Part shown: positions 1-64,000 of the stretch, piece by piece
Layout: every line of letters begins with the position of its first letter
How positions within the stretch are numbered: position 1 is the stretch's first letter
Sequence record: PZ445487.1
Reading direction: 5' to 3' (one strand)
DNA from: a phage
Length of the DNA stretch: 64,000 nucleotides
Position numbers and translations under genes: made by a program
The notes under the pieces: generated by a model
What the model was told of the DNA's origin: nothing
Database searches by the model: none
The model's input: the letters and a program-made list of their open reading frames with translations, nothing else

Positions 1-32
1 AACTCGTCGTTGCCCTGCGCAAGTAACTGAAG

Positions 33-59
33 ATCCCCAACAAACGTTGGGGATTTTTA
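33..59 (+). terminator. rho-independent terminator
   Basis: Hairpin ATCCCCAAC..GTTGGGGAT followed by TTTTT. Confidence 0.6.
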
Positions 60-69
60 CTTTTAGGGG

Positions 70-98
70 TTTACTTCTATAAGGCAAATGCGTATTAT
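70..98 (+). promoter_or_regulatory. early sigma70-type promoter (GTTTAC-N17-TATTAT)
   Basis: -35 at 70-75, -10 at 93-98, directly after terminator hairpin 33-59. Confidence 0.5.
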
Positions 99-129
99 TC
101 AATAACTGGCGAACGATGGGTTCACCAGG

Positions 130-152
130 TTGAAAGGTAAGATTATATCATG
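130..152 (+). repeat. conserved early 5' leader motif (degenerate copy)
   Basis: TTGAAAGGTAAGATTATATCATG. Confidence 0.45.
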
Positions 153-389
153 AAGAACAAAATGGTAGAAACTTCAGTGGAGATTGATCGTAATTGGGGC
201 TTGCTCCGCGCTAAAGGGTTCCGTCGTGTGTATGCGACCAAAGAAGTATATGCCCAGCGCCGCGATGTTATCATCAGCAAGAAGGGAAAAGATTGGGTTG
301 CCGAAGAAGTCGATGTCGAAACAGGCGTCGTCGGAAAGGTGAAAGCCAAGGCCGCGATCCTCTTCGCTCTTCTGAAGCACATCAGTTAA
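150..389 (+). CDS. hypothetical protein
   Basis: ORF track; ATG preceded by conserved early leader (130-152) and early promoter at 70-98. Confidence 0.5.
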   Translation: MKNKMVETSVEIDRNWGLLRAKGFRRVYATKEVYAQRRDVIISKKGKDWVAEEVDVETGVVGKVKAKAAILFALLKHIS

Positions 390-404
390 TTCTATAACTT
401 AGGG

Positions 405-420
405 TGGGGTATGATTACCC
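405..420 (+). other. intergenic stem-loop without T tract (possible RNA processing/stability element)
   Basis: GGGGTA-TGAT-TACCCC immediately upstream of conserved leader. Confidence 0.4.
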
Positions 421-426
421 CGCCTA

Positions 427-451
427 TTTGAAATGAAGGAAATACATCATG
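427..451 (+). repeat. conserved early 5' leader / translation-initiation motif (copy)
   Basis: TTTGAAATGAAGGAAATACATCATG; matches copies at 130-152, 985-1010, 3174-3201, 16259-16283, 22143-22169, 28559-28583. Confidence 0.6.
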
Positions 452-955
452 ACCGATCAACAAATTCAAGATTTATTTTACCTCGTCCATGATAAGTCCC
501 ACATCATGCGCCCTGGCACTGTTTCCCCTGCCATCCGTGGTCTGGTGCAAGAATTACGCGAACCGCAGATGACCACACTTTATCGCGGGTTGCCTAAAGA
601 GGACGTTGCGCGTTTGGAGATGATGTTTGAACGAGGAGACATGTTTCAGACATGGGATTCTTGTCTTAGTTTCAGCGAACTGAAGCATGTGGCCAAACAA
701 TTTTCTAAATCGTATGGAACCAAAGCTGTTGCCCGCATTTGTTATAAACATCGAAACGGACTCCCAGAGGGGCTTAATGTCTTTGGTTCTCTAGAAAAAT
801 TTGTGAACAAAGGCGATGAATCAGAAATGGATATGCTGGACTTGGCGTCCATGGAGAAAGAATGGATATTCTGTCAGCCTCGCGTCTTCCCAGTTTCAAG
901 AAAAATGGCAACAGATGGGACGATGGTTTTTACCGTATCACTTGTTACCCTATAA
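449..955 (+). CDS. hypothetical protein
   Basis: ORF track; conserved leader 427-451 immediately upstream. Confidence 0.55.
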   Translation: MTDQQIQDLFYLVHDKSHIMRPGTVSPAIRGLVQELREPQMTTLYRGLPKEDVARLEMMFERGDMFQTWDSCLSFSELKHVAKQFSKSYGTKAVARICYKHRNGLPEGLNVFGSLEKFVNKGDESEMDMLDLASMEKEWIFCQPRVFPVSRKMATDGTMVFTVSLVTL

Positions 956-961
956 ACCCAC

Positions 962-983
962 GGCGGGGTATCTTTGCCCCGCC
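962..983 (+). other. intergenic stem-loop without T tract
   Basis: GGCGGGG-loop-CCCCGCC immediately upstream of conserved leader. Confidence 0.4.
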
Positions 984-984
984 C

Positions 985-1010
985 ATTTGAAATGAAGGAA
1001 CTATATCATG
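985..1010 (+). repeat. conserved early 5' leader motif (copy)
   Basis: TTTGAAATGAAGGAACTATATCATG, near-identical to 427-451. Confidence 0.6.
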
Positions 1011-1286
1011 ACAGATCAAAGAAGTATTGCTCGTTCGGAAATCAAAGATATTATACAGAGCAAAACCAACGAAACTCATGCTCAATCCAGAATGCTATCT
1101 CGATTTGTTGAAATTAAGTTTGACATTGAAGAGAATAACAATCGGAGAGCGCTGGAGGGAATGTTGGCGATTATCTTGGGCCATGTCACCAATTCAGCAT
1201 ACGACATGGATGATTTAACTCGTTTGTTGAACGCCCAGAATAACGTTGGGAATTCTGTTCGCGAATTGCTGTTTAAGTCCGAATGA
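1008..1286 (+). CDS. hypothetical protein
   Basis: ORF track; conserved leader 985-1010 upstream. Confidence 0.55.
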   Translation: MTDQRSIARSEIKDIIQSKTNETHAQSRMLSRFVEIKFDIEENNNRRALEGMLAIILGHVTNSAYDMDDLTRLLNAQNNVGNSVRELLFKSE

Positions 1287-1323
1287 ACTAACTAAGGGAT
1301 AATCCTATATCCCGAGGTGTGTC

Positions 1324-1773
1324 ATGTTCCTTACATCCTTTATTGACTGGATGAATATCATAAATGGCCTGAGGATTCCTGTTGGGAACCTCGGGCTTTC
1401 TCGTTCTTCTATGCCGCAAATCGATGCCGACAAACAAGAAGATTTTCACAAATATCTTGAAGACAACGGCGTGTCCATAGATGCTGCGCAAGTGCCCATC
1501 AAAATGCTTCGTCTTACCCAGAACGAAATCAATAAAATGAAGGTCTGGAAGATTATGAAGCAGATCAGAAATAAGAAGCCCATGGGTCGAGTTTGGGTGT
1601 CTTCTGACAATTACGTTGTTGACGGGTCTCACCGATTTGTCGCTGCGTTGAACATGGACGGCAAACAGCGCATGAAGGTCTACAAAGTTGATTTGCCAGC
1701 GATGGAATTTGTTAAACTCGCTAAACAGTTTCAGGGTGTGCGATACAGAACGGTCTCAGATTCGAGATACTAA
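1324..1773 (+). CDS. ParB/sulfiredoxin-like nuclease-domain protein (putative)
   Basis: ORF track; motif VVDGSHRFVAAL resembles ParB N-terminal GxxRxxAA box; RBS GAGGTG upstream. Confidence 0.45.
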   Translation: MFLTSFIDWMNIINGLRIPVGNLGLSRSSMPQIDADKQEDFHKYLEDNGVSIDAAQVPIKMLRLTQNEINKMKVWKIMKQIRNKKPMGRVWVSSDNYVVDGSHRFVAALNMDGKQRMKVYKVDLPAMEFVKLAKQFQGVRYRTVSDSRY

Positions 1774-1774
1774 T

Positions 1775-2050
1775 ATGGACGTCTATTCAGAACTTATCGA
1801 AATAGGAGCGAAACGTCATTTCGTAAACAAATATCTTTCGCTCATTTCTTCTTTTAGTCATTACCAAGGCGTCGGGGAGAAGCACCTATTGAAAGGTAAG
1901 ACGAGAGGGGAAGCCCTGAAACAAGTATTCGGTTCCAATGACGCAGAAATTTGGGCACAGGTTCGGCCAATTATTCTACGGTTGGATAACGGTTGGGACC
2001 CTTTAACTTGCGAAAAATGGGTTAATCGTTATGGGGTGGAATACCAGTAA
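1775..2050 (+). CDS. hypothetical protein
   Basis: Internal ATG of ORF 1688..2050 placed just after stop of previous gene; weak RBS. Confidence 0.4.
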   Translation: MDVYSELIEIGAKRHFVNKYLSLISSFSHYQGVGEKHLLKGKTRGEALKQVFGSNDAEIWAQVRPIILRLDNGWDPLTCEKWVNRYGVEYQ

Positions 2051-2144
2051 ACCACCCGTTTCTGAATACGATAGTTTATTGAAACCCTTTACTCAACATG
2101 GTGACAGCCCTATCATTTTATCCAATGAAATAAGGAGAATCACC

Positions 2145-2834
2145 ATGAAACGTTTAATCATCGGGGTTGTGCTGGCTGGTCTGGCACTTCCTGCCACCGC
2201 CAAGCTGAATTCCACGGGTGAAAAACTGTGGTCTGATCTTTCCTACTGTGCTGGGTTCTCCCAAGCCGTCGCTATAGACAAAACTGGTTCCATAGAGAAC
2301 TTTGCTGAACTCTGGACCACAGGTAATGTCACAGATGCCGTTGTAAATGCTGGTATTGAGTTTAATCGATATAAGCAAGGCGCGTTCAACCTGAAAGGAT
2401 ATATGAACGACAAAGAATTTAACCGAGGAGGCATGGAGGCGAGCGATCTTATTATGACTGGTCGTATGGGCACACAAGGACGAATGACCGTAAGACAGTG
2501 CCGTTCTCTTCCTTCTCCAGCATTACAAAAAGGTGTGCAGGTTGGCCGACGTCAGCTGGATCTCATCAATGATGGCAACCAATGTATCCGAGTATTTGAA
2601 TACAGTGCTGATCAAGAATCAGATCGACGTTTGAAAAAGGAATGGCGGACTCGCGCCCTTGGCCTGAGAGCATGGCTGGTGGAAAATGATCATTATTATG
2701 AAGACCGTGTTCAGAATGGTTTGAAAGATCTTTCCACTAATTTGTCTGTCAATCTTGATGATCCCAGGCTTGCCCGTGAACTCAAGCAAACAAGAATTGA
2801 CTGTGATAATATGATGAAGGAGAACGAAAGATGA
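2145..2834 (+). CDS. secreted/periplasmic hypothetical protein
   Basis: ATG with AAGGAGAA RBS; N-terminal signal peptide MKRLIIGVVLAGLALPATA. Confidence 0.55.
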   Translation: MKRLIIGVVLAGLALPATAKLNSTGEKLWSDLSYCAGFSQAVAIDKTGSIENFAELWTTGNVTDAVVNAGIEFNRYKQGAFNLKGYMNDKEFNRGGMEASDLIMTGRMGTQGRMTVRQCRSLPSPALQKGVQVGRRQLDLINDGNQCIRVFEYSADQESDRRLKKEWRTRALGLRAWLVENDHYYEDRVQNGLKDLSTNLSVNLDDPRLARELKQTRIDCDNMMKENER

Positions 2835-3151
2835 GAAACATAATATTCTTGTTATTCTTTTCTATGTTGGCATCATTCCAAGTTGTGGCAACTCCGGCTA
2901 GCAAATTGAATATGTGTGCGGCCTGGTTGTCTACTTATCAACAATTTCACCCTGATGATAAAGATACATCCATCCTTTTATCAGATTATGAAGGTGAGTT
3001 GAAACGCCTTGATCTCTACAGCGTGGATCAAATAGAGAATGCTTTGGATTTGCCAATGATGGAGTCCGCTGCCGACAATAGCAAACAGACGATCAAAGAT
3101 CTGACTATGTGTCGGGAAATAGCGACTAATTTCGTTGGAAATCAAAGATAA
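2831..3151 (+). CDS. secreted hypothetical protein
   Basis: ATGA overlap with upstream gene; hydrophobic signal-like N-terminus MRNIIFLLFFSMLASFQVVA. Confidence 0.5.
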   Translation: MRNIIFLLFFSMLASFQVVATPASKLNMCAAWLSTYQQFHPDDKDTSILLSDYEGELKRLDLYSVDQIENALDLPMMESAADNSKQTIKDLTMCREIATNFVGNQR

Positions 3152-3198
3152 TTTTCAGGTTAAAATTTAACTTCCATTGAACTGAAAGGAAATACTTC

Positions 3199-3993
3199 GT
3201 GATGATTATTACCAAAAAGATCGCCGAATCGATCATTGAAAAGAATAAGATGTTCGCGCCCAACAAAGCAAAGGTCATTCTGATTCACGAAGACGGACGC
3301 GTCATCTTCGCTGAAAAGTTCGAGCAGGGTTGTGCTTTCTGGTTCGCAGACACTATGCGCGAAAGCAAGCTGCAGGGCATCATCTATAAACTGACTCTGG
3401 TTGCCAAGCGCAATGATCAGGGTGATTGGGTTACGGTTTGTGATTTCAGCTCCAAGGTTGATACTCGACCAAAATCTCGCCAAGAGAGAATTCTGGAAGC
3501 TCAGGAAAAACTTGTTGCTGCTCGTACTTCACCAGTCGTTAAGCCCGCAGTCATCTCCCCTTCTATTGATCTGCCGCCTGTCAGCCAAAAGGCTGTTGAG
3601 CAATATGCAGAAAAACGAAAAGAAGAACCCGTGAAGTCTCCAGTTGAGAATAAAGAAGAATCTGAATTTATTTCAATCAGGCAATTATGCCCGCAAGAAA
3701 GGCGATTTTCTTCACCAAATGATTTATTCGTGTCTTTCCGGTCTAATGGGAAGATTATATTGTGCAAAACCCTACGGGAACAATTGCAGTGGCCTAACAT
3801 CAATATGATGGTGAGTCGGAACTTCAAACGATTCGCAATCGGTGAAGGTAAAGATTATCCTGTTAATAAGAGCGGAACATATGCAAATCGTCATATGTGC
3901 GACAAATTGTCTTTCCCAAACGATTCTGGCACTATTCGTGTTCGTTTAGAATGGGATGAAAGTTTGAACATGTATGTCGGTGATATAAAATAA
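3199..3993 (+). CDS. hypothetical protein
   Basis: ORF track; GTG/ATG start aligned with degenerate conserved leader 3174-3201. Confidence 0.5.
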   Translation: MMIITKKIAESIIEKNKMFAPNKAKVILIHEDGRVIFAEKFEQGCAFWFADTMRESKLQGIIYKLTLVAKRNDQGDWVTVCDFSSKVDTRPKSRQERILEAQEKLVAARTSPVVKPAVISPSIDLPPVSQKAVEQYAEKRKEEPVKSPVENKEESEFISIRQLCPQERRFSSPNDLFVSFRSNGKIILCKTLREQLQWPNINMMVSRNFKRFAIGEGKDYPVNKSGTYANRHMCDKLSFPNDSGTIRVRLEWDESLNMYVGDIK

Positions 3994-4005
3994 TTCAATA
4001 ACATT

Positions 4006-4036
4006 AGGGCGGTTATTATTAAACCGCCTTTTATTT
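4006..4036 (+). terminator. rho-independent terminator
   Basis: Hairpin GGGCGGTT..AACCGCC followed by TTTTATTT. Confidence 0.5.
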
Positions 4037-4050
4037 GAGAGATCTATATT

Positions 4051-4719
4051 ATGAACAACAAGAGCCGTATTATCATCGGGGCTGACCAGGGTAATTTATA
4101 TTTTGAAAGATCTGGTGTTGTCGCCCACGCTATCCTTCCCACTGGAATTTCCGTTTATTGTGTGGAACATCCTGACCCTGCAGTTAAACGTCTTTGCTAT
4201 GTCTCCCGTGAAAATGGACTAATTGTATTGCCAGAAGGCGCGATTATGCGCGCTCGTTTTTGGCCGATCGATTTTAATTCCATGAGCAATAGGGAGATCG
4301 ACGCCCGTTTCTTCGTACATAATATGAACCGGACTCTGAAAAATGAAACTCAGAGAGTTGTTCATTTCGACAATGAAACTCATGGAGTGACGTTAGAATT
4401 CAGAACTCGTGGTGAAGCTCTTCAGGTGAAGAAATCAAGCTGGAAAACTGAAGGGACGTTCACATATGATTATGCGTTAATCGACAAATTGTGTAATCAG
4501 TTTCGCATTAGCCTGACTGCCAACGACGATTTAGGTCAGTATGTTGTATGGACAGCCCGTTCACCACATATGAACGGTATCATGATGGAGAGTGAAACTC
4601 GTAATCGCGCTGTGCTCCAACTGCTGCTGTTAGACGCGTATTCTCGCAACCCGTTGGAATATCTGTCTCGGGAACAGATTGATAACGCGCTTTCTCATTG
4701 TAACCGTCTGGAGGTGTAA
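4051..4719 (+). CDS. hypothetical protein
   Basis: ORF track; terminator 4006-4036 and leader-like sequence upstream. Confidence 0.55.
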   Translation: MNNKSRIIIGADQGNLYFERSGVVAHAILPTGISVYCVEHPDPAVKRLCYVSRENGLIVLPEGAIMRARFWPIDFNSMSNREIDARFFVHNMNRTLKNETQRVVHFDNETHGVTLEFRTRGEALQVKKSSWKTEGTFTYDYALIDKLCNQFRISLTANDDLGQYVVWTARSPHMNGIMMESETRNRAVLQLLLLDAYSRNPLEYLSREQIDNALSHCNRLEV

Positions 4720-4720
4720 T

Positions 4721-5008
4721 ATGTCCGGCGTATGGTGTGATGTATTGTTGGTAAGATTTTCAAACGGGATGGATAATCAGATCATTTCATTCTTTTATCC
4801 TGTTCCCTTTTCTTCTATGGGTCTGACTGTCAAGCGCGTTCTTGACATAGAAGAAAAACTCAACACGATGCCGTATATGGCGCGACCACACGTGCTGGGT
4901 TGTGAACTGTTAAACGAAATGATGATTGACGAGAATCTTGTTGAAACAATTATCACGCGTGAACAGATGAAAACCATACTGTCTCAGGGAGAACCCCATG
5001 TCGAATAA
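4721..5008 (+). CDS. hypothetical protein
   Basis: Internal ATG of ORF 4679..5008 with GGAGGTG RBS, placed after stop of previous gene. Confidence 0.45.
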   Translation: MSGVWCDVLLVRFSNGMDNQIISFFYPVPFSSMGLTVKRVLDIEEKLNTMPYMARPHVLGCELLNEMMIDENLVETIITREQMKTILSQGEPHVE

Positions 5009-5318
5009 ACCGTTTGAACTTAAATTTCGCGTTTGGCATATTCCCCAGGTTCCTGGGATCGCTTTTCATGTTGAGGTTCCAACATTTGAAGAAGCGCAGC
5101 GCCTGAAGAATACTCTGGCTGATTATGATTTGTTCCAGTTCAACAACAATATCAAGCCGGATTATTGTAATGCTTCGGGCATTCAGATTTATCAACATGA
5201 TCTGACTGAAGAAGATCTAAATGATATGGGACTGGATGATCGTTGGGTTGATATCGAAGATATTGACGAACTCAACGATTATTTTGATCATCTGCGTAGC
5301 ACAGGGTGGGAAATATGA
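4998..5318 (+). CDS. hypothetical acidic protein
   Basis: ORF track; short overlap with neighbours. Confidence 0.5.
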   Translation: MSNKPFELKFRVWHIPQVPGIAFHVEVPTFEEAQRLKNTLADYDLFQFNNNIKPDYCNASGIQIYQHDLTEEDLNDMGLDDRWVDIEDIDELNDYFDHLRSTGWEI

Positions 5319-5524
5319 TCGGGTTAATCCGTTATCTGTTCATATTCGTAATAACAACATTCATTTTATTTTTCTTTTTCAAATACTTGAAAGAGACTAA
5401 AATCTACCGGAGTAAACGTTGGCGCAAACGGGTGAGGGTAACTTTCCTACTGCTGATTTCTTCGGTTACAATAACTGCACTCACATTGGGTGCTTATATT
5501 TACATTTTTGAAGGAGTACATTGA
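5306..5524 (+). CDS. small membrane protein
   Basis: ORF track; two hydrophobic segments; overlaps downstream SPFH gene start. Confidence 0.45.
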   Translation: MGNMIGLIRYLFIFVITTFILFFFFKYLKETKIYRSKRWRKRVRVTFLLLISSVTITALTLGAYIYIFEGVH

Positions 5525-6315
5525 TGTTCAAGAAACTGGTATTTGGCGCAATTATGGTCCTAGCGGCAAGCCTTCTTTCAGGCTGCGGCGGTGTTATCGA
5601 TGAAGGAAACGTCGGTGTTCGAACCCAATGGGGTGAAGTGGACATGAACCCTGTAACCGCAGGTATCTACACCAGTTTCGTTTCAAGTGTAGATGTCTAT
5701 ACGACTAAAGAAGCCGTCGTGAGTCTGACGAAAATGACGCCAAAGGCCAAAGACAACCTGACCTTGGAAGATCTGGATGTGGACGTTTATTACACACCGA
5801 ACGTCGCGAAGGTTCCTTGGTTCCATACCAAATTTGCAGGTCAGAGCGCTGAACTCGGTGACGGCACGATAGCGGTGGGATTCAACCTGGTTAAAACCGC
5901 CGCAGCATCCTCAACGATGGACGCCGTTTCTTCTTTGGATTCTATGACAATTCACACCCAACGGGCTGAGTTAGAAAAGATGATCAAGGAACGCACCCAG
6001 CAGCAATTAGAAACAGCTGCACCTGGCATGTTCACAATCACACGCGTGTTGGTCAAAAAGGCGCTGACAGATCCTTCGATTGAGCAATCTATCCGTGATA
6101 ATGTCATGGCCGACAAACGTTTGGATACAGCAAGAAAGAACGTTGAAATTCGCGACCAAGAAGCCAAGGCGAATCAGAAACTGACGACATCTCTGACACC
6201 TGAATATTTACAACACGAATATAACATGGTGTTGCAATCTTGCGCCAACAGCGGGAAATGTACTCTGATTGTTGATGGTTCAGGCTCAAGTAAAATGCTA
6301 AACGTCGGCAAATAA
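5524..6315 (+). CDS. SPFH/band-7 domain lipoprotein (putative)
   Basis: Signal peptide with lipobox LLSGC; GNVGVRTQWGEV...P..AGIYTSF resembles HflK/C-stomatin SPFH N-terminal motif; GAAGGAG RBS. Confidence 0.6.
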   Translation: MFKKLVFGAIMVLAASLLSGCGGVIDEGNVGVRTQWGEVDMNPVTAGIYTSFVSSVDVYTTKEAVVSLTKMTPKAKDNLTLEDLDVDVYYTPNVAKVPWFHTKFAGQSAELGDGTIAVGFNLVKTAAASSTMDAVSSLDSMTIHTQRAELEKMIKERTQQQLETAAPGMFTITRVLVKKALTDPSIEQSIRDNVMADKRLDTARKNVEIRDQEAKANQKLTTSLTPEYLQHEYNMVLQSCANSGKCTLIVDGSGSSKMLNVGK

Positions 6316-6398
6316 ACGCTTTATTCAATAATATTTGTTAGGTAAGCTGTAGTCCTCTTGTAGTGAAACATTGTAAACAACTAACTGGAGTAATCCGA

Positions 6399-6677
6399 AT
6401 GAACCGTACTGATTTTATTGCTCACATCGCCCAGACTCAGGGTATGACCAAAGGCGAAGCTGAGAAAATCGTTGCATCTTTTATCAATGGCGTGAAAACT
6501 GCAGTCGCGGCTGGCCAATCTGTCCAATTCGTAGGCTTCGGCGCGTTCGAAGTTAAACATCAGGAAGCGCGCACTGGCCGCAACCCGCTGAACGGACAAC
6601 AGATCCAGATCGAAGCGAAAAATGTAGTTAAATTCAAAGTCGGTGAAGGTCTGAAAGCTGCTGCCAACGGCCAGTAA
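6399..6677 (+). CDS. HU/IHF-family histone-like DNA-binding protein
   Basis: Internal ATG of ORF 6363..6677; motifs GFGAFEV and RTGRNP..G typical of HU beta-arm. Confidence 0.75.
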   Translation: MNRTDFIAHIAQTQGMTKGEAEKIVASFINGVKTAVAAGQSVQFVGFGAFEVKHQEARTGRNPLNGQQIQIEAKNVVKFKVGEGLKAAANGQ

Positions 6678-6736
6678 TCACACCAGGCGTCGGCCCAGCG
6701 CATGTCTGCAGTGCAGCGGCGCAAGGCTAAAAGGAG

Positions 6737-6764
6737 AAGCCGAGGTTAATGCCTCGGCTTTTTC
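6737..6764 (+). terminator. rho-independent terminator after HU-like gene
   Basis: Hairpin AGCCGAGG-TTAAT-GCCTCGGCT followed by TTTTTCG. Confidence 0.65.
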
Positions 6765-6812
6765 GTTGTTGGGATTCGGGTAAACTATAACAGAATCCAA
6801 AGGAGGAACAAC

Positions 6813-8534
6813 GTGACAGCATTTAATCAACACCGAAAGGCGATTGACGCCATAGGCCGTAAGGTTCCTGTGGAAGAAATACAACGCCTTACCAAAGATG
6901 AATTCCCATATGACAAAGCGAACCCAGGCCAGATGGAATGCATCGTCGAAGCCATAGATGCGCTTATCAACAAAAAGGTTAAACATGTCATCATTGAAGC
7001 TCCGACAGGTGTCGGTAAATCTTTGATTGGCACTACCATTCATAAAGTGATTCGCCATCTAGTTTTACAGGCTGATCCTTATGGGCAATTTCGCACTTCT
7101 ATCAGCACCCCGACCAAAGGTCTGCAAGATCAGTATGCTGCTGAAAAGGCGGTGGCGATAGACATCCTAAAAGGCAAGAAGAACTATCGTTGCCACGTAC
7201 ATCCAGATGTGTATTACAATGCTGTCCAATGCCGTATAGCATGCCGTGACGGGCATTGTAGCAAACGCCGCTGTCCTTATGTACAGGCGCGTAATTTGTG
7301 GACGGATATTTCATCATTGCGTTGTACTAATGCTGCCATGATGATCGAAATGTGTACAACCATCTGCATGAAGCCCGAAAACCGTTCCGATATGCTGATC
7401 CTTGACGAGTGCCATAAAATGCCCTCTACGCTCCTAGAGCACACGATCATGGAATACAATACAAAGGCCGTGGAGGGGCTGCGTTCTATCCCTGAGGGCA
7501 AGGAGATCGTCTCTACCATTGGTGATATCGTAGAACGCACCAAGGACTATGTCCTGGGCAAGTTATATTCTTTGTCTGGTGAACTGCATTCAATGTTTGA
7601 AGCCCTCCATCTCAAAGTAGAAAATTTGTTGGAAGTTCTTGAAGAATTGGTCGAAGATGATCGCTTGAGTGAAAGCCAAGTGATGAAACTCGCCGACATT
7701 ATAGATGTCTTGCATAACTTGAGTGATTATTGCGGTATTATGTCACAAACCCAAGCAAGTACATTTATTGTGCAAGATAAGGGGGAAGATTTTATCCGGT
7801 TTAAACCTGTTATGCCTTCTGATGTAAGCGAATTCGGGTTATTCCGAAAAGCCGATTATCACGTTCATATGTCAGCAACGATCTGTGGTATAGATTCATA
7901 TGCTCGTTCATTGGGTATTCGACAGGGGGATTATCATTCCATTCAGATCGGCAACCCTATCCCGATTGAAAACAGAAAAGTCAACTATATGCCCATAGTG
8001 AAGATGACTAACAATATGGGTGACTATGAAATGAAAAGGTTGACGGAATATATTGATGAAATAATCGCGTTCCACCCAGGTCAGTCCGGCATTATCCATA
8101 CAGTGAGTTATGATCGCGCCTTGGCAATACAAAAATTCAGCAAATATCAGAATTTTATCCATGTTCCGCGTACCCGAAAGGCGTTGATGGATATTATGGA
8201 AAATGCTTTTAGAACAAAGTCCCCATGCGTCATTGCCAGTCCGGCTATGGAAGAAGGTTATGATTTCAAAGGGGATTACAGCCGTTTCCAAATACTGATC
8301 AAAGTCCCTTATGATTATCTGGGCGATCCACTGATAGCACATATCAATTCAGTGGATCCGTCGGCATACTTCCGCAATGCAGTACTGCGCATTGTTCAAA
8401 TGTGTGGACGTTCGGTCAGGGGTGTTGATGACTGGGCTGCGACATACATCATTGATTCATCCTTTGAATCTCTTATGATGCGCAACCCAGAATTCTTCCC
8501 AACCTGGTTCACCGATGCAGTGTTTGAGGTTTAA
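6813..8534 (+). CDS. DinG/XPD(Rad3)-type Fe-S helicase
   Basis: GTG start with AGGAGG RBS; Walker A APTGVGKS, DECH box (ILDECHK), Cys cluster CRIACRDGHCSKRRCP between motifs. Confidence 0.7.
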   Translation: MTAFNQHRKAIDAIGRKVPVEEIQRLTKDEFPYDKANPGQMECIVEAIDALINKKVKHVIIEAPTGVGKSLIGTTIHKVIRHLVLQADPYGQFRTSISTPTKGLQDQYAAEKAVAIDILKGKKNYRCHVHPDVYYNAVQCRIACRDGHCSKRRCPYVQARNLWTDISSLRCTNAAMMIEMCTTICMKPENRSDMLILDECHKMPSTLLEHTIMEYNTKAVEGLRSIPEGKEIVSTIGDIVERTKDYVLGKLYSLSGELHSMFEALHLKVENLLEVLEELVEDDRLSESQVMKLADIIDVLHNLSDYCGIMSQTQASTFIVQDKGEDFIRFKPVMPSDVSEFGLFRKADYHVHMSATICGIDSYARSLGIRQGDYHSIQIGNPIPIENRKVNYMPIVKMTNNMGDYEMKRLTEYIDEIIAFHPGQSGIIHTVSYDRALAIQKFSKYQNFIHVPRTRKALMDIMENAFRTKSPCVIASPAMEEGYDFKGDYSRFQILIKVPYDYLGDPLIAHINSVDPSAYFRNAVLRIVQMCGRSVRGVDDWAATYIIDSSFESLMMRNPEFFPTWFTDAVFEV

Positions 8535-9298
8535 TAACCCGCAATAAACGATAAATGGCACTTGATATTTGGTTCAAGTGTCGTTATCGTGATAATCATA
8601 TTGTCCACATCTTGGCTGAAAGATATATTTGCGATCGGTTTGGTTTGAACATGATTATACAGGCTATAAATCAGATCTTCACCACGATAACCGATTTTGC
8701 CATCAGTGTCCTGCCAATGACCGAGGGTAGACTCTCGAGCGTGTACTCGGAATTCGACCATATGAAACAATGCTTTTGGGATGGTCTTCAGTATGCTGGT
8801 CCCAACAACCGGAATATCAATAGAAGAGTCGTTGGAGTTTCCTTCATAAACAGATTCCCAACCAAATATTGGATCACCTCCTGCCACAGGAGTTCTTTTC
8901 CAGTATTGGAATTCTGGGTTGCCCGAAGCGTTCTTTTGTAGGAGGATTACTTCACCGCCTTCAAAATTGGAAGTGTCTATATCGTCCCTTGCTAATAAAT
9001 CTGCCGGAGAACCAATAAATTTCCAAGTTTCGCGATCTAAAATAGACTTATAATAATCGGTGAATACGTTGCTGTCGTTAGCTGCATTGATTGCGTCTTT
9101 AAGACCTTCACCTGTGACCATCTCATTAAGTTTTAGCCACATGTTTTTGACAGCTGACGCAGCTGCGACTTGACCTTCAGTCCCACCCGCCGTGTAGTCA
9201 TAAATGATGTCCAGCTTTTGTATGGAATCATTTATAGACAAGAGCAAACGCTCAATTTCTGGGGCGGTCAGACTGAAACGATATGCGCGTTCTGACAT
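8531..9298 (-). CDS. hypothetical protein (opposite-strand ORF inside early region)
   Basis: ORF track; GAGGA RBS; 3' end overlaps the helicase stop by 4 nt. Confidence 0.5.
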   Translation of the reverse strand: MSERAYRFSLTAPEIERLLLSINDSIQKLDIIYDYTAGGTEGQVAAASAVKNMWLKLNEMVTGEGLKDAINAANDSNVFTDYYKSILDRETWKFIGSPADLLARDDIDTSNFEGGEVILLQKNASGNPEFQYWKRTPVAGGDPIFGWESVYEGNSNDSSIDIPVVGTSILKTIPKALFHMVEFRVHARESTLGHWQDTDGKIGYRGEDLIYSLYNHVQTKPIANISFSQDVDNMIITITTLEPNIKCHLSFIAGY

Positions 9299-9340
9299 GA
9301 TTCGTTCCTCATCGATAAAACCAGTTTGGGATACTTATAC

Positions 9341-9868
9341 ATGATTGAAATATACACTGACGGGGCATCGTCCCCTCAGAAGACACGAGCCGCTGGTTGG
9401 GCATTTGCCATCAGTCCAATCACTGGAGAGCAATGGAAAGTGTTTTATGGGTATTTACCCCCGCCGTCAACGAACAATATAGCTGAGTTACTCGGGGTTA
9501 TAAACGCAATGAAGATCCTATGGAAATTCTCTAATTGCGGTGAACGCTGCATTCCCCCAGCCCGCATTATATCCGACAGCCAATATGTTATCAATAGCGT
9601 TTTGGAGTGGCGTCGTAAATGGGAATATGAAGGAATGCCGCCTAAGAACACAGAACTTCTGCTCGAGTTGTTCGATTATTATGACAAAGTTTGTTCAATT
9701 TGTGAACTTGAATTAAAATGGGTGAAAGGTCATGCAGGAACGATGGGCAACGAAATTGCGGATCAGTGGAGCGTTAGAGCCAAAGAAGATAGTTCAATGG
9801 TTCTTGAAAATAACCGTTTCTCGGTCAAGAAAGTCGTTGGTTCTTTCAATGAATTCATTGGTATTTGA
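9341..9868 (+). CDS. ribonuclease HI (RNase H type 1)
   Basis: Motifs IYTDGAS, NNIAEL, SDSQYV, KGHAG..NE.AD matching the RNase HI catalytic D-E-D-H-D set. Confidence 0.75.
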   Translation: MIEIYTDGASSPQKTRAAGWAFAISPITGEQWKVFYGYLPPPSTNNIAELLGVINAMKILWKFSNCGERCIPPARIISDSQYVINSVLEWRRKWEYEGMPPKNTELLLELFDYYDKVCSICELELKWVKGHAGTMGNEIADQWSVRAKEDSSMVLENNRFSVKKVVGSFNEFIGI

Positions 9869-9879
9869 GGATTATCACG

Positions 9880-10671
9880 ATGGGTATGAATTTTGTAGAC
9901 AGGGGTGATAACGTCACCAAATATTTCACAGACGAAGATAATGACCGTGTTGTTGGAATATTGAGAGATTGGATTCCGGCTCGCAAAAAGGCTTTGGCCG
10001 AAGGAACACCCCTACCAAGAATCCCCAATTATGTGGCCATGAATGTTCAGATGATTATTAAGAACATGAGTATGCGCTACAACTATCGTGATTATCCATA
10101 CCGCGAAGACATGGTCAGTGAGGCCGTTGTCAACATCCTTCGTTACCTCCATACATTTGACGTCAGTCATATCGGCAAGAAAGGAAAAATCAATTTCTTC
10201 TCTTGGGTAACGATGTGCGCCGATCGTTCATTCGCCAAGAAACTCACCAGTGAAGAAGAACACAATTATATCAAGTTGCGTTCATTTGAAGAAGCAGGTG
10301 GTTTCGCTGCATTATCAGATGACCCAGACTTCCAGCAACAGACATTCGTAGACAGCACTGGTATAACAATGGACTTCCGTGAGCGTATCGGAAATTTTGA
10401 AACTAAGAAAGAAGCACAGCGCGAAAAGGAACGCCAAAAGCAAATCGCCATCAAAGAAGAGGAAAAGAATAAGAAAATTCCTCGCGGTATACTTCAATGT
10501 CTCACAAAGAGTGAAAATACCATTACCGCCGACGCCGAAGATAATTCAGACTATGACTTCGGCTCTACTCAATTCAATCTGGAAGACGAAATATGTTCTA
10601 TGGAACCAGATTGGGAAGAAGCAAAGAAACGAGCATTAGAACGGGAGCAACAAAATAATGGCGATTGCTAA
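9880..10671 (+). CDS. 55: late-promoter sigma factor gp55
   Basis: Alignable by eye to T4 gp55 (RYNYRDY, LHTFD, INFFSWVTMCADRSFAKK); GAGGA RBS before internal ATG. Confidence 0.8.
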   Translation: MGMNFVDRGDNVTKYFTDEDNDRVVGILRDWIPARKKALAEGTPLPRIPNYVAMNVQMIIKNMSMRYNYRDYPYREDMVSEAVVNILRYLHTFDVSHIGKKGKINFFSWVTMCADRSFAKKLTSEEEHNYIKLRSFEEAGGFAALSDDPDFQQQTFVDSTGITMDFRERIGNFETKKEAQREKERQKQIAIKEEEKNKKIPRGILQCLTKSENTITADAEDNSDYDFGSTQFNLEDEICSMEPDWEEAKKRALEREQQNNGDC

Positions 10672-11773
10672 AATAGGCGATTTACATATCGGGAGCCGTA
10701 ATGGTTCCCGTTACGTTCGAGAATTCATAAAGAATTATCTCATCAATTATTTTATTCCAGAATTGGTTGACGCCGATATTAAAGAAGTGTGGCAATTTGG
10801 TGATACGTTTGATGTTCGCAAATTCATGTATGGTCGCGATAAAGATTGGTTGAAAGATGAATTGACGCCAGCGCTGCGCAAAGCAGGTATTAAATGGAAT
10901 GGCATCGTCGGCAACCATGATATCACGTTAGAAGAGTCCAATCGTATTAACTGGCCTTCTTATCTTAATGAATTGGCACCGGATGTTTATCATTATTACA
11001 GCGAACCAACTGAAGTAATGATTGAAGGTGTCAAGACCCTCCTACTGCCGTGGATTAACAAAGAGAACTATGATGCGTCCATTAAAGCGATACAAGATAC
11101 AGACGCCAAGTACTGTTTTGCGCATCTGGAGTTGGCAGGGTTCAAAATGTACCAGTCCTCTGTATGTGATAAAGGTCAGATCGACGTGGCGCTCCTTTCG
11201 AAATTCGAGCGCGTGGATACCGGACATTTCCATACCCGTTCGATGGAAGGTAACATTCAGTATATTGGGACTCCTTATCACCTTACCTGGGAAGACCACA
11301 AAGACGGGACGAACCGAGGATTCTATGTAGACGACATGAATGGCGGGGAATTGTTTATCCCCAACAACGAACAACAAACGTTGTTCCGGTTCGTGGAATA
11401 CGACTACACCCAAATGTCTTCTGATACTGAAGGTAATTGGATCGACCCCGATTGGTTAAACAATGTTTTGGGTATTGAAGGGCAAATCGTTAAGGTGATT
11501 GTACAGAACCGTGACAATGCCAAGCATTATGAAAAGTTCTGTGACGCATTGAAGCGCTGTAAATGCATCGATTACAACTTCATCGATCGGACGATTACTG
11601 TTGCTTCCGAGAAGGTAGAAGTCACTGAAGAGATGGTGGCTACTGATGCGGTGGAAGTCTTGAAGAAAGATATCCGCGCCGCCAATAATATCCAGCGCCC
11701 TGAAAATGTTTGCAAATTAGCAGAACAATTCTATAATGCTGCCCAACAACGCCTGAACACATTGGATGCATAA
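10658..11773 (+). CDS. 47: recombination endonuclease subunit gp47 (Mre11-like)
   Basis: Calcineurin-like phosphoesterase motifs GDLH, GD.FD, GNHD, HFH; resembles T4 gp47. Confidence 0.85.
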   Translation: MAIAKIGDLHIGSRNGSRYVREFIKNYLINYFIPELVDADIKEVWQFGDTFDVRKFMYGRDKDWLKDELTPALRKAGIKWNGIVGNHDITLEESNRINWPSYLNELAPDVYHYYSEPTEVMIEGVKTLLLPWINKENYDASIKAIQDTDAKYCFAHLELAGFKMYQSSVCDKGQIDVALLSKFERVDTGHFHTRSMEGNIQYIGTPYHLTWEDHKDGTNRGFYVDDMNGGELFIPNNEQQTLFRFVEYDYTQMSSDTEGNWIDPDWLNNVLGIEGQIVKVIVQNRDNAKHYEKFCDALKRCKCIDYNFIDRTITVASEKVEVTEEMVATDAVEVLKKDIRAANNIQRPENVCKLAEQFYNAAQQRLNTLDA

Positions 11774-11775
11774 TA

Positions 11776-14109
11776 ATGAACAATGTAGACCTATTATCAA
11801 AATTTGGTTCGCTGTTGAAAGAAGCGGACACTCCTGTTTCTGTTGAAGTACCATTTGAAATTCGTGGGGAAATTACCCACAAACTGACTTTCCATCGCGG
11901 TCGCGCTAAAAACTTCCGTTCTATCGGTAATGAATTCATGGAAATTGATTACCAACGCAATTCGGCAACCTTGGTTACATCCGATGACAATGGCGCTGGT
12001 AAATCCACCATGCTTGTCTGGCTGCTGTTCTTCGTTCTGTATAATGACACATATAGCAAGAAAGAAAAGAAAGCCGGATTAGTCAATTCCCAAAACAAAA
12101 AGGAATGCGTGGGTGAAGTTGAGTTCTCCACTCGAGGAAGTGAATGGAAAGTCCGTCGTGGTATCAAACCTGATTTCGTAGAAGTCTATCAGATGGTAGA
12201 CGGTGAGTGGAAGCAGGTCGTGAATGATGCGGCCAAAGCCGACATGAACAAATATATTGTGAACCTGATTGGCGTAGACCAGAAGATGTTTGAGAACTCC
12301 CTGGTTCTAGGCAAAGAGAAGTTCATCCCATTCACGGAAATGTACACTGCCGACCGTCGCGCTATGGTAGAGACAATCTGGGATTTGGGGTTCTTCAGTC
12401 TGATGAATGAAGATGTAAAAGCATCTATCAAGACAGTAACGAATGAACTCACGACGGTCACCAATGATTACGCCTTTCATGATGTAAATTTAAAAGGCCA
12501 GCAAGCGCAGTTGGAACAGATCAATAATTCCAATGCGATGATCCAGCAACAATCTGCGGATATCCTTGTCCAAGAGAAGGAACGTCTGAATAGCCTGAAT
12601 TCAGATATCAACGCAGTGCAGGAACAACTGACAGAGTCCCGTGCTCAAGACTCTAAATTGGAATCAGAATTATCAGAAGTCCGTAATCGCCTGAACGCTG
12701 AAATGAAGGTGGATATCGATTCCATCAATGACGAGTATTTTGCCAAAATTCAAGCGGTTCAGGATGAGGCTGATACCAAGGCTGAAGACTATGAGCGTAT
12801 CGAGGTGTCTGATGGCGAACGTTCATTACAAGAAATTCGGGAGAGAATGGCGGTAGTCGCGGAACGTAAAAATGATCTGGTTAGCCAACGGAATGCTAAC
12901 CTGGATGAACTGAACAAAGCATTAGCGCGGCGTCAGCAGGGTGAGAACTTCCGTATCAAATTCGTAACAGAAATGGAAGGACATGAATCTGCCATCAAAC
13001 GTTTCCACGATATGGGCACTTGCCCTACGTGTACGCAATTAGTGTCGGACGATACCAAATCACGCATTGAAAGTCAATATTATCCACAAATCAGTGAACT
13101 GACTGACAAGATTCTTCAGGTTGATACAGCCCTAGAAGAAGTGAATTCCCTGATTGAGAATTACAATGTCAGAGATTCAGAATTATCTTCTCAGATTTCG
13201 GTTATTGACAAAGAACTGGATGCTTTGCGCAATGAAATTCGAGAAGCGGAATCGGCGATCGCTACATTAAAACGCGACATCCAAGGTTTCTACGAAGTTG
13301 CGGCGGTTGAGAAAACATCTTTACAGCGGGAACAACAGTCCAAAATTAACGACGTCCTCAAGGCCGTAGACACCCGTTACGAAGATATCACGACGTCAAT
13401 CCGTCAAGCCCGTGAGCAGCTCTCTAAGAGTATCAACGACACGGCTGATAAACTCACCAGCCTGAAATCACTCCGTGCCCCTCTGGAGGCATCCATTGCT
13501 GATTTAGAGCGTAAATTGGCGGTTAAGCCGACACCAACTGACGCCCTGGAAGAAGAGATCGCTCGCATCACGGCATTAATGGAAGATCTGAATGCGCGGC
13601 GCGTAGAGTTGGATGAGAAATTGCAAGACCTGAACCATCTTCTGTTCTTCCTAAAAGATGATCAGACCAAGGCTCGAATTATCAGTCTGTATTTGCCTTT
13701 CCTCAATAGTAAAATAAACGAGTATCTTGAAGCACTCAATATGTTCTTGGATATTGCTGTTGATGATACATTTGAAATCACCATGAGCGCTGCTGGTCGT
13801 AAAGGGCAAAGCATATTCTCCCTGTCTACAGGACAACGCAGCCGACTCAATCTGGCTGTGACATTAGCCCTACGGGACGTCGCTAACCTGAAGGCGTCTG
13901 TACAATGTAACCTCTTCGTGTTGGATGAGATACTCGAAAACATGAGTGAGCGAGGGGTTCAAGAATCCATCGAGATGCTGAAACATAAATTTGGTGGGAA
14001 CAATCTGTTTGTCATCAGTCAGCGTGAGCAGGAGTTCCAAGAATATTTCCAACATAACATTCGTTATGGTCTGCGTAATGGCATGACCGAAGTGATTAAG
14101 AAGGATTGA
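11776..14109 (+). CDS. 46: recombination endonuclease subunit gp46 (Rad50/SbcC-like ATPase)
   Basis: Walker A NGAGKST, long coiled-coil middle, C-terminal LSTGQRS signature-like and DE box. Confidence 0.85.
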   Translation: MNNVDLLSKFGSLLKEADTPVSVEVPFEIRGEITHKLTFHRGRAKNFRSIGNEFMEIDYQRNSATLVTSDDNGAGKSTMLVWLLFFVLYNDTYSKKEKKAGLVNSQNKKECVGEVEFSTRGSEWKVRRGIKPDFVEVYQMVDGEWKQVVNDAAKADMNKYIVNLIGVDQKMFENSLVLGKEKFIPFTEMYTADRRAMVETIWDLGFFSLMNEDVKASIKTVTNELTTVTNDYAFHDVNLKGQQAQLEQINNSNAMIQQQSADILVQEKERLNSLNSDINAVQEQLTESRAQDSKLESELSEVRNRLNAEMKVDIDSINDEYFAKIQAVQDEADTKAEDYERIEVSDGERSLQEIRERMAVVAERKNDLVSQRNANLDELNKALARRQQGENFRIKFVTEMEGHESAIKRFHDMGTCPTCTQLVSDDTKSRIESQYYPQISELTDKILQVDTALEEVNSLIENYNVRDSELSSQISVIDKELDALRNEIREAESAIATLKRDIQGFYEVAAVEKTSLQREQQSKINDVLKAVDTRYEDITTSIRQAREQLSKSINDTADKLTSLKSLRAPLEASIADLERKLAVKPTPTDALEEEIARITALMEDLNARRVELDEKLQDLNHLLFFLKDDQTKARIISLYLPFLNSKINEYLEALNMFLDIAVDDTFEITMSAAGRKGQSIFSLSTGQRSRLNLAVTLALRDVANLKASVQCNLFVLDEILENMSERGVQESIEMLKHKFGGNNLFVISQREQEFQEYFQHNIRYGLRNGMTEVIKKD

Positions 14110-14111
14110 TC

Positions 14112-14420
14112 ATGGGTAGCCTGATTCGTGTATCAAAGAAATCCAAGGGCGCTGAAAAGCGCCTGTACAAAGCCGTTCGCCTGATGATCCTCTACAAGTA
14201 CAAAGCGGAGAATCAATGCTGGCGCAAGAAGACGCGTGTCCGCTACCAAGTCGCCCAGTACCAGATGAAGCTGCGCGTTATCCGTTTGGCGATGAAGATC
14301 GCAGGGAATTACAAGTATTGGACATGTGAGGCTGTGGGCAGTCGCAAGGCAATTGACCTTGTCGAAGACCGGAATCTGTCCTTCCTGATCAATCTATCTA
14401 ATTATGAGGACATGACATGA
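14112..14420 (+). CDS. hypothetical basic protein
   Basis: Internal ATG overlapping gp46 stop; Lys/Arg-rich. Confidence 0.4.
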   Translation: MGSLIRVSKKSKGAEKRLYKAVRLMILYKYKAENQCWRKKTRVRYQVAQYQMKLRVIRLAMKIAGNYKYWTCEAVGSRKAIDLVEDRNLSFLINLSNYEDMT

Positions 14421-14460
14421 TGGTTAGTGCTGGTGTAAACCACGCCCCTGCCACGGGGAT

Positions 14461-14489
14461 GTTTACGTCAAAGTGATCGGTCGTATTAA
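14461..14489 (+). promoter_or_regulatory. early promoter (GTTTAC-N17-TATTAA)
   Basis: Hexamers read directly from sequence. Confidence 0.4.
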
Positions 14490-14539
14490 ACTATTCCGTA
14501 AGTTGGGTAAATCTTTTACTGAATATTTGAGACAAACAT

Positions 14540-14824
14540 ATGTCAGAAGAGAAAGATGAAATTCAGATTGCTTGTGATATCGCTGTCGAGTTATGGAATC
14601 AGCGAAACAAACATTATCAGGTGACGTTGACCCCAAAGCGTTATCTAGAGCAAGGTGGCTTAATAGTCGTTGATGCCGTGTTAGGTTTCAACAAATATAC
14701 TGACATGCAAATCTTGGACGGGGATTTCACTATTGCTTCCAATACAGCTTGGGATGATCCTATGGAATTTGTCTACGGTTGGTTGGAATGCATCGAGGAA
14801 TCATACCATCTGATCTACGAATAA
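14540..14824 (+). CDS. hypothetical protein
   Basis: ORF track; early promoter 14461-14489 upstream; terminator downstream. Confidence 0.5.
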   Translation: MSEEKDEIQIACDIAVELWNQRNKHYQVTLTPKRYLEQGGLIVVDAVLGFNKYTDMQILDGDFTIASNTAWDDPMEFVYGWLECIEESYHLIYE

Positions 14825-14827
14825 GGT

Positions 14828-14864
14828 GAAGGGCACTAAATATCAAGTGCCCTTTATCTTTTAA
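14828..14864 (+). terminator. rho-independent terminator
   Basis: Hairpin GAAGGGCACT..AGTGCCCTT followed by TATCTTTT. Confidence 0.55.
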
Positions 14865-14920
14865 CCCTGTCAGGAGGCTCAATCGAGCTGCAAGTCGACA
14901 AACACATAAGGAACGCCATC

Positions 14921-15538
14921 ATGACGATGACAACGTTGAAGGCCATGGCCTTGTCCGTGACCTTTACCATTGCCAGCGGGAGTGTGCACGCTTCCCAAAG
15001 TACCACCCAATGTGATTACGAATTTTCTGATCAACAACTTTCAACCATGGCCACAGCCTATCACATAGGCAAACAACAAGACCTTGGTTTCACCCTCGCC
15101 GCGATATCATGGAGGGAAAGCCGCGCCGGAGAAGATGTTGTATCCATGCGGAATAACCTGAAATCGGCTAACATGGGGGCATTTCAAAATCGCGTCCAAA
15201 CCGTCGGGAAACGGGAGGGATGCAAAACACAGAAGTGTTACGCCAATGTCGCGATCAAATTACTGGTCAATCAAGAATATGCTGCCAATGCTGCCCTTGA
15301 TGAAATGAATTTCTGGCTAGAATATCACAACCAAAACATTCGCAAATCCCTTTCCTCTTACAATGCTGGGTTCAATCGTAACCAGAAATCCAATTCTTAT
15401 GCAGCCGACGTCGTGAAGAAGGCTAAATATCTTCAACGATGTGTGTCTTTCAAAAGCATGGCAATAAACCCAAAGGTCGACCCAGGAGTGATCGCCATGA
15501 ATAAGCGCACGATTGAGAAACTCAAGAGGACCAGATAA
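14921..15538 (+). CDS. secreted lytic-transglycosylase-like protein (putative SLT domain)
   Basis: Signal peptide; AISWRESRAG...ANMGAFQ resembles SLT ES...GLMQ motifs. Confidence 0.45.
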   Translation: MTMTTLKAMALSVTFTIASGSVHASQSTTQCDYEFSDQQLSTMATAYHIGKQQDLGFTLAAISWRESRAGEDVVSMRNNLKSANMGAFQNRVQTVGKREGCKTQKCYANVAIKLLVNQEYAANAALDEMNFWLEYHNQNIRKSLSSYNAGFNRNQKSNSYAADVVKKAKYLQRCVSFKSMAINPKVDPGVIAMNKRTIEKLKRTR

Positions 15539-16176
15539 TGAATATCACTCCATCTCAGACCGGATATGAACACATAATGGTGTTTCTGGCTATTCAGGGC
15601 GCGAAGGAAGGGATCATTACTTCAGAATATTCCGGTACAATGCGCCTTGCGGATTATGTCGCGCCGGAAGCATTCATCAAGAAATGCATCGACGCTTGGT
15701 GCCTTTATGCACTCGGCACGTATCCATCCCCTCCTGCTGGTGAGTTATTGTTTACCATACCGACTCCGGCAACTGGTGACACAGACGCGATATTCGCCGA
15801 TATGCTGTCAAAGGGTTATCTGACATATGACAGTGCTCACAGCGTGTATGATTTTTCTGCGCTGAATCGTATCTTCGGATTCACCATAACTTCTGAAGCG
15901 AATATTCCTGATTATGGAATACTAGCATGGGGCGTCGACGGTTTGGGGGCAACATATGCATCTTCGGATGTCGGTCCTGTGTTGATAGACCCAGGGGTGA
16001 CGATGGAGCAATACATGTCACAATTCCCTCAGCATAATGTTACCGGAAGCGACATCATTATTGTCTATCCTGGTTCTAATGCGCTACCCCGTTTGGTCAC
16101 GGGTTGGCAGTCACAGTTGAAGGACATTGTCTCTGGAATCAGGTTCCATATTCCTGTTGTCAATCCAACACCTTAA
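15538..16176 (+). CDS. hypothetical protein
   Basis: ORF track; ATGA-type coupling to upstream gene. Confidence 0.5.
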   Translation: MNITPSQTGYEHIMVFLAIQGAKEGIITSEYSGTMRLADYVAPEAFIKKCIDAWCLYALGTYPSPPAGELLFTIPTPATGDTDAIFADMLSKGYLTYDSAHSVYDFSALNRIFGFTITSEANIPDYGILAWGVDGLGATYASSDVGPVLIDPGVTMEQYMSQFPQHNVTGSDIIIVYPGSNALPRLVTGWQSQLKDIVSGIRFHIPVVNPTP

Positions 16177-16204
16177 AATATTCAATAAAAGGGGCAAAAG
16201 CCCC

Positions 16205-16233
16205 TTTACTTCTTCAATAACCCACGTATAATT
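16205..16233 (+). promoter_or_regulatory. early promoter (TTTACT-N16/17-TATAAT)
   Basis: Follows hairpin 16190-16205; TATAAT at 16227-16232. Confidence 0.5.
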
Positions 16234-16258
16234 CTAAACATAAGCAGTACGACACCAA

Positions 16259-16283
16259 CTTGAAAAGCAGGAACTACATTATG
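16259..16283 (+). repeat. conserved early 5' leader motif (copy)
   Basis: CTTGAAAAGCAGGAACTACATTATG. Confidence 0.55.
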
Positions 16284-16556
16284 AAAATCATCCTCGACGC
16301 ATATATCCGTTACGGCAGCAAATGGTTGATGGCCAAAGTTTACGACGGTGAAGAATTAGTCCACGCCCAAACCGCCCCTTCTGAACAATTGCGTGAAATT
16401 ATGAAACGCGATTTTCCTACTGCTGAAATGATTGAACCTGCCAACCAAACCGAAGTTGACAAAGAATGGGAACGCGAATGGAGTCCGGCGGCGTTGGCAC
16501 AATTTGATAAGAATTACAACAATCGCCAAAACGCGTCTCGCCCGTTTCGTCGTTAA
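16281..16556 (+). CDS. hypothetical protein
   Basis: ATG at end of conserved leader 16259-16283; early promoter 16205-16233. Confidence 0.5.
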   Translation: MKIILDAYIRYGSKWLMAKVYDGEELVHAQTAPSEQLREIMKRDFPTAEMIEPANQTEVDKEWEREWSPAALAQFDKNYNNRQNASRPFRR

Positions 16557-16621
16557 GAAGCACCCCTTTCTTTTCGCTAATTAAGGGAAACCGCACCGAT
16601 TTTATAATCAGGAGAATTACA

Positions 16622-19009
16622 ATGGCCATCCCATCTTTCTTGAACTTTCTTGAAGAGTCTAAACAATTAGACGAAGCGTTTAACTCATCCCCGTATGAAT
16701 TGACATTCGGCAAGAAGAACGCTGGTGACATTTTCTTCACATTTGTTGATGAAGACGAAAAAGAATTCCGTATTCAATTCTATACCCCACAAGGTCTAGG
16801 CAAGAATGTTCGCCAAGTCTTTATCGGTCAGAAGCGTGGTTCCACATATCCCGATGCCATCGGTCGTTTCAAGAATCCGATGCGTGTTATCGCATCCATG
16901 ATTGAAGCAACAAAGCAATTCATGGCGACGCCTTTGGGGAAAACCATTGACGGCTTTGCAATTAACTTCTCCAAGAAAGCATTGGAGCGTGGTGTTACCC
17001 TCCTGCCGAAGATTATCCGTCAGTCCGGCCTGAAGCAAAAGCTCAATGTCATGGACCTGACGTATACCCCTATCCCTGATCGTGCATTCGTATGGGTTGT
17101 GCGTAAAGGCAAGGATCCTGCTCAGGTATTCGATGGTCCGAAAATGAAAGGCGTGACTTGGGACGACCCAGACAAAGTCGGTGACGTTCCTGACCAGGCT
17201 GCTCGTGACGCCGCACTACAAGGTGACATGGATGATTTGAGCCAATCCATAAATGCCGATTCTCGCTGGATTCTGACCAAAGCTGATCATACTCAGCCTA
17301 TGCTGGTCTGGTCTGGTAAAGAACGTGGGCGGACTATTACCGCCAATATCGCACCTCACGCGAATGAACCTGGTGTGTATGCTGGTAGTATCATGAACGA
17401 GAAACGGATCCGCGCTCAATCCCCAGACGCTATTGTACGCCAACTGGGATTACCGCAGATCCCTGTGAATATTCTGAATGATTTCACCAAGCAGTCGTCC
17501 ATCTTCTGGAAAGAGATGACGGGGGATTCTGGAAAAATAGACATGCAGACTTTGCCAAAAACAGGATCTGTGGATGACTTACGAAATCAGGGTTATATTG
17601 CTCGCCTTCTGGGGATTGTAGACACATATGCTCCACAACAGGTCGGTATGTATGCAGGTGAGAAACTAACACGAATCGGCGCGGGCAAATATCGTACTTC
17701 GGGTGGTCTGGACATTCAGGTTTATTTCTGGGGAATTGTCAACGGAAAACTTTCTGTAGAAGTGGTTTCTGATTTATCTGGCAATGAACAGCTGATGCTG
17801 GAAGGCGACGTGAAAAACGCTGCTTTTGAAATCGTCAGTGCGATATCCCGTGCTGCTGATTCTCAGTTCAACGGTGAAGTGGAATGTCGTGTTGTTCCGA
17901 TCAACGGTGCCCCATACCCGATTCAAAAGGTTTCCCGTTCTCAGGGTTATTCTTATGTCGATTGTATTTCGTTTACTTTGAAGATCGCCGATGCATTGTT
18001 AAATCGATTTACTCTGGGTAAGGCAGTCAAACTCGATCTGATAAAAGAGTTCCCTCGAACGACGTTTATTGTTCGTTATGACTGGCGCAGCAAAGATACT
18101 CTGATGGTCCAGTCTTCTGATGGGAAGACTATCTTCGGCGAAATCAACACAAATTCCAGTGATAACGCTGTCATCACTGCGAACCTGAAAGCCCCAAGCA
18201 ATGCGAAGATATTTGGTGAAACCGTTCATGGGTTCTCTGTGGCTTGGGACTTCCAGTTCCCTGCGGGTAGCCAGCTGCAAGCCGCACGGTTCGTTACGAA
18301 CGTGACTTACGACTTCGATCGTAATAAGGCCAACATCACGACCATGCTGACAGAAAATGGCCGAAATGTAGTCAATAGCAGCGGATATGACATTCAGTTA
18401 TCTGTCAAGTCTGTGCAAGATGCATTGAATGAGACTTCACAACGCCTGAAAGACGCTGCGGCTCAATTGAGCCATCTTGGTTCATCAAACTATAACCCGA
18501 ACAAGCTGTTCCTGAATGATATCACCGTCAGTAAGTTTGGTGCAATTATGTTCCAAGACAAAGATCTGGCACAGTCCAAAAACCGCACGGCAGTCATTGA
18601 TGCTTTGGCTCGGGCGAAAGATCAGGTCGCTGGTGGTAAGAATGCAGGCGATCTGGCCACCTATGCCGGATCCATTCGTGATAGCGCTCCTAATGGACGA
18701 GATCTGGATTGGCAGGTATACACAGCCAGTAATGGTACAGTTCTGAATGTTGCCTGGGATATCACTTTCCGTCGCAATACGACCGAAGGAGCATATCGTG
18801 AATTCAAGGATCAGATCAACCGTGCCAACCAATACCTGCAAACGGTATACAACGACGCGAAATCTAAAGGCTATAATCCTACCGAGCCAAATCTCATGAC
18901 TCTTGAACGCGCTCGCCAATCCGACGAATGGGCTATGAGTAATGGTGATAGTGCATACAGTGAATATGAACAATCGCTGGGTGGTAATCTTCAGATTAGT
19001 CTGAAATAA
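16622..19009 (+). CDS. large hypothetical protein (shares domain with 19061-19606)
   Basis: ORF track, 795 aa; RBS AGGAGAA; internal motif SPDAIVRQLGLPQIPVNILNDF. Confidence 0.6.
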   Translation: MAIPSFLNFLEESKQLDEAFNSSPYELTFGKKNAGDIFFTFVDEDEKEFRIQFYTPQGLGKNVRQVFIGQKRGSTYPDAIGRFKNPMRVIASMIEATKQFMATPLGKTIDGFAINFSKKALERGVTLLPKIIRQSGLKQKLNVMDLTYTPIPDRAFVWVVRKGKDPAQVFDGPKMKGVTWDDPDKVGDVPDQAARDAALQGDMDDLSQSINADSRWILTKADHTQPMLVWSGKERGRTITANIAPHANEPGVYAGSIMNEKRIRAQSPDAIVRQLGLPQIPVNILNDFTKQSSIFWKEMTGDSGKIDMQTLPKTGSVDDLRNQGYIARLLGIVDTYAPQQVGMYAGEKLTRIGAGKYRTSGGLDIQVYFWGIVNGKLSVEVVSDLSGNEQLMLEGDVKNAAFEIVSAISRAADSQFNGEVECRVVPINGAPYPIQKVSRSQGYSYVDCISFTLKIADALLNRFTLGKAVKLDLIKEFPRTTFIVRYDWRSKDTLMVQSSDGKTIFGEINTNSSDNAVITANLKAPSNAKIFGETVHGFSVAWDFQFPAGSQLQAARFVTNVTYDFDRNKANITTMLTENGRNVVNSSGYDIQLSVKSVQDALNETSQRLKDAAAQLSHLGSSNYNPNKLFLNDITVSKFGAIMFQDKDLAQSKNRTAVIDALARAKDQVAGGKNAGDLATYAGSIRDSAPNGRDLDWQVYTASNGTVLNVAWDITFRRNTTEGAYREFKDQINRANQYLQTVYNDAKSKGYNPTEPNLMTLERARQSDEWAMSNGDSAYSEYEQSLGGNLQISLK

Positions 19010-19060
19010 GTCATAGCCCCTTCGGGGGCTAAATACATCAAAATCCTTAGGAGATCCACG

Positions 19061-19606
19061 ATGAAACCGTTTATCGAATATTTTAAAGAACAAGCTCAAC
19101 AACCGCAAACTCATGGCGGCATACAAGGCAAAAGTGTAACCATCACCAAACAGGCCGACGGAACCCAATGGTGTACTGGTGCCACCGTGACCCAGATCAC
19201 TCCAGATAATCAGGCCGACATCTATAATCTGGAATTGACTAATGGCAACACCATCAAAGTGAAGCTAACTCCAAACCAGACCCACGGCATTACCCAAGGC
19301 CAAGAAGTTGTTGCCGTCCATGATGGTTTTGAATTTTTCTTCGGCAAGTCAGCTGACAAAGGTCAGGTTACTGAAGCGGAAGGCTGGCGTTTCGTCGGTG
19401 ACCGTGGCGCTCATATTCTGATGTATGACGCAAAAGTTGGCGGTGCCTCCACTATCCTTCGCAGTCCAACAGATCGAACCAAATTTGTTGGTGGTCTCAT
19501 CAACGGTAGAAAAATTTTGGGTAATTCCCCAGAAGAACTGGCGGCAAAATTAGGTCTTCCAAAAATTCCTGATAATTTATTAAAATCGTTTTTTGGTAAA
19601 AAGTGA
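19061..19606 (+). CDS. hypothetical protein with C-terminal LGLPKIPDNLL motif
   Basis: ORF track; RBS TAGGAG; C-terminal ~70 aa alignable to residues ~225-295 of the 795-aa protein. Confidence 0.55.
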   Translation: MKPFIEYFKEQAQQPQTHGGIQGKSVTITKQADGTQWCTGATVTQITPDNQADIYNLELTNGNTIKVKLTPNQTHGITQGQEVVAVHDGFEFFFGKSADKGQVTEAEGWRFVGDRGAHILMYDAKVGGASTILRSPTDRTKFVGGLINGRKILGNSPEELAAKLGLPKIPDNLLKSFFGKK

Positions 19607-19618
19607 TTATAAAATACA

Positions 19619-19648
19619 ATCCCCCTAAATACAGGGGGATTTTCTTTT
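19619..19648 (+). terminator. rho-independent terminator
   Basis: Hairpin ATCCCCCT-AAATACA-GGGGGAT followed by TTTCTTTTT. Confidence 0.65.
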
Positions 19649-19662
19649 TAGGGGTAAATATC

Positions 19663-20016
19663 ATGGTCAATGCGAGTATATTCATCAACCGTGGACTGCT
19701 TGCTATAGCCCACTCCCATGCCCTCCACTTCGTTACAACGTCCTATGCCAAGCACAAGGCACTCGGGGAGTTCTACGGGGAACTGGAGGACTTGCTGGAT
19801 ACCTTCACAGAGGCATATATCGGCGCGGGTGGTGTATATGTCCCAGGGTTTGAGAATATTAAACTGTACAACCCAGATCCTATATCGTATGTCAACAGTG
19901 TCGTTATCGACGTAAACGGAATTTATGGTCAATGCGACAGCCATCTTCAAAATACGCTTGATGAAATCAAAACTTTGTGCTATCAAACGATTTACAAACT
20001 GAAGCAATTGTCCTAA
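19663..20016 (+). CDS. hypothetical protein
   Basis: Internal ATG of ORF 19603..20016 downstream of terminator 19619-19648. Confidence 0.45.
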   Translation: MVNASIFINRGLLAIAHSHALHFVTTSYAKHKALGEFYGELEDLLDTFTEAYIGAGGVYVPGFENIKLYNPDPISYVNSVVIDVNGIYGQCDSHLQNTLDEIKTLCYQTIYKLKQLS

Positions 20017-20079
20017 CTCAATAGGATCATCGTCAGGTTATAATTTTGCCCATTCGTCATCAATAGGATACAGATAACA

Positions 20080-20697
20080 ATGGGCAAAATCTTTATACCT
20101 TCTCACTCAGAAGGTTGTCAAATCGCTGCAAAATTTCTACACAAACAAATGAATTGTGGTGCTGTGTTCGTAGAACCAAATTCATTCGATAATCGTGAAT
20201 CCCCTGACGCCATCGGGTTCAGACCTGGGGGTTGTTCTATATTAATGGAAGTTAAAGTCTCCCGCGCCGACTTCCTGACAGACAAAAAGAAACCTCATCG
20301 CATGAATCCTTCCATAGGCATGGGAGCATATCGTTTCTATGTTTGCCCAGCAGATGTTATTAAAATTGAAGACCTCCCTCCCAAATGGGGTTTGTTGTAC
20401 TTCACCCCTAGAAAATCTTTGAAGCCCGTTCACGTTCCGAATATGCAATATTCCTCTTTGTCTTCACCGGAACATTATGCATCATATTTGTCTAAATCTT
20501 TGGGCAAAAGAAGTCCTACAGATATCCCTCCTTATCTATTAGGGTACAAACAGATGCTGGAAGAATTTGCCCACTTTGATCGCAATCAGGTTGCGGAACA
20601 AAATATTCTGTATGGGGCTTGGCGACAGCTTTGCATAGCTCAAAGTCGCGGGGTGGATTATAATGTGACAGAAGTGTTCCAGAGGCCAAATATCTAA
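20080..20697 (+). CDS. PD-(D/E)xK-fold nuclease-like protein (putative)
   Basis: Motif SPDAIGF...ILMEVKV consistent with PD...E.K restriction-endonuclease-like core. Confidence 0.4.
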   Translation: MGKIFIPSHSEGCQIAAKFLHKQMNCGAVFVEPNSFDNRESPDAIGFRPGGCSILMEVKVSRADFLTDKKKPHRMNPSIGMGAYRFYVCPADVIKIEDLPPKWGLLYFTPRKSLKPVHVPNMQYSSLSSPEHYASYLSKSLGKRSPTDIPPYLLGYKQMLEEFAHFDRNQVAEQNILYGAWRQLCIAQSRGVDYNVTEVFQRPNI

Positions 20698-21761
20698 TGA
20701 AATTCTTGGACGAACAATACATCAATTTTCTCGCCCCCCGACTTGATAAATTCAGTTGGGAACGTGTTGGCGCTGTCGCCAAATTTCGTTGCCCATTATG
20801 TGGGGATTCTAAGAAGAGTGCCAACAAGCGTCGTGGTCACTTCTTTTATGATCGTGATGACGATGTGTTTCGTTTCAAGTGCCACAACTGTAATGAAATG
20901 AGCGGTTGGGCGTTTGAATTCTGGTTGAAGAAGTTTGACGAGCGTCTGTATAATGAATACAACCTTGAAAAATTCAGAATCATGGGGGATACCAGTTCCC
21001 GCCCGTTACAAAAACTCAAACCACTACAGCGCCTGACCCAGACAGCACGTATCGGTTCTCAGGTCGCCAAACGGGATGAAGAGCACCTTGGGAATATGAT
21101 ACGCCTTGATCTTCTTGACCGTGATCATATCGCCCGTCGTTATGTTGAAGGCAGGGGAATGCCGGAGAGCACGTTATCTTTGTTGTATTACAGCAGGAAT
21201 TTTCGTCAAGATCTTCTGAGTTTCGAAACGGATGTTGAGAAGCAGAAGAAGATACCCGAAGATGAGCGGCTGGTAATCCCATTCTGGACCCAAGACGGGC
21301 GCATGAAGATAGTTCAGGGGCGCGCATTCGGCGATAACCTTCCTGATGGGGTATTACGGTATGCCACTGTCAAGCCTAAGAACGAAGATACTAAGATCTA
21401 CGGGGAAGAGCGCATCATTTGGAACAAAACAAAGTTGGTAGTAGAAGGTCCAATTGATAGCTTGTTTCTACCCAATTGTCTTGCGACTGCCGATGCCGAC
21501 TTATTAAGTGCTAAGGGAGACATCTATATCCCCGATAACCAATACAGGAACAAACAAGTTTGTGACGGTATACAGAAGATGATAGACAGCGGAGTCAAAG
21601 TCGTTCTGTTTCCACCGGAAATACCGTGGAAGGATATCAATGATATGGTTCGCCCCGACAAGGGAAATATCCCGATACGGGATCTGCTTCAGATCATAGC
21701 CAAGAACGTATATCAGGGACTGTCGGCGTCCTTACGATTTTCTGACTTGAGGAAGATATGA
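20697..21761 (+). CDS. 61: DNA primase gp61
   Basis: N-terminal zinc ribbon CPLCGDS...CHNC and overall similarity to T4 gp61 (LYNEY, VVEGPIDSLFL). Confidence 0.8.
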   Translation: MKFLDEQYINFLAPRLDKFSWERVGAVAKFRCPLCGDSKKSANKRRGHFFYDRDDDVFRFKCHNCNEMSGWAFEFWLKKFDERLYNEYNLEKFRIMGDTSSRPLQKLKPLQRLTQTARIGSQVAKRDEEHLGNMIRLDLLDRDHIARRYVEGRGMPESTLSLLYYSRNFRQDLLSFETDVEKQKKIPEDERLVIPFWTQDGRMKIVQGRAFGDNLPDGVLRYATVKPKNEDTKIYGEERIIWNKTKLVVEGPIDSLFLPNCLATADADLLSAKGDIYIPDNQYRNKQVCDGIQKMIDSGVKVVLFPPEIPWKDINDMVRPDKGNIPIRDLLQIIAKNVYQGLSASLRFSDLRKI

Positions 21762-21967
21762 TGGATTTGAAAGAACTGAATAGTATGGACGATGAAGAGA
21801 TTCTTCGCGGGTATATGCAAGCCCGTGAAGGATATGTCCTATCTGGTTTAGAATCTAAGAGTTTCATCCATGGTTGGAGGAACGGAATGGTGGACTTCGG
21901 CGGTTGTCCTATCACTGAAGAACAAATGAATTTGGCTCGCCAGTATTTGAAAAAGAAGCCGACCTAA
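21758..21967 (+). CDS. hypothetical protein
   Basis: ORF track; ATGA overlap with primase. Confidence 0.45.
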   Translation: MMDLKELNSMDDEEILRGYMQAREGYVLSGLESKSFIHGWRNGMVDFGGCPITEEQMNLARQYLKKKPT

Positions 21968-21995
21968 AACTTTTTAACTCAAAAACCTTCTCTCT

Positions 21996-22020
21996 AGGCC
22001 TCATTCTACGAGGCCTTTTA
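21996..22020 (+). terminator. rho-independent terminator
   Basis: Hairpin AGGCCTC-ATTCTAC-GAGGCCT followed by TTTT. Confidence 0.55.
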
Positions 22021-22060
22021 AAATACTTCAAAAATAATTTAAAAATTTATTGAAAAAGAC

Positions 22061-22089
22061 TTTACTCTTAAATAATCATGCACTATTAT
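22061..22089 (+). promoter_or_regulatory. early promoter (TTTACT-N17-TATTAT) with A/T-rich upstream region
   Basis: Hexamers at 22061-22066 and 22084-22089; A/T tract 22021-22060. Confidence 0.5.
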
Positions 22090-22142
22090 AGTTCACATAG
22101 GGCGGTACACAACACCCCGCCGAATGAAAAGTGAAACGACCC

Positions 22143-22169
22143 AACTACATTATGAGGAATTACATCATG
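22143..22169 (+). repeat. conserved early 5' leader motif (tandem variant)
   Basis: AACTACATTATG followed by AGGAATTACATCATG. Confidence 0.5.
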
Positions 22170-22655
22170 GCTACTACCAAAACTCTGATCACCAACGGCA
22201 CCATCTCTTTTGAACTGAACACCGAAGTTGCAAAAGTTGAAATGTTCCGCATCGCTCAGGCAGCTGGCTTCACTGGTGGCAAAACTTCCTTCATGAATCT
22301 GCTGAACGGCAAAGTGAAAGCGACCAACGGCTTCACCCTGGTAGAGCAGGTTGTCGTAGACAAAGCCGTGGTTGCCAAGACTGCTGACAAGGTTGGCATG
22401 CTGAAAGACCTGGGCCATGACATCCACGTTGTCGAAGCGAACACCGAAACTTACGGCACCATCGTAGTCGGTAAAGGTCGCATTCAGCTGAACCCGCTGA
22501 ACAACGGAACCTTCTCCGTGATGGTATTCCCGAAAAAGGGTTATGACAACAGCGATATCGTGAAAGCCGCTGGCGGTGAAGCGAAATCCCAGTATGTCAA
22601 AATGGGTAAACTGAGCGCCGACGCAGTAGAAACTCTGGTGAACAAACTGGCTTAA
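22167..22655 (+). CDS. hypothetical protein (probably abundantly expressed early protein)
   Basis: ATG after conserved leader; strongest-looking early promoter with A/T-rich upstream; codon choice biased to CTG/AAC/GGC. Confidence 0.55.
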   Translation: MATTKTLITNGTISFELNTEVAKVEMFRIAQAAGFTGGKTSFMNLLNGKVKATNGFTLVEQVVVDKAVVAKTADKVGMLKDLGHDIHVVEANTETYGTIVVGKGRIQLNPLNNGTFSVMVFPKKGYDNSDIVKAAGGEAKSQYVKMGKLSADAVETLVNKLA

Positions 22656-22659
22656 CCGC

Positions 22660-22681
22660 AAGGGGGAAACCTCCCCCTTTC
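22660..22681 (+). terminator. rho-independent terminator
   Basis: Hairpin AGGGGGA-AACC-TCCCCCT followed by TTT. Confidence 0.55.
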
Positions 22682-22705
22682 AAAGTTTTGGTAGGAGAAT
22701 GAGAC

Positions 22706-22894
22706 ATGAGTAGAGCAATTATCCAAGCCTCTCCTGGCGCTCTATGGGTTGCCGACCGAATTCCCAACGCGCACTTTCCTCAGTTCCAAGAGGAACTGGA
22801 ACAAGCGATGTTGAAAATATTTGAAAAATATGGGTATGATTCCGAAGTTAGGACTTCCTTCAAAGAAATCATGCCTATCGTCGTAGTCAGATAA
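22706..22894 (+). CDS. hypothetical protein
   Basis: ORF track; RBS GGAGAA. Confidence 0.4.
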   Translation: MSRAIIQASPGALWVADRIPNAHFPQFQEELEQAMLKIFEKYGYDSEVRTSFKEIMPIVVVR

Positions 22895-22963
22895 TCGACA
22901 CTAAATCCTCAAGTTCGACTTTCACTTTAAATACCTTCGCATACATTGCGGAGGTATTTTCTT

Positions 22964-23758
22964 ATGGCCATTCTAAAACTTGGCAACCGAGGTTCTGAAG
23001 TCAAAGCACTTCAACAAAGCCTCAACAAAATCGGTTTCTCTCTTACAGCCGATGGCATATTTGGTAAGGCAACAGAGAATGCCGTCAAATCCGTTCAGGC
23101 AGGTGCTGGATTGGTTATTGATGGTATTGCTGGGCCAAAGACCTTCTATGCTATCCGCAACGCTGGAGACGCTCACCAGGAACATCTGACCGAAGCGGAC
23201 TTGGTTGACGCAGCACGTGAACTTGGTGTTGAGCTGGCCAGTATGAAAGCGGTGAACCAGGTAGAATCCCGTGGTACGGGTTTTACCAAAACTGGCAAGA
23301 TCAAAACTCTGTTTGAGCGCCACATCATGTACAAAAAGGTGACGGCCAAATTCGGGCAAGCAAGAGCCAATGCTCTGTACCAACTCTACCCAACATTGGT
23401 TAACCCCAATTCTGGCGGGTATATCGGCGGAGACGCGGAGTTGGAACGCCTTCAGGGTGCAATCGCCCTTGACGAGGACTGCGCTTACGAGAGTGCTTCC
23501 TACGGCCTATTCCAGATCATGGGGTTCAACTGCCAAATCTGTGGCTATTCAAATGCCAAAGAGATGTTCACTGATTTCCTGACTGGTGAACGCGCTCATC
23601 TTCTGGCATTTGTCAAGTTCATCAAGGCTGATGCCAATATGTGGAAAGCCCTGAAGAACAAGAATTGGGCCGAGTTTGCTCGTCGGTACAATGGTCCGGC
23701 ATATGCGAAAAACCAGTATGATACTAAACTGGCGGCAGCATACAAGAGTTTCTGTTAA
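22964..23758 (+). CDS. endolysin: peptidoglycan-binding domain + N-acetylmuramidase-like domain
   Basis: N-terminal PG_binding-like repeat (GSEVKALQQSLNKIGF...DGIFGKAT); C-terminal muramidase-like region; RBS GCGGAGG. Confidence 0.65.
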   Translation: MAILKLGNRGSEVKALQQSLNKIGFSLTADGIFGKATENAVKSVQAGAGLVIDGIAGPKTFYAIRNAGDAHQEHLTEADLVDAARELGVELASMKAVNQVESRGTGFTKTGKIKTLFERHIMYKKVTAKFGQARANALYQLYPTLVNPNSGGYIGGDAELERLQGAIALDEDCAYESASYGLFQIMGFNCQICGYSNAKEMFTDFLTGERAHLLAFVKFIKADANMWKALKNKNWAEFARRYNGPAYAKNQYDTKLAAAYKSFC

Positions 23759-23764
23759 TTCTCA

Positions 23765-23788
23765 AGGCCGGAAACGGCCTTTTTCTTT
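23765..23788 (+). terminator. rho-independent terminator after endolysin gene
   Basis: Hairpin AGGCCG-GAAA-CGGCCT followed by TTTTCTTT. Confidence 0.65.
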
Positions 23789-23865
23789 ATCTGATATACA
23801 GGTATGCTGGGCGTGTCGCTTAATTAAAGGTGTCGACAACCCCTGTAGATATAGGAAGGTTCAAC

Positions 23866-24705
23866 ATGCAATCTGCGTCTAAAGTTGTATCCATGAAGCC
23901 AGCGAAGACAAAATCTGCTCGTAAGAAAGACACCATCCAGAAGGAAGAAGACTGGATGAAGTTTTCCAAAGGCGATTTCAAAATTGCTCCGTTCAATGGC
24001 CTCTCAGAAAATCAGAACCTCGCATATCAATCCGCACTCAATGAACATCTCACTATCGCTATCGGTCCGGCAGGTACAGGCAAATCCTATTGTGGTGCAT
24101 CTGCTGCAGCAAAACATCTGATTGACAAAACCATCAACAAGATTATCATCACGCGTTCTCCCCTTCCAACTGGCACCACAGCAGGGTTCCGGCCTGGTGA
24201 TACATATGAAAAGTTGATGCCTTATTTGATGCCGCTCATACAGACATTCAAAAAGGTTCTCAAAACAGATACGGGTTCCGACGGTTTCTTCAACTATCTG
24301 TGGGAGAAACGCATCATAGAAATTCAAGACCTTGAAACTGTAAAAGGGATGACTTTCGATGATTGTTTCCTGATTATCGAAGAGGCGCAGGAATGCGATA
24401 TGGAGCAGCTGAAGAACTTACTGACCCGTGCTTCAGATTCTTCGTACATCTTCGTGAATGGAGATATCAAACAGTCTAACAAGCGATTGCGTGATAGTGC
24501 GTTACAGACGTATGTGGATTCCTTTAAAGACTTCAACAATAAGCTGGAAACAGGTTCCTTGCAAATTGACGGTGTAGAAATCGGAGATGAATATCCAGAG
24601 TGGGTTCAACCATTCAGCATCATCGAATTCGATAAGTCTGATCGTAATGGTCGCGGCAACTTCACCCGCCTGATGTTAGAAATTAACGACCTGTACAACA
24701 TTTAA
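23866..24705 (+). CDS. phoH: PhoH-like ATPase
   Basis: Walker A GPAGTGKS; overall PhoH-like architecture; RBS AGGAAGG before internal ATG. Confidence 0.7.
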   Translation: MQSASKVVSMKPAKTKSARKKDTIQKEEDWMKFSKGDFKIAPFNGLSENQNLAYQSALNEHLTIAIGPAGTGKSYCGASAAAKHLIDKTINKIIITRSPLPTGTTAGFRPGDTYEKLMPYLMPLIQTFKKVLKTDTGSDGFFNYLWEKRIIEIQDLETVKGMTFDDCFLIIEEAQECDMEQLKNLLTRASDSSYIFVNGDIKQSNKRLRDSALQTYVDSFKDFNNKLETGSLQIDGVEIGDEYPEWVQPFSIIEFDKSDRNGRGNFTRLMLEINDLYNI

Positions 24706-24789
24706 ATACCACACGAACTTCCCCGTCGCCTTCAATCCATGGAGGCGACGTATAATAACAGCCTGCATAAACACAAACCGAGGATCGCT

Positions 24790-27066
24790 ATGATTAACAT
24801 CATAAAGCGGGACGGATCTTCTGTCCCCTTTGACATTGAAAAACTCCATACCGTTATTGAACGAGCATGTGACGGCCTTGAAGGAGTATCGGTGTCTGAG
24901 GTGGAAGCCGCATCGAAGATTCAATTCACCGATAACATGAAAACCGAACGCATTCAGGATATCATTATCCAAGCTGCGGCCACCTTAATTTCTGTTGATA
25001 AACCCAACTATCAATATGTTGCTGCCCGCCTGAAGTCGTATGACCTGCGCAAGGTTGTCTATGGTCAGTACAAGCCACCTCATTTGCTGGATATTTTTGC
25101 AAAGAACACCAAGCTGGGTGTTTATGACCGCGAATTCCTCGAACTTTACTCTAAAGAAGAATTCGAAGAACTTAACACAGTCATCAACCACAAACGCGAC
25201 AAGAATTTCACTTGGGCAGCAATGGGCCAGCTGACTCAAAAATATCTTTTGCGTGATCGTTCTTCTGACAGCAAAGTGTATTATGAAACCCCTCAAGTCA
25301 TGTACATGGCAATCGCTATGGCATTATTCTCAGCGTGGGATAAAGAAAGCAGACTGACAATGGTGAAGAAGTTCTATGAATACGCCAGTACAGGCAAATT
25401 CAGTCTTCCAACACCTATTATGTCCGGCGTCCGCACCCCGACCCGACAGTTCAGCTCTTGTGTATTGATCAAAACTGGTGATACATTGGACTCAATTAAT
25501 GCCACTGCGAAAAGCATCGTGGATTATGTTTCCAAACGTGCTGGCATCGGATTCGATGTTGGGGCAATTCGTGGCATCGGTAGCCCTATCCGTAAAGGGG
25601 AAATGGTCCATACAGGTCTGGTTCCATTCATCAAGTATTTGACTGGTGCCCTGAAGTCTTGCTCTCAAGGCGGTATCCGTGGTGGATCGGCAACATGCTA
25701 TGTTCCCATCTGGCATTATCAATTTGATGATGTCGTTGTTCTCAAAAACAACCGTGGATTGGAAGAGAACCGTGAACGCCGTATCGACTATGGGATTCAG
25801 ATTAACCGCGTCATGTTCGAGCGCCTGGTGAACAAACAGCCTCTATACCTGTTTGATCCAAAAGACAACCGCGAAATGTATGAAGCATTTTTCGCAGACG
25901 TCAATAAATTCCGCGAAATGTACGACAATATGATCAAGGCCGCCGACGCCGGATTATGTCGTTCCAAAAAGCTGCAAGCTGAAGAAGTGTTCCAAATGCT
26001 ACTAGACCAGCGTTCTGACACTGGACGGATCTACATCGCATTCGTTGATCACATGAACGAGTATAGTCCGTTCAATTTGGACACGATTTATAGCTCTAAT
26101 CTGTGTTTAGAAATCGCGCTTCCGACTCGTGAGTTCCAACAGTATGATGATGAAGATGGTCGCATTGCCCTGTGTACACTCGCATCATTTAACCTGACGG
26201 CATTTGAAGATCCAACAGAAATGGAAGATGTTGCTTTCGTTCTGGTTTCAGCTTTGGATATGTTGTTGGAATATCAGGACTACCCAGCTCGCCAAGCCCG
26301 TTTGGCCGTAGAAGAATATCGTCCTCTGGGTATCGGTATCGTCAACGTCGCACATTTCCTGGCCAAGAATTTCACGGGTTATGGATCGCCTATCGGATTA
26401 GAACTTCTAGACAAGTGGATGGCGCATCTTCATTTCTACTTGGTCAAAGCGTCCAACCGTCTGGCCATGCGTTTCGGATCTTGTAAGAAGTCAACTATCC
26501 ATGATTCCGGATTTGTAACAGCCGACCTTCAGCCTCTCCCGCTGGACATCCTACCCAATGGCAAAAAGCCTGTTGGGCAAGCCTATGGTCTTGACTGGGA
26601 AGGTCTTAAGCAGAACCTATCCGAGTATGGGATCCGTAACGCCACGTTGTTAGCCGTAGCACCAACTGAAAGCTCCTCTCAGGTGCTGAACGCAACGAAC
26701 GGTATAGAGCCACCAAAAGGTCTCATCAGCATCAAAGGCAGCAAGGACGGCGTCTATAAACAGATCGTTCCGGATGTAGAAACCCTTGGTCCTCTATATG
26801 ACCTGAAATGGAATCTGGATTGTATTGAATACCTGAAGACGGCTGCGGTCATACAACGTTGGGTAGATCAATCTATCAGCACCAACACATGGTATGACCC
26901 AGAGAAATATCCAGAAGGCAAGATCCCGCGCTCTCTTATGATGCAGGATATTCTGTCTTTCTACATGTGGGGTGGTAAAACTCTGTATTACAACACCAAC
27001 AAAGACTCCAAGGAAGATGAAGAGTTGAAACAAGTTGAAGAAATTTGTGATACCTGTGTTGTTTGA
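24790..27066 (+). CDS. nrdA: ribonucleotide reductase class Ia large subunit NrdA
   Basis: ATP-cone N-terminus (IIKRDGS..PFD..K), conserved RNR active-site regions, C-terminal Cys pair; RBS GAGGA. Confidence 0.9.
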   Translation: MINIIKRDGSSVPFDIEKLHTVIERACDGLEGVSVSEVEAASKIQFTDNMKTERIQDIIIQAAATLISVDKPNYQYVAARLKSYDLRKVVYGQYKPPHLLDIFAKNTKLGVYDREFLELYSKEEFEELNTVINHKRDKNFTWAAMGQLTQKYLLRDRSSDSKVYYETPQVMYMAIAMALFSAWDKESRLTMVKKFYEYASTGKFSLPTPIMSGVRTPTRQFSSCVLIKTGDTLDSINATAKSIVDYVSKRAGIGFDVGAIRGIGSPIRKGEMVHTGLVPFIKYLTGALKSCSQGGIRGGSATCYVPIWHYQFDDVVVLKNNRGLEENRERRIDYGIQINRVMFERLVNKQPLYLFDPKDNREMYEAFFADVNKFREMYDNMIKAADAGLCRSKKLQAEEVFQMLLDQRSDTGRIYIAFVDHMNEYSPFNLDTIYSSNLCLEIALPTREFQQYDDEDGRIALCTLASFNLTAFEDPTEMEDVAFVLVSALDMLLEYQDYPARQARLAVEEYRPLGIGIVNVAHFLAKNFTGYGSPIGLELLDKWMAHLHFYLVKASNRLAMRFGSCKKSTIHDSGFVTADLQPLPLDILPNGKKPVGQAYGLDWEGLKQNLSEYGIRNATLLAVAPTESSSQVLNATNGIEPPKGLISIKGSKDGVYKQIVPDVETLGPLYDLKWNLDCIEYLKTAAVIQRWVDQSISTNTWYDPEKYPEGKIPRSLMMQDILSFYMWGGKTLYYNTNKDSKEDEELKQVEEICDTCVV

Positions 27067-27136
27067 TTAGGTCTATACAACACAAACGTTTAATATCAGG
27101 GGTGATTCGTCACCCCTTATTCATCAGGAAAGAAAC

Positions 27137-28240
27137 ATGAACGAACAAAAGCAATTCTCAGTATTCGATCCATCTTCAAATAATACAGGACTGCCATTCT
27201 TTGGCGACCCTGTAAGTATCCAGCGTTATGACAAAGTGGCTTGGCCTTTTGTTCAAAAATGGTATGAAAAAGGCCTCAGCCAATTCTGGCGTCCGGAAGA
27301 AGTGGATGTCACCAAAGACAAAGCAGACTTTGCCACTCTATCCGCTGCGGAACAACACATCTACTTCAGCAACCTGAAACGACAGACCATGCTGGATTCT
27401 ATCCAGGGTGCTGCTCCGTTCGAAGCGTTTGGCCCATGGGCATCAACACCAGAAGCGCAATTTGCTATTCTGGAGTGGACGCGCCAAGAAGCCATCCACT
27501 CACTATCTTACACGCATATCCTTCGTAACACAGTGAATGATCCTGGTATCGTTTTTGACCATGTTCTGGACGTTCAGGAGATCGTCGATTGCGCCGGACA
27601 GATCAGCGTATACTACGACGACATGGTGCGTTACAGCGGGATGCGTATGGCTGGACGCGCGTTCACCCGTGAAGACATCATGAACGCCAAGCGTGCATTC
27701 TGGCGTGCTCTGTTTGCCGCCAACTCCCTCGAAGGCGTCCGTTTCTATGTTTCATTTGCGTGTTCTTGGGCATTCATGCAATTCCTCAACAAAATGGAAG
27801 GCAACGCTAAAATCATCCGTCAGATTGCTCGTGATGAGCAAGATCACCTCATCCTGACCCAGACTTTCCTGAACCGTCTGCCACTGATGGACCCTGATTT
27901 TGCCATTATTAGAGAAGAACTGCGCGGCGAAATGACCCAGATGTATGTCGACGTTGTCAACCAAGAAAAAGAATGGGCGAATTATCTGTTCAAAGACGGC
28001 TCAATGCTGGGACTGAATGCAAATATCCTTCATCAAATGGTGGACTGGTTGGCAACACACCGTATGGGAGCTATTGGCCACCCATATCCAGGACAAGCCC
28101 GTAAAGACAATCCGGTGCCATGGATAAATGAGTGGCTAGATAATAAAACAATGCAATATGCATTACAGGAAGCGGAAGCTCCTGATTATCTGACTGGTGT
28201 CCTTACTGGATCAGTCTCCGACGGTCTGAAATTTGCCTAA
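27137..28240 (+). CDS. nrdB: ribonucleotide reductase small subunit NrdB
   Basis: Di-iron ligand motifs (EAIHS, E..H) typical of class Ia beta subunit. Confidence 0.9.
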   Translation: MNEQKQFSVFDPSSNNTGLPFFGDPVSIQRYDKVAWPFVQKWYEKGLSQFWRPEEVDVTKDKADFATLSAAEQHIYFSNLKRQTMLDSIQGAAPFEAFGPWASTPEAQFAILEWTRQEAIHSLSYTHILRNTVNDPGIVFDHVLDVQEIVDCAGQISVYYDDMVRYSGMRMAGRAFTREDIMNAKRAFWRALFAANSLEGVRFYVSFACSWAFMQFLNKMEGNAKIIRQIARDEQDHLILTQTFLNRLPLMDPDFAIIREELRGEMTQMYVDVVNQEKEWANYLFKDGSMLGLNANILHQMVDWLATHRMGAIGHPYPGQARKDNPVPWINEWLDNKTMQYALQEAEAPDYLTGVLTGSVSDGLKFA

Positions 28241-28249
28241 AGGTGAGAA

Positions 28250-28474
28250 ATGATTACGATTTATTCCAAACAAGGTTGTGCGCAATGTTTACAAGCTGAA
28301 AACATCTGTCGCATTCGCGGTATTGAACACCAAATTCTGAAGCTAGACAAAGACTACAAGCTGGAAGAATTACAGAAAATCACTGGTAAGCAACGCATGT
28401 CTATGCCCGTGATTGTTCTGGCTGACCAAACCGTGACCGACGTTACTGGACTCGCCGCAAGTTTGAAACGCTGA
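28250..28474 (+). CDS. glutaredoxin/NrdH-like redoxin
   Basis: CAQC redox motif in short thioredoxin-fold protein directly after nrdB. Confidence 0.6.
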   Translation: MITIYSKQGCAQCLQAENICRIRGIEHQILKLDKDYKLEELQKITGKQRMSMPVIVLADQTVTDVTGLAASLKR

Positions 28475-28482
28475 TCTTTCAA

Positions 28483-28510
28483 AGCCCCTCATTGAGGGGC
28501 TTTACTTTTG
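28483..28510 (+). terminator. rho-independent terminator after nrdAB-grx operon
   Basis: Hairpin AGCCCCTC-ATTG-AGGGGCT followed by TTTACTTTT. Confidence 0.6.
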
Positions 28511-28529
28511 AAACCTTTCCGCCTATACT
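28501..28529 (+). promoter_or_regulatory. early promoter (TTTACT-N17-TATACT)
   Basis: Immediately after terminator hairpin 28483-28501. Confidence 0.45.
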
Positions 28530-28558
28530 TCCCAGTAATTCATTGGCAAACGCCACAA

Positions 28559-28583
28559 ATTGAATAGCAGGAACTATATCATG
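28559..28583 (+). repeat. conserved early 5' leader motif (copy)
   Basis: ATTGAATAGCAGGAACTATATCATG. Confidence 0.55.
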
Positions 28584-28814
28584 ACCAACTCTGAAATATA
28601 TCATGCTTCTATGCATTATCACGACCTACGCGCCCGTCCAGGACACGCCAAACAAAAAGCATTCTGGGTGGCAGAACTCAGATTACGCCGTGCTGTCGTT
28701 AACCACCAAATAATCATGAATCGGAAAAACGACAAATCACCGTTGTTGGCAGATTCTTATCTTGAACTCCGCACAGCCTATGAACAAGCCAAACAGCACG
28801 TAATAGGAGCATAA
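28581..28814 (+). CDS. hypothetical protein
   Basis: ATG at end of conserved leader 28559-28583; early promoter 28501-28529. Confidence 0.45.
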   Translation: MTNSEIYHASMHYHDLRARPGHAKQKAFWVAELRLRRAVVNHQIIMNRKNDKSPLLADSYLELRTAYEQAKQHVIGA

Positions 28815-28815
28815 T

Positions 28816-29277
28816 ATGTCCAACAAATTACTCACCAACCCCCGCCACAACTTTGGTTATATCCAATTACCAGAAGTGATAGACACGTTGTTTGCTGAAG
28901 ACAAGGAAGAAGTTTGTTGGGCACCAGCGACTCTTATTGAACGCGAAATTTTCAAATCTGAAGTAGACGTGATGTTCCGCATCGGTTCATCCGGAGACCT
29001 CCATTATTTGGGGAAAGTGACCGAGTTAAAGACCTGCCATGCTCAAAGATTTTTGCGCATTGACACCACTCAATGTGAAGACTTTTCATTCAGCATTCTG
29101 CGTGAATATGTTCAGGTCAACCGTCCTGTGTATCAACACCGTCCTTATTTGACGTCGATGCATATAGACAATTATATTTCTGACATTCATTTACGTGCAT
29201 CAACTATCCATGAAGAAGATTCTGGTGTCGCGGTTGATACAGTACTCAATATGATCGTCATTACTTTGGTGCCGTGA
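28816..29277 (+). CDS. hypothetical protein
   Basis: ORF track; coupled to upstream gene. Confidence 0.5.
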   Translation: MSNKLLTNPRHNFGYIQLPEVIDTLFAEDKEEVCWAPATLIEREIFKSEVDVMFRIGSSGDLHYLGKVTELKTCHAQRFLRIDTTQCEDFSFSILREYVQVNRPVYQHRPYLTSMHIDNYISDIHLRASTIHEEDSGVAVDTVLNMIVITLVP

Positions 29278-29278
29278 T

Positions 29279-29617
29279 ATGTACAAATTCCCGATATTAG
29301 AAACAGTGTACTCTGTTCACAAAAAGGAAGGTCCATTATTTGAAAATTTGGATATTCTGTTAAAGGAAAATGTCCGTATCCCTCTGGTTCTAAAGGGAAA
29401 GCAAATAGGATATAGCCATGACTGCCAAATAATGCGTTCTGAAGGCACCGACGTCTTACGCATCCGTCTGACATTTGTGTTGACAGGTAATCTGGACGGT
29501 ATGGTGGTTAATCTGAAACCAACCACCATAGTCCACAGAACGGGTGGGAAAATATTATATCGTTTATTAACTCATTTTGAGTTGGTGACAAAATGCTCTG
29601 CCACGGACGTTCTTTAA
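29279..29617 (+). CDS. hypothetical protein
   Basis: ORF track. Confidence 0.45.
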   Translation: MYKFPILETVYSVHKKEGPLFENLDILLKENVRIPLVLKGKQIGYSHDCQIMRSEGTDVLRIRLTFVLTGNLDGMVVNLKPTTIVHRTGGKILYRLLTHFELVTKCSATDVL

Positions 29618-29998
29618 TCAATTTGTCCGTTTCAACCATATGGTGTCTGTTATCGGCTCTGGGTTGTTGACCACATAGAACGTGATGGTTACGCCCAGAG
29701 AATGATAATCGTCCGACAATGATACATCAACAGATTGCAATTCAGCTCTTGGCTCAAAAAGAGCAATGGCATCTTCAACTTTGTTCTTCACGTCGACCTG
29801 TATCGTGGGATTTGTATTTTCTCCCAGCATGGTATACAACCCCGCCCCAATACTCGGATACGTCGGCCAATCACCTACCGTCGCCATCACTATATTACGC
29901 ACAGATTGTAGTACAGCATAAATGCCTGTTTTCTTAGTGACATCTTTGGTGACCGGATGCATGCCAAACTTCAGGTCAATGTCCTTGTACTCTTTCAT
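29618..29998 (-). CDS. 25: baseplate wedge protein gp25-like (GPW/gp25 family)
   Basis: Similarity by eye to T4 gp25 (DIDLKFG...VLQSVRNIV...GDWP); internal ATG chosen. Confidence 0.65.
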   Translation of the reverse strand: MKEYKDIDLKFGMHPVTKDVTKKTGIYAVLQSVRNIVMATVGDWPTYPSIGAGLYTMLGENTNPTIQVDVKNKVEDAIALFEPRAELQSVDVSLSDDYHSLGVTITFYVVNNPEPITDTIWLKRTN

Positions 29999-30062
29999 GT
30001 TAAACCCCTTTGGATATTGCCTCTCCAGCACGAGAGGGCATTATCTGCCCTCACCAGTGTAA

Positions 30063-31688
30063 TCATGCGCCTTTACCACCAAAATTGCCGCCGTTATCCT
30101 CTAACTCCGGTTTTATATCAATTGGACCTGGGCCTGTAGTTGTTACAGGAGTTGCCCCCGCACGTGAGGCGGCGCGGCCAGCGCCTTCAGCATATTTGAT
30201 GTTGCCTTCAATAGTCTGTGCAACCGATAATTTATCACAAATTATTTCAGTTGCCAGTATCTTAGGAACCTTCAAAGTGTTAGACACTTCAAACATTTCA
30301 CAGATGAGACGCAACACGTTCTGTGCCTGTATCTCAGCCAATTGGGAAAATTTCATCAACGCTGTTCCAGCGACCACATTGGAATAGTTAGAAGAGTGTA
30401 AGTGGTAAACTTCTCCTTTCTTGCGCTGTACTTCAGTCCCACCAATTGTCAGGTTATGATCACCCCCCACATAATAACGTTTGTCGAACATCGTCAGGTC
30501 ATAATGATCTTTGACTGATTTATTAACAACATCACCGTCAGGAAGCATTTGCTTGTAAGACCCAGAAGAGTGCATCCAATGCAAACGTTCCCCGCCTGGA
30601 GTGTCATCGACCTCCATAATATGCCCAGCTCGAGAAGCCATAACATTGTTGTATGGATAACGAGACCCTCCAGCCGAAGGAACCGATACCTCTCCTGTGT
30701 TGTCAATATCCTGAACACGACCAGAAGGAGGCGGTGTTTCTTGGACTTTCGGGGTACGATCTGGAATAGGTTCAGACCATTTACCGTTTTGTTGTGCCGG
30801 AGCTGCTGAAGCTGTAGTTGCTGGACCTGGCCAACGATAACCCAACACGGATGAGCGGCTAAAACGGCTCACCTTCACAGAATCGGATTGGTTTCCCCCG
30901 ATACACCAAACGTAGTTGGCGTCAAATTTCTGAACGAATGCAACGTGACCGAATGTCGGGTTGTTCCCGCGCCGGAACACTACAACAGCGCCGTAACGTG
31001 GTTCTGACAGAGGAGACCCCCATTGTAAATATGAACGAGCCAAAGCAGAACGTGTTGATGTATATCCGGCCTGTATCAGAACCCATCCGACAAACGACGC
31101 ACACCAACTAACTTCATCTTCTGACGCCCCCAGGGAAGTTGTCTTATGATATTCCAATATCCTTGGGTTGTTATTGAACTTACCAGAATATTCTTTGACA
31201 CCCAATTCCCCACGAGCCACGGTCATCCACTTCTCAGGATCATATCCGTCTACTGGTGGTTGTGGATCCGGTTGCGGTTCATCCTCAATCTTAACAGGAA
31301 CATTCTCGACGGCATTATACTTCTGCCTTTCTATAGATTGAACGACCTGACCCAGCGCCAATGGGTTTGTATCTGACCCATCTGTTGGTGTTGCTGCTGG
31401 CCATACCCATGCAATACGGATGTTCTGATATGCTTCATCCAAAGCAAACCCCATGACGTCAGAGCCGACAGTGATACCCGTCGGAGACCAGCCTAAACCT
31501 GCCGAGGAGGCGTTAGATGCTGGCATAAGCATTTTACCCCAAGGCAATAATTCTGTAGGCAGGAGAGTGGTATCCTCCGTGTGTACCCCATAGATGCGTA
31601 CTGCGACGCGCCCGTTTTGATCGGGATCATTCACGTCTTCAACGCGCCCGTAAAACCAACGCAAGTTGTCTAACATATTGAAACCCAT
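30063..31688 (-). CDS. 5: baseplate hub/central spike gp5-like with CHAP/NlpC-P60-like hydrolase domain
   Basis: N-terminus NLRWFYGRVEDVNDP..GRVAVRIYG..LPTE.LPW matches gp5 OB domain; middle region WCASFVGW...GHVAFV resembles Cys-His amidase; late promoter-like CATAAATA upstream. Confidence 0.7.
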   Translation of the reverse strand: MGFNMLDNLRWFYGRVEDVNDPDQNGRVAVRIYGVHTEDTTLLPTELLPWGKMLMPASNASSAGLGWSPTGITVGSDVMGFALDEAYQNIRIAWVWPAATPTDGSDTNPLALGQVVQSIERQKYNAVENVPVKIEDEPQPDPQPPVDGYDPEKWMTVARGELGVKEYSGKFNNNPRILEYHKTTSLGASEDEVSWCASFVGWVLIQAGYTSTRSALARSYLQWGSPLSEPRYGAVVVFRRGNNPTFGHVAFVQKFDANYVWCIGGNQSDSVKVSRFSRSSVLGYRWPGPATTASAAPAQQNGKWSEPIPDRTPKVQETPPPSGRVQDIDNTGEVSVPSAGGSRYPYNNVMASRAGHIMEVDDTPGGERLHWMHSSGSYKQMLPDGDVVNKSVKDHYDLTMFDKRYYVGGDHNLTIGGTEVQRKKGEVYHLHSSNYSNVVAGTALMKFSQLAEIQAQNVLRLICEMFEVSNTLKVPKILATEIICDKLSVAQTIEGNIKYAEGAGRAASRAGATPVTTTGPGPIDIKPELEDNGGNFGGKGA

Positions 31689-31709
31689 TAGTCAATTAGA
31701 ATCATGTGA

Positions 31710-31717
31710 TATTTATG
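31710..31717 (-). promoter_or_regulatory. late promoter-like box CATAAATA upstream of gp5
   Basis: 7/8 match to T4 late consensus TATAAATA on minus strand, about 22 nt before gp5 ATG. Confidence 0.4.
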
Positions 31718-32015
31718 GCGGGGATTTGAAATCTGTCGAATAATATATTATAGGAAGCTCTGCTTCCGTTCAACCTTTATTCTTTTCGTTCCTACTCGCT
31801 GAAGCTCGTAACACCGCCTTGACAGGCAGTCCCATTCCAATGCCATGGAGGCATAAAGGCGAGGAAAATACTGTACACCTCAGAACATGCGTAGAAAAGG
31901 ATTATTTTTGCTTCAAAACAAATTCAAACCCCAATTACACAACACTTACTTCAGCAACAACGGTGTTATAGCAATTTAAGGTTAAACGTTCCTGTCTTAA
32001 CCTATAAAACAGGTA

Positions 32016-32045
32016 AGCAAAGAAAACCCCACATTACGTGGGGTT
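32016..32045 (-). terminator. rho-independent terminator (minus strand)
   Basis: Hairpin AACCCCAC-GTAAT-GTGGGGTT followed on minus strand by TTTTCTTTG. Confidence 0.55.
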
Positions 32046-32194
32046 GGAAGATTTCTTAGACAATCTAATTTTCAGTGTCTCGGTAAGCAAATCAAGATGC
32101 CACGGCATCGATTCACTGATTTCAAATATGCTATAGCCGTGTGCCTTTAATTCGTCACACATCACAAAATAGGAGAGTAAATCAATTTCAAAAA

Positions 32195-33001
32195 TTAAAT
32201 GAAAATCTCGGTGACACTGTTAAATTTGACTTCGTGTTCTTTCCCACACGAAGGGCATTTAATTTTTGTCGCGTAACGAATACGCGGAATCTTTTTAAAG
32301 AAATCATTCGAAATGTCCTGAACAATCTCAGATTCAATATTGTCCCCGACCCATTTGACAAATTCATCCTTAATGCGTTGGCGTTCTTTAGCAACTTCTG
32401 GATCGATACCAGGTTCAGCCGGATTTTCCACCTTCCAAACCTGACCATCGTCGTCATACAGACAATCGATAAAAGTGGCAATCATTTGTTCAACAGAGGA
32501 TGCTTCGTTGAGCACTGAGGCATCCGAGAAGGACGGCTGGCGCATCTTGATGTGATAGCCGCCAGGGAGGTCAAATGTTTCCCTGAAGCCTTCTGGGGAC
32601 ACGCATTTTACCTGATTGAGCGGGATCGGTAACACAAGCTCTTGACCACAATCTTTAAGGCCAGAAACTGGTTCTTCACCACCTTCATTGGTTTCGGCTT
32701 GAACTTTGTTATTACATTTGTAACGTATCTTCATGACCTCGCCGATAGATATACAGCGCATCTTTAAAAATACTTCTTCAGTAACACCGATTGGCAGTTT
32801 ACTAAAGGGAACGCCAGCATCAACACAACTGTCAAATAGTTGCTCCAATGTTGCCACGCGCTCACTCATAGGAGTGTTCGGATCAGCAACCTGAAGTAAC
32901 ATGGTCTGTTGCCCTGCTGTAAAGGCGCGGTATTTGATCACAGTCGGCCAGAAATCACTTTTATGTGTTCTCTCAGTTTTGGGCAATGATGGTAAATTCA
33001 T
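32195..33001 (-). CDS. late protein, possibly baseplate/structural, with C-terminal CxxC
   Basis: ORF track; perfect TATAAATA late promoter upstream on minus strand; C-terminal KCPSCGKEH. Confidence 0.5.
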   Translation of the reverse strand: MNLPSLPKTERTHKSDFWPTVIKYRAFTAGQQTMLLQVADPNTPMSERVATLEQLFDSCVDAGVPFSKLPIGVTEEVFLKMRCISIGEVMKIRYKCNNKVQAETNEGGEEPVSGLKDCGQELVLPIPLNQVKCVSPEGFRETFDLPGGYHIKMRQPSFSDASVLNEASSVEQMIATFIDCLYDDDGQVWKVENPAEPGIDPEVAKERQRIKDEFVKWVGDNIESEIVQDISNDFFKKIPRIRYATKIKCPSCGKEHEVKFNSVTEIFI

Positions 33002-33029
33002 AATGTATCTCCACGGTATATTGTAATTG

Positions 33030-33037
33030 TATTTATA
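33030..33037 (-). promoter_or_regulatory. late promoter TATAAATA
   Basis: Perfect 8-mer on minus strand about 29 nt upstream of minus ATG at 33001; gp55 encoded in same window. Confidence 0.55.
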
Positions 33038-33050
33038 ACGAGGACTGAAA

Positions 33051-33575
33051 ATGCACGCGTTCTGTTTCAGTAAAGTGGGGGAGCAACTCGCAATTAATTA
33101 TCCGGATGCAAACACGGACTTTTTTGTATTACTCACAGATTTTGCAAATAAATTGGGGATAAAGAATGTCGCCATGACCGTGTCCGATATGAAATTCGGG
33201 TGGCTGGGAGTTAAAGATTTATTGAATTATGGATTCAATGTGATTATCGTTGATCCAACGTACAGCCCAATTGAAGAGGATGATGTTATTCCGGTTTGGG
33301 TGCAACGAGATATTAACACCCTGGACAAACACTATCCGGATTGTATCATCATCGGTGAATTAATACCGTATTTTCATAAACGTCGTCGTCTTGAAACAAT
33401 TAAAAGTTATTTTCAAGATAATGATTGTGGATATAAAATGGATGTCCTTACGAGCGGTTGGGTTGTGAAGAATACCACAGGCAATGCCGACCGAATTACT
33501 TCTCGTCTTTATGAATATGTTAAAGAACGGGATTATGAACTGGAGAACAATAATGCCAAACGTAGAACGCGCTGA
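33051..33575 (+). CDS. hypothetical protein
   Basis: ORF track; RBS GAGGA. Confidence 0.5.
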   Translation: MHAFCFSKVGEQLAINYPDANTDFFVLLTDFANKLGIKNVAMTVSDMKFGWLGVKDLLNYGFNVIIVDPTYSPIEEDDVIPVWVQRDINTLDKHYPDCIIIGELIPYFHKRRRLETIKSYFQDNDCGYKMDVLTSGWVVKNTTGNADRITSRLYEYVKERDYELENNNAKRRTR

Positions 33576-34038
33576 TATTCAGCAGGTACAAGACGTCATC
33601 CTTCAACGCCTTCGCGCTGTGATCACAAATGAAAAGGGAGAAATTGCGCCAGGGTTTGAAGGCGCATTCGACGGTTTCGTTGCTGATGATCAGGGGAACC
33701 CCGTTGTACAAACGATCGCTGGCATGATTATGCTGAATAGCGAATTTATGGCTGATGGTAAAATCCATTATTCACCCAATCTCAGTGTTGACGGAGAATC
33801 TTTGGCTTCCGAAGTGGTTGATTTAACGGTTGCCGTTGGTGAGTTGGGTTATGTTTTGATGGTTTGCACCGCGCATTATGTGGACGCCAACGGCCATGTG
33901 TCATATGGTGATGAGGCGCGAGGGGTCAAACGTCATGTGGACACTTCTGCATTACTGCAACAGATACGTCAGATGCAAGAAGAAATGGACTCCAAACCTC
34001 GCCTGATTTTACCGGAAAGCAAAATCGTCACCAGATAA
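33562..34038 (+). CDS. hypothetical protein
   Basis: Internal ATG of ORF 33484..34038 overlapping end of upstream gene. Confidence 0.45.
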   Translation, partial: VERADIQQVQDVILQRLRAVITNEKGEIAPGFEGAFDGFVADDQGNPVVQTIAGMIMLNSEFMADGKIHYSPNLSVDGESLASEVVDLTVAVGELGYVLMVCTAHYVDANGHVSYGDEARGVKRHVDTSALLQQIRQMQEEMDSKPRLILPESKIVTR

Positions 34039-34087
34039 TCCGGTCTAAATACCCATAACACAATGAAACTTCGTTATGGGTATTTTT

Positions 34088-34687
34088 ATGAAATTTTGCG
34101 GAATCGACTATTCTTACGGCTGTCCAGCCATGTGCTTCTGGGACGACAAAGATCCTCTGGATTTTGATCATCTTCATTTCTATGCACACCATACCGTTGA
34201 GAAGCACTGTCGTCAAGTGCGACACAATATTCTTATTTTACGTCAACCCAAATATGAATCCCCCGAAGAACGGTTTTATAACATTTCCAAATGGGCTGAA
34301 GCCGTACTTCTTACGGAGAAGCCGGATTTCATCACCCTAGAAGGCTATGCTATGGGGAATTCAAAAAACTCCAATAACATATGCCAAACCGCCGAGAACA
34401 CATCTCTATTGAAACAAGCGATGCGCCGGAACAATATGGAATTTCAGATTGTTACCCCGTCTTTTGTTAAGAAACATTTTTGTGGTAAAGGAAATGCCGA
34501 CAAATTGGTCATGATAGATCACTTTGAGAAGCTGTTCAACGTTAAGATGCGCGGTATAATGGACATGTTGGACGTGAAGGATCCAAAGCCAATCGATGAC
34601 CTCGTGGATTCGTTCGCAAATATGGTTTCTGGTCCTTACTTCATAGAAAATTATCCTGATTTCAATAGAGGTGTAAGAAATGATTAA
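34088..34687 (+). CDS. RuvC-like Holliday junction resolvase (putative)
   Basis: N-terminus MKFCGIDYS (RuvC-like GID.S first acidic motif), later ITLEGY acidic motif. Confidence 0.45.
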   Translation: MKFCGIDYSYGCPAMCFWDDKDPLDFDHLHFYAHHTVEKHCRQVRHNILILRQPKYESPEERFYNISKWAEAVLLTEKPDFITLEGYAMGNSKNSNNICQTAENTSLLKQAMRRNNMEFQIVTPSFVKKHFCGKGNADKLVMIDHFEKLFNVKMRGIMDMLDVKDPKPIDDLVDSFANMVSGPYFIENYPDFNRGVRND

Positions 34688-34976
34688 CTACTGGCTGCTG
34701 GCAGATATACTGCTTTTCGCCTTGCTGTTGATGACGGCGTTTGTTTGGATTAAGGGATTCTTGACATTCCTTCATTCATTAAGTGCCATGGTATCTTTCT
34801 ATGCGGTTTCACCACATAGTGACGTCAATGTAAGAGCTGCAAATCAATCTGATATGTTGGCCGAATATGTTTTGCTGCGTGATAAAGCAAGCAGGATTGT
34901 CCTGTTTTCTACGCTGGTGGGAGCAGTTATTATATTTCTACGACACGTATTGGAGGCGATTCATGCCGTTTTATGA
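34680..34976 (+). CDS. small membrane protein
   Basis: ORF track; hydrophobic segments. Confidence 0.4.
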   Translation: MINYWLLADILLFALLLMTAFVWIKGFLTFLHSLSAMVSFYAVSPHSDVNVRAANQSDMLAEYVLLRDKASRIVLFSTLVGAVIIFLRHVLEAIHAVL

Positions 34977-35208
34977 TTATGCCTGTACAGGTTGTGGAAA
35001 TTCGTTTAGTGCTCGAAAATCTTGTGCTGAACGTCATACACCTGAATTAGAGCCATGTTCTGAATGTGGCGGTGAAATAAAAATGATTATTGGAGCACCA
35101 AAGATCGTATCTGGTGTTCGTGGTCCTCAGTCCGCGCCTGATGGCTTCAAAGACGTTTTGCGTCATATTAAGAAGCAATCAGGGAAGGGGAATACAATCG
35201 ATGTCTGA
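34963..35208 (+). CDS. FmdB-type zinc-ribbon protein (putative)
   Basis: MPFYDYACTGCG...CSECGG two CxxC pairs in a short protein. Confidence 0.45.
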   Translation: MPFYDYACTGCGNSFSARKSCAERHTPELEPCSECGGEIKMIIGAPKIVSGVRGPQSAPDGFKDVLRHIKKQSGKGNTIDV

Positions 35209-35443
35209 TCAACAAATAGCACAAGTGCTCACACCAGATTCTTTTTCCGAATTGGTGTTGATGAGAGCAAGCCAACGCAAGGAATCAATCCTTGAAACGA
35301 TGGCCAGTGTTTGTGAAGAGTATGACATCGAAGAAGCAAAGGTCAAAAAATTGATCACGCCTCCTCTTCTGTCAAGGCTAACAGCTGAATGTTCTGATGC
35401 TCGGTTGTTGAAGGGTGAATTGAAATCTAAAAAACTCATTTAA
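35201..35443 (+). CDS. hypothetical protein
   Basis: Internal ATG of ORF 35090..35443. Confidence 0.4.
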   Translation: MSDQQIAQVLTPDSFSELVLMRASQRKESILETMASVCEEYDIEEAKVKKLITPPLLSRLTAECSDARLLKGELKSKKLI

Positions 35444-35452
35444 GGTTGTAAC

Positions 35453-35692
35453 ATGAGCAAAGAGCAAATCTATAAAATGTTGAAGGCGCAAGAGTATCTG
35501 CCAGGTTCTATCCGCTGGCGGCACGGTAGCCTCAATGAACATGCTGATGATATGGATCGTGTACGTTACACGACGCCGGAAGGTAAATCCTATGTCATCG
35601 AATACCATACATTCTTGGAAGGACACAAAACCTTCTCAGATGTGTACGACATTATTGAAATAGACCCAGCAAAACAAATGATTGCGGGTTAA
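35453..35692 (+). CDS. hypothetical protein
   Basis: ORF track. Confidence 0.45.
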   Translation: MSKEQIYKMLKAQEYLPGSIRWRHGSLNEHADDMDRVRYTTPEGKSYVIEYHTFLEGHKTFSDVYDIIEIDPAKQMIAG

Positions 35693-35788
35693 CTCAATAG
35701 CAAAACGCAGTATAATTACACCGTCGGAATAATTGACAAATACATTTACAGAATAGCCCGAAGGGGCGGATTATAGAGGAATATTAAA

Positions 35789-36820
35789 ATGGGTAATTTA
35801 TTTGATCGTCTTAAACAATCTCGTGGCCAACAAGCCGAAGCTATGCAACAGCGACTCGCTCAGCAAGGCCAGCGTGTTGGTGGCGGTCGTGACCCGCGCA
35901 TCTGGAAGTGGACCTGGAATGACAAGGGTACTTCTGAAAACATCATTCGTTTCCTGCCGATCCCTTTGGTGGACATGAAGGCTCAAGAAGAAGGCACCAT
36001 CCCTGAAGATGCTGTGTTAACTCCGTGTGCCATGATCATGAAACACGCATTCCAGGGCGCTGGTGGTTGGTATATCGAAAACTCTCCTCAGACTTTCGGT
36101 AACGATGATCCTGTTCGTGACCATGACCGTCCTCTGTGGGCACAACAGAAAGAAACGAATGATGAAAAGCTGAAAACAGTTCTCAAAAAACGTCTGCCGG
36201 ACACCAAATACTACGCCAACATCCTGGTGATCAAAGATGGTAACAATCCGGAAAACAACGGCAAGGTCTTCTTGCTTGAGTTCGGTAATGCCGTCAAGAA
36301 AATCCTGGATTCGGCTCAGAATCCTAAGTTCTCAACTGACCCTAAATTCGACCCGTTCGATATGTGGGAAGGCGCGAACCTGATTCTGAACCTCTTTGGT
36401 GAAGAGAAAGAGTTCGGAAACTGGAAAGGTCTGGTGGCTAACTTCACCAATGTGAAGTGGGATACTCCGGCACCTTTGGGGACAGACGAATACATTGAAG
36501 AGATCTGGGAAAAAGAACACAGTCTGTTTGAGTTCTTTAATCCGGCCAACTTCAAATCGTACGAAGATCTGGAAAAACGTTTGCGCAAAGTTCTGGCCAT
36601 CCCTGATAATCAGCCTCTGGTTGAAGGTGGTGCTTCTACTATGGCACATGCGCCTACCCAGTCTCAGGAACCCCAGCGCCCAACAGCGCAGGAAAGTCTG
36701 AACCAACAACAATCTCAGCCTTCTAATGCACAGCAATCTGTTCCAGCCAATAATGGTGGTGCCGATGCGAAACAGACGGCTTCCATTGATGAGTTCGAGC
36801 AGTTCCTGAAGCAAGACTAA
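35789..36820 (+). CDS. 32: single-stranded DNA-binding protein gp32
   Basis: Similarity by eye to T4 gp32 (IIRFLP, GGWYIENS, YYANILVIKD, NPENNGKVFLLEFG, WEGANLIL); acidic Ser/Gln-rich tail; terminator follows. Confidence 0.85.
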   Translation: MGNLFDRLKQSRGQQAEAMQQRLAQQGQRVGGGRDPRIWKWTWNDKGTSENIIRFLPIPLVDMKAQEEGTIPEDAVLTPCAMIMKHAFQGAGGWYIENSPQTFGNDDPVRDHDRPLWAQQKETNDEKLKTVLKKRLPDTKYYANILVIKDGNNPENNGKVFLLEFGNAVKKILDSAQNPKFSTDPKFDPFDMWEGANLILNLFGEEKEFGNWKGLVANFTNVKWDTPAPLGTDEYIEEIWEKEHSLFEFFNPANFKSYEDLEKRLRKVLAIPDNQPLVEGGASTMAHAPTQSQEPQRPTAQESLNQQQSQPSNAQQSVPANNGGADAKQTASIDEFEQFLKQD

Positions 36821-36828
36821 TTTCACTA

Positions 36829-36857
36829 AAGCCCCTTCGGGGGCTTTTTAGTTTTTG
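36829..36857 (+). terminator. rho-independent terminator after gene 32
   Basis: Hairpin AAGCCCC-TTCG-GGGGCTT followed by TTTTAGTTTTT. Confidence 0.65.
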
Positions 36858-37792
36858 ACAACATCCTGTAACAATCCCAACAGACTACTCTTCTCAGACG
36901 CCGTCAGGTTATCATTGCCTAATATATCCCTCTGGATGCCGATAGAGATCCTTTCGAAATCAGCCAAGCTGATACCAGCCAGATTGTTTACAAGCTGATC
37001 GAGTTGCTTATAAGCCAGCAGGGCTTCACCTGTGAAGTTTCCTTCTTTGATCTTTTTATACAGCTGTCCGGCTTTTGACGCAGCGGTTTCCCAGTCTCCG
37101 GAAGCAAGAGCATCAGTAATACCCAAAGGAAGAAAATCGCTGGCGAGGCTGCGCGTTTCATATTCAGTCTCCGATAATACTTTGTTATAAGAAAAGGAAA
37201 TGTTGTACTGATTAAATTGATCGGCGGCGCTTTTATCCAGGTCTATAGAACTGAAGTTGATGGGGTGAGCCTCAGTCACATAAACGCGATGAACAACCTG
37301 ATCTTCTGTATCCATTTGTTCTATACAAATATCGGTCACGAAATCTTCATAATAACCCATCTTGGTTGTGTATGGGTCGAATATCAGATTCTTCCATTTG
37401 TCCATGACCGACTTTTCATAATAATCGTTGGCGAGGAGGAACGACAACTCCAGATCAATGTTCGTCTTGTTGTTCGGCATTTTAATGTGGTTGCCGTTGT
37501 TGGTCATGGGAGTAGTGTCAATCCCTGTACCAGGTAAAGATGCGACCATACACATCATTTGCAGGGAACGAGATGTTTGGTTTGTCCCTCCAAAGAATGC
37601 GTTTACAATACGGGCGCTTTGTTTGAACAGATCCCCAAATGATGAAGATGAAGGATACGCGTTCCCATCATTTGCTAGTGTTGCATTGGAATCAAATATC
37701 CCAGGCGGCAACGGAATTGTAACACGAAATCTGTTCTTGCGGGAAATACCCCGTTGAAGCAGTTGCGTTAGAAAATTGCGATAGTCTTCCAC
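36848..37792 (-). CDS. late structural/assembly protein (function unknown)
   Basis: Start reassigned to GTG at 37792 (RBS GGAG), downstream of perfect minus-strand TATAAATA at 37827-37834; longer ORF would overlap divergent gene. Confidence 0.45.
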   Translation of the reverse strand: MEDYRNFLTQLLQRGISRKNRFRVTIPLPPGIFDSNATLANDGNAYPSSSSFGDLFKQSARIVNAFFGGTNQTSRSLQMMCMVASLPGTGIDTTPMTNNGNHIKMPNNKTNIDLELSFLLANDYYEKSVMDKWKNLIFDPYTTKMGYYEDFVTDICIEQMDTEDQVVHRVYVTEAHPINFSSIDLDKSAADQFNQYNISFSYNKVLSETEYETRSLASDFLPLGITDALASGDWETAASKAGQLYKKIKEGNFTGEALLAYKQLDQLVNNLAGISLADFERISIGIQRDILGNDNLTASEKSSLLGLLQDVVKN

Positions 37793-37826
37793 GATGAGGA
37801 CTCCATTTAAATAATATATCTGTTGA

Positions 37827-37834
37827 TATTTATA
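37827..37834 (-). promoter_or_regulatory. late promoter TATAAATA
   Basis: Perfect 8-mer on minus strand about 35 nt upstream of GTG 37792. Confidence 0.5.
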
Positions 37835-37846
37835 AGGAGTTGACAA

Positions 37847-38551
37847 ATGGCTAAGAACGCTATGGGTGAAGAAGACCCGTTGTTGCTTCCCGCCGAGATG
37901 GACGCCCCAGAACTGGTCAAGCGTTACATCCGCAAATATCGTCAACATTTTGGGCCGGAAGCGAAGCGTAATATCCGTCGTTCTCATGTGTGGTTTATGG
38001 AGCGCGTGTCGAAAGATGCTAACTTATCTCCGAATCACATGATGAAAGCATTCGCTGAAAATAAACGTCCTGTTCAGGGTGTGCGTTATATTGTTGGTCG
38101 CATGTATTATTTCAAATATGATGCGCTGACTAAAGATGAACTCCCGTATTGGGATATGTATCCTCTGGTGTTCTTCTTCAATTTTGTGAAGGGGGATGGA
38201 GTGAAATTCGGTGAACGTGGTGTAACCTATCTTTATGGCCTAAACCTCCATTATTTACCGCCTAAACTCAGATTGTTGGTATTTGAAGATCTCATTAAAT
38301 TGAGAAATGAACGGGCATATCGTTCTAAAACACGTTTGAGACTTACCTGGGATGCGCTAAAGCGGTTTGCGAATCACCCTTTGTACAATCATTGTGTCAA
38401 ATTATACCGCGCAGATCAATTTCGTTCACAACTTTATGAAATTGAACCGCAATATTGGGAGGTCGTTTTGTTTATGCGTACTGCTCGATTCCAGAAACAG
38501 AGCCAGATGTCTGTTTGGAAAGACGCTCGTCGTAAACACAAAAATGGTTAG
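37847..38551 (+). CDS. hypothetical protein
   Basis: ORF track; RBS AAGGAG. Confidence 0.5.
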   Translation: MAKNAMGEEDPLLLPAEMDAPELVKRYIRKYRQHFGPEAKRNIRRSHVWFMERVSKDANLSPNHMMKAFAENKRPVQGVRYIVGRMYYFKYDALTKDELPYWDMYPLVFFFNFVKGDGVKFGERGVTYLYGLNLHYLPPKLRLLVFEDLIKLRNERAYRSKTRLRLTWDALKRFANHPLYNHCVKLYRADQFRSQLYEIEPQYWEVVLFMRTARFQKQSQMSVWKDARRKHKNG

Positions 38552-38612
38552 TTCTAAAAGCCGTTCTATGGGATAATTCGCGAACGGCTTTCTATAAACA
38601 TGAGGTTATGAT

Positions 38613-39359
38613 ATGTCACAGCTACATCGTATTTTTGGTATTGAATTCAGTTCTAATTGCGTTCGCTATGATCGCACCCATAAAGATTCGGGTGGTAAAA
38701 CCGGATATGAACTCGGTAGCCAGTTGGGATATTCCAAGGAACAATTGTTCAATCAACACAGGCTGAATGAAACGGATCTTCTTAGGGTTATGGGCATTGA
38801 ACTTGATTCCGAAGCCAGCTTGGATCTGGGCGACGAAATTCGTTTTGGCAAACCAGAAGCATTGGAATTCATTGAAGACTTCGTTTCTGGTTATACCCAA
38901 GCCGCTACGAACCGCCGCGCTGCTAATGATGCAGTGGGTAAATTCTACTTTGCGGCGAAATATCTTGCCGACAAACGTATACAGATGGAAGCGGAATTCA
39001 GTAAAGAAAATCTGAAAGCGGTTTTCGGCGAAGAAGGCGATTTCCGTTTAATGCCAGAATCTGGCACTGATTCAGCTCGTGATTTCTTTGAAAAACCATT
39101 TGTGGTCAAAGGCTGTAAAATTCTTACCGACGAAGACCACGCTTTCGCAATCCATACTGAAGTCGTTTACAATGAAGAGAATTGCCTTGTTATTTCCAGA
39201 TTGTTCAACAGTCTGTCATATACAGCGTATTCTTTGATTGAACGTTGTATGGAAGAAGAGCATCGTCAGGTAGTGGTGAATAAAATTCGCTTACACGTTG
39301 AGCAGAATTTTAACGGGTTTGGTTGTGAATCCGGCGAAATCCCTAATTTCTATCTGTAG
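38613..39359 (+). CDS. hypothetical protein
   Basis: ORF track; RBS GAGG. Confidence 0.5.
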   Translation: MSQLHRIFGIEFSSNCVRYDRTHKDSGGKTGYELGSQLGYSKEQLFNQHRLNETDLLRVMGIELDSEASLDLGDEIRFGKPEALEFIEDFVSGYTQAATNRRAANDAVGKFYFAAKYLADKRIQMEAEFSKENLKAVFGEEGDFRLMPESGTDSARDFFEKPFVVKGCKILTDEDHAFAIHTEVVYNEENCLVISRLFNSLSYTAYSLIERCMEEEHRQVVVNKIRLHVEQNFNGFGCESGEIPNFYL

Positions 39360-39376
39360 CACAAGCAGGGGGCTGT

Positions 39377-39664
39377 ATGAAGAAATATGTTCGCCTGAAC
39401 ACGGTACTGGAATCTGTAATCGAATATTTCATAATGCAGCACCTGAGAGCAGAAAATGATCATGTGAGCGATGCTTTGACTTATGACCACCGGATAGTGG
39501 TTCATTCCGTCGAAATAGTGGACGACGAATTGTTGATTGCCAACATAGAACATGCTCTCTGGGACGAAGTTTTGGACCAGTATGTTCAACCCAAATTCAC
39601 ACAAATCGAGTTGTCTGCCATGTGGCCACCTGAAACAGTTTTCAATATTGATATACAAAGTTAA
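39377..39664 (+). CDS. hypothetical protein
   Basis: ORF track; RBS AGGGGG. Confidence 0.45.
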   Translation: MKKYVRLNTVLESVIEYFIMQHLRAENDHVSDALTYDHRIVVHSVEIVDDELLIANIEHALWDEVLDQYVQPKFTQIELSAMWPPETVFNIDIQS

Positions 39665-39741
39665 TATTCACGCCAGTCCGCGCTGATACAGCGTTCCGTT
39701 GTCTAACACAGAAGTGTTAACCAACTTTTCAATAAAAAGTG

Positions 39742-39770
39742 GTTTACATCTTCTAAAAAGGCAGTATATT
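39742..39770 (+). promoter_or_regulatory. early promoter (GTTTAC-N17-TATATT)
   Basis: Hexamers read from sequence, upstream of acidic protein gene. Confidence 0.45.
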
Positions 39771-39837
39771 AATGTTCCAGACGCACAGTTGAACATTAGA
39801 CTGCCAAAGAAGGTTACTACACAAAAGGGTTTTTATT

Positions 39838-40797
39838 ATGTCCTATATTCTTCATATCGAGTCCGGCCTGAAATTTGAAATTGATGGTAAAACCGCTGCT
39901 GAACTTCAAGCAGAAATTAAAGGTGCAGACCTTATCATTGGCAATGTAACATTACGCCGCATGATGGAAGGCGTCCTTCAGTCAGCCAATGGCTTTGAAC
40001 TCATCGAAGGTCTGAGCCAGGAAGAGAAAGAAGAGACTCTCGAAGCTCTTGACCGCGCTGAAGCCGAAAAAGTTAAACCGACCGAAGATGCGGGGGTTAA
40101 ACAGGGCGACGGTGAATCAAATCCGGTGATTGACGCCGAAGAAACGGTTGGGCAACCTGTCGGTGATCAAAATTCCCAGACCGTCGAAGACGGTTCTCTT
40201 GAAGTCAACAAAGACGGTTCCATTTCCCTGGTAGTTGAAGGCGAAGAAGTTCTTGACGAAGAAGCGCAAGCCCGTGCTGAAGAAGTTCGCCGTCGTATGC
40301 TGGGCACAACCGTTGCTGAAGCAATCGCCGACGTTGAAAATCCGAAGGATGATCAGGCTTTAGCGAACGCGAAGGCGGTTCTGGCCAAGAAATCTTCTGA
40401 AATGCGCCCTGCATCTTCTACCGAAGAACGCAAGCGTCGTCATAACAAGCGTGAAGAAATGGTTGAAGCGGCTCGCGCATCCAATTATGGTCCGATCCTT
40501 GCTGCGGTTGAATCGGGGGTTGTGCCTGGGGTTTATTTGAGCTATGTGAATCCGGATATGCGCTGGTTCCAGTTCCCTGTTACCGAATTGGCAGATGAAG
40601 CCAATCCACACGCCCGCACCAATACTTATGTTGATCTGGCGCCGATCGTTTCCGGCGGCTGGGGGTTCAGTCTGTATGTGAATGGTAAATCATTCACCAA
40701 ACGCCAGAAAATCAAAGAAACTGATGCCGAATCTCTGGTGAAAGCAATCAATGAATGGTTACCACAGGCGTTGGCCGAAGCGAAAGCTGCTGCGTAA
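39838..40797 (+). CDS. hypothetical acidic protein
   Basis: ORF track; early promoter 39742-39770; long Glu/Asp-rich N-terminal half. Confidence 0.55.
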   Translation: MSYILHIESGLKFEIDGKTAAELQAEIKGADLIIGNVTLRRMMEGVLQSANGFELIEGLSQEEKEETLEALDRAEAEKVKPTEDAGVKQGDGESNPVIDAEETVGQPVGDQNSQTVEDGSLEVNKDGSISLVVEGEEVLDEEAQARAEEVRRRMLGTTVAEAIADVENPKDDQALANAKAVLAKKSSEMRPASSTEERKRRHNKREEMVEAARASNYGPILAAVESGVVPGVYLSYVNPDMRWFQFPVTELADEANPHARTNTYVDLAPIVSGGWGFSLYVNGKSFTKRQKIKETDAESLVKAINEWLPQALAEAKAAA

Positions 40798-40825
40798 TTT
40801 AATTCAGAAGCGTTCAATAGATAAA

Positions 40826-40857
40826 GGGGCTGCTATAATAGCAGCTCCTTTTGTTTA
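40826..40857 (+). terminator. rho-independent terminator
   Basis: Imperfect hairpin GGGCTGCT..AGCAGCTCC followed by TTTTGTTT. Confidence 0.5.
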
Positions 40858-40869
40858 TTGGAGCATGTC

Positions 40870-41532
40870 ATGTCTTATTCGCTCAAAGGGCTGTTGAAGC
40901 GCCCTGTGCATTTGTTTGTCAAACCACCTGCTGTAGAAAGGGAATATTCGGCACGAGGAGAGTTGTATTACATTAAAGGCTCCAATGGTAGTGGTAAGTC
41001 TACTGTGCCTTCTTATTTGGCGGAGAATGATCCTCAGGCGTATGTCGTAACCCACAACAGTAAGATCATGCTCACGGTTTGTCCATCTTATAATATTGTC
41101 TGTGTCGGTAAATATGACAAGTCTAAGTCCAAAGGGGTTGATTCTCTGAAGGATACTGAGCAGATGTTGTTCGCGTTGTCTATTGCTGACCAACCAGAAT
41201 ACCTGAAATATGATGTGATTTTCGAAGGCATCATTCCGTCTACATTATTGAGTTCTTGGATTCCCCGCCTGACACGCCCACCACGTGAATTGGTCGTCCT
41301 CTTTATGGATACCCCTCTTGAAACCTGTATTGCCCGTGTTAAATCGCGTAACGGTGGCGCAGACTTCAATGAAAGTCTGGTGGTCGAGAAGTGGGAGAGA
41401 GTTCATGATCACCGTCAACGGCATAAAGGCTTGTTCCCTACCGTTCCCGCAGGTATGATGAAGTCCGATGGCCTGACTGTAGAGCAGGCTGTTTTTGCGT
41501 TTCTCAATCGTGATTTTGGGAGTATTTATTGA
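40870..41532 (+). CDS. P-loop kinase (candidate 5-hydroxymethyl-dU DNA kinase)
   Basis: Walker A GSNGSGKST; internal ATG with GGAG RBS; stop overlaps hydroxymethylase start (TGATG). Confidence 0.5.
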   Translation: MSYSLKGLLKRPVHLFVKPPAVEREYSARGELYYIKGSNGSGKSTVPSYLAENDPQAYVVTHNSKIMLTVCPSYNIVCVGKYDKSKSKGVDSLKDTEQMLFALSIADQPEYLKYDVIFEGIIPSTLLSSWIPRLTRPPRELVVLFMDTPLETCIARVKSRNGGADFNESLVVEKWERVHDHRQRHKGLFPTVPAGMMKSDGLTVEQAVFAFLNRDFGSIY

Positions 41533-42578
41533 TGGAAATCAAAGCAATTAACAACAACGACATGCTGAAACAGGCTGTCTTGGCTATCCGTGAGCACGGG
41601 ATTGAATCTGACCCTGGTAACGCGGAGATCAACACAGACGGCACTCGTTTTATTGATGGCGTGACGATCACCGTCTCTGACATCCGCGACCGTTGGCTGT
41701 CTGTTGAAGGACGCAACTCATCGGCTATTGCTGCCATCGGCGAGACCTTCTGGGTTCTGTCTGGGCGCGATGATGTGCGCTTCTTGTCCCGTGTCCTCCC
41801 TCGCGCCGCCAACTTCTCTGATAATGGCCATACATGGCGAGCCGCTTATGGTCCGCGTCTGTACGCCCATGGCCAGCTGGATAGCGTTATCAACCGCCTA
41901 CGCAAGAACCCAAATACTCGTCAAGCGTACCTCACCATCTATGATCCGGCTCTAGATTCGGATGCTGGTCTGGCGAAGTTCAGCGAGAGCGGCGAAGCAA
42001 AGACTAAGGACATGGTGTGTAACCTGGCTCTGTTGTTCGCCATCGTTGAAGGTCGTCTGAACCTGACGGTCATCAACCGCTCACAGGATGTTCTGTGGGG
42101 GATGAGTTCAATCAACTTCATTGAGTTCTCTATTCTTCAGGAAGTGATTGCTCAGGTGTTAGATGTTGATGTCGGTCAGTACAAGCTATTCTCTAACAAT
42201 CTTCATTACTACAACAATGAAGTCAGCCAGAAGCAGCTTGGCAAGATCACCAAAGACACAAAAGTCACTGGTGGTTTCATCAACTCCATGATCTACTTCA
42301 CGAACGTGACCAACCAGAACCATATCCGCAATCTGTTCACTGGTGTGCTTCATCACTGTGATATCGGCAGCCCGTGGGAAACTGTTGTCGCTCACCTGAA
42401 GGAGTACGGCGCGGATCGCGGCCTGATCGTGCAGATGGCGTACTGCCTGTACTGCAAACTGAACGACAAGCTCATCAACATGAACCTGATTCAGGATCAT
42501 GGTTTGAACATCGCGCTCGCCCATTCTCCGATTGACCGCAAGATCGTTGATCCCAAGTTCTTGGAAGGTGCAGTATGA
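41532..42578 (+). CDS. thymidylate-synthase-like pyrimidine hydroxymethylase (candidate dUMP hydroxymethylase)
   Basis: ThyA-fold motifs (VCN catalytic-Cys region, RSQDVLWGMSSINFIEFSILQEVIAQ, NNLHYYNN) with Asn at the base-specificity position. Confidence 0.65.
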   Translation: MEIKAINNNDMLKQAVLAIREHGIESDPGNAEINTDGTRFIDGVTITVSDIRDRWLSVEGRNSSAIAAIGETFWVLSGRDDVRFLSRVLPRAANFSDNGHTWRAAYGPRLYAHGQLDSVINRLRKNPNTRQAYLTIYDPALDSDAGLAKFSESGEAKTKDMVCNLALLFAIVEGRLNLTVINRSQDVLWGMSSINFIEFSILQEVIAQVLDVDVGQYKLFSNNLHYYNNEVSQKQLGKITKDTKVTGGFINSMIYFTNVTNQNHIRNLFTGVLHHCDIGSPWETVVAHLKEYGADRGLIVQMAYCLYCKLNDKLINMNLIQDHGLNIALAHSPIDRKIVDPKFLEGAV

Positions 42579-43144
42579 TGTATCCGAACCTTGAATTCTT
42601 TACGGGGCGCAAGCGCTCCGGCAAGGACTTCTGTTTGGAGTCCCTCATCAGCTATCACCATTTACAGGGTGATATGGACATCCAGCGCTTATCTTTCTCA
42701 GACGAGTTGCGTCGGGTGGCTCATTACATCTATCCTTGGTTGCCAGAGGAAGTAGAGGACGATATCAAGGACTTGCCATATGTTCACCCAGATAACCCCA
42801 AGGGATTAACTCCAAGGCAGATCTGGCTTCATCTCGGCAGCGATACGGGGCTTCGTTATGTCCAACCGGATCTGTTTTTGTCTTTCTTTAAGCGTTACCA
42901 ACTCCCATTAGTTGAACAGAATCCTAACATTCATTATATTGTGAGTGATCTACGGACGCCTCAAGAATATGAATGGGCGCTGAGCACTAAATGTCCCATC
43001 ACCCGCATTTCAAAGGCAGATCGCGGCGGTATCATAGAGGACGACATAGAGGCTTTCATTGATGAGATGAAAGTTGATTATGAATTTGTTAACCCATTTG
43101 AAGGTTGGCAACCATTCGTCAAATTTTATAGGGAACGGAAATGA
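42575..43144 (+). CDS. 1: deoxynucleoside monophosphate kinase (T4 gene 1-like)
   Basis: P-loop GRKRSGKD as in T4 dNMP kinase; ATGATG overlap with upstream gene. Confidence 0.6.
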   Translation: MMYPNLEFFTGRKRSGKDFCLESLISYHHLQGDMDIQRLSFSDELRRVAHYIYPWLPEEVEDDIKDLPYVHPDNPKGLTPRQIWLHLGSDTGLRYVQPDLFLSFFKRYQLPLVEQNPNIHYIVSDLRTPQEYEWALSTKCPITRISKADRGGIIEDDIEAFIDEMKVDYEFVNPFEGWQPFVKFYRERK

Positions 43145-43686
43145 TCACAGCAGAGCATATCAAAAGTCTGCTCGAACTTCAAAAGGCCACCAACGTGGCC
43201 TATTTTGGGGAAGAGTGGCGTAAACATTGGACTCATGTGGCGGTGGTGAACTCCATCTATCGTGAGTGGGCAGAGTTCCTTGACGAAGTTTCGACCAGTT
43301 GGAAAATCTACGGCAATGACCAGCAATGGCACCAAGTCAATGCGGTTTACGAATTGGTCGATGTCGTCCACTTCATGCTGTGTGCCGTTATACAAAAAGA
43401 AGCGGAGCCGCATGATATGTACGACATGACGGGTTATGTGTCTGATCAACCTATTCAGAGAAAGCCAGATTTCCTCCATGTGACAAATCTGTTTACGCAT
43501 TTTATGTCTCATCCAGAGCGCAATGTGCTGGCTGCTTTCCTTGCGTATGCTTGTGGTTATTTGGGACTGGATGCCGAAACCTACATGCTGGCGCACAAGC
43601 GCAAGAACGATCGCAATCGTCTACGTGCTGCTGGCGGTGCGAACTATGACAAGTCTGCCGAAACCCCTCTGACTCTGGAGTTCTAA
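43141..43686 (+). CDS. all-alpha NTP pyrophosphohydrolase (MazG/dUTPase-dCTPase-like, putative)
   Basis: EW.EF.DE ... ELVDVVHF pattern resembling MazG-like NTP-PPase; coupled in operon. Confidence 0.45.
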   Translation: MITAEHIKSLLELQKATNVAYFGEEWRKHWTHVAVVNSIYREWAEFLDEVSTSWKIYGNDQQWHQVNAVYELVDVVHFMLCAVIQKEAEPHDMYDMTGYVSDQPIQRKPDFLHVTNLFTHFMSHPERNVLAAFLAYACGYLGLDAETYMLAHKRKNDRNRLRAAGGANYDKSAETPLTLEF

Positions 43687-44216
43687 TGTTTACAGTCGTC
43701 GTATCATATTATGCGGAACATGCCCCGTACATGGCAGAGAACTTCGCTGAGTTTATTAAACCAGGCGGTCATGTCGTTATTGCGACCAATTTCAAGAAAG
43801 GGCCAAATGGTGCGGCTACTGTAACACAACATATTACAACACCAGAGCCGGAAACACTTTTTAAACGCATTGAAGATTTTGCTTTTGGCGGGGAAGAAAT
43901 TCCAGAGTCATTGCAGCATATCTATTTTGAAGATGCGATATATTATGTTCATGCTATTCCAAAGGATGTTACAACTGAACAAATGATGTATATCCTGAAT
44001 ATCGCATTGAATGTTTCTTGTGTCAACAGGGCACAGCACAATCGTCTGCGTAATATGTATTTAACAGAACGCGGGGGTTCCGAAATTAACGATGAAAAAC
44101 TCCCGTCAATAATGGCGATTCACGAAGCAATCAATATATTGTCCAAGAAAGTCTTGGGCACCGATTTATTAATTACGATCAACAAGCAAGAGGAAACGAA
44201 ATGGCCGATTCATTGA
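43686..44216 (+). CDS. hypothetical protein
   Basis: ORF track; ATG overlaps upstream stop. Confidence 0.5.
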   Translation: MFTVVVSYYAEHAPYMAENFAEFIKPGGHVVIATNFKKGPNGAATVTQHITTPEPETLFKRIEDFAFGGEEIPESLQHIYFEDAIYYVHAIPKDVTTEQMMYILNIALNVSCVNRAQHNRLRNMYLTERGGSEINDEKLPSIMAIHEAINILSKKVLGTDLLITINKQEETKWPIH

Positions 44217-45286
44217 TGGCTCGCATGCTCAAGACAGCAAAGAAACTGGACCCGAATGCCGAAGTGCTGTCAAAGACCGATGCGCTGAAGCCTGACATTA
44301 TTTGCAGTACGGGTATTCCTATTCTGAATTTGGCCTGGTCCGGTCGTATTGATGGTGGTCTGATATCAGGCATCAAACAGTTGGTGGGGGATTCTCGTAC
44401 ATTCAAAACCATGTTTGGGCTGGTGGATGTTAAGGCTTACATGGATAAGTTTCCTGATGCAATTTGTATCTTCGCGGATTCAGAAGGCGGTGCGAATGAA
44501 AACTACTGGACATCTATGGGTATTGACATGGACCGTGTCTTGTATCTGCCGATTGAAAACGTTGAAAAGACGAAGATCAAGCTGACACAGCTTCTGAATG
44601 ATGCTCAGAAAGGTGACAAGATCATCGTATTCATTGACTCAATCAGCCAGTTGCCGTCTACCAAAGAAGTTGATGATGCCATCGCGGGCAAAGACACACA
44701 AGATATGACCCGCGCTCGCGCTCTCAATAGTTTTTGGCGTGTTATCACCCCGTTGGTCACTGAAAAGAAATTCGTTTTGGTATGGATCAACTCGTACTAT
44801 GATGAAATCGGGAACCAATACGCCGAGCCGAACATCAAAGGCGGTAAACAGGGGTTCCTGTCTTCTAACCAATTGTGGTTCATCACGCGTTCTCAAGTTA
44901 AAGAAGACAAAGACCTTTTGGGATGGCAGTTTACAGTCAACATTATGAAAGGCCGCTTTGTCCGTGAAAAAGCCAAGTTCCCTGTCACTGTGTTGTATGA
45001 AGGCGGTATTGACCGTTGGTCCGGTATGTTAGAAATTGCGCGCATGCTGGGGTATGTGGATTTGGTGAGTGGTTCTTGGTATCAACGCACTGCCAAAGGC
45101 GGGTTTGATCCAGAAAAAGAAAAGAAATATCGTAAGGCAGAGCTGGGGGATGACTTCTGGTATCCGCTGCTGGAAAACCCAGACTTTGTTGACGATGTGA
45201 ACAACATGTTCGGTATCTCTCAGAGTTCGGTTATGCCTGCAGATATGCTGGAGCGCCTCGATAATGTCATCAAAACAACCGAGTAA
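44201..45286 (+). CDS. uvsX: RecA-like recombinase UvsX
   Basis: Similarity by eye to T4 UvsX (SGRIDGGL, DAICIFADSE, VVFIDSIS, GWQFTVNI.KGRFV.EK.KF); RBS GAGGAA. Confidence 0.85.
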   Translation: MADSLMARMLKTAKKLDPNAEVLSKTDALKPDIICSTGIPILNLAWSGRIDGGLISGIKQLVGDSRTFKTMFGLVDVKAYMDKFPDAICIFADSEGGANENYWTSMGIDMDRVLYLPIENVEKTKIKLTQLLNDAQKGDKIIVFIDSISQLPSTKEVDDAIAGKDTQDMTRARALNSFWRVITPLVTEKKFVLVWINSYYDEIGNQYAEPNIKGGKQGFLSSNQLWFITRSQVKEDKDLLGWQFTVNIMKGRFVREKAKFPVTVLYEGGIDRWSGMLEIARMLGYVDLVSGSWYQRTAKGGFDPEKEKKYRKAELGDDFWYPLLENPDFVDDVNNMFGISQSSVMPADMLERLDNVIKTTE

Positions 45287-45593
45287 TATTGCAGGGGGAG
45301 GAGACTCCCCCGTTAATTACAAAATCATCGACCCTGGTTCTGATCAGTTAGCAATAATCGAAATAACGGAAGGCAAATTCCGTGGCGTTCAATTTCGTAT
45401 AGGGAAAGTGGGTGTCCATTTAGATAATGGAGAGCCTCGGTTATCCTTTACAACAGATATATTGAAGAAACCATGGCGTTTGTTATTTGTTAATTTGAAA
45501 GAAAATGACTTGTTCACTGTGGTGTCTGGGGATATCTTAGTTGATCTGATACAGCAAAATGCTCAGGATTACAACAAAATTTTGGTGGGGTAG
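45264..45593 (+). CDS. hypothetical protein
   Basis: ORF track; overlaps uvsX 3' end. Confidence 0.4.
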   Translation: MSSKQPSNIAGGGDSPVNYKIIDPGSDQLAIIEITEGKFRGVQFRIGKVGVHLDNGEPRLSFTTDILKKPWRLLFVNLKENDLFTVVSGDILVDLIQQNAQDYNKILVG

Positions 45594-45599
45594 TTGCCA

Positions 45600-47024
45600 A
45601 TGTTACTCGAATCTGTCGTGCTTTCCCAATTAATCTATAACGAAGAATATCAAAGAAAGATCCAGCCGTATTTGAAAGCCGATTATTTCGATAACGAAGG
45701 CGAGAAAATTATATTCGGTCTCATTGACCATTACACTTGCGAATATAATGCTCGTCCTTCGGTTGAAGCGTTGTCTATTATGCTGGAAAAGACTTCGCTC
45801 AACGAACACGTATTTGAACAAGCTATTTCTGCTCTTGAGAATATCAATGACAACACATTCCATCAGGAATGGCTTGTAAAAGAAACAGAAAGTTGGGCGC
45901 GGCAGAAAGCTGTTCATAATGCGATCAAACACGCCGTCAACATCTATGGTGATGAGAAACGTAAAGATGAGATGAACACGATTCCAACTCTCCTACAAGA
46001 GGCGTTGGCGATAAGTTTTGATTCTTATCTTGGCCATATCTATTGGGAAATGGCTGAACAACAATACGACCACATGAACTCTAATGAAGCGAAGATTCCT
46101 TTCGCTGTAGAGATATTCAACAAAGCGACTCGTGGTGGTGTTGGTAAGAAAACGCTGAACATCGTGACGGGTGCAATTAATGCGGGTAAGACAACAACTC
46201 TGATTGATTTGGCTGCTGGTTACTCCGAGCAAGGGTTGAACGTATTCGTATTCACCCTAGAAGTGGCTGAGAACGTCTGGCGTCACCGCCTTGATGCCCG
46301 TATGATGCGCAGGGACTTCGAGTCCTTAGAGAAGCTCTCACGACATGAATATGTCGCCACGATACAAAAGTTGCGAACTCGTCAAGACGGTTCCATGAAG
46401 GGTGATATTGTTATCAAGGAATATCCTTCAGGCGCTGGGCATACAGGACTATATCGCCGCGATATCCTTGATTATGCGACATCCACGGGAATTACGCCGG
46501 ACGTCATTATTATAGACTACTTGGGTGAATCAGCGTCTTCTCGCCTTCCTGCCCATTTAATGCAGAACACCAACGTGTATTATACGTCGGTGGCGCGTGA
46601 ATTCCGTGCGCTTGGATTTGAATTTGATTGCCCTGTATGGACAGGTATGCAATTTAACCGTGAAAAACAATCGGCGACTGATGGTGATATTAGCGACCTG
46701 GCAGATGCTATCGGTATTCCGAAGGTTGCAGACTTCATCATGGCGTTCTATGCCCCTGATGAACTGGCGGCTGTTAAGAAAGCCCGAGCGTCTATCTTGA
46801 AAAACCGTTATGCCAATAAACAGAAACTCAAATCGTTCTTGTTCGGTATGGATCAAGATAAACAGATATTGTTTGACTTGGATTGGAATGAAGTCAAGCG
46901 AGACCTGACAGAAGAGGAAGCCCGTTATGTTGAGAATGTTCATATCAAACATGACTTAAACAAAACAGGCGACGTAAATGATGTCAAGAAAGCCGAGACC
47001 GTGAATAATTGGAATTTCGGTTAA
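45600..47024 (+). CDS. 41: replicative DNA helicase gp41 (DnaB-like)
   Basis: Similarity to T4 gp41 (HQEWLVKETE, Walker A GAINAGKT, DYLG); ATG after GGTGGGG. Confidence 0.85.
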   Translation: MLLESVVLSQLIYNEEYQRKIQPYLKADYFDNEGEKIIFGLIDHYTCEYNARPSVEALSIMLEKTSLNEHVFEQAISALENINDNTFHQEWLVKETESWARQKAVHNAIKHAVNIYGDEKRKDEMNTIPTLLQEALAISFDSYLGHIYWEMAEQQYDHMNSNEAKIPFAVEIFNKATRGGVGKKTLNIVTGAINAGKTTTLIDLAAGYSEQGLNVFVFTLEVAENVWRHRLDARMMRRDFESLEKLSRHEYVATIQKLRTRQDGSMKGDIVIKEYPSGAGHTGLYRRDILDYATSTGITPDVIIIDYLGESASSRLPAHLMQNTNVYYTSVAREFRALGFEFDCPVWTGMQFNREKQSATDGDISDLADAIGIPKVADFIMAFYAPDELAAVKKARASILKNRYANKQKLKSFLFGMDQDKQILFDLDWNEVKRDLTEEEARYVENVHIKHDLNKTGDVNDVKKAETVNNWNFG

Positions 47025-47037
47025 CTTCAATAATGGT

Positions 47038-47063
47038 GATCATAGGGTATAATCTCTATGATC
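47038..47063 (+). promoter_or_regulatory. palindromic operator-like site flanking a TATAAT box
   Basis: GATCATAG-N10-CTATGATC perfect 8-bp inverted repeat with TATAAT at 47048-47053. Confidence 0.4.
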
Positions 47064-47087
47064 TGAATATTAACCCAGGAGCACATC

Positions 47088-47420
47088 ATGTCGGATGTTG
47101 CATTTATAGCTGACCTGATTCGGGCGGCACAACAGGTGTGCCAGTCTGGAGAAACCAGTCTCAAACTCACTACAGAGCAGACTCTAGAATTTTATAAGAA
47201 TCGTCGGTATTGGGGTAAGAATGTCAAGATACATTGCGAACCAGGTGAATTGGTTCAGCTTGATCTTCCGTCTTTTCCGTTGCCAGTACAGACCAACACT
47301 CAGGAATATTACAATGTTGAAGGCGTTGATATTATTCCTAAGTTTGGTTTTCACAGTATCGTTTATTTCTTCCTGCGCCGTTTGGGAACCAGTATCGGTC
47401 CACTCGGTTCTCGTCATTAA
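47088..47420 (+). CDS. hypothetical protein
   Basis: ORF track; preceded by palindrome-flanked TATAAT at 47038-47063. Confidence 0.45.
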   Translation: MSDVAFIADLIRAAQQVCQSGETSLKLTTEQTLEFYKNRRYWGKNVKIHCEPGELVQLDLPSFPLPVQTNTQEYYNVEGVDIIPKFGFHSIVYFFLRRLGTSIGPLGSRH

Positions 47421-47432
47421 TGAGGATATATT

Positions 47433-47735
47433 ATGTCAGTTGAACAAATTGGTTTTTATCAACTCCCTTCTGATCCAAAACTGCGTCAAAAGATGATGCA
47501 GACTTTAGAAAATTGTCGCGCCGCCCAGATCCGTATCAAGTCTGAACAGACCTTTGTTACCGAAGCCCTGGCTGAATTGGCAAAAGAAACAGGCATCAAA
47601 GCCGTTGATCTGCGCAAAGTCGTTACCGATCGCGCTGGTGGAACTTATACCAAGACCATCGAGACCAGCGCCAAATACCAGGATCTTTATGAGTCGCTGT
47701 ATCCTAACGCCGCGCCTGATCGCACGGATGAATAA
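47433..47735 (+). CDS. hypothetical protein
   Basis: ORF track; terminator follows. Confidence 0.5.
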   Translation: MSVEQIGFYQLPSDPKLRQKMMQTLENCRAAQIRIKSEQTFVTEALAELAKETGIKAVDLRKVVTDRAGGTYTKTIETSAKYQDLYESLYPNAAPDRTDE

Positions 47736-47746
47736 TATCGGTTAAA

Positions 47747-47770
47747 GCCCAACATTTGTTGGGCTTTACT
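47747..47770 (+). terminator. terminator-like hairpin
   Basis: Hairpin AAAGCCCAAC-ATTTG-TTGGGCTTT; weak T tract. Confidence 0.45.
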
Positions 47771-47781
47771 TCAATAAAACT

Positions 47782-47810
47782 TTACTTCAATAAAACTTGC
47801 GGCTATCATT
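47782..47810 (+). promoter_or_regulatory. early promoter (TTTACT-N17-TATCAT), second copy of a 16-bp tandem duplication
   Basis: CTTTACTTCAATAAAA occurs twice in tandem 47765-47796. Confidence 0.4.
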
Positions 47811-47852
47811 TAACCTACATTGAAAAGTTTCACTACATCATGAGAGGCAAAA

Positions 47853-49046
47853 ATGAAAGCCAAGACCTTCAGCATCCCAATTGATAACATTGGTCGTGTC
47901 AAGGAACGTCTTGCCAAACTTGAAAGAACGGCAAACCGCCTGAAACTCGAGTTCCCTCTTGTTGAGTTCAGTGAACCATACAAAACACAACACCGCGATT
48001 CTATCACTGGCGAAAAATTTTATCGTTGGTGGCAAGATTGTACTCTAACTGGTGAAGGCATCGACCGCCCCGTTTCTTATGGTGGGTGGAGTATCATTGG
48101 ACAATTCAACCACCAGTATCCAAAAGTCATTCTGAATAAACTGTCAGATGACATCCACCCAAATTTCGTTCAAAGATTTGAAGCTGAAAACGTATCTTGG
48201 TGCGAGCATTGCAACAAATCTGTGCGTCGTCATAACACATATGTCGTTCGTAACGAACAATCTGGCGCACAGATGCTCGTGGGTAGCAGCTGTATGCATC
48301 ATTATGTCCCGCATCAGAAATCCCTTGATGCGGTTATGTCTTATTACATGTCTATTCACGAAATGTTTACCCCCGATGAAGATGACCCAGAAGGGATTTA
48401 TCGGGTTAATGAACCAGATTATGTTGACACAGAAGGATATTTGTGTAAATGCTTTCAGGTTTTGCTGTCGGGCATGAGCATTAAAAGTGATGATTTTGGT
48501 CGAGTTCTTGGTCATATCTCTAGCGGGACTCGTCCGGAGAAAGGTTCTGACATTGATATATTCTATAACAAGGCTGTTAAAGCCCGTGAAGATGCTCAAT
48601 CAGAGATGTATCATATGATGCTTTTCATCGCATCGTTGTCTGAAAATAACGATTTCAACGTCCGGCTGAAACGTATGTGCGAACCTGGTTATCACCTTGT
48701 TAAAGACTCAACAACAGTTCGTTGGGGAGCAGCAAAGTATTATGATTATATCCACACCCCCCGCCAAACGCGCACTGTATCAAATTGGGTTGGTGAAGTT
48801 GGTGAAATGTTAGAAGCACAGGTCAAATTTGAAGCAAGGATTTTCCTGTATTCATCTGATTATGGTGACACGTATCTGTATACTTTCAAAACCAAGGAAG
48901 GCAATACCATTACATGGAAGACTTCCTATATGGAAACCGAGTTTTTAGAAGGCGATATGATCATTCGAGGTCGTGTCAAAGAATTGACCGAATTCAAAGG
49001 TATTAAACAAACTCAGATTACAAGGGCAAAACTGAGGAAATTATGA
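47853..49046 (+). CDS. hypothetical protein with internal Cys/His cluster
   Basis: ORF track; early promoter 47782-47810; CEHC...SSCMHHY. Confidence 0.55.
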   Translation: MKAKTFSIPIDNIGRVKERLAKLERTANRLKLEFPLVEFSEPYKTQHRDSITGEKFYRWWQDCTLTGEGIDRPVSYGGWSIIGQFNHQYPKVILNKLSDDIHPNFVQRFEAENVSWCEHCNKSVRRHNTYVVRNEQSGAQMLVGSSCMHHYVPHQKSLDAVMSYYMSIHEMFTPDEDDPEGIYRVNEPDYVDTEGYLCKCFQVLLSGMSIKSDDFGRVLGHISSGTRPEKGSDIDIFYNKAVKAREDAQSEMYHMMLFIASLSENNDFNVRLKRMCEPGYHLVKDSTTVRWGAAKYYDYIHTPRQTRTVSNWVGEVGEMLEAQVKFEARIFLYSSDYGDTYLYTFKTKEGNTITWKTSYMETEFLEGDMIIRGRVKELTEFKGIKQTQITRAKLRKL

Positions 49047-49159
49047 TTCTTTTACAATTTGTTTTGAAAGCATTTGCATTCGGTCTTATCGCATGCGGAG
49101 TGATCACAGCTATGCTGTTAATCATAGCCCTGATCATCCCATTTAAGAGGAAACGTTAA
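49043..49159 (+). CDS. very small hydrophobic protein (38 aa)
   Basis: Hand-translated ATG..TAA in ATGA overlap with upstream stop and 1-nt overlap with downstream ATG; not in ORF track (<60 aa). Confidence 0.3.
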   Translation: MILLQFVLKAFAFGLIACGVITAMLLIIALIIPFKRKR

Positions 49160-49359
49160 TGAAACGGGAAATCTTGGATGTTTACTACCCTGGATCTTGT
49201 TGTCCAGGCCATGACAAGTACCCAGCGGACACATACAAAAATCGCCGCTCTAAATCAAAACGTTCAGACGGTATTAAAAAGGAGCATCGACATGTCCGCC
49301 GTGTCAAGCGCCAAAATCTGAAATCTGATTTGCTCTTCATTACCAAGGAGGATTTCTAA
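49159..49359 (+). CDS. small basic protein
   Basis: ORF track; RBS AAGAGGAAA. Confidence 0.4.
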   Translation: MKREILDVYYPGSCCPGHDKYPADTYKNRRSKSKRSDGIKKEHRHVRRVKRQNLKSDLLFITKEDF

Positions 49360-49571
49360 TGGAATGTTCATGCGGAGGGCAAGGCACAAGTGCATACTTG
49401 CCATTTAACACCGTGAAGGAAGCCGAAGAAGCCGGATATGCCGTGGATAAGGCTCCCTGTGTAATTGCCACCAAGGATTGTCCGTGCTGTAAGAGGCACT
49501 CTCAGGACGTGCATTACTCACCAAACGCACGTTCAGATAAAGTCAATCTTCTTTCACTGATGAGTAAATGA
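49359..49571 (+). CDS. small Cys-rich protein
   Basis: ORF track; RBS AAGGAGGA; CSCGG...CPCC. Confidence 0.4.
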   Translation: MECSCGGQGTSAYLPFNTVKEAEEAGYAVDKAPCVIATKDCPCCKRHSQDVHYSPNARSDKVNLLSLMSK

Positions 49572-49572
49572 C

Positions 49573-49926
49573 ATGCGCAAATATTTTAACTGGTTGTTGG
49601 GGAAACCCCTAAGCGTCGAAATCCGTTGTCTTATTGATGCCATCGACGCTGATGACGTTGAATGGAATGGTGAACGCTTTGTCGGTATCGATGCTGTCAT
49701 CTATAACGGCGTAAGGGTATGTGCATATACAGTCAATAGCAGCGCAGGGTATAGAGTCGATATCGGTTTTTGTTTCGATTGTCTGCCATACCATGAGGCC
49801 AAGGCCGTGTATAAAGCGCTCACCCGACATCACAGGCGTCGGATTAATCGTGAAGCAATTCAGGTCGATACATATGACCGTGAAAAAGTCCGCAAAGCTC
49901 TGGGGTGTCACAATGTCAAAAGTTGA
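49573..49926 (+). CDS. hypothetical protein
   Basis: ORF track. Confidence 0.4.
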   Translation: MRKYFNWLLGKPLSVEIRCLIDAIDADDVEWNGERFVGIDAVIYNGVRVCAYTVNSSAGYRVDIGFCFDCLPYHEAKAVYKALTRHHRRRINREAIQVDTYDREKVRKALGCHNVKS

Positions 49927-50332
49927 AATCCAATGCAAATGCTGTCCGAACAAGAAGATGGTTCGCCAGGCCGACATTGACCGTGGCTGGGGGTTGTTCT
50001 GTTCTAAGTCTTGCGCCGCCTACTGGAAGACCTTTGGGTGTCGTAAAGATACCCCAACAGACCTGTCCCTGAATGGCAAGCGACCTAAATCGGCGCAGGC
50101 AATCCTTTCTGATTTGCGGAAAGAGTCTGTCCGCCTTTCTGCTGGCCTCACTGAAGAGCAGATGGACAAACTCAATAAGGCGGGTTGTGGTTATATCCGA
50201 TTCGACGGAATGGACTATCCTCTGTTCAGTTCTCGCCAGCTCAGAGTCCTTGGGGCTTCAAAGGCTGAGATAAGAGAAGCTGAACGCGATGAAGCCGAAG
50301 AGGGCGCATACGGCCATCACGATTTTCAATAA
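49913..50332 (+). CDS. hypothetical Cys-rich protein
   Basis: Internal ATG of ORF 49721..50332; CKCC...CSKSC; start uncertain (alternative ATG 49874). Confidence 0.35.
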   Translation: MSKVEIQCKCCPNKKMVRQADIDRGWGLFCSKSCAAYWKTFGCRKDTPTDLSLNGKRPKSAQAILSDLRKESVRLSAGLTEEQMDKLNKAGCGYIRFDGMDYPLFSSRQLRVLGASKAEIREAERDEAEEGAYGHHDFQ

Positions 50333-50379
50333 ACGATTTACCCATATAATGCATGGGAACTTTACAGAAGGATCAGACT

Positions 50380-50739
50380 ATGACCACACTTGTAGAAACA
50401 TTATTCCCAGGATGCACCCTTGGGCGCGGCGGTAGCGAAGCCAACGGGCTGGCAATTGACGCCGAACCCCAGAACTGTGTTGTTATCGACAAATTCCATG
50501 ACAATCATTATGCTCTGAATGATCGTCGCGATCATTATTTGGTTTCTGTGGGAGAATCTTTGGTTCACCTTCGAATCTGTTCTGCTTTACCAGGATATGG
50601 GTATGACGCATTTGCTTATATCCATGATGTTTCCAACGGTGAGATGGGGAAAGAATCCCTGATTGAAAAATTCAAGAGTTGGAAGGAATCTTTCACCTCT
50701 GCCACACCACCGAACAACAGAAAAAGACGCAGCAAATAA
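50380..50739 (+). CDS. hypothetical protein
   Basis: Internal ATG with GAAGGA RBS. Confidence 0.45.
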   Translation: MTTLVETLFPGCTLGRGGSEANGLAIDAEPQNCVVIDKFHDNHYALNDRRDHYLVSVGESLVHLRICSALPGYGYDAFAYIHDVSNGEMGKESLIEKFKSWKESFTSATPPNNRKRRSK

Positions 50740-50792
50740 ATCTATTGAAGTCTCTAGGGTTATAATAGCATGACGAATAACCCTGGAGACAC

Positions 50793-52220
50793 ATGATGCT
50801 TCCTCTTTTAGAAATAATTCAAAATCTTCGCGATACCAAAGGCACCAACGCCAAGAAAGCTGTGCTGACCGAGGCGTTCAGAAACAACCCAGAATTGGTT
50901 GATTTCCTTCAATACGTCTACGATCCGATGCGTTCTTATTACCGCACTCAATTCAATCTAAACGCATTCCCTCGCATGCTCTCGCGCGGCGTTGTCGGTA
51001 GCTGGGATCAGGTTTATGACGTTCTTGATATGATGGCCGAACGCAAGATCGGTGGGATGAAGGCAGATCAAGAACTTGCGAAGGCCGCGACCAACATCCA
51101 TCCGGATTACCATACCCTGATACAAATTATACTCGACAGAGACATCAAAGCGGGAATTGCCGAGAAAGGTATAAACGCAGCATTCAACGCAGCAGGTGGT
51201 ACAGGGCGTCTGATTAATATCCTTCCATATCACCGTTATGATAACATGACGATTGACTTGCTGAAGAAGATGGACTTCAAGCGCGGCGTCTTCAGCCAGC
51301 TGAAGTCAGATGGCATGTTTGCCAACATCATCTGTCGTTATGGAAGAGACCCAGAGATTCGTTCTCGTTCCGGTTCTCTTATTGCGGGTGGTTCCGTTGA
51401 TAACCTATCATTGGTTTTCAAAGACCTGATCTACGATGCGGGGATTGGTGAAAGCGTCTTCCATGGTGAACTGCTCGTCATTGATCTGAAAACGAATACA
51501 GTGTTGCCTCGGGCTATCGGCAATGGTAAGCTCAACAGTGTTATCCAAACGGGTGAACCCCTGGAAGATCGTTACAAGGTGATCTATCGGGTATGGGACG
51601 TTGTGCCGTATGATAATTGGTTCAATGCTCAGCGTGTGGACACCCCATATGAGCGCCGTTTTGATATCATACAACAGTTGTTCGAAGGGGATGACGGACT
51701 GGTTCAGGTTCAAGAAACCCGTGTTGTTCATTCATTTGAAGAAGCTGTCGAACACTTCAAAGACGCTTTGGCTCGTCGGGAAGAAGGCACGATTTGTAAG
51801 GCCGCAGATATGCCTTGGGAAGATGGAACATCATCTGAAGGGTTAAAGCTAAAAATGGAAGTAGAATGTGACCTTGAAATCGTTGGCTTCAACGAGGCCG
51901 ATAAGAAAGGGAAGCACGCCAAGACATTTGGATCTCTCCTCTGCAAGACCTCTGATAGCCTCTTAGTTGTTGGCGTATCGGGGATCTCAGATGAGTTGAG
52001 ACTACGAATGTGGGAAAACCAAGAGGACTTCATTGGTAAGATTGCCGCCGTGCTCTCTAATGGCGTACAGGATAAAACCGATGACGCCATGAAGTCTCTA
52101 TTCCTTCCACGTCTCGTTGAAGTACGCACAGACAAGAAAGTCGCTAATACACTGGCTGAAGTCTATGCTATCCAGAAAGCATATATCGAAAATATTTTGG
52201 TGTTGTTGGAAGCGGCATGA
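50793..52220 (+). CDS. 30: ATP-dependent DNA ligase (T4 gp30-like)
   Basis: Adenylation motif I FSQLKSDGMF; overall similarity to T4 ligase; RBS CTGGAG. Confidence 0.8.
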   Translation: MMLPLLEIIQNLRDTKGTNAKKAVLTEAFRNNPELVDFLQYVYDPMRSYYRTQFNLNAFPRMLSRGVVGSWDQVYDVLDMMAERKIGGMKADQELAKAATNIHPDYHTLIQIILDRDIKAGIAEKGINAAFNAAGGTGRLINILPYHRYDNMTIDLLKKMDFKRGVFSQLKSDGMFANIICRYGRDPEIRSRSGSLIAGGSVDNLSLVFKDLIYDAGIGESVFHGELLVIDLKTNTVLPRAIGNGKLNSVIQTGEPLEDRYKVIYRVWDVVPYDNWFNAQRVDTPYERRFDIIQQLFEGDDGLVQVQETRVVHSFEEAVEHFKDALARREEGTICKAADMPWEDGTSSEGLKLKMEVECDLEIVGFNEADKKGKHAKTFGSLLCKTSDSLLVVGVSGISDELRLRMWENQEDFIGKIAAVLSNGVQDKTDDAMKSLFLPRLVEVRTDKKVANTLAEVYAIQKAYIENILVLLEAA

Positions 52221-52298
52221 AAATCGGGGTTCTTCGGAACCCCCATTCAATAAAGACAGTAGCAGTATAATTCCAAGAAATCATTACCAGGTGTTATT

Positions 52299-52562
52299 AT
52301 GAAACTTATTGATAAGAAACCAAGGAAAGACAATGATTCTCTTAATCTCATAAACATTATGAGGGAATTGGGAGTTTCTGAATTACAGATGATGAAGATG
52401 ATGAATTGTTCTGACGTTGTCTATAATTGGACAAACGGTTATCGTCTTATCCCAAAATCTTTTCGGCGTTTTATTCTGGCGTTGGTTTTTATTCACCGAC
52501 AAGGGAAGACAGAAGAGTTTCAACGTTTCGTTCGCACAGAGGAGAGATCACGTGGTTGGTAA
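52299..52562 (+). CDS. hypothetical protein
   Basis: ORF track. Confidence 0.4.
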   Translation: MKLIDKKPRKDNDSLNLINIMRELGVSELQMMKMMNCSDVVYNWTNGYRLIPKSFRRFILALVFIHRQGKTEEFQRFVRTEERSRGW

Positions 52563-52705
52563 AAATCCGCCGTCATATGCCAAGATTGGAATTGCTTTTC
52601 GAAACGCCATTCTCTTTATAAAGGAGAAAGGCTTGGTGACGGAGTTCAATCAGTTCTGTTCTGAACGCCGCAGATTACAGAAACAGAAAAGCAGGGAGAA
52701 ACGCC

Positions 52706-53368
52706 ATGATAACTGAGTGGGAGAAAATGCAATACGAACGTGCATTTAACGTTTATTGCATATATATGGCGATCAAGTTGCATTTCACCACCAAAGATTT
52801 TGATTATGGCCTGTATGGGCCGATGAACAATTACAAGTTTGAAACGTTCTATTCTAAACAGGGTGTGGCCAAACAATTTGCCAAACTTGCTCGTCGGTTT
52901 GAATCTTCCCAGGGTGAAGTGGTGGAAAATTATATCATCGCCAACTTTGTTAAATCACCAAAAACATGGGTGACAACATTACTCACCCGTCAGGCTCAAG
53001 AAAATTATAATGAATATCGCCGCCTGTATGACAACTTCTCATATAATTTTCTTGAACATTTTGAGAGATATATGATCCCTGAGATAAAAGAAAGAGGCGT
53101 GAATTTTATCCAATATATCAAAGGAAATGGTAATGGGCATCCACCTTTACTGACAGATATTATTGTTAAACGCTATCCAATTTGGTTTCTAGTTGGATTG
53201 AATAAAGTAGTGGGGTTCATCCATTTATATGATACAATACTCAAGGATGACATCTATTGGAACTCTGAGTCCTTTTTATTAAAGAAAACCAATTCAGTTG
53301 TTCCTGATGAAAACACAGAATACACAAAAGGAAAACTCCGTGAGCTAATCCTTGCCCACGGAATTTGA
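52706..53368 (+). CDS. 59: helicase loader gp59-like (putative)
   Basis: N-terminal YCIYMAIKLH resembles T4 gp59 YKLYLMIKQH; similar size. Confidence 0.55.
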   Translation: MITEWEKMQYERAFNVYCIYMAIKLHFTTKDFDYGLYGPMNNYKFETFYSKQGVAKQFAKLARRFESSQGEVVENYIIANFVKSPKTWVTTLLTRQAQENYNEYRRLYDNFSYNFLEHFERYMIPEIKERGVNFIQYIKGNGNGHPPLLTDIIVKRYPIWFLVGLNKVVGFIHLYDTILKDDIYWNSESFLLKKTNSVVPDENTEYTKGKLRELILAHGI

Positions 53369-55309
53369 TTACCAATCCCAGAGAATGCGCCCTGTATCAG
53401 TACGGTTGGACGGCTCCAACTGTGAACTATTGAAGTTGTTCGTCGTACTGACTTTCTTCGAGTTGTCCACATTTTGTTGTACTGGAACCACAACACTGGC
53501 TGGCGGGTTAGCATAGGCGGATTTAACTTCTTCGATGTTATTGGCTGCTCTTCCTTGAACCGGATAAGCCCCGCCCAGAGTACCTCCCCCAATCCCTGCG
53601 TATGCGTCTTTCAATTGTGAAGTTCTATCCGTAACGTTGACAGCGTCTGAGGACACCCCAGAAGGCATCGGAGTTAACGTGCTGATATTGGCATTGGGTT
53701 GTGCTGGTGATTGGCTGCTTGGCGGCGTAGACGCATTCTCAGGAGCCTTATCGTCTTGGCTGATTAGCATAGACTGTCTTGCTTCCGCCATTTTGTTCCT
53801 GGCTGCTTCACCACCCAGAGCATCAGGTATGATACTCACGAATTTATCCACGATATCAAACATGGCATTGGTTATGGCATTCAACATATTAAAGAATGGT
53901 TTCTTCACGTTTTCCGCAAATCCTTTCTTCATATCTTCAACGACTTTATTTGCAGCCGCCATGCCATCATCAATCAATCCCGATATCCCGCCCGTTACCC
54001 AATCAACCAATTTTATCAATTGGCCTTGTAAGTTGTCTGCAAGTTTACCAGGGATTTCGGTCAGTGATGTACTCTTCCCGATACCCGCAAACAAATCGTT
54101 GGTGACCCAATCAACAATCGAGTTCAACCAACGCACGGGCGCTTCGGTCATTTTCAGCACTTGTTCACGGAACGCCTTTCCAAACCCAGCATTGTTCCAT
54201 CCGAATATTTCAGCAACCCAATCAGCGAGATCCCCGAAACTACCGACCAGCTCTGTTATCCCTGCCTGAACCCGATCAACGATCGATACTTGCGCTTTAC
54301 CAAGGATTTCTTTAGCATTAAAGAAACCTTTACCGAATTCAAATACAGATGTTATTAACGCCAGAGGTCCAACTCGAAGCATCTTGGTTGCTGCTTTCAG
54401 AGGCGCAAGTAACCCGCCGATCCCAGCACCAAACCCCATGAATAATTTAATGAAGCCACCAACAAGTTTTAATGGGGACATCAGGAGTTTTAACGCACCC
54501 AGTCCAAGGAGTGCCCCCAGCGCCGCGCCTAACCCAGAAGATTGACCATCTTGTTTAGGCTCAGACGGAGGGATAGAACCAGCCTCTGGGTTGTTCTTGT
54601 TTTCCTTACCTTCTTCGCCACGACGGAATTTCTCTTCTTCTCTATATTTTTGATCACTTTCATAGATACGTGTCAGAGTATCATTAAGATCTTCGTTCAT
54701 GTATCCCAATTTGTCATCAATGCTGTCGAGGCGGGTAACAGTTTCGTTACTGGCATCTTTATTGAAATCCAGCGTGTCCTTATGCGTTTGAAGCATTATG
54801 TCAGTCAGGTTTACGATCTCCCCTCCGACCAACGCCAGCTTATCCTTTAATCCATCAAGGCGTTCAAGACTATCTTCGTTGGCCGCGCCCAATTGATCTG
54901 ATATCATGTCAAGATATTCAACAGACATATCATCAACAGGACCATTCGCCGCTTCGCCAAATTTTTCTATTTTGGTTGCGATTCGCATCAGTTCTTCATT
55001 TCCGTCCTTGGAAAGGCTGACGGTGTCTTTCATCCAAGTGCTGTAATCCCTTGTGAAAATAGGACTGACGCGGACAAACCCACCAACAATATCATTCACC
55101 GATGGGAATTTAATTGGCGGGACTTTCTGCTCCTGATTAGACGCCTGGCGTGTCTTCAGAGATTGCAGTTGTTTGTTGACATCTGCGAGCTGTTTATTCG
55201 TCTCGGATTGGGCGCGCAATTGCTTGCGCTCCATCATTTCTTTTTTGATTTTATCCAAAACCTTGACGATGTCTTGCTGCCCTGGTGTCGGTTGATTGTT
55301 ATCTGCCAT
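53369..55309 (-). CDS. tail tape-measure/hub protein (gp29-like, putative)
   Basis: Coiled-coil N-terminal half followed by Gly/Ala-rich hydrophobic stretch; in late operon with baseplate-like genes. Confidence 0.45.
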   Translation of the reverse strand: MADNNQPTPGQQDIVKVLDKIKKEMMERKQLRAQSETNKQLADVNKQLQSLKTRQASNQEQKVPPIKFPSVNDIVGGFVRVSPIFTRDYSTWMKDTVSLSKDGNEELMRIATKIEKFGEAANGPVDDMSVEYLDMISDQLGAANEDSLERLDGLKDKLALVGGEIVNLTDIMLQTHKDTLDFNKDASNETVTRLDSIDDKLGYMNEDLNDTLTRIYESDQKYREEEKFRRGEEGKENKNNPEAGSIPPSEPKQDGQSSGLGAALGALLGLGALKLLMSPLKLVGGFIKLFMGFGAGIGGLLAPLKAATKMLRVGPLALITSVFEFGKGFFNAKEILGKAQVSIVDRVQAGITELVGSFGDLADWVAEIFGWNNAGFGKAFREQVLKMTEAPVRWLNSIVDWVTNDLFAGIGKSTSLTEIPGKLADNLQGQLIKLVDWVTGGISGLIDDGMAAANKVVEDMKKGFAENVKKPFFNMLNAITNAMFDIVDKFVSIIPDALGGEAARNKMAEARQSMLISQDDKAPENASTPPSSQSPAQPNANISTLTPMPSGVSSDAVNVTDRTSQLKDAYAGIGGGTLGGAYPVQGRAANNIEEVKSAYANPPASVVVPVQQNVDNSKKVSTTNNFNSSQLEPSNRTDTGRILWDW

Positions 55310-55319
55310 TTGTCACCTC

Positions 55320-56708
55320 TCAGACCTTCTGGGCTTGTCCTTTCTCTATTGGCGTCGGAGTTGGTGTAGAAGCCACAGTTTGACCAGTCTGAGGCGGTAA
55401 GACCTTCTGGATCATACTATCTTTGGCAATCTCGGCGACGCATTGATAATCATTTGTCAGGCGTGAAATCTTATGGCGTATCTTTGTGACGATATAATGG
55501 CCTGTTGATAACTTACTTAACTCGGCAATGTTTTCATTAGATTTCGGGCGGTTCGACAAATCTTCAATATAATAAACCTGCCCAACATTCAGACGGTTAT
55601 CCCCCACGACCAGCAAACGCATAACCGTTGACGCGAGGCTGAATTCTATAACGCGTCGTGCGTAATCTATTTGTTCGGCACCATCCGGTTGCGCTTCAAT
55701 GTACCTAACGTTCTCGCGGTCGAATTGATCAGAGAACAAAGGGAAAGGATCAAGGTGAGCAGTGCTGTCAAACCATTCTGAATAAATGCGTTGGGTCGCT
55801 GTCGTGGATTTTGTACTAAAGTCATACACGCGCTCGTTCACTGCCAAGATATCCCGATAATTCGCCATGTATTGATCACGCGCCAGTTTCTTTTCAGCCT
55901 TGATTATAGTCCGCATGAAACGTTCTGAGTTGAAATTGTTATCCTGCATCAACGGCGCGTCTTGAGGGTCTCGGAAGAATTTCTTTTCAATAGAAGCCTC
56001 TTGCTTCTCTTCAGCAGTCATAGACTGGTTGCCCTGGTTGAACAACGTCGACATGCTTTTGAAGTGATAACCCGTAAAGTCTTCATAGAAAACGAATGGC
56101 ATGAATAATTCGTCATATGCACGGCTGGCCATATAATCTATGGAGCGGAGTACAGGCCAAAGAGGGGTAGCGAACCTTTCTTGTATCCCATATGAAGGAT
56201 CTATGTCTTCAAATTTGGTGCGTGAATTCAGTTGCTCAAAGATTTTAGCTGCCATCTCAGAATAAGAACCGCTTAATCCAACAGATTTACGCAACATGCT
56301 ATCTCGATACGCGTCTGTTGTCACCAAGTGCAACCAGAATGCCTTTTTCGAAGAAGAGTTCGATTCGTCAGCAACTCTCCCCACCCGACTGACTCGCAAT
56401 GAAAGCGTAGTGTAGTCGGAAGCCGCAGGTGATTTGAACGATACCACTACTTCCTCACCTCCGAGGATTGGCATTGTATCCAATATATCCCAGCCTTCTT
56501 TGATCAGAATATTAGCTGTCAGCGACGGTGAAGCATTCCCTTCCAGACCAAGATCCTGATATACGTTGAATTCTTGAAACAACGATGAAAGGTCATAAGG
56601 CTTGGGAGTACCGCCTTCAGGCGTGTGCGGTAATATCGCCATATATTTCAAATCAAATGTTGTGGACGGAGTTAAAATTCCGTCCTGGGATTCTTTATTT
56701 TCGATCAT
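55320..56708 (-). CDS. baseplate hub protein (gp27-like, putative)
   Basis: Operon position directly upstream of tape-measure-like gene; size; weak resemblance only. Confidence 0.35.
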   Translation of the reverse strand: MIENKESQDGILTPSTTFDLKYMAILPHTPEGGTPKPYDLSSLFQEFNVYQDLGLEGNASPSLTANILIKEGWDILDTMPILGGEEVVVSFKSPAASDYTTLSLRVSRVGRVADESNSSSKKAFWLHLVTTDAYRDSMLRKSVGLSGSYSEMAAKIFEQLNSRTKFEDIDPSYGIQERFATPLWPVLRSIDYMASRAYDELFMPFVFYEDFTGYHFKSMSTLFNQGNQSMTAEEKQEASIEKKFFRDPQDAPLMQDNNFNSERFMRTIIKAEKKLARDQYMANYRDILAVNERVYDFSTKSTTATQRIYSEWFDSTAHLDPFPLFSDQFDRENVRYIEAQPDGAEQIDYARRVIEFSLASTVMRLLVVGDNRLNVGQVYYIEDLSNRPKSNENIAELSKLSTGHYIVTKIRHKISRLTNDYQCVAEIAKDSMIQKVLPPQTGQTVASTPTPTPIEKGQAQKV

Positions 56709-57301
56709 TTGGTCAGCTCCTGTTCTAGCTGATTAACAAAGGAAGAAACATAATCTGGGTCTAGAACCTGAATATTCCGTTTGGCTTCGTTTTTGTTTAT
56801 AGCATCATCATGATATGTAATACCTGTCAGGCCATAGTTGGCGATAATCGTGGAATCATCCATAGAACCAAGGCCATATGCTAAACGTATTGCTCTAGGA
56901 TCTGTTTCATGACCGAATTCGTCAACGTAGTATTTCACATCCCACATTCCGTCAAGGCCGTATCGAGCCGTCAGTTCTTCAATGATACGGCGCTCTGGTT
57001 TTGGCCAGTCCTCTGTGATGTCCATGATACCATTGATAAGACATGGGATCCAAAACAGCTCGAAGGAACCGTAGACGCGTTCGGCAAAAGACCTTGGGGT
57101 TTCCCCATCGAAAACAGTATACGGCAGGAGAAGCCCTTCTATGTCCCTAATTTTCTTAACAACCATAACCCGTCGTGTTAAGTTCTGCAACAGGACTTGG
57201 TCATCCTCTTTGACACCAATTAATTGATGCCACACGAGTGGAAATTTCTCAAAATATTTCATGGCATCTTTCTCCTTAGAAGCTGTCGCCTTCGGTATCA
57301 A
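56705..57301 (-). CDS. late operon protein, function unknown
   Basis: ORF track; ATGA-type coupling with neighbours. Confidence 0.4.
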   Translation of the reverse strand: MIPKATASKEKDAMKYFEKFPLVWHQLIGVKEDDQVLLQNLTRRVMVVKKIRDIEGLLLPYTVFDGETPRSFAERVYGSFELFWIPCLINGIMDITEDWPKPERRIIEELTARYGLDGMWDVKYYVDEFGHETDPRAIRLAYGLGSMDDSTIIANYGLTGITYHDDAINKNEAKRNIQVLDPDYVSSFVNQLEQELTK

Positions 57302-58244
57302 AGCGGCCTTTGTGCAACGGTTCTAGTTCTATAAACGTCATGTCGATTTGTGTCGACACGATGCTGTCATCTTTGTGTACGGCATATGAAGAGTCAGGCG
57401 TCTCGTTGACAAACATATTTGATAGGACGCAAGTCGATATCCGATGCAACCATTTGTTGCGTTCTCCCTGGACCATGAACGTGATATCAAACGTGGATGG
57501 ATGAAGATAGAATGCGCTGGAATTCTTGTTGTATTTGTATTCTGGATACATGTGCATCTTGAATAAACGGATAATCTCCCGCACCATTTTCGCCTCTTTT
57601 TGCGATCTTGGAGTGAATTTGAATGTGAACGGGATTTCTCGGTTGCGCACCCCTTGGAAAATCATCTCCACATACGGGTTGGTCATCGTACCTGTAAACA
57701 ATTCTAATGTATCATGAGCATTAATTGTCGGCAAGAAAGGAATTGCTTCCGAAGCAGATTGAATGGCCTTTGTTGCCGCAAATCTCCCCATTTCTTTCCC
57801 AACATTCAAAGCATCCCCAAGTTTGAATTGACTCATATCTTGGGCGGCGCGTGATAAGAATTGGGCACCCATACCTGCTAATCCCAACTCGGAGCCGTTC
57901 CAGCCAACGCCATAGTTGGTTGTAATGGATTCGGGCATACACAACACAATTGACTCGTTAGAGCGGACATGACGCGCCCAAGCATATTTGCTAATAGAAC
58001 CCGATTTAGAACCGTAAACCACAGGAGTCTTACCCAATGGATTTTGTATCGGATTTTCGACGGTTTGGGTTGTGGTGTCCCCATATGAAGAACCAGATAT
58101 TCGGTTGATGTTGAATAGAACATAATGGCCGAGGGTTTTACCCCCTGTTATGTCTAATGGATAGACCAATTGCTTCTGAGACTTGGCCAAGCCTTTTGTG
58201 TTCAGAACTTTGATCTTATCGATGGTCGACTTGAAATTCGCCAT
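57276..58244 (-). CDS. tail-tube-fold baseplate protein (gp48/gp54/gp19-like, putative)
   Basis: First gene of minus-strand late operon; size and composition typical of tail tube family; not confirmed. Confidence 0.35.
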   Translation of the reverse strand: MANFKSTIDKIKVLNTKGLAKSQKQLVYPLDITGGKTLGHYVLFNINRISGSSYGDTTTQTVENPIQNPLGKTPVVYGSKSGSISKYAWARHVRSNESIVLCMPESITTNYGVGWNGSELGLAGMGAQFLSRAAQDMSQFKLGDALNVGKEMGRFAATKAIQSASEAIPFLPTINAHDTLELFTGTMTNPYVEMIFQGVRNREIPFTFKFTPRSQKEAKMVREIIRLFKMHMYPEYKYNKNSSAFYLHPSTFDITFMVQGERNKWLHRISTCVLSNMFVNETPDSSYAVHKDDSIVSTQIDMTFIELEPLHKGRFDTEGDSF

Positions 58245-58297
58245 GGTCTGAAGCCCTTTAATTAGAATAGAGTGATGACACTATTTAGGACTAGAAT

Positions 58298-58918
58298 ATG
58301 GCTATGTATTTGCAGGGGAAGTATGTTCCCGTAAATCCCAAGAAATATAAAGGCGACGTGAACAAAATAGTATTTCGTTCTTCGCTAGAACTTGTCGCCT
58401 TTAAATTTTGTGATATGAATCCTGCTATCGTCTATTGGTCTTCAGAAGAAACTGTAATCCCTTACATATCTCCGGTTGATGGCCGCGCCCATCGTTATTT
58501 CATGGATTTGAAGGTTTGGACTCGTCGGCAGGATTCCGATGAATTACAAATTACTCTTATTGAAATAAAACCCAAAGACCAGATTAAAGAACCTCGCAAA
58601 ACTAAAACGATGAAGGAATCAACATTCAATAATTCAATGCGCACTTGGTTGGTAAATCAGGCAAAGTGGACAGCAACTAAAGAACATTGCGCAAAGGTAG
58701 GTTGGAAATTCATTATCTGGACAGAAGAACATTTGGTGCCAGGTGAAGACCCAGAAGTTAAAAAACAATTTGCTCTTCGTTCTAAGAAAAAGCGCGAAGT
58801 CGAAATGGAAGATCGACGCCGCGCTCAAAGGATTAATGCGTTGAAAGAGCAAATGAAGAAGGAAACTGCTAATAAACAACCAACGCAATCGGAAGATGAT
58901 GGTTTGTTATTACCCTGA
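58298..58918 (+). CDS. hypothetical protein (possibly head-completion-type late protein)
   Basis: ORF track; divergent from baseplate operon. Confidence 0.4.
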   Translation: MAMYLQGKYVPVNPKKYKGDVNKIVFRSSLELVAFKFCDMNPAIVYWSSEETVIPYISPVDGRAHRYFMDLKVWTRRQDSDELQITLIEIKPKDQIKEPRKTKTMKESTFNNSMRTWLVNQAKWTATKEHCAKVGWKFIIWTEEHLVPGEDPEVKKQFALRSKKKREVEMEDRRRAQRINALKEQMKKETANKQPTQSEDDGLLLP

Positions 58919-59128
58919 TTTCCTTGGATGTCCAGGGGCAAAGCAAGTTTGTTTGTCCCTGCATATCATCCACCCATCAGCACGGGCTTGTCTAGCACAG
59001 TCTCCCCAAGATTCACCAGCATAAGACTTCATCCCACATCTGGGGTGATGTTCTTGCCAAGCCCAATTACAAGATTTGCATTCAACACACTCACAATACA
59101 AATCGACGGTGTATCCTGCAGTAATCAT
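58910..59128 (-). CDS. small Cys-rich protein
   Basis: ORF track; CECVECKSC...C...C; directly after PH-domain gene. Confidence 0.3.
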   Translation of the reverse strand: MITAGYTVDLYCECVECKSCNWAWQEHHPRCGMKSYAGESWGDCARQARADGWMICRDKQTCFAPGHPRKSG

Positions 59129-59536
59129 TTAGTCACCCAGATGATCATAAATTTTTTGACGGAATTCGTTCCCTTTAGCACAACCTGTAGCCAACAGGCG
59201 AGTACCGCCCGTACCAATAACACTGATGGTCGAAAACTTCAGGATACGGCCTGTAATAGACTGGTCCACCTTAATGGTTTCTACTTTACCAAGACGGAGT
59301 TCATCAGCATCACGACGAATAAATCCCCGTTTGACAATAACACGCTTGTTGGTGACTGCGAATTCAGTTGTCAATACATTTAAAATTGTTGGTATCAGAA
59401 ATAACAAACTGAATCCAAATGTTGGGATAATCGTTAAAATAACCAGAACATAAATCCAAAAACCGCTCCACCAAGTCGGGCGGGTGAAAGCGATGACATG
59501 TTCATTTTCGCCGAGCATGCGGTCTACATAACGCAT
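59129..59536 (-). CDS. membrane-anchored bacterial PH-domain (bPH_2/YdbT-like) protein
   Basis: Two hydrophobic helices followed by FAVTNKRVIVKRGFIRRD...ETIKV..SI.GRILKFSTISV typical of bPH_2. Confidence 0.45.
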   Translation of the reverse strand: MRYVDRMLGENEHVIAFTRPTWWSGFWIYVLVILTIIPTFGFSLLFLIPTILNVLTTEFAVTNKRVIVKRGFIRRDADELRLGKVETIKVDQSITGRILKFSTISVIGTGGTRLLATGCAKGNEFRQKIYDHLGD

Positions 59537-59537
59537 T

Positions 59538-60059
59538 TTAATTCCTTACTTTGTCTGGGTTGGATAAGATTTGTTCGTATCCGACTTCGCCTTGATCGTC
59601 GAAAACGTGTTTAAGGATTGCCATATCTCCCACCATCCGGTAAACTTCAATTCCGGAGTTCATCAATCTTTTGATTCCATCCATGATACGATATGGCTCT
59701 TGATAATATACTTTATCGATCTTGCCATTGTCGATGATTTTCTGAGTGCAATCAGGGCATGGGCTATGTGTCACAAACATAACCAACCCTGTGAAATCAT
59801 CTGCATTTTCGGGGATACGCATTAGAGCATTTTCCTCCGCATGAATGACACACGGGTTTGTAACAATTTGCCCGTGTTGTTCCATCTCACAAACATTCGG
59901 CATGCCAGGAGGCGTTCCGTTCCATCCGATAGCCACAGGCTGATCAGTTTCAGGGTTTACGATAACACAACCGACTTGCAGACGCCGAGCATAACTGGTT
60001 ACACCATATGCTGCAGCTGATCGCATATGGGCGAACATCATACGTGGTTTGATAGCCAT
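59538..60059 (-). CDS. cd: dCMP deaminase
   Basis: Zinc-binding HAEENAL and HSPCPDC motifs of cytidine/dCMP deaminase family. Confidence 0.8.
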   Translation of the reverse strand: MAIKPRMMFAHMRSAAAYGVTSYARRLQVGCVIVNPETDQPVAIGWNGTPPGMPNVCEMEQHGQIVTNPCVIHAEENALMRIPENADDFTGLVMFVTHSPCPDCTQKIIDNGKIDKVYYQEPYRIMDGIKRLMNSGIEVYRMVGDMAILKHVFDDQGEVGYEQILSNPDKVRN

Positions 60060-60377
60060 TATTTTACCAGAGCCTTTTCAAGTAAAAAGATCATGTCATC
60101 CTGGTCGGCGCGGCCAAAGATCTGACCGAGGGATACCATGGAATGAACCTCTTTGACAATCAGGTCTTTGCCTGTTACACCGCTGTTGTCCAATTCGAGA
60201 ATTGTGGACATGCGCTCAACCATATGAGGTGGATGATTGATATAACGTTGAAGATACTTTTCACGCAACGCAATTTTTTCGATAAGATCTGACATTTCTG
60301 CATTCTCTTCTGAATACAGACGTTCTTTAGATTTCAGTTCTTCGAGGCGTTCGTACATTTCTTTTAATGAAATCATG
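60059..60377 (-). CDS. hypothetical protein
   Basis: Start moved to internal ATG (RBS GGGAGAG) because the longer ORF would run through the hairpin at 60399-60419. Confidence 0.4.
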
Positions 60378-60398
60378 TTTGTCTCTCCCAATAAATTA

Positions 60399-60419
60399 AG
60401 GGGAAGTATACCTTCCCCT
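60399..60419 (-). other. intergenic hairpin between minus-strand genes (terminator/attenuator-like, orientation ambiguous)
   Basis: AGGGGAAG-TATAC-CTTCCCCT; T-rich on plus side, TTAATTTATT on minus side. Confidence 0.35.
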
Positions 60420-60439
60420 TTCTTCAATAACCTAAAATA

Positions 60440-60778
60440 TTATTCAGTACATGCTTTACCGAGGTCTGTAAGCCTATAGAATGTTACTTCAGACTTCGGC
60501 CAATGCTTATACTCTTCAGAGTTGTCATGAACCATTGTAAACGCAGGTTCGATCAGACCTTTAGACAACAAGGATTGACCTGAACGCGTATCCCATGGAT
60601 CACCCTTTACAGAACGAAACCCGCCAGATATCGGTGGCGCATGAAAAGTCCAAACCGTTTTCCCTTTATCGTTCGTCCAAGATTTGGGATTGAAATACCA
60701 ATGACAAACACCCTTTTCAAAATTCAACATTCCTAAAAGGACGCAGAGTTGATGTCCTGTGATGCGTGGCTTTTTCAT
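60440..60778 (-). CDS. hypothetical protein
   Basis: Internal ATG overlapping stop of upstream gene. Confidence 0.35.
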   Translation of the reverse strand: MKKPRITGHQLCVLLGMLNFEKGVCHWYFNPKSWTNDKGKTVWTFHAPPISGGFRSVKGDPWDTRSGQSLLSKGLIEPAFTMVHDNSEEYKHWPKSEVTFYRLTDLGKACTE

Positions 60779-61107
60779 AAGATCCCCAAGTCGGTAAGGT
60801 AACGATAAAACAAGATTATAGACAGAAATCCAATTAACGCCCAAGACGACAGGATAGGCTTTCCATTGAGCGTGGTCTTCCCATTGGGTATGTTAGGACT
60901 TCCGGTAATAACGACGGAGTCTGTTTTGGCTCTCAGCGTCATGATAGAACCCATGAGAATGATTGGGCGCACATAATACCCTTCATGATTGCGCTTCACG
61001 ATACATGGTGAAGAAAATCGCAGGAACGGATCACCGCTTTTATAACCAAATAACTCGACCTTTTCAATTTCTTCGGGTACTTTCTGACCAGGAAAGAATA
61101 TTTTCAT
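60775..61107 (-). CDS. hypothetical protein
   Basis: ORF track. Confidence 0.35.
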
Positions 61108-61682
61108 AATACAATTCCTAAATTTGTGTATAACAACTCAGCCAGGGTTACAGGACGCTTGAATTGTTCCCAACTGCAGTTCAGGTATTCGCGCTCTTCG
61201 CGAATATTTTCGTGAAGATGACCATGGATATTATACGCCCAACGGTCTAATTGATAAGGAACATGTGTTGTCAACACACAGCCAACAGGCGTGTCACGTT
61301 CGTACATAGCGCCGAAGGAGCTAATCCAGCCGTCCAGATACAGAGACAACAACATCTTAAAGCTGTCATGGTTGCCTTGTGCCACCTTGATGATAAAGTT
61401 CGGACGCCAGTCATCGGGAACGGGGCGTCGCTTAAACTCATCAATGTTTCGCTTGGCACCCTCCCGCATCAGGCGAATGAACCCTTCAGCCCCGATGAAG
61501 CATATATCACCAGCCAGTTCAAGAACGTCCCGAGACTTCAACCCCTGAAAGATACTGTCAATGACCGCAGCGTCATGGGCTTCCTGTGTATCAAATCCAC
61601 GCGGTTTAAAGACCTTCTTATGCCCAAGATGAGTGTCACCAAGGTGCTTTACAATTCCCGCCATTATGGTTTCCTCAGCCAT
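61104..61682 (-). CDS. calcineurin-like metallophosphoesterase
   Basis: Motifs GDTHLG, GD..F, GNHD, HGHLH; start may be the internal ATG at 61664. Confidence 0.6.
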
Positions 61683-62005
61683 TCTAAAATCGGTACGTTC
61701 ACAAACCCTTTATGCCAACGATGCGGTTTGTGACCTCTATTATGTTCGAGCAAACACGTGTCTGGTGGGACACTGAAGTGGATGCCGTCGATGTCGTAGT
61801 AATGTCCATCAATCAGAGTATACACATGACCTTCAATCTGGCTATAATGGATCTCTGCTTGAGGATACACATGCTTCAGAACCAGAGCAACCTGATAGCA
61901 CTTTCCGTTCTTCCCAACATACTCAACATCCACCTGTTGTGGGAAGACGTCTTTGATAAGATTTATCAATCTCGTGATGTCATTTACAACAACCGAACAT
62001 TTCAT
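61664..62005 (-). CDS. hypothetical His-rich protein
   Basis: ORF track. Confidence 0.4.
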
Positions 62006-62007
62006 CT

Positions 62008-62670
62008 CTATGATAACTCATGGCGATGTCGAACACAGGCAGGGCAATCACAATTCTTTTTCAAAATTGGCAATTCACACCATGTCATTAAGTCATGTAT
62101 TGGGGACATGTGATGATAGAACCAAGATTTCTTGAGACTAATCAATGGATATAAAATTTCAATAGATCTTTCCCCGTCTCTGGTCATCATGTTGTATCCT
62201 TCAATAACTTTATTAAAGGCGGGTATCCAGTGTATTGCGTCATCGCCGTTAACATATGCCAAGATATACGTGGGTGGCAAGCCACTGCCTTTAAATTGCG
62301 TGTTTAATAACCATATCGGGGCTTGTGCTAAACAAGCGCGAAAACCACCGTTCGGGACGTTGATGCTACTGATAGGTTCTTGATGATGTGTCCAACGATA
62401 CATGAGAAGTGGGGCATTTTTATTAATCCAGTTGTATATTTTATTCCTCGCCCAATTTTCGCGTTTAGATTTAAATTTATTATTTTCGAGGTGGCAATAC
62501 ACAGTATGAACTGAATATCCTTTCGATAGCAACCAAATCAACATGTATGTGCTATCCACCCCACCAGACCAGAACAACGTCACTTCTTGATTATTCTGCG
62601 GCAATGGAGCATCCCCTTGAAGAACACGGTATACAAAATCACAATCAGATATTGAGACAACAATTTCCAT
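62008..62670 (-). CDS. QueC-like PP-loop ATPase (7-cyano-7-deazaguanine synthase family, putative)
   Basis: PP-loop SGGVDS near N-terminus and C-terminal zinc motif C..(9)..CDCPACVRH resembling QueC CxxCPAC..R. Confidence 0.55.
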   Translation of the reverse strand: MEIVVSISDCDFVYRVLQGDAPLPQNNQEVTLFWSGGVDSTYMLIWLLSKGYSVHTVYCHLENNKFKSKRENWARNKIYNWINKNAPLLMYRWTHHQEPISSINVPNGGFRACLAQAPIWLLNTQFKGSGLPPTYILAYVNGDDAIHWIPAFNKVIEGYNMMTRDGERSIEILYPLISLKKSWFYHHMSPIHDLMTWCELPILKKNCDCPACVRHRHELS

Positions 62671-62966
62671 TAAAATATTCCTCTTAAAGAATCATTTATC
62701 CTGCGCAATTCGTTTTCCACTTTTATCTTCATATTTTTATCGTCGTTCACGAAAATCATTTTATCTAAATCTTCGCCATTAATCTTTGTATAAAAATAAA
62801 TGTCATGCTCAAAGAAAATCGTTTTTCCAACAGAACGCATGGCAAAGAACGTTGCGATAGTTCTTGGTAAAGGTTTGAATTTAATGGCATTGAAACGCAA
62901 AGCCTGATAGAGAGGTTTTAATGTTCCTAAGCGAATACAATGCTGGATAATTTCTTGCTCTTTCAT
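62670..62966 (-). CDS. hypothetical protein
   Basis: ORF track. Confidence 0.4.
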   Translation of the reverse strand: MKEQEIIQHCIRLGTLKPLYQALRFNAIKFKPLPRTIATFFAMRSVGKTIFFEHDIYFYTKINGEDLDKMIFVNDDKNMKIKVENELRRINDSLRGIF

Positions 62967-63013
62967 TTGTTGTGTGCCATAAAGATATGATGGTACAATG
63001 ATAATACATTATA

Positions 63014-63040
63014 CAAATAGAAAAGCCCCTTTCGGGGCTT
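63014..63040 (-). terminator. rho-independent terminator (minus strand)
   Basis: Hairpin AAGCCCC-GAAA-GGGGCTT followed on minus strand by TTTTCTAT, directly after stop of 63039-63329 gene. Confidence 0.55.
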
Positions 63041-63329
63041 ATTTGTCTTCAGATTCGTACAAACGCCAATTGCCGATGCTAAACCATTCCCCTACATTAT
63101 TTGAATATCTGGTTGTTCGGACTCCTCCGACTTCATACGCCCATTTGAAGAATTTCCATTTGGACGATAAAGAAGGACATTCGCTTCCAGATTTCAAAGA
63201 ACACGCTGTGAGCCAACGTGTAATACTGAGAGCCTGAAAAATCGGATGGATAAATGAAGAATACAATATCCAAAGCGTTATGACAACAAAAACAATGGTC
63301 GTGATCACCCCGACAATTTGAAAGAACAT
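63039..63329 (-). CDS. small membrane protein
   Basis: ORF track; hydrophobic N-terminus; minus-strand terminator immediately downstream. Confidence 0.35.
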   Translation of the reverse strand: MFFQIVGVITTIVFVVITLWILYSSFIHPIFQALSITRWLTACSLKSGSECPSLSSKWKFFKWAYEVGGVRTTRYSNNVGEWFSIGNWRLYESEDK

Positions 63330-63406
63330 TTAAGAACCTCCAAAATATTGAACACAGACTATGAAGAAAACTATGATTGTAAACAACCATGAAAACAAGG
63401 AAAGAT

Positions 63407-64000
63407 TCATCCTTCTACCTTCAGCCCCATCAGGTCTTCCATGGTTTTCTGAATGCGTAGCCAGTCAAGCGCCGCATCATAACGAGGATCATGATAGACC
63501 ATGCCTTCCAGTTCCCACGCCTTGATACCAGCATATCGATCCTGCTGCCCAACACCCTTCAGCCAGCTTACGATGTCAAATGTGTGGTGATAGTCCCAAG
63601 GTTCGTTGGAATCTTGCTTACACGTCACCTCAATGATGTGCTGAGCCTTGCGTAGGTCAAACAGATTCCTATCACACCAGTCAACCGATCGCGGGTCGAT
63701 CCCAAGGCGATGGCATCCCCTGCGAATTTCATCGGCCAATTTGAAAATAGAAATATCCTTGTCGGTCGGATATAGACTGATAGTTCGGGCGGCGTCGCAC
63801 GGGTTGCGTTTACCTGTACCCAGCCACCATTCCACAGTGCCCTGGTCTTTCACACGGCCAAGTTCAATCTGTTCTTTGACATTCAGTTTGATAAATGTCG
63901 TGCGCTCTACAACAAGCTGCTGAAGAGTATAACGCTTGGTCAGGTCGGCGATAGTCTGTGCCCAAGACAACATGACAGCATCATCCCAACGACCGAGAGT
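63407..64000 (-). CDS. dexA: exonuclease A (DexA-like), 5' end probably beyond window
   Basis: TVEWWLGTGKRNP region resembles T4 DexA TIEWWKNQSPEARKN; ORF open to window edge. Confidence 0.45.
   Translation of the reverse strand, partial: TLGRWDDAVMLSWAQTIADLTKRYTLQQLVVERTTFIKLNVKEQIELGRVKDQGTVEWWLGTGKRNPCDAARTISLYPTDKDISIFKLADEIRRGCHRLGIDPRSVDWCDRNLFDLRKAQHIIEVTCKQDSNEPWDYHHTFDIVSWLKGVGQQDRYAGIKAWELEGMVYHDPRYDAALDWLRIQKTMEDLMGLKVEG

Follow-up and report, generated by a model that had tools for sequence, protein, structure and literature searches.

Why do several small genes of one phage share nearly the same two dozen bases immediately before their start codons, and what is this leader a part of? 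We addressed this question in a window of 64,000 nt, the whole stretch of DNA analysed, which is the reverse complement of record positions 14302-78301 of Escherichia phage CBA120 (Kuttervirus, Ackermannviridae). An initial annotation of the same DNA had suggested that the leader may be a free-standing translational operator or RNase site defining a regulon. We found instead that the motif is one block of a hairpin-promoter-leader-start unit: in CBA120 and its relatives, the recurring 24-base leader forms the end of a conserved terminator-promoter-leader cassette at which ribosomes load. The cassette stands before small, presumably early genes, and unrelated genes are exchanged directly behind it.

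The leader motif differs from an ordinary ribosome-binding site

The motif spans -23 to +3 relative to the start codon and follows the consensus TTGAA-N4-AGGAA(C/A)TAYATYATG. All seven sites originally listed were confirmed, and copies that had been overlooked were found at orf135 (diverged), orf130 (partial), orf061 and, as a second, out-of-frame, partial copy, inside orf096 (Table 1). Searching for AGGAAMTAYATYATG with ≤2 mismatches returned 11 matches against 0.96 expected, and the 24-mer TTGAANNNNAGGAANTAYATYATG with ≤3 mismatches gave 5 matches, four of them perfect, against 0.15 expected. Because the copies are paralogous, they are not statistically independent. Genome-wide, an ungapped matrix produced 13 hits of ≥12 bits against 0.67 in Markov nulls; 11 hits are annotated starts, one is the start of an unannotated 50-aa ORF and one is an in-frame upstream ATG of orf104. 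The initial annotation had called for such a search with strand control and had held that equal occurrence at late genes or inside coding regions would speak against the motif. All 13 hits lay at start codons on the coding strand; none fell within a coding sequence, on the opposite strand or before a structural (late) gene.

In the start profile of all genes (n = 202), almost no information was present at -23 to -19 or at -7 to -4, the ordinary Shine-Dalgarno context being confined to -12 to -8 plus the start codon. The motif does not fit this context, as it carries extra conserved blocks at -23 to -19 and -7 to -1 that are absent from the 202-gene profile, which bears out the earlier view that it is more than a Shine-Dalgarno sequence; its conservation at the nucleotide level had also been described correctly. 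The TTGAA block is invariant, the four bases after it vary freely, and TTGAA precedes other genes no more often than expected (6 observed, 8 expected). Some copies are translated as “NYIM” because an in-frame codon 21 nt upstream, either the TTG within TTGAA or a GTG or ATG, lets a mechanical ORF call run on through the motif; in the annotation, the genes start at the terminal ATGs. Compared with other genes, motif copies showed weaker Shine-Dalgarno pairing (median -5.7 vs -6.2 kcal/mol, p = 0.006), and an argument from the strongest ribosome site therefore fails. The motif start regions were slightly less structured (probability unpaired 0.60 vs 0.51 at other genes, p = 0.013), with an A+T content of 0.73 at -8 to -1.

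The probability that this likeness is a chance product of A/T-rich ribosome-binding sites is negligible. The strict 24-mer does occur at ORF starts in five small groups of metagenome contigs from outside the Ackermannviridae, about the chance level among the very many IMG/VR gene starts by our own estimate. However, chance is refuted by observed counts far above expectation (5 against 0.15 and 13 against 0.67), and it is also at odds with a general start profile that lacks the extra information and with the conservation of orthologous sites across genera.

The motif ends a composite cassette

The anatomy and the statistical reality of the cassette were established at sequence level, with promoters and terminators assigned by consensus matches (Table 1). 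Class 1 cassettes consist, in order, of a GC hairpin, a T4-early-type promoter (TTTACT-N16/17-TATAAT), a CA-rich leader and the motif. Class 2 has TTCAATAA-N12-TATAAT with a hairpin across the -10 (a box of the form TTC(A/T)ATAA, 12 nt, then the -10 in the hairpin loop), and its 5' untranslated region (UTR) consists essentially of the motif alone. Perfect TTTACT-N16/17-TATAAT sites (≤1 mismatch in TATAAT) number only 8 in the 157-kb genome, where we calculate ~1.4 from base composition; each of the eight is on the coding strand and has a start codon 28-77 nt downstream, in seven cases the motif or a degenerate form of it comes next, and the -10-to-ATG distance is nearly fixed, at 48-51 nt in five. 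Of nine TTCAATAA-N12-TATAAT-like sites ahead of start codons, eight stand at a distance of 27-37 nt, a spacing for which our own calculation gives ~0.2; several of the nine, including the orf140 and orf130 copies, have a hairpin across the -10. The genes behind the motif had been termed early, and their position just downstream of sigma-70/T4-early-type promoters holds; it is because of this position that we too call them early, so that the timing itself is a prediction.

Table 1 Cassette elements in the window, with the positions at which homology to related loci breaks.
Position	Strand	Locus	Element	Bits	Homology break
32-55	+	orf141	GC hairpin, terminator-like, after orf142 and upstream of the orf141 promoter: GATCCCCAACAAACGTTGGGGATT then T run
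70-98	+	orf141	Class 1 promoter-like site TTTACT-N17-TATTAT, one of the 8 perfect TTTACT sites
130-152	+	orf141	Motif TTGAAAGGTAAGATTATATCATG, weak Shine-Dalgarno variant, ends at ATG	21	End-points of 10 related loci cluster at 140-165
390-424	+	orf140	Class 2 element: TTCTATAA box 390-397, N12, -10-like TATGAT 410-415 in loop of hairpin 403-424
403-460	+	orf140	Direct repeat 1: hairpin, motif, first 9 coding bases
427-451	+	orf140 (ADP-ribosylase-like)	Motif ending at ATG	35	432-460 in 15 related loci
962-1019	+	orf138	Direct repeat 2: hairpin 962-983, motif 986-1010, first orf138 codons	36.5
2088-2116	+	orf135	Class 1 promoter-like site TTTACT-N17-TATCAT
2124-2147	+	orf135	Diverged motif-like start region AATGAAATAAGGAGAATCACCATG
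3175-3204	+	orf131	Motif variant CATTGAACTGAAAGGAAATACTTCGTG-ATG (ends GTG, then ATG; originally listed as 3174-3201), kept in relatives
3994-4053	+	orf130	Class 2 element TTCAATAA-N12-TATTAT; hairpin 4007-4028 across -10 (terminator-like 4006-4030 in generic scan); partial motif TTTATTTGAGAGATCTATATTATG 4030-4053	13.9	4049-4058 in 6 loci
16187-16283	+	orf112	Complete class 1 cassette: hairpin 16187-16207, TTTACT-N16-TATAAT 16205-16232, leader CATAAGCAGTACGACACCAAC 16239-16259, motif 16260-16283		Stops at 16284-16285 and resumes at 16557-16574 in 10 loci
22061-22169	+	orf104	Class 1 cassette: TTTACT-N17-TATTAT 22061-22089, leader hairpin 22100-22121, tandem partial motif copy 22122-22154 ending in an in-frame ATG, then AGGAATTACATCATG 22155-22169; site 22143-22169 lacks TTGAA
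28481-28605	+	orf096	Class 1 cassette: hairpin 28481-28503, TTTACT-N17-TATACT 28501-28529, motif 28560-28583, second partial copy out of frame 28590-28605		28583-28589 in 7 loci
47744-47855	+	orf061	Degenerate cassette: hairpin 47744-47767, duplicated TTTACTTCAATAAAAC, TTTACT-N17-TATCAT 47781-47809, motif TTGAAAAGTTTCACTACATCATG 47820-47842 without Shine-Dalgarno sequence; real Shine-Dalgarno sequence and ATG 47843-47855, real start 11 nt past the motif

The hairpins (-12 to -18 kcal/mol) adjoin or end in the -35, or straddle the -10 (403-424 and 4007-4028), and stem changes in relatives are compensatory (T-A to C-G, C-G to G-C, GGGGC/GCCCC to GGGAC/GTCCC). Compensation was seen in the orf096 stem and also at the orf140 element, where the TATGAT of the loop is invariant and the stems change. 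AT-rich sequence lies upstream, for example TTTAAAATACTTCAAAAATAATTTAAAAATTTATTGAAAAAGA before the orf104 promoter and TTAAAATATTCAATAAAA before the orf112 hairpin, and the other cassette blocks are conserved as strongly as the motif. Generic promoter and terminator scans found no more sites than in shuffles, and nowhere in the 64-kb window did Rfam 15 give a gathering-score match to a curated cis-regulatory RNA.

Cassettes are conserved while the genes behind them are replaced

Conservation of the cassette across genera exceeded that of the flanking coding DNA, with cassettes 83-93% identical in genomes whose flanking coding sequences were 68-82% identical. The orf104 cassette was nearly invariant down to 73-76% primase nucleotide identity (loci L017-L025), and in relatives at only 60% primase identity TTTACT..TATTAT and TTGAAACGAAGGAACT(A/T)TACAATG were kept, the rest of the leader being different.

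Immediately after the cassette ATG, unrelated genes replace each other: the same cassette stands before unrelated genes in ~40 related loci, with homology lost from the ATG onwards. A single cassette at the orf112 locus is followed in relatives by four unrelated proteins (91, 111, 122 and 123 aa), whose mosaic distribution does not follow primase identity, and the downstream genes and motif variants recombine independently. The hairpin-motif of orf140 is followed in relatives by the ADP-ribosylase-like gene, a DenV-like gene, orf138 or a small secreted-looking protein. In CBA120 itself, orf140 sits between two 58-nt direct repeats that are ~86% identical by eye and whose motif copies are near-identical, and loci L088 and L100 have a single chimeric repeat, with orf140 precisely absent. 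The region from ACP to orf137 is highly variable among relatives.

Homology end-points fell at the start codon in 5 of 8 motif genes vs 7 of 31 other genes (Fisher p = 0.043). This junction enrichment is modest, and start-codon junctions are common at other genes too. The cassette unit as a whole is located at gene-replacement junctions in relatives.

The cassette resembles PeSL elements of T4-type phages

Promoter-early stem-loops (PeSLs) combine an AT-rich stretch, a stem-loop, a sigma-70-like promoter and, at the 3' end, a Shine-Dalgarno sequence with ATG; their promoter in T4/PST is TTTACW-N17-TAYWAT, they adjoin variable ORFs, and mapped crossovers lie between the -10 or the Shine-Dalgarno sequence and the ATG (PMC4122927; PMC2839356). 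They are known from the T4-type phages RB49/phi1, T4/PST and KVP40/nt-1 (Arbiol 2010, PMC2839356; Comeau 2014, PMC4122927), and no paper in the literature searched links them to the Ackermannviridae. A further PeSL trait is that neighbouring cassettes recombine during infection to give mini-circles or deletions. The CBA120 cassette matches these elements in its parts and has an unusually conserved leader. Promoter, stem-loop, 3' Shine-Dalgarno/ATG, AT-rich region and association with variable ORFs were all found in CBA120, in the same order and with a GGGG..CCCC-type stem-loop, and the predicted promoters read TTTACT-N16/17 followed by TATAAT, TATACT, TATTAT or TATCAT. The stem-loop takes both of the PeSL positions, directly before the -35 (T4/PST type) or across the -10 (RB49 type); the cassettes adjoin small variable ORFs and bound replacements and deletions, and degenerate and duplicated copies are present (orf061, orf104). 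In contrast to PeSLs, the CBA120 leader and start form a strongly conserved 24-nt block across genera, whereas in T4 the leaders that follow TTTAC promoters have little in common apart from the Shine-Dalgarno sequence; the promoter-to-ATG distance is nearly fixed, and the TTCAATAA box recurs inside and around the promoters.

We therefore consider it probable that a composite regulatory cassette resembling PeSL elements has the motif as its translation-initiation end. In a full cassette, headed by the AT-rich stretch, the GC hairpin would terminate or attenuate upstream transcription while its T-tail doubles as the -35 TTTACT; a sigma-70/T4-early-type -10 would follow, then a CA-rich leader with little predicted structure and the motif ending exactly at the ATG. 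Such a unit could act as a self-contained expression socket for any ORF placed behind the ATG, supplying its own early promoter, insulation from upstream transcription and an open site, moderate in Shine-Dalgarno strength, for ribosomes to load. The shared 25-90 bp would provide homology patches for the phage recombination system, by which accessory early genes could be deleted, inserted or swapped, and the invariant TTGAA and CTAYATC may be maintained because translation initiation is under selection, because copies are repeatedly exchanged with one another, or for both reasons.

In the CBA120 genome paper, only eight sigma-70-type promoters were listed as probable, and early promoters were otherwise judged not identifiable by informatics (PMC3184105). 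The cassette model would give an explicit early-promoter consensus and a second promoter class, together with their terminators and leaders, and would account for the places and the manner in which Kuttervirus, Agtrevirus-like and Limestonevirus-like phages trade accessory early genes (ADP-ribosylase-like, DenV-like and many ORFans), extending the PeSL idea beyond the Straboviridae. It would also offer a ready-made insulated socket for engineering phages used in biocontrol (E. coli O157, Salmonella, Dickeya). If the leader is a ribosome site and recombination-homology patch only, the result is a useful annotation and not new biology.

Less probable readings: operators, nuclease sites and DNA-level signals

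A dedicated translational operator, at which a phage RNA-binding protein would stop the cassette-borne early genes together later in infection, has an obvious candidate reader in the RegA homologue orf160 (record 87851-88315, outside the window), a protein with a match to Pfam PF01818 (E=4e-35) that aligns with T4 RegA along its whole length at 45% identity and retains the RNA-binding residues T18, R21 and W81. RegA sites, which are A+U-rich and unstructured, overlap the AUG or directly precede it, and the stretch that RB69 RegA protects reaches from the Shine-Dalgarno sequence to the AUG (PMC3014915). The motif sits exactly on that stretch, is weakly structured and has 73% A+T at -8 to -1; it shares location, A+U richness and lack of structure with the operators of T4 and RB69, which are AUG-proximal, single-stranded and common to many early messages (Uzan & Miller 2010, PMC3014915). 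The T4 gene 45 start region TTGAATTGAAGGAAATTACATG resembles it, and the invariant TTGAA beside four free bases points to a sequence-specific reader other than the ribosome, one that the cassette explanation leaves unnamed. However, orthologues of the classical RegA targets (orf162, orf163, orf161, orf160 and orf002) lack the motif, the start regions of the CBA120 gp44, gp45, gp62, regA and rIIB orthologues being unrelated to it. Known RegA operators have no clear consensus (PMC3014915), whereas the motif is sharply conserved and contains C residues; K14, R91 and F106 of T4 RegA are not conserved in orf160, and the TTGAA-to-Shine-Dalgarno spacing in relatives ranges between copies from 0 to 5 nt, more freedom than a rigid two-part operator would easily allow. 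On balance we judge a dedicated operator unlikely, and are equally doubtful that TTGAA...GGAACUAYAUC-AUG is a plug-in operator by which a captured gene joins a regulon shut off by orf160 or another factor; were that true, promoter, terminator, ribosome site and repressor site would travel as one mobile unit. The operator reading and the cassette explanation could coexist.

An RNase recognition or processing site that times early-message decay (of the T4 RegB/S1 or host RNase E type) would suit a long conserved sequence around the Shine-Dalgarno GGA in early-gene leaders, as T4 inactivates early mRNAs by cuts in Shine-Dalgarno regions at the 11-nt site GGAGRAYARAA, cleaved as GG*AGRAYARAA (PMC3014915; PMC1702504). 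The suggestion of a RegB-type target is nevertheless contradicted by GGAG itself, present in 0 of 12 motif copies vs 66 of 190 other genes, an avoidance that would, if anything, protect motif leaders; the bases following GGA do not fit RAYARAA, and the RefSeq annotation names no RegB-like product, making this the least probable of the functional readings. Scarcely more credible is a DNA-level signal, either a promoter with TTGAAA as -35 or a recombinase or homing-endonuclease target that moves gene cassettes. A generic scan does flag TTGAAA-N17-GAAAAT at 16260-16288, the 5' junctions of gene replacements lie within a few bases of the ATG, CBA120 encodes HNH and GIY-YIG endonucleases, and site-specific recombination was left open by the PeSL authors (PMC2839356). 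Against this, a TTGAAA promoter cannot be conserved because its -10, placed 17 nt downstream, would fall in the first codons, which are wholly different between genomes with the same motif. The motif also occurs only in the coding orientation and always at a start codon, neither inverted repeats nor conserved cleavage-site-like flanks were found downstream of the ATG, and the 3' junctions of replacements are ordinary hairpins of different sequences.

Phage T7 gene 10 has a leader, AAGAAGGAGATATACATATG plus an enhancer upstream of it, that likewise serves as a portable start for many different genes; it shares with the motif a purine-rich run, AAGGA and an alternating A/T/C spacer of ~8 nt before the ATG. 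The Shine-Dalgarno sequence is shorter in CBA120 (AAGGA or CAGGA) and its register is off by one base, and the upstream block is TTAACTTTA in T7 but TTGAA in CBA120; the resemblance may be convergent or coincidental.

Motif statistics across the CBA120 genome

The window corresponds to positions 14302-78301 of the Escherichia phage CBA120 (Kuttervirus, Ackermannviridae) record, reverse complemented; the first 8 kb were 100% identical, and two bases differed overall (window positions 13472 and 22070 against NC_016570.1). We judged the motif against the whole assembled CBA120 genome and the RefSeq gene table with all 203 genes. All seven motif sites listed in the initial annotation were recovered. 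Searching for AGGAAMTAYATYATG with at most two mismatches gave 11 matches compared with 0.96 expected from shuffle and Markov controls, and the full 24-mer, TTGAA-N4-AGGAA(C/A)TAYATYATG, was matched five times (four perfectly) with at most three mismatches, where 0.15 matches were expected. A matrix built from nine motif copies and applied to the whole genome at a threshold of ≥12 bits found 13 sites, against 0.67 in Markov nulls. These comprised 11 annotated start codons, the start of one unannotated 50-aa ORF and one in-frame upstream ATG at orf104, and none of the 13 sites from this genome-wide scan lay within coding sequence, antisense or at structural genes.

The profile of 202 gene starts carried information at -12 to -8, at the start codon and weakly at -3/-2, and nowhere else, indicating that the TTGAA block (-23 to -19) and the CTAYATC spacer are additional to the ordinary start context. 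The presence of these two blocks, absent from the general profile, upholds the original proposal that the motif goes beyond a Shine-Dalgarno sequence. Tested for a chance-level frequency and for equal occurrence at late genes or inside coding regions, the outcomes named at the outset as evidence against it, the motif showed neither; chance or an A/T-rich ribosome-site composition was thus ruled out by the shuffle and Markov controls together with the 202-gene profile. The reported translation of the motif as NYIM was an artefact of mechanical ORF calling, which reads through the motif because the TTG of TTGAA, or an upstream GTG or ATG, lies 21 nt upstream in frame.

Cassette anatomy and predicted promoter classes

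Inspection of the 140 nt upstream of each copy revealed that the motif was, in every copy inspected, the 3'-terminal part of a longer conserved unit. Class 1 cassettes carry a GC hairpin whose T-tail forms the -35 TTTACT, usually followed by TCTTCAATAA, six bases and then TATAAT, TATACT or TATTAT; a CA-rich leader of ~25 nt (e.g. CATAAGCAGTACGACACCAAC) separates this -10 from the motif. Perfect TTTACT promoters of this kind occurred only eight times genome-wide (~1.4 expected from base composition by our calculation), all eight on the coding strand and with a start codon 28-77 nt downstream. Seven of them led into the motif or a degenerate form of it, and in five the -10 and the ATG were 48-51 nt apart. 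A generic promoter scan independently listed the six located in the window, and loose sigma-70 scans showed no excess over shuffles, with only the exact TTTACT class standing out.

The copies at orf140, orf138 and orf130, which at first seemed promoterless, were found to belong to a second class, in which a TTC(A/T)ATAA box is followed after 12 nt by a -10-like hexamer in a hairpin loop. Nine class 2 sites of the form TTCAATAA-N12-TATAAT were present genome-wide. Eight of these lay 27-37 nt before a start codon, and a GC stem-loop often straddled the -10. Within the window, TTCAATAA itself was five-fold over-represented (23 vs 4.7). The predicted transcript would begin within the hairpin's 3' arm, and the motif would then account for practically its entire 5' UTR. 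The spacing from box to -10 recalls that of T4 MotA-dependent middle promoters; no MotA homologue has been reported for CBA120-type phages. Considering that the hairpin stems at the orf096 and orf112 sites have opposite polarity, hairpin compensation was read per site.

Positions of sites and genes in the window and in the CBA120 record
Feature	Window	CBA120 record	Strand
TTCAATAA-N12-TATAAT promoter-like site	390-415		
TTCAATAA-N12-TATAAT promoter-like site	3994-4019		
TTCAATAA-N12-TATAAT promoter-like site	47026-47053		
TTCAATAA-N12-TATAAT promoter-like site	50325-50350		
TTCAATAA-N12-TATAAT promoter-like site	52246-52271		
58-nt direct repeat 1	403-460		
orf140	449-955		
58-nt direct repeat 2	962-1019		
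Truncated terminator hairpin after orf112	16557-16574		
Tandem motif at orf104	22122-22169		
In-frame ATG of the partial orf104 copy	22152		
Partial motif copy inside orf096	28590-28605		
CTAAATA(C/T)	14836		+
CTAAATA(C/T)	15423		+
CTAAATA(C/T)	19029		+
CTAAATA(C/T)	19625		+
CTAAATA(C/T)	34045		+
Unannotated 50-aa ORF		143400-143248	minus
orf160		87851-88315 (9451-9915 of the CBA120 piece L005)	minus (L005)

The window has A at 22070 in place of the C found in NC_016570.1 and in every relative examined, turning the TTCAATAA conserved in the orf104 promoter spacer into TTAAATAA. At the orf104 start the motif is in tandem, and the partial copy ends in an ATG that lies in frame, five codons before the annotated start (MRNYIM...), an arrangement nearly invariant in relatives from three primase-identity groups.

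Conservation in relatives

Across about 40 Ackermannviridae loci from three IMG/VR scans, the motif was present at orthologous positions in phages with primase identity from 100% down to 78%. Relatives at 60% primase identity kept TTTACT..TATTAT followed by TTGAAACGAAGGAACT(A/T)TACAATG, with the remaining leader different. Cassette identity was 83-93% where the flanking coding sequence was 68-82% identical. Invariant columns comprised the -35, TTCAATA, the -10, CATAAGCAGTACGA, TTGAA and GGA.CTA.A..ATG, while the four bases 3' of TTGAA varied freely among relatives and hairpin stems changed with compensation. A strict-pattern scan of all IMG/VR returned 51 matches, about 40 of them in Ackermannviridae genomes. 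The remaining 11 fell into five contig groups (one T4-like cyanophage-type), by our estimate roughly the chance level for gene starts, and wide distribution of the motif in other phages was accordingly rejected.

Gene replacement behind the ATG

At the orf112 locus, one hairpin-promoter-leader-motif unit precedes four proteins in relatives (91, 111, 122 and 123 aa), among which no similarity was detectable. These genes showed a mosaic distribution irrespective of primase identity, with motif variants and downstream genes in differing combinations; every alternative gene brings its own hairpin, and homology picks up again at CGCTAATTAAGG before orf111. Downstream of orf112, CBA120 has a truncated terminator hairpin without its 5' arm; a close relative (locus L007) has the full AAAAGGGTGTTAGCACCCCTTT stem-loop.

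Gene sets also differed among relatives between the acyl carrier protein gene and orf137, where the genes include ADP-ribosylase-like and DenV-like genes, orf138 and one for a small signal-peptide-like protein, nearly all behind a motif variant. In CBA120, orf140 is flanked by two 58-nt direct repeats; two loci from relatives without orf140 (L088 and L100) carry a single chimeric repeat consisting of the repeat-1 hairpin and the 3' part of repeat 2. The orf140 gene itself (ADP-ribosylase-like; PHROG 832) is accessory: relatives of its product occurred at only three loci vs 22 for primase in an IMG/VR scan of close-relative sensitivity, and its slot holds a DenV-like gene in other genomes.

Blastn homology end-points across 38 loci clustered at the ATGs of orf141, orf140, orf130, orf112 and orf096, to within a few bases. 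End-points fell at the start of 5/8 motif genes compared with 7/31 other genes (Fisher p=0.043), a genuine but modest enrichment, given how common mosaicism at gene boundaries is in these phages.

Close relatives keep a second, out-of-frame partial copy (TCTGAAATATATCATG) that is located 22 nt into orf096 and may be a recombination scar. Outside the window, between orf234 and orf232, the unannotated hydrophobic 50-aa ORF (MILILWFVFTFLAMADIG...) has at its start a good motif copy (26 bits), preceded by a hairpin and TTACT; this site looks like a cassette whose spacer and -10 were lost by deletion between two TTGAA-like repeats.

A PeSL-like cassette as the best reading

In the promoter-early stem-loop cassettes (PeSLs) of T4-type phages, an AT-rich stretch is combined with a stem-loop and a sigma-70-like promoter (TTTACW-N17-TAYWAT in T4/PST), and the 3' end is formed by a Shine-Dalgarno sequence and ATG. 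PeSLs adjoin variable ORFs, and their mapped crossovers lie 3' of the -10 or Shine-Dalgarno sequence and 5' of the ATG (PMC4122927; PMC2839356). The CBA120 cassette matches them in anatomy and behaviour. Leaders behind T4's own TTTAC promoters, however, share little beyond the Shine-Dalgarno sequence, whereas the CBA120 cassette keeps a 24-nt block across genera. These sequences are best read as a mobile, PeSL-like regulatory cassette whose leader is conserved to an unusual degree. Building on the observed anatomy, statistics, conservation and replacement junctions, we propose that the hairpin would insulate the gene from upstream, the promoter would fire early, the open leader would load ribosomes regardless of the following ORF, and the sequence common to cassettes would offer a foothold for the recombination system. 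Only eight tentative sigma-70 promoters are given in the genome papers on CBA120 and phiSboM-AG3, and the CBA120 paper states that early promoters could not be identified. The literature searched contained no report of PeSLs in Ackermannviridae and no transcriptome of this family. The Viunalikevirus genus paper (Arch Virol 2012) reportedly mentions conserved regulatory sequences, and the TTTACT and TTCAATAA boxes may already be described.

The initial annotation had suggested that the motif may be a translational operator or RNase target, an interpretation that is partly supported: its view of a signal beyond Shine-Dalgarno common to probable early genes stands. GGAG occurs in no motif copy, which contradicts an RNase site of the RegB type. 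An operator for a phage RNA-binding protein could coexist with the cassette, and the candidate reader is orf160, outside the window, a RegA homologue that follows the clamp-loader genes as in T4; it matches Pfam PF01818 (E=4e-35) and shares 45% identity with T4 RegA, retaining T18, R21 and W81. It is a hypothetical protein in the GenBank entry, and its homology was not noted in the original 2011 CBA120 paper, which found only RNase H at the RNA level. RegA proteins bind A+U-rich RNA that lacks structure and overlaps or immediately precedes the AUG (PMC3014915); the motif occupies this position, and the T4 gene 45 start region resembles it. However, the motif is missing from the CBA120 orthologues of classical RegA targets, RegA operators follow no sharp consensus, and copies in relatives differ in the distance between TTGAA and the Shine-Dalgarno sequence. 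We consider this operator unlikely.

Motif start regions were slightly less structured than others, and their Shine-Dalgarno pairing was weaker than average with GGAG never present, indicating that the motif is not simply the strongest ribosome site; a role as an especially strong Shine-Dalgarno sequence was thereby ruled out. A general translational enhancer was likewise rejected, as TTGAA outside the cassette family occurred upstream of genes six times vs eight expected. The TTGAA block may have a specific reader, or it may be kept up by exchange between copies. TTGAAA was also discarded as a -35, as its matching -10 would fall in non-conserved coding sequence. No Rfam family matched the 64-kb window, and the search for antisense RNA complementary to the motif gave one 12-mer elsewhere in the genome (record 134614), with ~1 expected by chance by our estimate.

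The T4 gene 45 start (TTGAATTGAAGGAAATTACATG) and gene 56 start (TTGAAAGGAAAACTAATG), in the 32603 and 16785 regions of the T4 locus L120, share the TTGAA-purine-GGAAA layout of the motif in CBA120, which may be an old feature of T4-superfamily early start regions. The late promoter, called unidentified in the 2011 CBA120 paper, may have a candidate core in CTAAATA(C/T), which resembles the T4 late promoter TATAAATA and occurs, besides the window positions tabulated, upstream of many structural genes genome-wide.

Follow-up and report, generated by a model that had tools for sequence, protein, structure and literature searches.

Two overlapping genes of Escherichia phage CBA120, orf127A and orf126, would appear to form a phage-specific accessory membrane module, in which an SPFH ring or cage, anchored to the inner membrane by lipid and exposed to the periplasm, holds a small hairpin protein; we consider the chances of this explanation to be about even. 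The DNA analysed (64,000 nucleotides, termed the window; all coordinates refer to it and all features are on the plus strand) is 100% identical to CBA120 (NC_016570, reverse strand). Both ORFs were confirmed, from the ORF list and the translation of the window, at the positions given in an initial annotation. In NC_016570 the small ORF is annotated as orf127A (hypothetical protein) and the large one as orf126 (lipoprotein). orf126 (5524–6315) begins with ATG and encodes an SPFH/Band-7 lipoprotein precursor of 263 amino acids; orf127A (5315–5524) encodes a two-helix inner-membrane hairpin. The stop codon of orf127A (5522–5524) and the start codon of orf126 (5524–5526) share one nucleotide in the sequence TGATG (5522–5526), which suggests translational coupling of the two genes. 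This overlap was noted already in the initial annotation, but the length of 72 amino acids given there for the small protein requires a start at GTG 5306; more plausibly, translation begins at ATG 5315 and yields 69 amino acids, as in the annotated CDS. orf126 is flanked by GP17, the hairpin gene and HU, and is the single SPFH gene of the locus. Several GenBank records name its product "SPFH domain band 7 family protein"; the SPFH annotation is therefore not new. In the literature searched, neither experimental work on the orf126 protein nor an earlier description of the pairing of SPFH gene and hairpin was found.

The orf126 protein matched Pfam PF01145 (Band_7) with residues 24–209 (5593–6150; E 1.2e-12, 48.7 bits, cut-off 23.6), in agreement with a predicted beta/alpha SPFH fold, and PHROG family phrog_200 "lipoprotein" with E 1e-57. 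PF01145 was present in all 57 full-length homologues. The AF2 monomer model (pLDDT 87.4) showed strands within residues 21–92, helices at 94–165, a strand at 170–182 and two C-terminal helices at 184–223 and 226–242 (6073–6249). According to the model and to full-length alignments with cage-forming SPFH chains, the latter two would correspond to CC1 and CC2, the wall and roof helices of SPFH cages (architecture described in PMC12624060). Comparison by Foldseek with the prohibitin, erlin, HflK/C, stomatin and QmcA cages gave E values from 5e-13 to 1e-8, and by structure comparison the fold was equidistant from prohibitin, erlin, stomatin and HflK. A sequence search of the PDB with the orf126 protein yielded no match at E ≤ 1; thus, its link to the solved cages is by fold comparison only. 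Taken together, orf126 is a member of the SPFH family, with the SPFH domain, a long CC1, a CC2 and the conserved C-terminal strand of the cage formers. Assembly of a ring or cage would be in keeping with the conserved terminal strand TLIVDG and with the CC helices, as judged from the monomer prediction. K62 and R147 are among the conserved residues of the SPFH protein.

An SPFH motif resembling HflK/C had been proposed initially for the N-terminus of this protein. The SPFH assignment held, but the Pfam match covers the whole domain and extends beyond an N-terminal motif, and the NCBIfam models for HflK and HflC gave no match even at E ≤ 1. An HflK/C mimic, which would take part in, or take the place of, the periplasmic HflK/C cage that surrounds FtsH, and would shift the turnover of FtsH substrates, is therefore quite unlikely. 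Prohibitin and erlin scored above HflK in the fold comparison, so that the likeness is one shared across the superfamily; the phage has a single SPFH gene, with no K/C pair and no transmembrane helix, and its closest cellular relatives form a separate SPFH subfamily, encoded by single genes in beta- and gammaproteobacteria. Moreover, CBA120 is virulent and thus has no lysis-lysogeny decision which FtsH could tune. There was no specific support for modulation of FtsH by the module.

The orf126 protein begins with MFKKLVFGAIMVLAASLLSGC, comprising a basic n-region, a hydrophobic core and the lipobox L18-S19-G20-C21. This predicted lipoprotein signal peptide (residues 1–20; with the lipobox 5524–5586), which can be written as MFKK-LVFGAIMVLAASL-LSGC, agrees with the pattern [LVI][ASTVI][GAS]C. 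Cys21 (5584–5586) is the predicted lipidation site; it is followed by Gly at position +2 and lies 3 residues before the first SPFH strand. A lipobox was found at the same place in 45 of 58 homologues, with a tether of 2–5 residues and, in most of them, G, F, M or V at +2. In relatives with a transmembrane anchor, basic residues precede the anchor. The anchor in front of the SPFH domain would thus be a lipobox cysteine, a variant of the usual helix or hairpin anchor. With the lipobox, the Pfam score, the AF2 fold and the Foldseek matches, the description as a phage-encoded SPFH/band-7 lipoprotein was borne out.

Which membrane such a lipoprotein would reach has to be considered, since orf126 could also be an outer-membrane lipoprotein at the cell surface, altering or masking receptors or the organisation of the outer membrane like T5 Llp or Cor; the hairpin would then have a separate or indirect role, e.g., as assembly or retention factor. 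By the classical +2 rule, a residue other than Asp (e.g., Gly) means sorting to the outer membrane in enterobacteria, and the orf126 lipoprotein would thereby be placed apart from its inner-membrane partner. Seydel et al. reportedly observed in 1999 that a model lipoprotein can likewise stay in the inner membrane when the +2 residue is Gly, Phe, Tyr, Trp or Pro. The sorting signals of orf126 point in two directions, with +2 Gly towards Lol export and the short tether, in the range of the homologues, towards retention; when outer-membrane lipoproteins lose their disordered N-terminal linker, they are sent to the inner membrane instead (bioRxiv 10.1101/2021.01.05.425367). A surface location would be in line with the RefSeq name, which is simply "lipoprotein", with a few peptides which virion preparations yielded for the Sajous1 orthologue, a finding to be expected if envelope debris is present, and with a Pasteurella prophage protein, HflK/C-like by description, in outer-membrane vesicles (PMC9872710). 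We regard it as unlikely, since the conserved alpha-helical hairpin partner cannot sit in the outer membrane, and since Llp and Cor are small and globular, without SPFH or coiled-coil architecture. Kutterviruses adsorb to polysaccharides via tailspikes, and there is thus no obvious need to block an outer-membrane protein receptor.

Near the C-terminus, the coordinates and the homologue alignment show a conserved C-x5-C pair, C240 and C246, after which comes the hydrophobic strand TLIVDG (together 6241–6279). The two residues presumably form a periplasmic disulfide beside the cap-forming C-terminal segment. The mature chain holds exactly these two cysteines in 41 of the 45 lipobox homologues and none in the transmembrane-anchored relatives; in 70 bacterial loci the pair was not found at all. 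Of the viral homologues that are more distant, about half also lack it; the pair is therefore not essential to the module.

The product of orf127A consists of a short N-tail, TM1, a loop with 10 K/R residues, TM2 and a short C-tail ending in FEGVH; both segments are strongly hydrophobic and the loop between them is predicted to be cytoplasmic. It matched phrog_11680, whose function class is "unknown". The likeness to NfeD-SPFH operons, which had been suggested initially, holds for the architecture, i.e., a membrane protein encoded together with an SPFH protein, and fails for homology. NfeD models were absent from the full Pfam list of the CBA120 partner (E ≤ 10) and from the 25 most frequent of the 43 Pfam families matched by 21 partners (E ≤ 10); furthermore, the 53–69 amino acids of the partners are taken up by two helices and a loop, which leaves no space for an NfeD OB-fold domain. 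The partner as an NfeD homologue was consequently rejected. Families of the Imm or Sie exclusion type were not among the Pfam, PHROG and PADLOC matches of the module, and the five genes of the cluster had no match to PADLOC anti-phage defence families.

A two-helix ORF of 53–69 amino acids accompanies the SPFH gene in 20 of 20 distinct viral loci of the lipoprotein type (34–100% identity); it abuts the SPFH gene in 19 of them and is one gene off in the remaining one, L026. The loop is net-positive in all 20, and an acidic residue is present in the short C-tail in 17. An automatic detector reported a two-helix partner in 25 of 28 viral loci; in bacterial loci the partner was clear in 1 and doubtful in 2 of 70, and as background, a two-helix ORF was present upstream of 3 of 90 other ORFs. 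These loci are phylogenetically related, and the counts of association therefore overstate independence. Cyanophage S-CREM1 also has the pair (27% identity), and in Acinetobacter phage Ab15 an ORF for a two-helix protein of 55 amino acids lies two genes downstream of the SPFH gene. In other phages the stop codon of the partner is 0–29 nt from the SPFH start, and the partner sequences have diverged past BLAST detection. When CBA120 and Erwinia phage Bue1 are compared, the two genes have changed position together with respect to the genes around them. The small two-helix membrane partner of the initial annotation, with its hairpin topology and its position, is therefore a genuine, evolutionarily conserved partner of the phage SPFH gene.

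Among Kutterviruses, orf127A has 14 variable sites with synonymous changes only and 3 which change an amino acid; for orf126 these numbers are 107 and 12. Both genes are under purifying selection and neither is a chance ORF. The module is nevertheless dispensable for plaque growth and hence accessory: in the natural isolate GG32 an in-frame deletion joins residues 1–17 of the partner to residues 198–263 of the SPFH protein, CRISPR genome-reduced "selz" mutants lacking the region from mid-orf131 through most of the SPFH gene are viable, and phages without the module still make plaques, some of them large. The latter argues also against a device for the timing of lysis, with the hairpin similar to a holin or antiholin and the SPFH lipoprotein regulating the hairpin or spanins, which appears very unlikely. 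The size and two-helix layout of the partners recall class II holins, one of 21 partners had a weak, sub-threshold match to the LydA holin (E 0.032), the single holin match among them, and an Rz-like spanin gene is located 0.5–2 kb from the module in CBA120 and Bue1. However, the charge is in the central loop of the partner, whereas holins carry it in a C-terminal tail, and in 18 diverse loci no lysis genes recur beside the module; the recurring neighbours belong to DNA metabolism (RNase T-type exonuclease, RNA ligase, DNA polymerase, clamp loader, UvsX, RegA).

The neighbouring gene GP17 ("superinfection exclusion") was dropped as a functional clue because it is not consistently found next to the pair: in Bue1 the homologue of orf131 has the pair on its opposite side, and other loci have no GP17. 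A scan for sigma-70-like promoters yielded 15 sites compared to 9.4 ± 3.5 expected by chance, which is not above chance, and the same holds for the sole promoter-like site upstream of the module (9/12 match to the consensus). The T4-type late motif TATAAATA was absent near the locus, and nothing usable on a Kuttervirus transcriptome was found in the literature searched.

For the preferred explanation, a lipid-anchored cage with an enclosed hairpin, we infer lipidation, disulfide formation, oligomerisation and partner contact of the orf126 protein in the following manner. Sec would export the precursor, a lipid would be attached at Cys21, and signal peptidase II would remove the signal peptide. 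Export and lipidation at this residue would place the SPFH body in the periplasm, as with HflK/C and FliL; the frequency of the lipobox, the basic residues before the transmembrane anchors and the restriction of the Cys pair to exported phage forms all point to this orientation, as far as can be read from the sequences. C240 and C246 would form their disulfide near the cap. The protein could oligomerise into a small ring or cage of roughly 17 subunits, as extrapolated from the 40-residue CC1 (regression of subunit number on CC1 length in PMC12624060), and the tether of 3 residues would press the ring against the membrane. Since the hairpin can reside in the inner membrane only and so short a tether disfavours export by Lol, the inner membrane, on its periplasmic side, would be the most likely site of the cage. 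The hairpins would be situated inside the cage or under its rim, with their basic loops in the cytoplasm and their short acidic C-tails toward the SPFH domain. The most speculative steps concern function: the module may be expressed with early and DNA-metabolism genes, may fence off or stabilise patches of the inner membrane, and may confer a conditional gain, most plausibly by blocking entry of DNA from superinfecting phages or by protecting the membrane of the infected cell. Superinfection exclusion or another accessory membrane role would fit the early/DNA-metabolism neighbourhood and the dispensability; a role in lysis or replication would be less plausible.

Several known systems could be compared with the module. 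The HflK/HflC-FtsH cage of E. coli (PDB 7vhp, 7vhq, 7wi3, 9cz2) is built from a K/C heterodimer with transmembrane helix anchors and a much longer CC1, and its partner is a protease; the phage has one gene, a lipid anchor, and a 69-residue hairpin as co-encoded partner. The SPFH-NfeD operons (QmcA-YbbJ of E. coli, PDB 8z5g; YqiJK; FloA-NfeD of Bacillus and Staphylococcus) resemble the phage genes in the tight linkage of an SPFH and a small membrane protein gene, with a scaffold that is co-encoded and probably co-assembled with a membrane protein. FliL, which forms rings around flagellar stator units, differs from orf126 by its transmembrane anchor, its flagellar gene context and the lack of a CC1/CC2 cage wall. 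The single-gene cellular relatives (Steroidobacteraceae, Rhizobacter, Methyloversatilis, Zoogloea and others) belong to the same SPFH subfamily (34–43% identity) and reach the first strand by an equally short junction; they are lipoproteins (...SCGT) in 30 of 70 analysable loci. They lack the C-x5-C pair and, with rare exceptions, the two-helix partner, and their neighbours are ordinary chromosomal genes (thiolase, arginase, pyruvate kinase, PhoU). T4 Imm and Spackle and T5 Llp are, like the module, small envelope proteins of virulent phages and non-essential in the laboratory. These three are made early, Llp is a phage lipoprotein as is orf126, and Spackle is a periplasmic early gene product acting together with Imm (PMC7677548); all three lie outside the SPFH family, and no relation to the module by sequence or family was seen. 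Other Band-7 proteins are encoded by 44RR, Aeh1, RB43, Schitoviridae GIB1, jumbo Erwinia phages and mimiviruses, most of them too distant from orf126 for BLAST; tblastn from CBA120 or S-CREM1 did not reach the SPFH genes of RB43, 44RR and Aeh1. Virus-encoded SPFH proteins were also among the BFVD hits. The reason for their presence in viruses has been called unclear (PMC1524935; PMC13239085).

SPFH proteins serve universally as membrane scaffolds, and debate about their roles in the cell continues; viral copies are listed in many genome papers without explanation. The results turn a routine annotation, "SPFH lipoprotein", into a defined two-gene module, the signature of which (lipid anchor, ultrashort tether, optional C-x5-C cap and obligatory hairpin of 53–69 amino acids) sets the phage versions apart from their cellular relatives. 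Even if its function should prove trivial, a useful annotation rule for genes like orf127A would be gained. Since the module is small and non-essential, and its phage is easy to culture on E. coli O157 and Salmonella, it should be a tractable system for asking what an SPFH cage does to the enclosed membrane patch and client, and whether such a cage serves phages in exclusion or membrane protection. A rather doubtful, more far-reaching possibility is a new envelope device, in which a disulfide-capped, lipid-anchored SPFH cage and a mini-hairpin unrelated to NfeD seal patches of the inner membrane early in infection, and so block the DNA of later phages or protect against abortive-infection effectors. 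If true, this would be the first SPFH-based system for superinfection exclusion or membrane insulation, and the first function assigned to virus-encoded SPFH proteins.

Over 3 kb around the module, the sequence was identical (100%) to the reverse strand of Escherichia phage CBA120, a Kuttervirus of the Ackermannviridae, and 95–99% identical to about 125 further Kutterviruses of Salmonella and E. coli. In NC_016570, orf127A (5315–5524, + strand) is annotated as a hypothetical protein and orf126 (5524–6315, + strand) as a lipoprotein; several GenBank records name the product of the latter "SPFH domain band 7 family protein". The SPFH lipoprotein next to a small membrane protein, as described in the initial annotation, was thus borne out by both annotated ORFs and by a Band_7 match. 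The SPFH identity of orf126 is already public annotation, and listings of SPFH genes in phages go back to 2006 or earlier (PMC1524935). The searchable literature yielded no account of the hairpin partner, the phage-versus-cell dichotomy or the cysteine-pair cap. The finding is an SPFH scaffold with a lipid anchor and a non-NfeD mini-partner, of clean and testable anatomy and with a putative accessory function.

The 263-aa product of orf126 starts with MFKKLVFGAIMVLAASLLSGC; this is a classical signal peptide of lipoproteins, containing the lipobox LSGC and Cys21, as had been claimed for the larger protein. The domain search that had been proposed matched Pfam Band_7 at residues 24–209 (48.7 bits; cut-off 23.6), and phrog_200 ("lipoprotein") was matched with E 1e-57. 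No match was obtained with the PADLOC defence models or in a PDB sequence search. A database search yielded 58 relatives, down to 34% identity; an alignment of 40 from this set was used as input for AlphaFold2. The resulting model was confident (pLDDT 87.4) and showed beta strands at 21–92, helices at 94–165, a strand at 170–182, a 40-residue helix at 184–223, a second helix at 226–242 and a low-confidence tail. As modelled, this is the same domain plan as in cage-forming SPFH proteins, namely SPFH1/2, CC1, CC2 and a C-terminal region (PMC12624060). With the whole chain, Foldseek retrieved prohibitin, erlin, HflK/C, stomatin and QmcA cages with E values from 5e-13 to 1e-8. orf126 is a bona fide SPFH family member that stands no closer to one named subfamily than to another. 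None of the HflK or HflC NCBIfam models was matched by orf126 (E ≤ 1), and mimicry of HflK/C to act on FtsH appears improbable.

The lipobox was present at the same position in 45 of the 58 homologues, with merely 2–5 residues between the lipidated cysteine and the first SPFH strand ([IV]-[DE]-x-G-N-V-G-V). Residue +2 was Gly in most cases, Phe, Met or Val in others, and Asp in a single one. Exactly two cysteines occurred in the mature chain of 41 homologues, forming a C-x5-C motif (C240 and C246 in CBA120) which directly precedes a conserved hydrophobic strand, T-[LM]-I-V. In the most distant relatives, an N-terminal signal-anchor helix followed basic residues, and the cysteines were missing. 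The lipobox, the N-in signal anchor and the confinement of the cysteine pair to exported forms point to a periplasm-facing family, with a predicted topology like that of HflK/C and FliL and unlike that of QmcA.

The product of orf127A (69 aa) consists of MIG, a first transmembrane helix, KYLKETKIYRSKRWRKRVR, a second transmembrane helix and a tail ending in FEGVH. It had no informative family match, only phrog_11680 (unknown function) and sub-threshold Pfam noise. Partners were surveyed in 29 viral loci with SPFH relatives, in two contigs of metagenomic or genomic origin and in the annotated records for distant phages. An ORF of 55–69 aa with two hydrophobic helices adjoined the SPFH gene in all 20 distinct lipoprotein-type viral loci; it abutted or overlapped the SPFH start in 19 of them, and one gene lay between in L026. 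Synechococcus phage S-CREM1, whose SPFH protein is 27% identical to orf126 and has no lipobox, contained a 53-aa two-helix ORF immediately upstream. The central loop was net-positive in 20/20 partners (+2 to +10 K/R), and the C-tail of up to 11 residues contained an acidic residue in 17/20 (FEGVH, VDHIF, LERV, LEGNL etc.). By the positive-inside rule, the loop is predicted to be cytoplasmic and both ends periplasmic. Architecture and position of the partner are conserved; its sequence is not, with a mean column identity of about 25% and no tblastn match between the partners of CBA120 and Erwinia phage Bue1.

The likeness to NfeD-SPFH operons held as an analogy, since a membrane protein is co-encoded, and failed as homology: at E ≤ 10, no NfeD model was among all matches of the CBA120 partner or among the 25 most frequently matched of 43 Pfam families across 21 partners, and the partners are too short for the defining OB-fold domain. 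A profile of the partners gave nothing meaningful against the PDB. The logic of an SPFH protein with a co-encoded membrane protein is shared, as an analogy, with QmcA-YbbJ and FloA-NfeD (PMC13086221). Acinetobacter phage Ab15 (L037, 3375–4024) encodes a distant SPFH lipoprotein (24% identity). It is adjoined by a 156-aa protein that resembles a bactofilin and is built from repeated G-D-V/V-N-G motifs; a two-helix ORF of 55 aa is located two genes downstream, not upstream.

An automatic detector (ORF of 40–100 aa, two hydrophobic segments, end at −200 to +12 nt from the start of the gene examined) recorded a partner for 25 of 28 viral SPFH genes. Of 90 other long ORFs from these loci, 3 had a partner-like ORF upstream; the loci are related by descent, and the pairing counts are not independent trials. 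Among 70 analysable loci from bacterial genome assemblies, one clear case and two doubtful 90-aa ORFs were detected. The clear case, at 3769–4792 of a Massilia sp. TN1-12 contig of 112,962 bp (L039), resembled uncultured viral contigs of about 110 kb (L018, L019, L021, L023) in partner sequence and contig scale, and probably represents the genome of a phage contained in a bacterial assembly. Of the bacterial relatives, 30 were lipoproteins (...SCGT) and 40 were anchored by a helix; they lacked the cysteine pair and had ordinary metabolic genes as neighbours. Between CBA120 and Bue1 the pair has moved relative to orf131 and GP17 and has stayed together. From the detector counts and this joint move it follows that the hairpin is a phage-specific, co-inherited partner. 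On a short metagenomic contig (L036), an AcrVA2-like gene of an anti-CRISPR family (1268–2413, − strand) lies divergently beside a helix-anchored SPFH relative.

In CBA120 the genes orf130, orf129, orf127, orf127A and orf126 follow each other with overlapping or abutting stops and starts. orf130 (222 aa; phrog_5426, no Pfam match) and orf129 (95 aa; Pfam DUF7425, E 1e-51) occupy 4051–5008 (+ strand). orf127 (4998–5318, + strand; phrog_1510), the end of which overlaps the start of orf127A, matched Pfam PF17420, GP17 "superinfection exclusion gene product 17" (E 9e-50). This adjacency was not kept outside Kutterviruses; in Bue1, GP17 is on the other side of the orf131 homologue. Since a strong terminator-like hairpin (4006–4030, + strand; AGGGCGGTT...AACCGCCTT then TTTTATTT) lies only 20 nt before orf130, the cluster must be driven by read-through or by a promoter overlapping the end of orf131. 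Directly downstream of the module are an HU/IHF-type DNA-binding protein (6399–6677, + strand; Pfam Bac_DNA_binding, E 8e-30) and then a helicase (6813–8534). Among 121 adjoining ORFs pooled from 18 diverse loci, RNase T-type exonuclease (6), RNA ligase (5) and metallophosphoesterase (4) recurred, as did DNA polymerase, clamp loader, UvsX, SbcCD and RegA; genes for endolysin, holin or spanin were not recurrent. The module is therefore likely to belong to the early/middle, DNA-metabolism part of these genomes, as judged from its neighbours. The T4 exclusion genes imm and sp are found in the corresponding part of the T4 map. Spackle is an early periplasmic product acting with Imm (PMC7677548).

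Within Kutterviruses both genes are under purifying selection: of the variable sites in orf127A, 14 are synonymous only and 3 change an amino acid, and the corresponding numbers for the SPFH gene are 107 and 12. Salmonella phage GG32 (L119, 3145–3701) carried an in-frame deletion fusing partner residues 1–17 to SPFH residues 198–263, with a LysM-type 102-aa gene inserted after GP17, upstream of the fusion; the 66-residue SPFH remnant was also present in SeHz-1 and STP55. Salmonella phage bering appears to carry a split SPFH gene: in L011 (4001–4764), an IMG/VR contig equal to it in length, the gene was 25 nt shorter and matched in two pieces, and NC_049502 lists it as two CDS. A frameshift has probably turned it into a pseudogene. 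CRISPR-based genome reduction of Kuttervirus "selz" (SenALZ1) yielded viable mutants which had lost large fragments including genes 189–195 (PMC9825161). The deposited mutants (CiPGr study; L120, P0049) confirmed this: their deletions reached from the middle of orf131 to the inside of the SPFH gene, had two or more distinct end points, left chimeric ORFs and removed orf130 and orf129 together with the module. Protein selz497L_195 joins orf131 residues 1–134 to the last ~75 SPFH residues (from ~187), and in clone selz_8t3 (L120, 2242–2556) the spanin gene is followed by a short fusion ORF and then directly by HU and the helicase. The GG32 deletion and the viable mutants mean that the module is expendable in culture. 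Such conserved but removable genes are typical of accessory functions which pay off only in nature, e.g., in phage competition or with particular hosts or defences. This combination argues against an essential lysis or replication role. A lysis-timing factor agrees poorly with neighbourhoods free of recurrent lysis genes and is very improbable.

We propose that orf126 would be exported and lipidated at Cys21, that C240 and C246 may form a periplasmic disulfide, and that the protein would oligomerise to a ring or cage. A regression published for cage-forming SPFH proteins, in which subunit number depends on CC1 length (y = 0.1782x + 10.22; PMC12624060), would extrapolate to about 17 subunits for a 40-residue CC1. 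The ring should sit at the inner membrane, on its periplasmic side, since the alpha-helical partner must be there and a 3-residue tether would disfavour Lol export; RcsF, NlpD and Pal are diverted to the inner membrane when their linker is deleted (bioRxiv 10.1101/2021.01.05.425367). An Llp-like outer-membrane lipoprotein would be compatible with Gly at +2; the short tether and the partner would favour the inner membrane, and this alternative is unlikely. By analogy with HflK/C, which encloses FtsH, and FliL, which encircles stators, the inner-membrane ring of orf126 could enclose the hairpins. The favoured role, which is the weakest step of the argument, is an early, accessory one at the inner membrane, where the module may exclude DNA entry of superinfecting phages or protect membrane integrity.

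Follow-up and report, generated by a model that had tools for sequence, protein, structure and literature searches.

Our analysis indicates that orf124 and orf123 of Escherichia phage CBA120 (Kuttervirus, Ackermannviridae) are an unrelated pair of genes, both long conserved and both annotated already, lying tail to tail. In our preferred reading, to which we give a probability of about 0.8, they are independent, vertically inherited and Ackermannviridae-wide, with an XPD/DinG helicase (orf124) meeting a late virion protein that has a gp9-related C-terminal domain (orf123) in a T4-type layout. The stretch of 64,000 nucleotides that was analysed, referred to here as the window, is 100% identical to CBA120, whose annotation names the pair as orf124 (plus strand, helicase) and orf123 (minus strand). 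An earlier note, made from the sequence alone, had spoken of a T4-like phage; that label is loose, the phage belonging to the Ackermannviridae, a peripheral relative of T4. The features of the pair are as follows.

6801-6806, plus strand: ribosome-binding site AGGAGG of orf124, 6 nt before the GTG at 6813
6813-8534, plus strand: orf124, XPD/DinG-family SF2 helicase, 573 aa, GTG start (Pfam, phrog_2488, AlphaFold, Foldseek)
6999-7022, plus strand: Walker A APTGVGKS, aa 63-70 (P64, T65, G66, G68, K69 and S70 invariant in 32 sequences)
7191-7274, plus strand: compact 4-Cys motif C127, C140, C149, C154, a probable [4Fe-4S] domain (invariant Cys)
7404-7415, plus strand: motif II DECH, a DEAH-box variant, aa 198-201 (D198, E199 and H201 invariant)
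8531-8534, neither strand in particular: TTAA, shared stop codons of the convergent genes (from the sequence)
8531-9298, minus strand: orf123, virion structural protein of 255 aa, ATG start, probably late (mass spectrometry of orthologues)
8540-8845, minus strand: C-terminal beta-sandwich domain of orf123, aa 152-253, resembling the C-terminal domain of T4 gp9
9306-9310, minus strand: ribosome-binding site GAGGA of orf123, 7-nt spacer to the ATG at 9298-9296

Positions 8526-8534 read GAG GTT TAA. The stop of orf124 is the TAA at 8532-8534 and that of orf123 is the TAA complementary to TTA at 8531-8533, so that the two genes share 4 nt, the palindrome TTAA. The convergent ORFs with a 4-nt stop overlap and the 255-aa minus-strand ORF with its own ribosome-binding site, both described in the earlier note, were thus borne out. 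PHROG matches of both ORFs and the conservation of orf123 show that both are genuine genes.

The assignment of orf124 to the Rad3/DinG family, also made from the sequence alone, agrees with Pfam, NCBIfam, a PDB sequence search and Foldseek. Pfam Helicase_C_2 (PF13307) is found at aa 465-566 with 46.1 bits against a cut-off of 25.3, phrog_2488 is matched with an E of 1.6e-264, DinG heads the matches of the PDB sequence search, and the NCBIfam models for DinG, YoaA and rad3 match weakly. The AlphaFold model (pLDDT 89.3, pTM 0.88) has the four-domain fold (HD1, FeS, Arch, HD2), and its top Foldseek matches are DinG (6fws, E 1.9e-25, TM 0.64), XPD and CasDinG, with near full-length alignments to DinG and XPD. 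PTGxGKS (64-70), DExH (198-201) and motif VI with its arginine finger (QxxGRxxRG, 529-537) are unchanged in all 32 homologues; a helical Arch-like insertion lies at aa 210-340, between motifs II and III. The predicted domain order is a RecA-like domain 1 bearing the 4-Cys and Arch-like insertions, then the Helicase_C_2 domain. Orthology to DinG or YoaA was rejected in favour of a family relationship, the scores being far under the NCBIfam equivalog cut-offs (57.6 vs 598 bits for DinG, NF008729; 53 vs 680 for YoaA, NF053712), which places orf124 in a separate viral clade (phrog_2488). We know of no biochemically characterised member of this clade.

The four cysteines C127, C140, C149 and C154 are located between motifs Ia and II and are invariant across the 32 homologues, down to 32% identity. 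C149 and C154 align to C199 and C205 of DinG, which we take to be cluster ligands. With regard to the Fe-S cluster proposed earlier, the conserved 4-Cys motif is indeed present at the position of the Fe-S domain, and the cluster itself stays a prediction: the compact insertion is a probable [4Fe-4S] domain, and its cysteines could bind zinc instead. The neighbourhood of orf124 is a replication/recombination block (HU - helicase - RNase HI - gp55 - gp47 - gp46). Expression of the protein would precede that of the late genes, and its part in phage replication and recombination would be that of an ATP-driven 5'->3' helicase working on branched DNA or R-loops.

The proteomics of two orthologues establishes that orf123 is a virion structural protein. 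LIMEstone1 ORF093 (28.3 kDa), which is 82% identical to orf123, was confirmed as a structural protein by mass spectrometry, with 8 unique peptides and 40.8% coverage, and 39 spectra of Sajous1 gp203, 97% identical, were obtained from CsCl-purified virions. A publication of 2012 had already described an orthologue as structural. orf123 matches phrog_3833 with an E of 4e-165 and, compared with its LIMEstone1 orthologue, has a dN/dS of 0.03.

Within the virion, orf123 probably belongs to the periphery of the baseplate or to the tail-fibre network, because its C-terminal domain is related to that of T4 gp9. BFVD structure matches include gp9 connectors, and in two independent structure libraries T4-type gp9 ranks first among the functionally annotated matches. 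Comparison of the C-terminal domains of orf123 and gp9 by hhalign with family profiles on both sides gave 85% and an E of 6e-6; significance was reached only in this setting, the single-sequence comparison with T4 gp9 being not significant (E 0.068). A homologue is named 'baseplate wedge tail fiber protein connector' in GenBank record H115, and in the Pseudomonas orthologue the N-terminal part hits PHROGs of tail fibres. The stretch 'DSNVFTD..K..L', considered as a phage tail-fibre repeat, was not confirmed as such by Pfam, and only the PHROG matches of the Pseudomonas orthologue stand. For orf123 and four distant orthologues, Pfam returned no family at E <= 1, including the gp9 models PF07880 and PF23618, whose domains are present in all true gp9 homologues. 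An NCBIfam search of orf123 gave nothing meaningful, and PDB sequence searches with the protein and with the family profile gave no match. The N-terminal 155 residues, to be compared with the N-terminal coiled coil and XD1-type middle domain of gp9, were modelled with low confidence (pLDDT below 60) and the gp9 profile alignment lies outside them, so the gp9 link is limited to the C-terminal domain.

The C-terminal fold of gp9 is a small beta-sandwich that is present in other phage proteins too. It is conceivable, if on balance doubtful, that orf123 is a virion protein that merely shares this common fold and is not a gp9-like baseplate part, being for example a head or neck decoration or a fibre-associated protein. 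The confinement of the gp9 match to the C-terminal ~100 residues and the silence of the Pfam gp9 models point in this direction, as does a recent review in which gp9-gp11 are reported to be absent from Ackermannviridae. However, the first rank of T4-type gp9 in both structure libraries, the E value of the profile-profile comparison and the tail-fibre matches of the Pseudomonas orthologue argue for the gp9-related reading. Taking this reading further, we tentatively suggest that orf123 may be the 'missing' gp9-like adaptor of the Ackermannviridae, a trimeric connector that would dock the branched TSP1-4 complex onto the baseplate via the TSP4 anchor domain; it would be encoded apart from the other baseplate genes, antisense in the gp55 operon, and its late transcription would perhaps damp that operon. 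A candidate gp9-like adaptor in a family reportedly without one is a mildly new point, and it makes orf123 a definite protein to consider as the partner of the tailspike complex in the baseplate.

Two motifs upstream of orf123 bear on the time of its expression.

9332-9339, minus strand: TATAAGTA, probable gp55-type late promoter of orf123, one base off the T4 TATAAATA, starting at -41
9452-9457, minus strand: exact TAAATA, 153 nt upstream of orf123 and within the RNase H coding sequence, candidate second late promoter, Kuttervirus-specific

Since orf123 carries a late-promoter motif, it is probably expressed late, and orf124 at another time, as with T4 late genes. A promoter of TA(T)AAATA type, in the 42-bp gap between orf123 and the divergent RNase H gene, would direct transcription of orf123 by RNA polymerase bearing gp55, the sigma factor of the phage. 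gp55 is found at 9865-10671, two genes from orf123, and a gp33-like gene is annotated in the window. According to the CBA120 genome paper the late promoter of Ackermannviridae had not yet been identified, and our literature search found no transcript data for any Ackermannviridae phage, Kuttervirus included. The LIMEstone1 annotation has a late promoter at the corresponding place upstream of the orf123 orthologue. All eight non-Kuttervirus orthologues compared have TAAATA 26-40 nt upstream of the start (hexamer starts at -32 to -46), including three in which the upstream DNA is otherwise unalignable. The proximal hexamer in Kuttervirus phages, CBA120 among them, is at the same place and reads TAAGTA, not TAAATA. 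The distal TAAATA is found in CBA120 and Vi01 and is absent from other genera; judged by its sequence, it may be a second, Kuttervirus-specific late promoter.

The strict T4 late octamer TATAAATA has two sites in 64 kb, which does not exceed the chance expectation, and the analysis was therefore moved to the hexamer core TAAATA. This core is rare (22 sites in 2 x 64 kb), and nine of its sites are intergenic, 25-37 nt before a same-strand start codon. The genes that follow include several structural or T4-late-type ones, namely baseplate orf043, orf081, orf090, orf092, gp2 (orf079), orf108 and orf109. The last two seem to correspond to ORF078 and ORF080 of LIMEstone1, both confirmed as structural proteins. 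Lying at this distance before nine genes, the majority of which are structural or of T4 late type, TAAATA is a testable late-promoter core.

The earlier note also held orf123 to be the only opposite-strand gene in its block. In the CBA120 annotation this is so for positions 1 to ~28,800 of the window; three more minus-strand islands occur beyond. Together with a hairpin upstream of the helicase, they are listed below.

6733-6764, both strands: strong terminator-like hairpin between the HU-like gene and the helicase
about 29.6-33.0 kb, minus strand: structural island orf090-093 (CBA120 annotation)
36.8-37.8 kb, minus strand: structural island consisting of the single gene orf081 (CBA120 annotation)
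53.4-58.2 kb, minus strand: structural island orf043-047 (CBA120 annotation)

Late structural genes opposite to early genes are the normal T4-type layout, the shared TTAA stop would reflect tight genome packing, and convergent transcription is most likely separated in time and not colliding. A transcriptional collision of orf124 and orf123 is geometrically possible, and from this geometry a regulatory role of the overlap could be built: late transcription of orf123 would run antisense through the helicase to the hairpin at 6733-6764, meet the rightward RNase H/gp55/gp47/gp46 transcription head-on, and shut down early and middle expression, including that of gp55. We regard such a role as improbable. 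In its favour, no terminator-like structure was found at the orf124/orf123 junction, and the next minus-strand terminator-like hairpin past it is that at 6733-6764, 1.77 kb downstream (plus strand -25.7 kcal/mol, z -5.0, then UUUUUCGUUGUU; minus strand -15.8 kcal/mol, z -4.4), which is also flagged as a minus-strand terminator and where LIMEstone1 has an annotated terminator. No sigma-70-like plus-strand promoter was found between orf123 and RNase H, which may force rightward transcripts to pass through orf123 in antisense; moreover, packing end to end (-4 to 0 nt) persists even with a different partner gene. On the other hand, the argument is purely geometrical, and genome compaction accounts for the junction equally well. 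A second zero-gap convergent junction in the window (orf047/orf048, 0 nt) has no such context, and the overlap varies among relatives: it is 4 nt (TTAA, or CTAA/TTAG) in Vi01, Sajous1, LIMEstone1, Gloob, 0507-KN2-1 and Kevin, 17 nt in VAP7 and 0 nt in Serratia 3M, where the genes abut, so that its exact length is under no obvious constraint. As a terminator for the helicase, a plus-strand hairpin at 8878-8892, within orf123 and with a T-run, did not convince: although Kuttervirus phages retain it, its stem and T-run degenerate in the other genera, and most of the stem is a consequence of the codons for 'PVAG'.

The comparison of relatives is in line with vertical inheritance. Both genes are present in every relative examined, across five genera, each in 283 phage records at >= 60% identity, and orf123 has 360 tblastn-positive phage records. 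The tail-to-tail arrangement is found in Kuttervirus, Limestonevirus, Agtrevirus, Taipeivirus and Miltonvirus. The minus-strand ORF, whose absence or disruption in relatives had been set beforehand as the outcome that would speak against the earlier note, is on the contrary intact in all relatives examined, and the proteins of its orthologues are present in virions. Because of this five-genus conservation, the further gene that separates the pair in Vibrio and Pseudomonas relatives, and an unremarkable GC (helicase 0.441, orf123 0.423, window 0.445), horizontal acquisition as a module is not supported. That a T4-like phage acquired helicase and orf123 together as a two-gene module is very hard to credit: no XPD/DinG-type helicase is known from T4 and orf123 is the sole opposite-strand gene in about 29 kb, but some 80 kb lie between gene 70 (the helicase) and gene 222 (the orf123-like one) of Delftia phage phiW-14, the functions are unrelated (DNA metabolism and virion), and the families differ greatly in range and size, the helicase family extending to Rhizobium phages, haloarchaeal viruses and jumbo phages and that of orf123 having only 59 representatives among 1.84 billion proteins.

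GenBank records of both genes in this arrangement date back to 2010-2011, and the importance of the pair beyond annotation is small. The Ackermannviridae helicase can now be labelled specifically, as XPD/DinG-type with a probable Fe-S domain.

Compared with known systems, orf124 shares with E. coli DinG and archaeal/eukaryotic XPD (Rad3) the SF2 core, Walker A, a DEAH-type motif II and Helicase_C_2, as well as the placement of a Cys cluster between motifs Ia and II and of a helical insertion between II and III. It differs in having only about 15% identity to them, in being shorter (573 aa vs 716 for DinG) and in the very compact Cys motif, C-x12-C-x8-C-x4-C over 28 residues, whereas the cluster ligands of DinG presumably span about 85 residues.

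The likeness of orf123 to T4 late genes, which depend on gp55, use TATAAATA and often lie on the strand opposite to early genes, consists in the gp55 and gp33 homologues encoded in the window, in the TAAATA core found 25-40 nt before structural genes, the orf123 orthologues among them, and in the fact that orf123 and the other opposite-strand islands are structural genes. In contrast to the T4 octamer, the conserved core here is the hexamer, with variable preceding bases, and the CBA120 orf123 has TAAGTA.

T4 gp9, the baseplate wedge tail-fibre connector, is of similar size to orf123 (288 vs 255 aa), and both are virion proteins, but their N-terminal and middle parts have no detectable similarity. 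Unlike T4 gp9, orf123 is encoded alone among replication genes and not in a baseplate cluster, and the Ackermannviridae have branched tailspike complexes instead of long tail fibres.

The region 6300-9900 is a 100% megablast match, in reverse orientation, to Escherichia phage CBA120 (JN593240 / NC_016570; Kuttervirus, Ackermannviridae), which has been described as no more than peripherally related to T4. That genome already carries annotations for the feature, with orf124 as a 'putative ATP-dependent helicase' and orf123 as a 'conserved hypothetical phage protein', and orf123 is already backed by published proteomics. The elements concerned are:

6813..8534, plus strand: helicase ORF (orf124), 573 aa, GTG start, from the ORF listing
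6 nt 5' of that GTG, plus strand: ribosome-binding site of the helicase, AGGAGG, read from the sequence
8531..9298, minus strand: orf123 ORF, 255 aa, ATG start, from the ORF listing
7 nt 5' of that ATG, minus strand: ribosome-binding site of orf123, GAGGA, read from the sequence
9865-10671: gene for the late sigma factor gp55
in the window, minus strand: structural island orf090-093 (baseplate hub, gp5, gp25)
in the window between gp2 and gp32, minus strand: structural island consisting of a single gp54-like gene, orf081
in the window, minus strand: island of structural genes, orf043-047

The convergent genes with stops overlapping by 4 nt, and the minus-strand ORF's own ribosome-binding site, are confirmed as the earlier note described them; both stop codons lie inside TTAA at 8531-8534 (junction sequence GAG GTT TAA). 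A terminator-like structure was sought at this junction and none was found. That orf123 is the only opposite-strand gene holds from window 1 to ~28.8 kb in the CBA120 annotation; three further minus-strand structural islands occur in the window, so this genome shows the pattern more than once. Tail-to-tail tightness is likewise a habit of CBA120 and not special to this pair, since a second convergent pair, orf047/orf048 at ~53368/53369 (a structural gene and the gp59 helicase loader), has a zero-nucleotide gap.

The proposal that the two genes form a horizontally acquired module is unsupported. In five genera (Kuttervirus, Limestonevirus, Agtrevirus, Taipeivirus and Miltonvirus) the order HU, helicase, orf123, RNase H, gp55, gp47, gp46 is kept, with orf123 converging on the helicase gene and diverging from RNase H, and the convergent genes either overlap by 4 nt (TTAA or CTAA/TTAG) or abut. 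The GC content of both genes is ordinary, and 283 records at >=60% identity were found for each. The Vibrio phages VAP7 and K474 and the Pseudomonas phage Cygsa01 also have their orf123 orthologue on the opposite strand, close to RNase H (with one extra gene between the two in Cygsa01); in all three, at least one other gene separates it from the helicase, and it instead overlaps the 3' end of the gene that converges on it, by 17 nt in VAP7 and 4 nt in both K474 and Cygsa01. In Delftia phage phiW-14, gene 222, a distant relative of orf123, runs in the same direction as RNase H, gp55, gp47 and gp46, with the helicase ~80 kb away. None of these features agrees with a two-gene module acquired recently.

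For orf123, no Pfam family and no PDB sequence match was found; phrog_3833 matches over its full length, 360 phage records are positive by tblastn, and dN/dS is 0.03 against the orthologue of Dickeya phage LIMEstone1. Many GenBank records label the family '(putative) structural protein', and a few 'baseplate wedge protein' or 'baseplate wedge tail fiber protein connector'. The structural labels have an experimental basis in the proteomics of two phages. LIMEstone1 ORF093 (82% identical) is listed as a 'confirmed structural protein' (28.3 kDa; 8 unique peptides; coverage 40.8%; PMC3296691, Table 2), and in CsCl-purified virions of the Kuttervirus phage Sajous1, gp203 (97% identical) was represented by 39 spectra (PMC10892097, Table 6).

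The AlphaFold model of orf123 is poor for residues 1-155 and confident for a C-terminal beta-sandwich. In a Foldseek search of BFVD, gp9 and gp9+10 connectors rank directly below members of the orf123 family, and profile-profile alignment joins the C-terminal domains of this family and the T4 gp9 family (85% probability, E 6e-6). A recent review has gp9-gp11 absent from Ackermannviridae (PMC11721090); the gp9 link is therefore a small addition that concerns one domain only and is no proof of place in the virion. That orf123 serves as a gp9-like adaptor for the tailspike complex is a tentative, rather doubtful suggestion. Residues 61-88 (window ~9035-9118, minus strand) contain the profile segment 'GLKDAINAA.DSNVFTDYYKSILD', a segment with 6-9 matches in several long proteins (500-965 aa) of a representative library; DUF2922 and lectin-like domains are present in two of these proteins. 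A repeat motif common to orf123 and fibre-like proteins is thereby suggested; the motif itself has no Pfam assignment.

The genome paper of CBA120 regarded its late promoter as not yet identified. The strict form of the T4 octamer, TATAAATA, is not enriched in the window. TAAATA is scarce (22 sites on both strands, among them 58287-, 37832-, 33035-, 31715-, 37808+, 34046+, 22928+, 19626+ and 19030+), and nine of the 22 are intergenic, 25-37 nt 5' of a same-strand start codon. Most of the genes downstream (orf043, orf081, orf090, orf092, orf079 (gp2), orf087, orf102, orf108 and orf109) are structural or of T4-late type, and TAAATA looks like the late-promoter core of this phage. Outside Kuttervirus, each of the eight orf123 orthologues has a TAAATA that starts at -32 to -46, where a single chance match has a probability of ~0.7%; among the eight are VAP7, K474 and Cygsa01, in which the rest of the upstream DNA does not align. 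LIMEstone1 has a late promoter annotated at this upstream site; CBA120 has TATAAGTA at the same place (9339-9332, minus strand), as does Vi01, the proximal site in these Kuttervirus phages being TAAGTA. An exact TAAATA at 9457-9452 (minus strand), 153 nt 5' of the orf123 start and inside the RNase H gene, is found in CBA120 and Vi01 and missing from the other genera; possibly it acts as a second late promoter that compensates for the altered proximal site. Taken together, the TAAATA-type sites, the LIMEstone1 annotation and the gp55 gene make it very likely that orf123 is a gp55-dependent late gene.

In the GenBank record first deposited for CBA120, RNase H (orf121) begins at 9440, a start that cuts 33 N-terminal residues, the 'YTDGA' segment among them; the Pfam RNase_H domain begins already at ~9344. 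RefSeq records of relatives use the equivalent of ATG 9341, giving RNase H 9341-9868 (plus strand), a gap of 42 bp to orf123, and a distance of 4 nt between this ATG and the end of the orf123 promoter hexamer. Antisense in orf123, on the helicase-sense strand, there is a hairpin with a T-rich run behind it at 8878-8892 (plus strand; z -3.7), 345 nt past the helicase stop. Between CBA120 and Vi01/Sajous1 its stem shows one compensatory, synonymous pair (CUCCUG/CAGGAG to CUCCCG/CGGGAG), and it is degraded in the other genera.

The DinG/XPD-type call made earlier for orf124 was correct, and its membership of this helicase family is sound. Helicase_C_2 exceeds the Pfam threshold, with weak ResIII and DEAD matches; E. 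coli DinG is the top PDB sequence match; and the confident AlphaFold model (pLDDT 89.3) has DinG, XPD and CasDinG as top structural matches (E down to 1.9e-25). Walker A, DExH and motif VI are invariant in an alignment of 32 homologues reaching down to 32% identity, as are exactly four cysteines, C127, C140, C149 and C154. These lie between motifs Ia and II, where the 4Fe-4S domain of XPD and DinG is located, with C149 and C154 aligned to C199 and C205 of DinG. The Fe-S cluster itself is predicted, and we infer metal binding, polarity and substrate. The NCBIfam matches (DinG, YoaA, rad3, Csf4) are all sub-threshold, and because scores fall far under the equivalog cut-offs, orf124 is not an orthologue of bacterial DinG or YoaA. 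Its clade, phrog_2488, is viral, with relatives in Vibrio, Aeromonas, Delftia and Rhizobium phages, haloarchaeal viruses and jumbo phages.

Upstream, the HU-like gene is separated from the helicase by a very stable hairpin at 6733-6764, terminator-like in both directions; the helicase would consequently need read-through or a promoter of its own within the 50 bp that precede 6813. An SPFH/Band-7 lipoprotein gene (5521-6315, plus strand; Pfam Band_7, phrog_200) is located two genes upstream of the helicase, and its Sajous1 orthologue, gp200, was represented by 3 spectra in the virion preparation.

We propose that orf123 would be turned on late from its own gp55-type promoter and that its product becomes part of the virion, probably on the periphery of the baseplate. 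Head-on collision at the junction is probably limited, because early and late transcription would be separated in time. That late antisense transcription running over the helicase gene, or opposing the rightward operon with gp55, has a regulatory role seems improbable. The helicase would be made together with other replication and recombination proteins. By analogy with DinG and XPD, it may unwind forks, D-loops or R-loops in the 5'->3' direction. R-loop processing would be compatible with the nearby type-1 RNase H gene, on the same strand and adjacent but for orf123.
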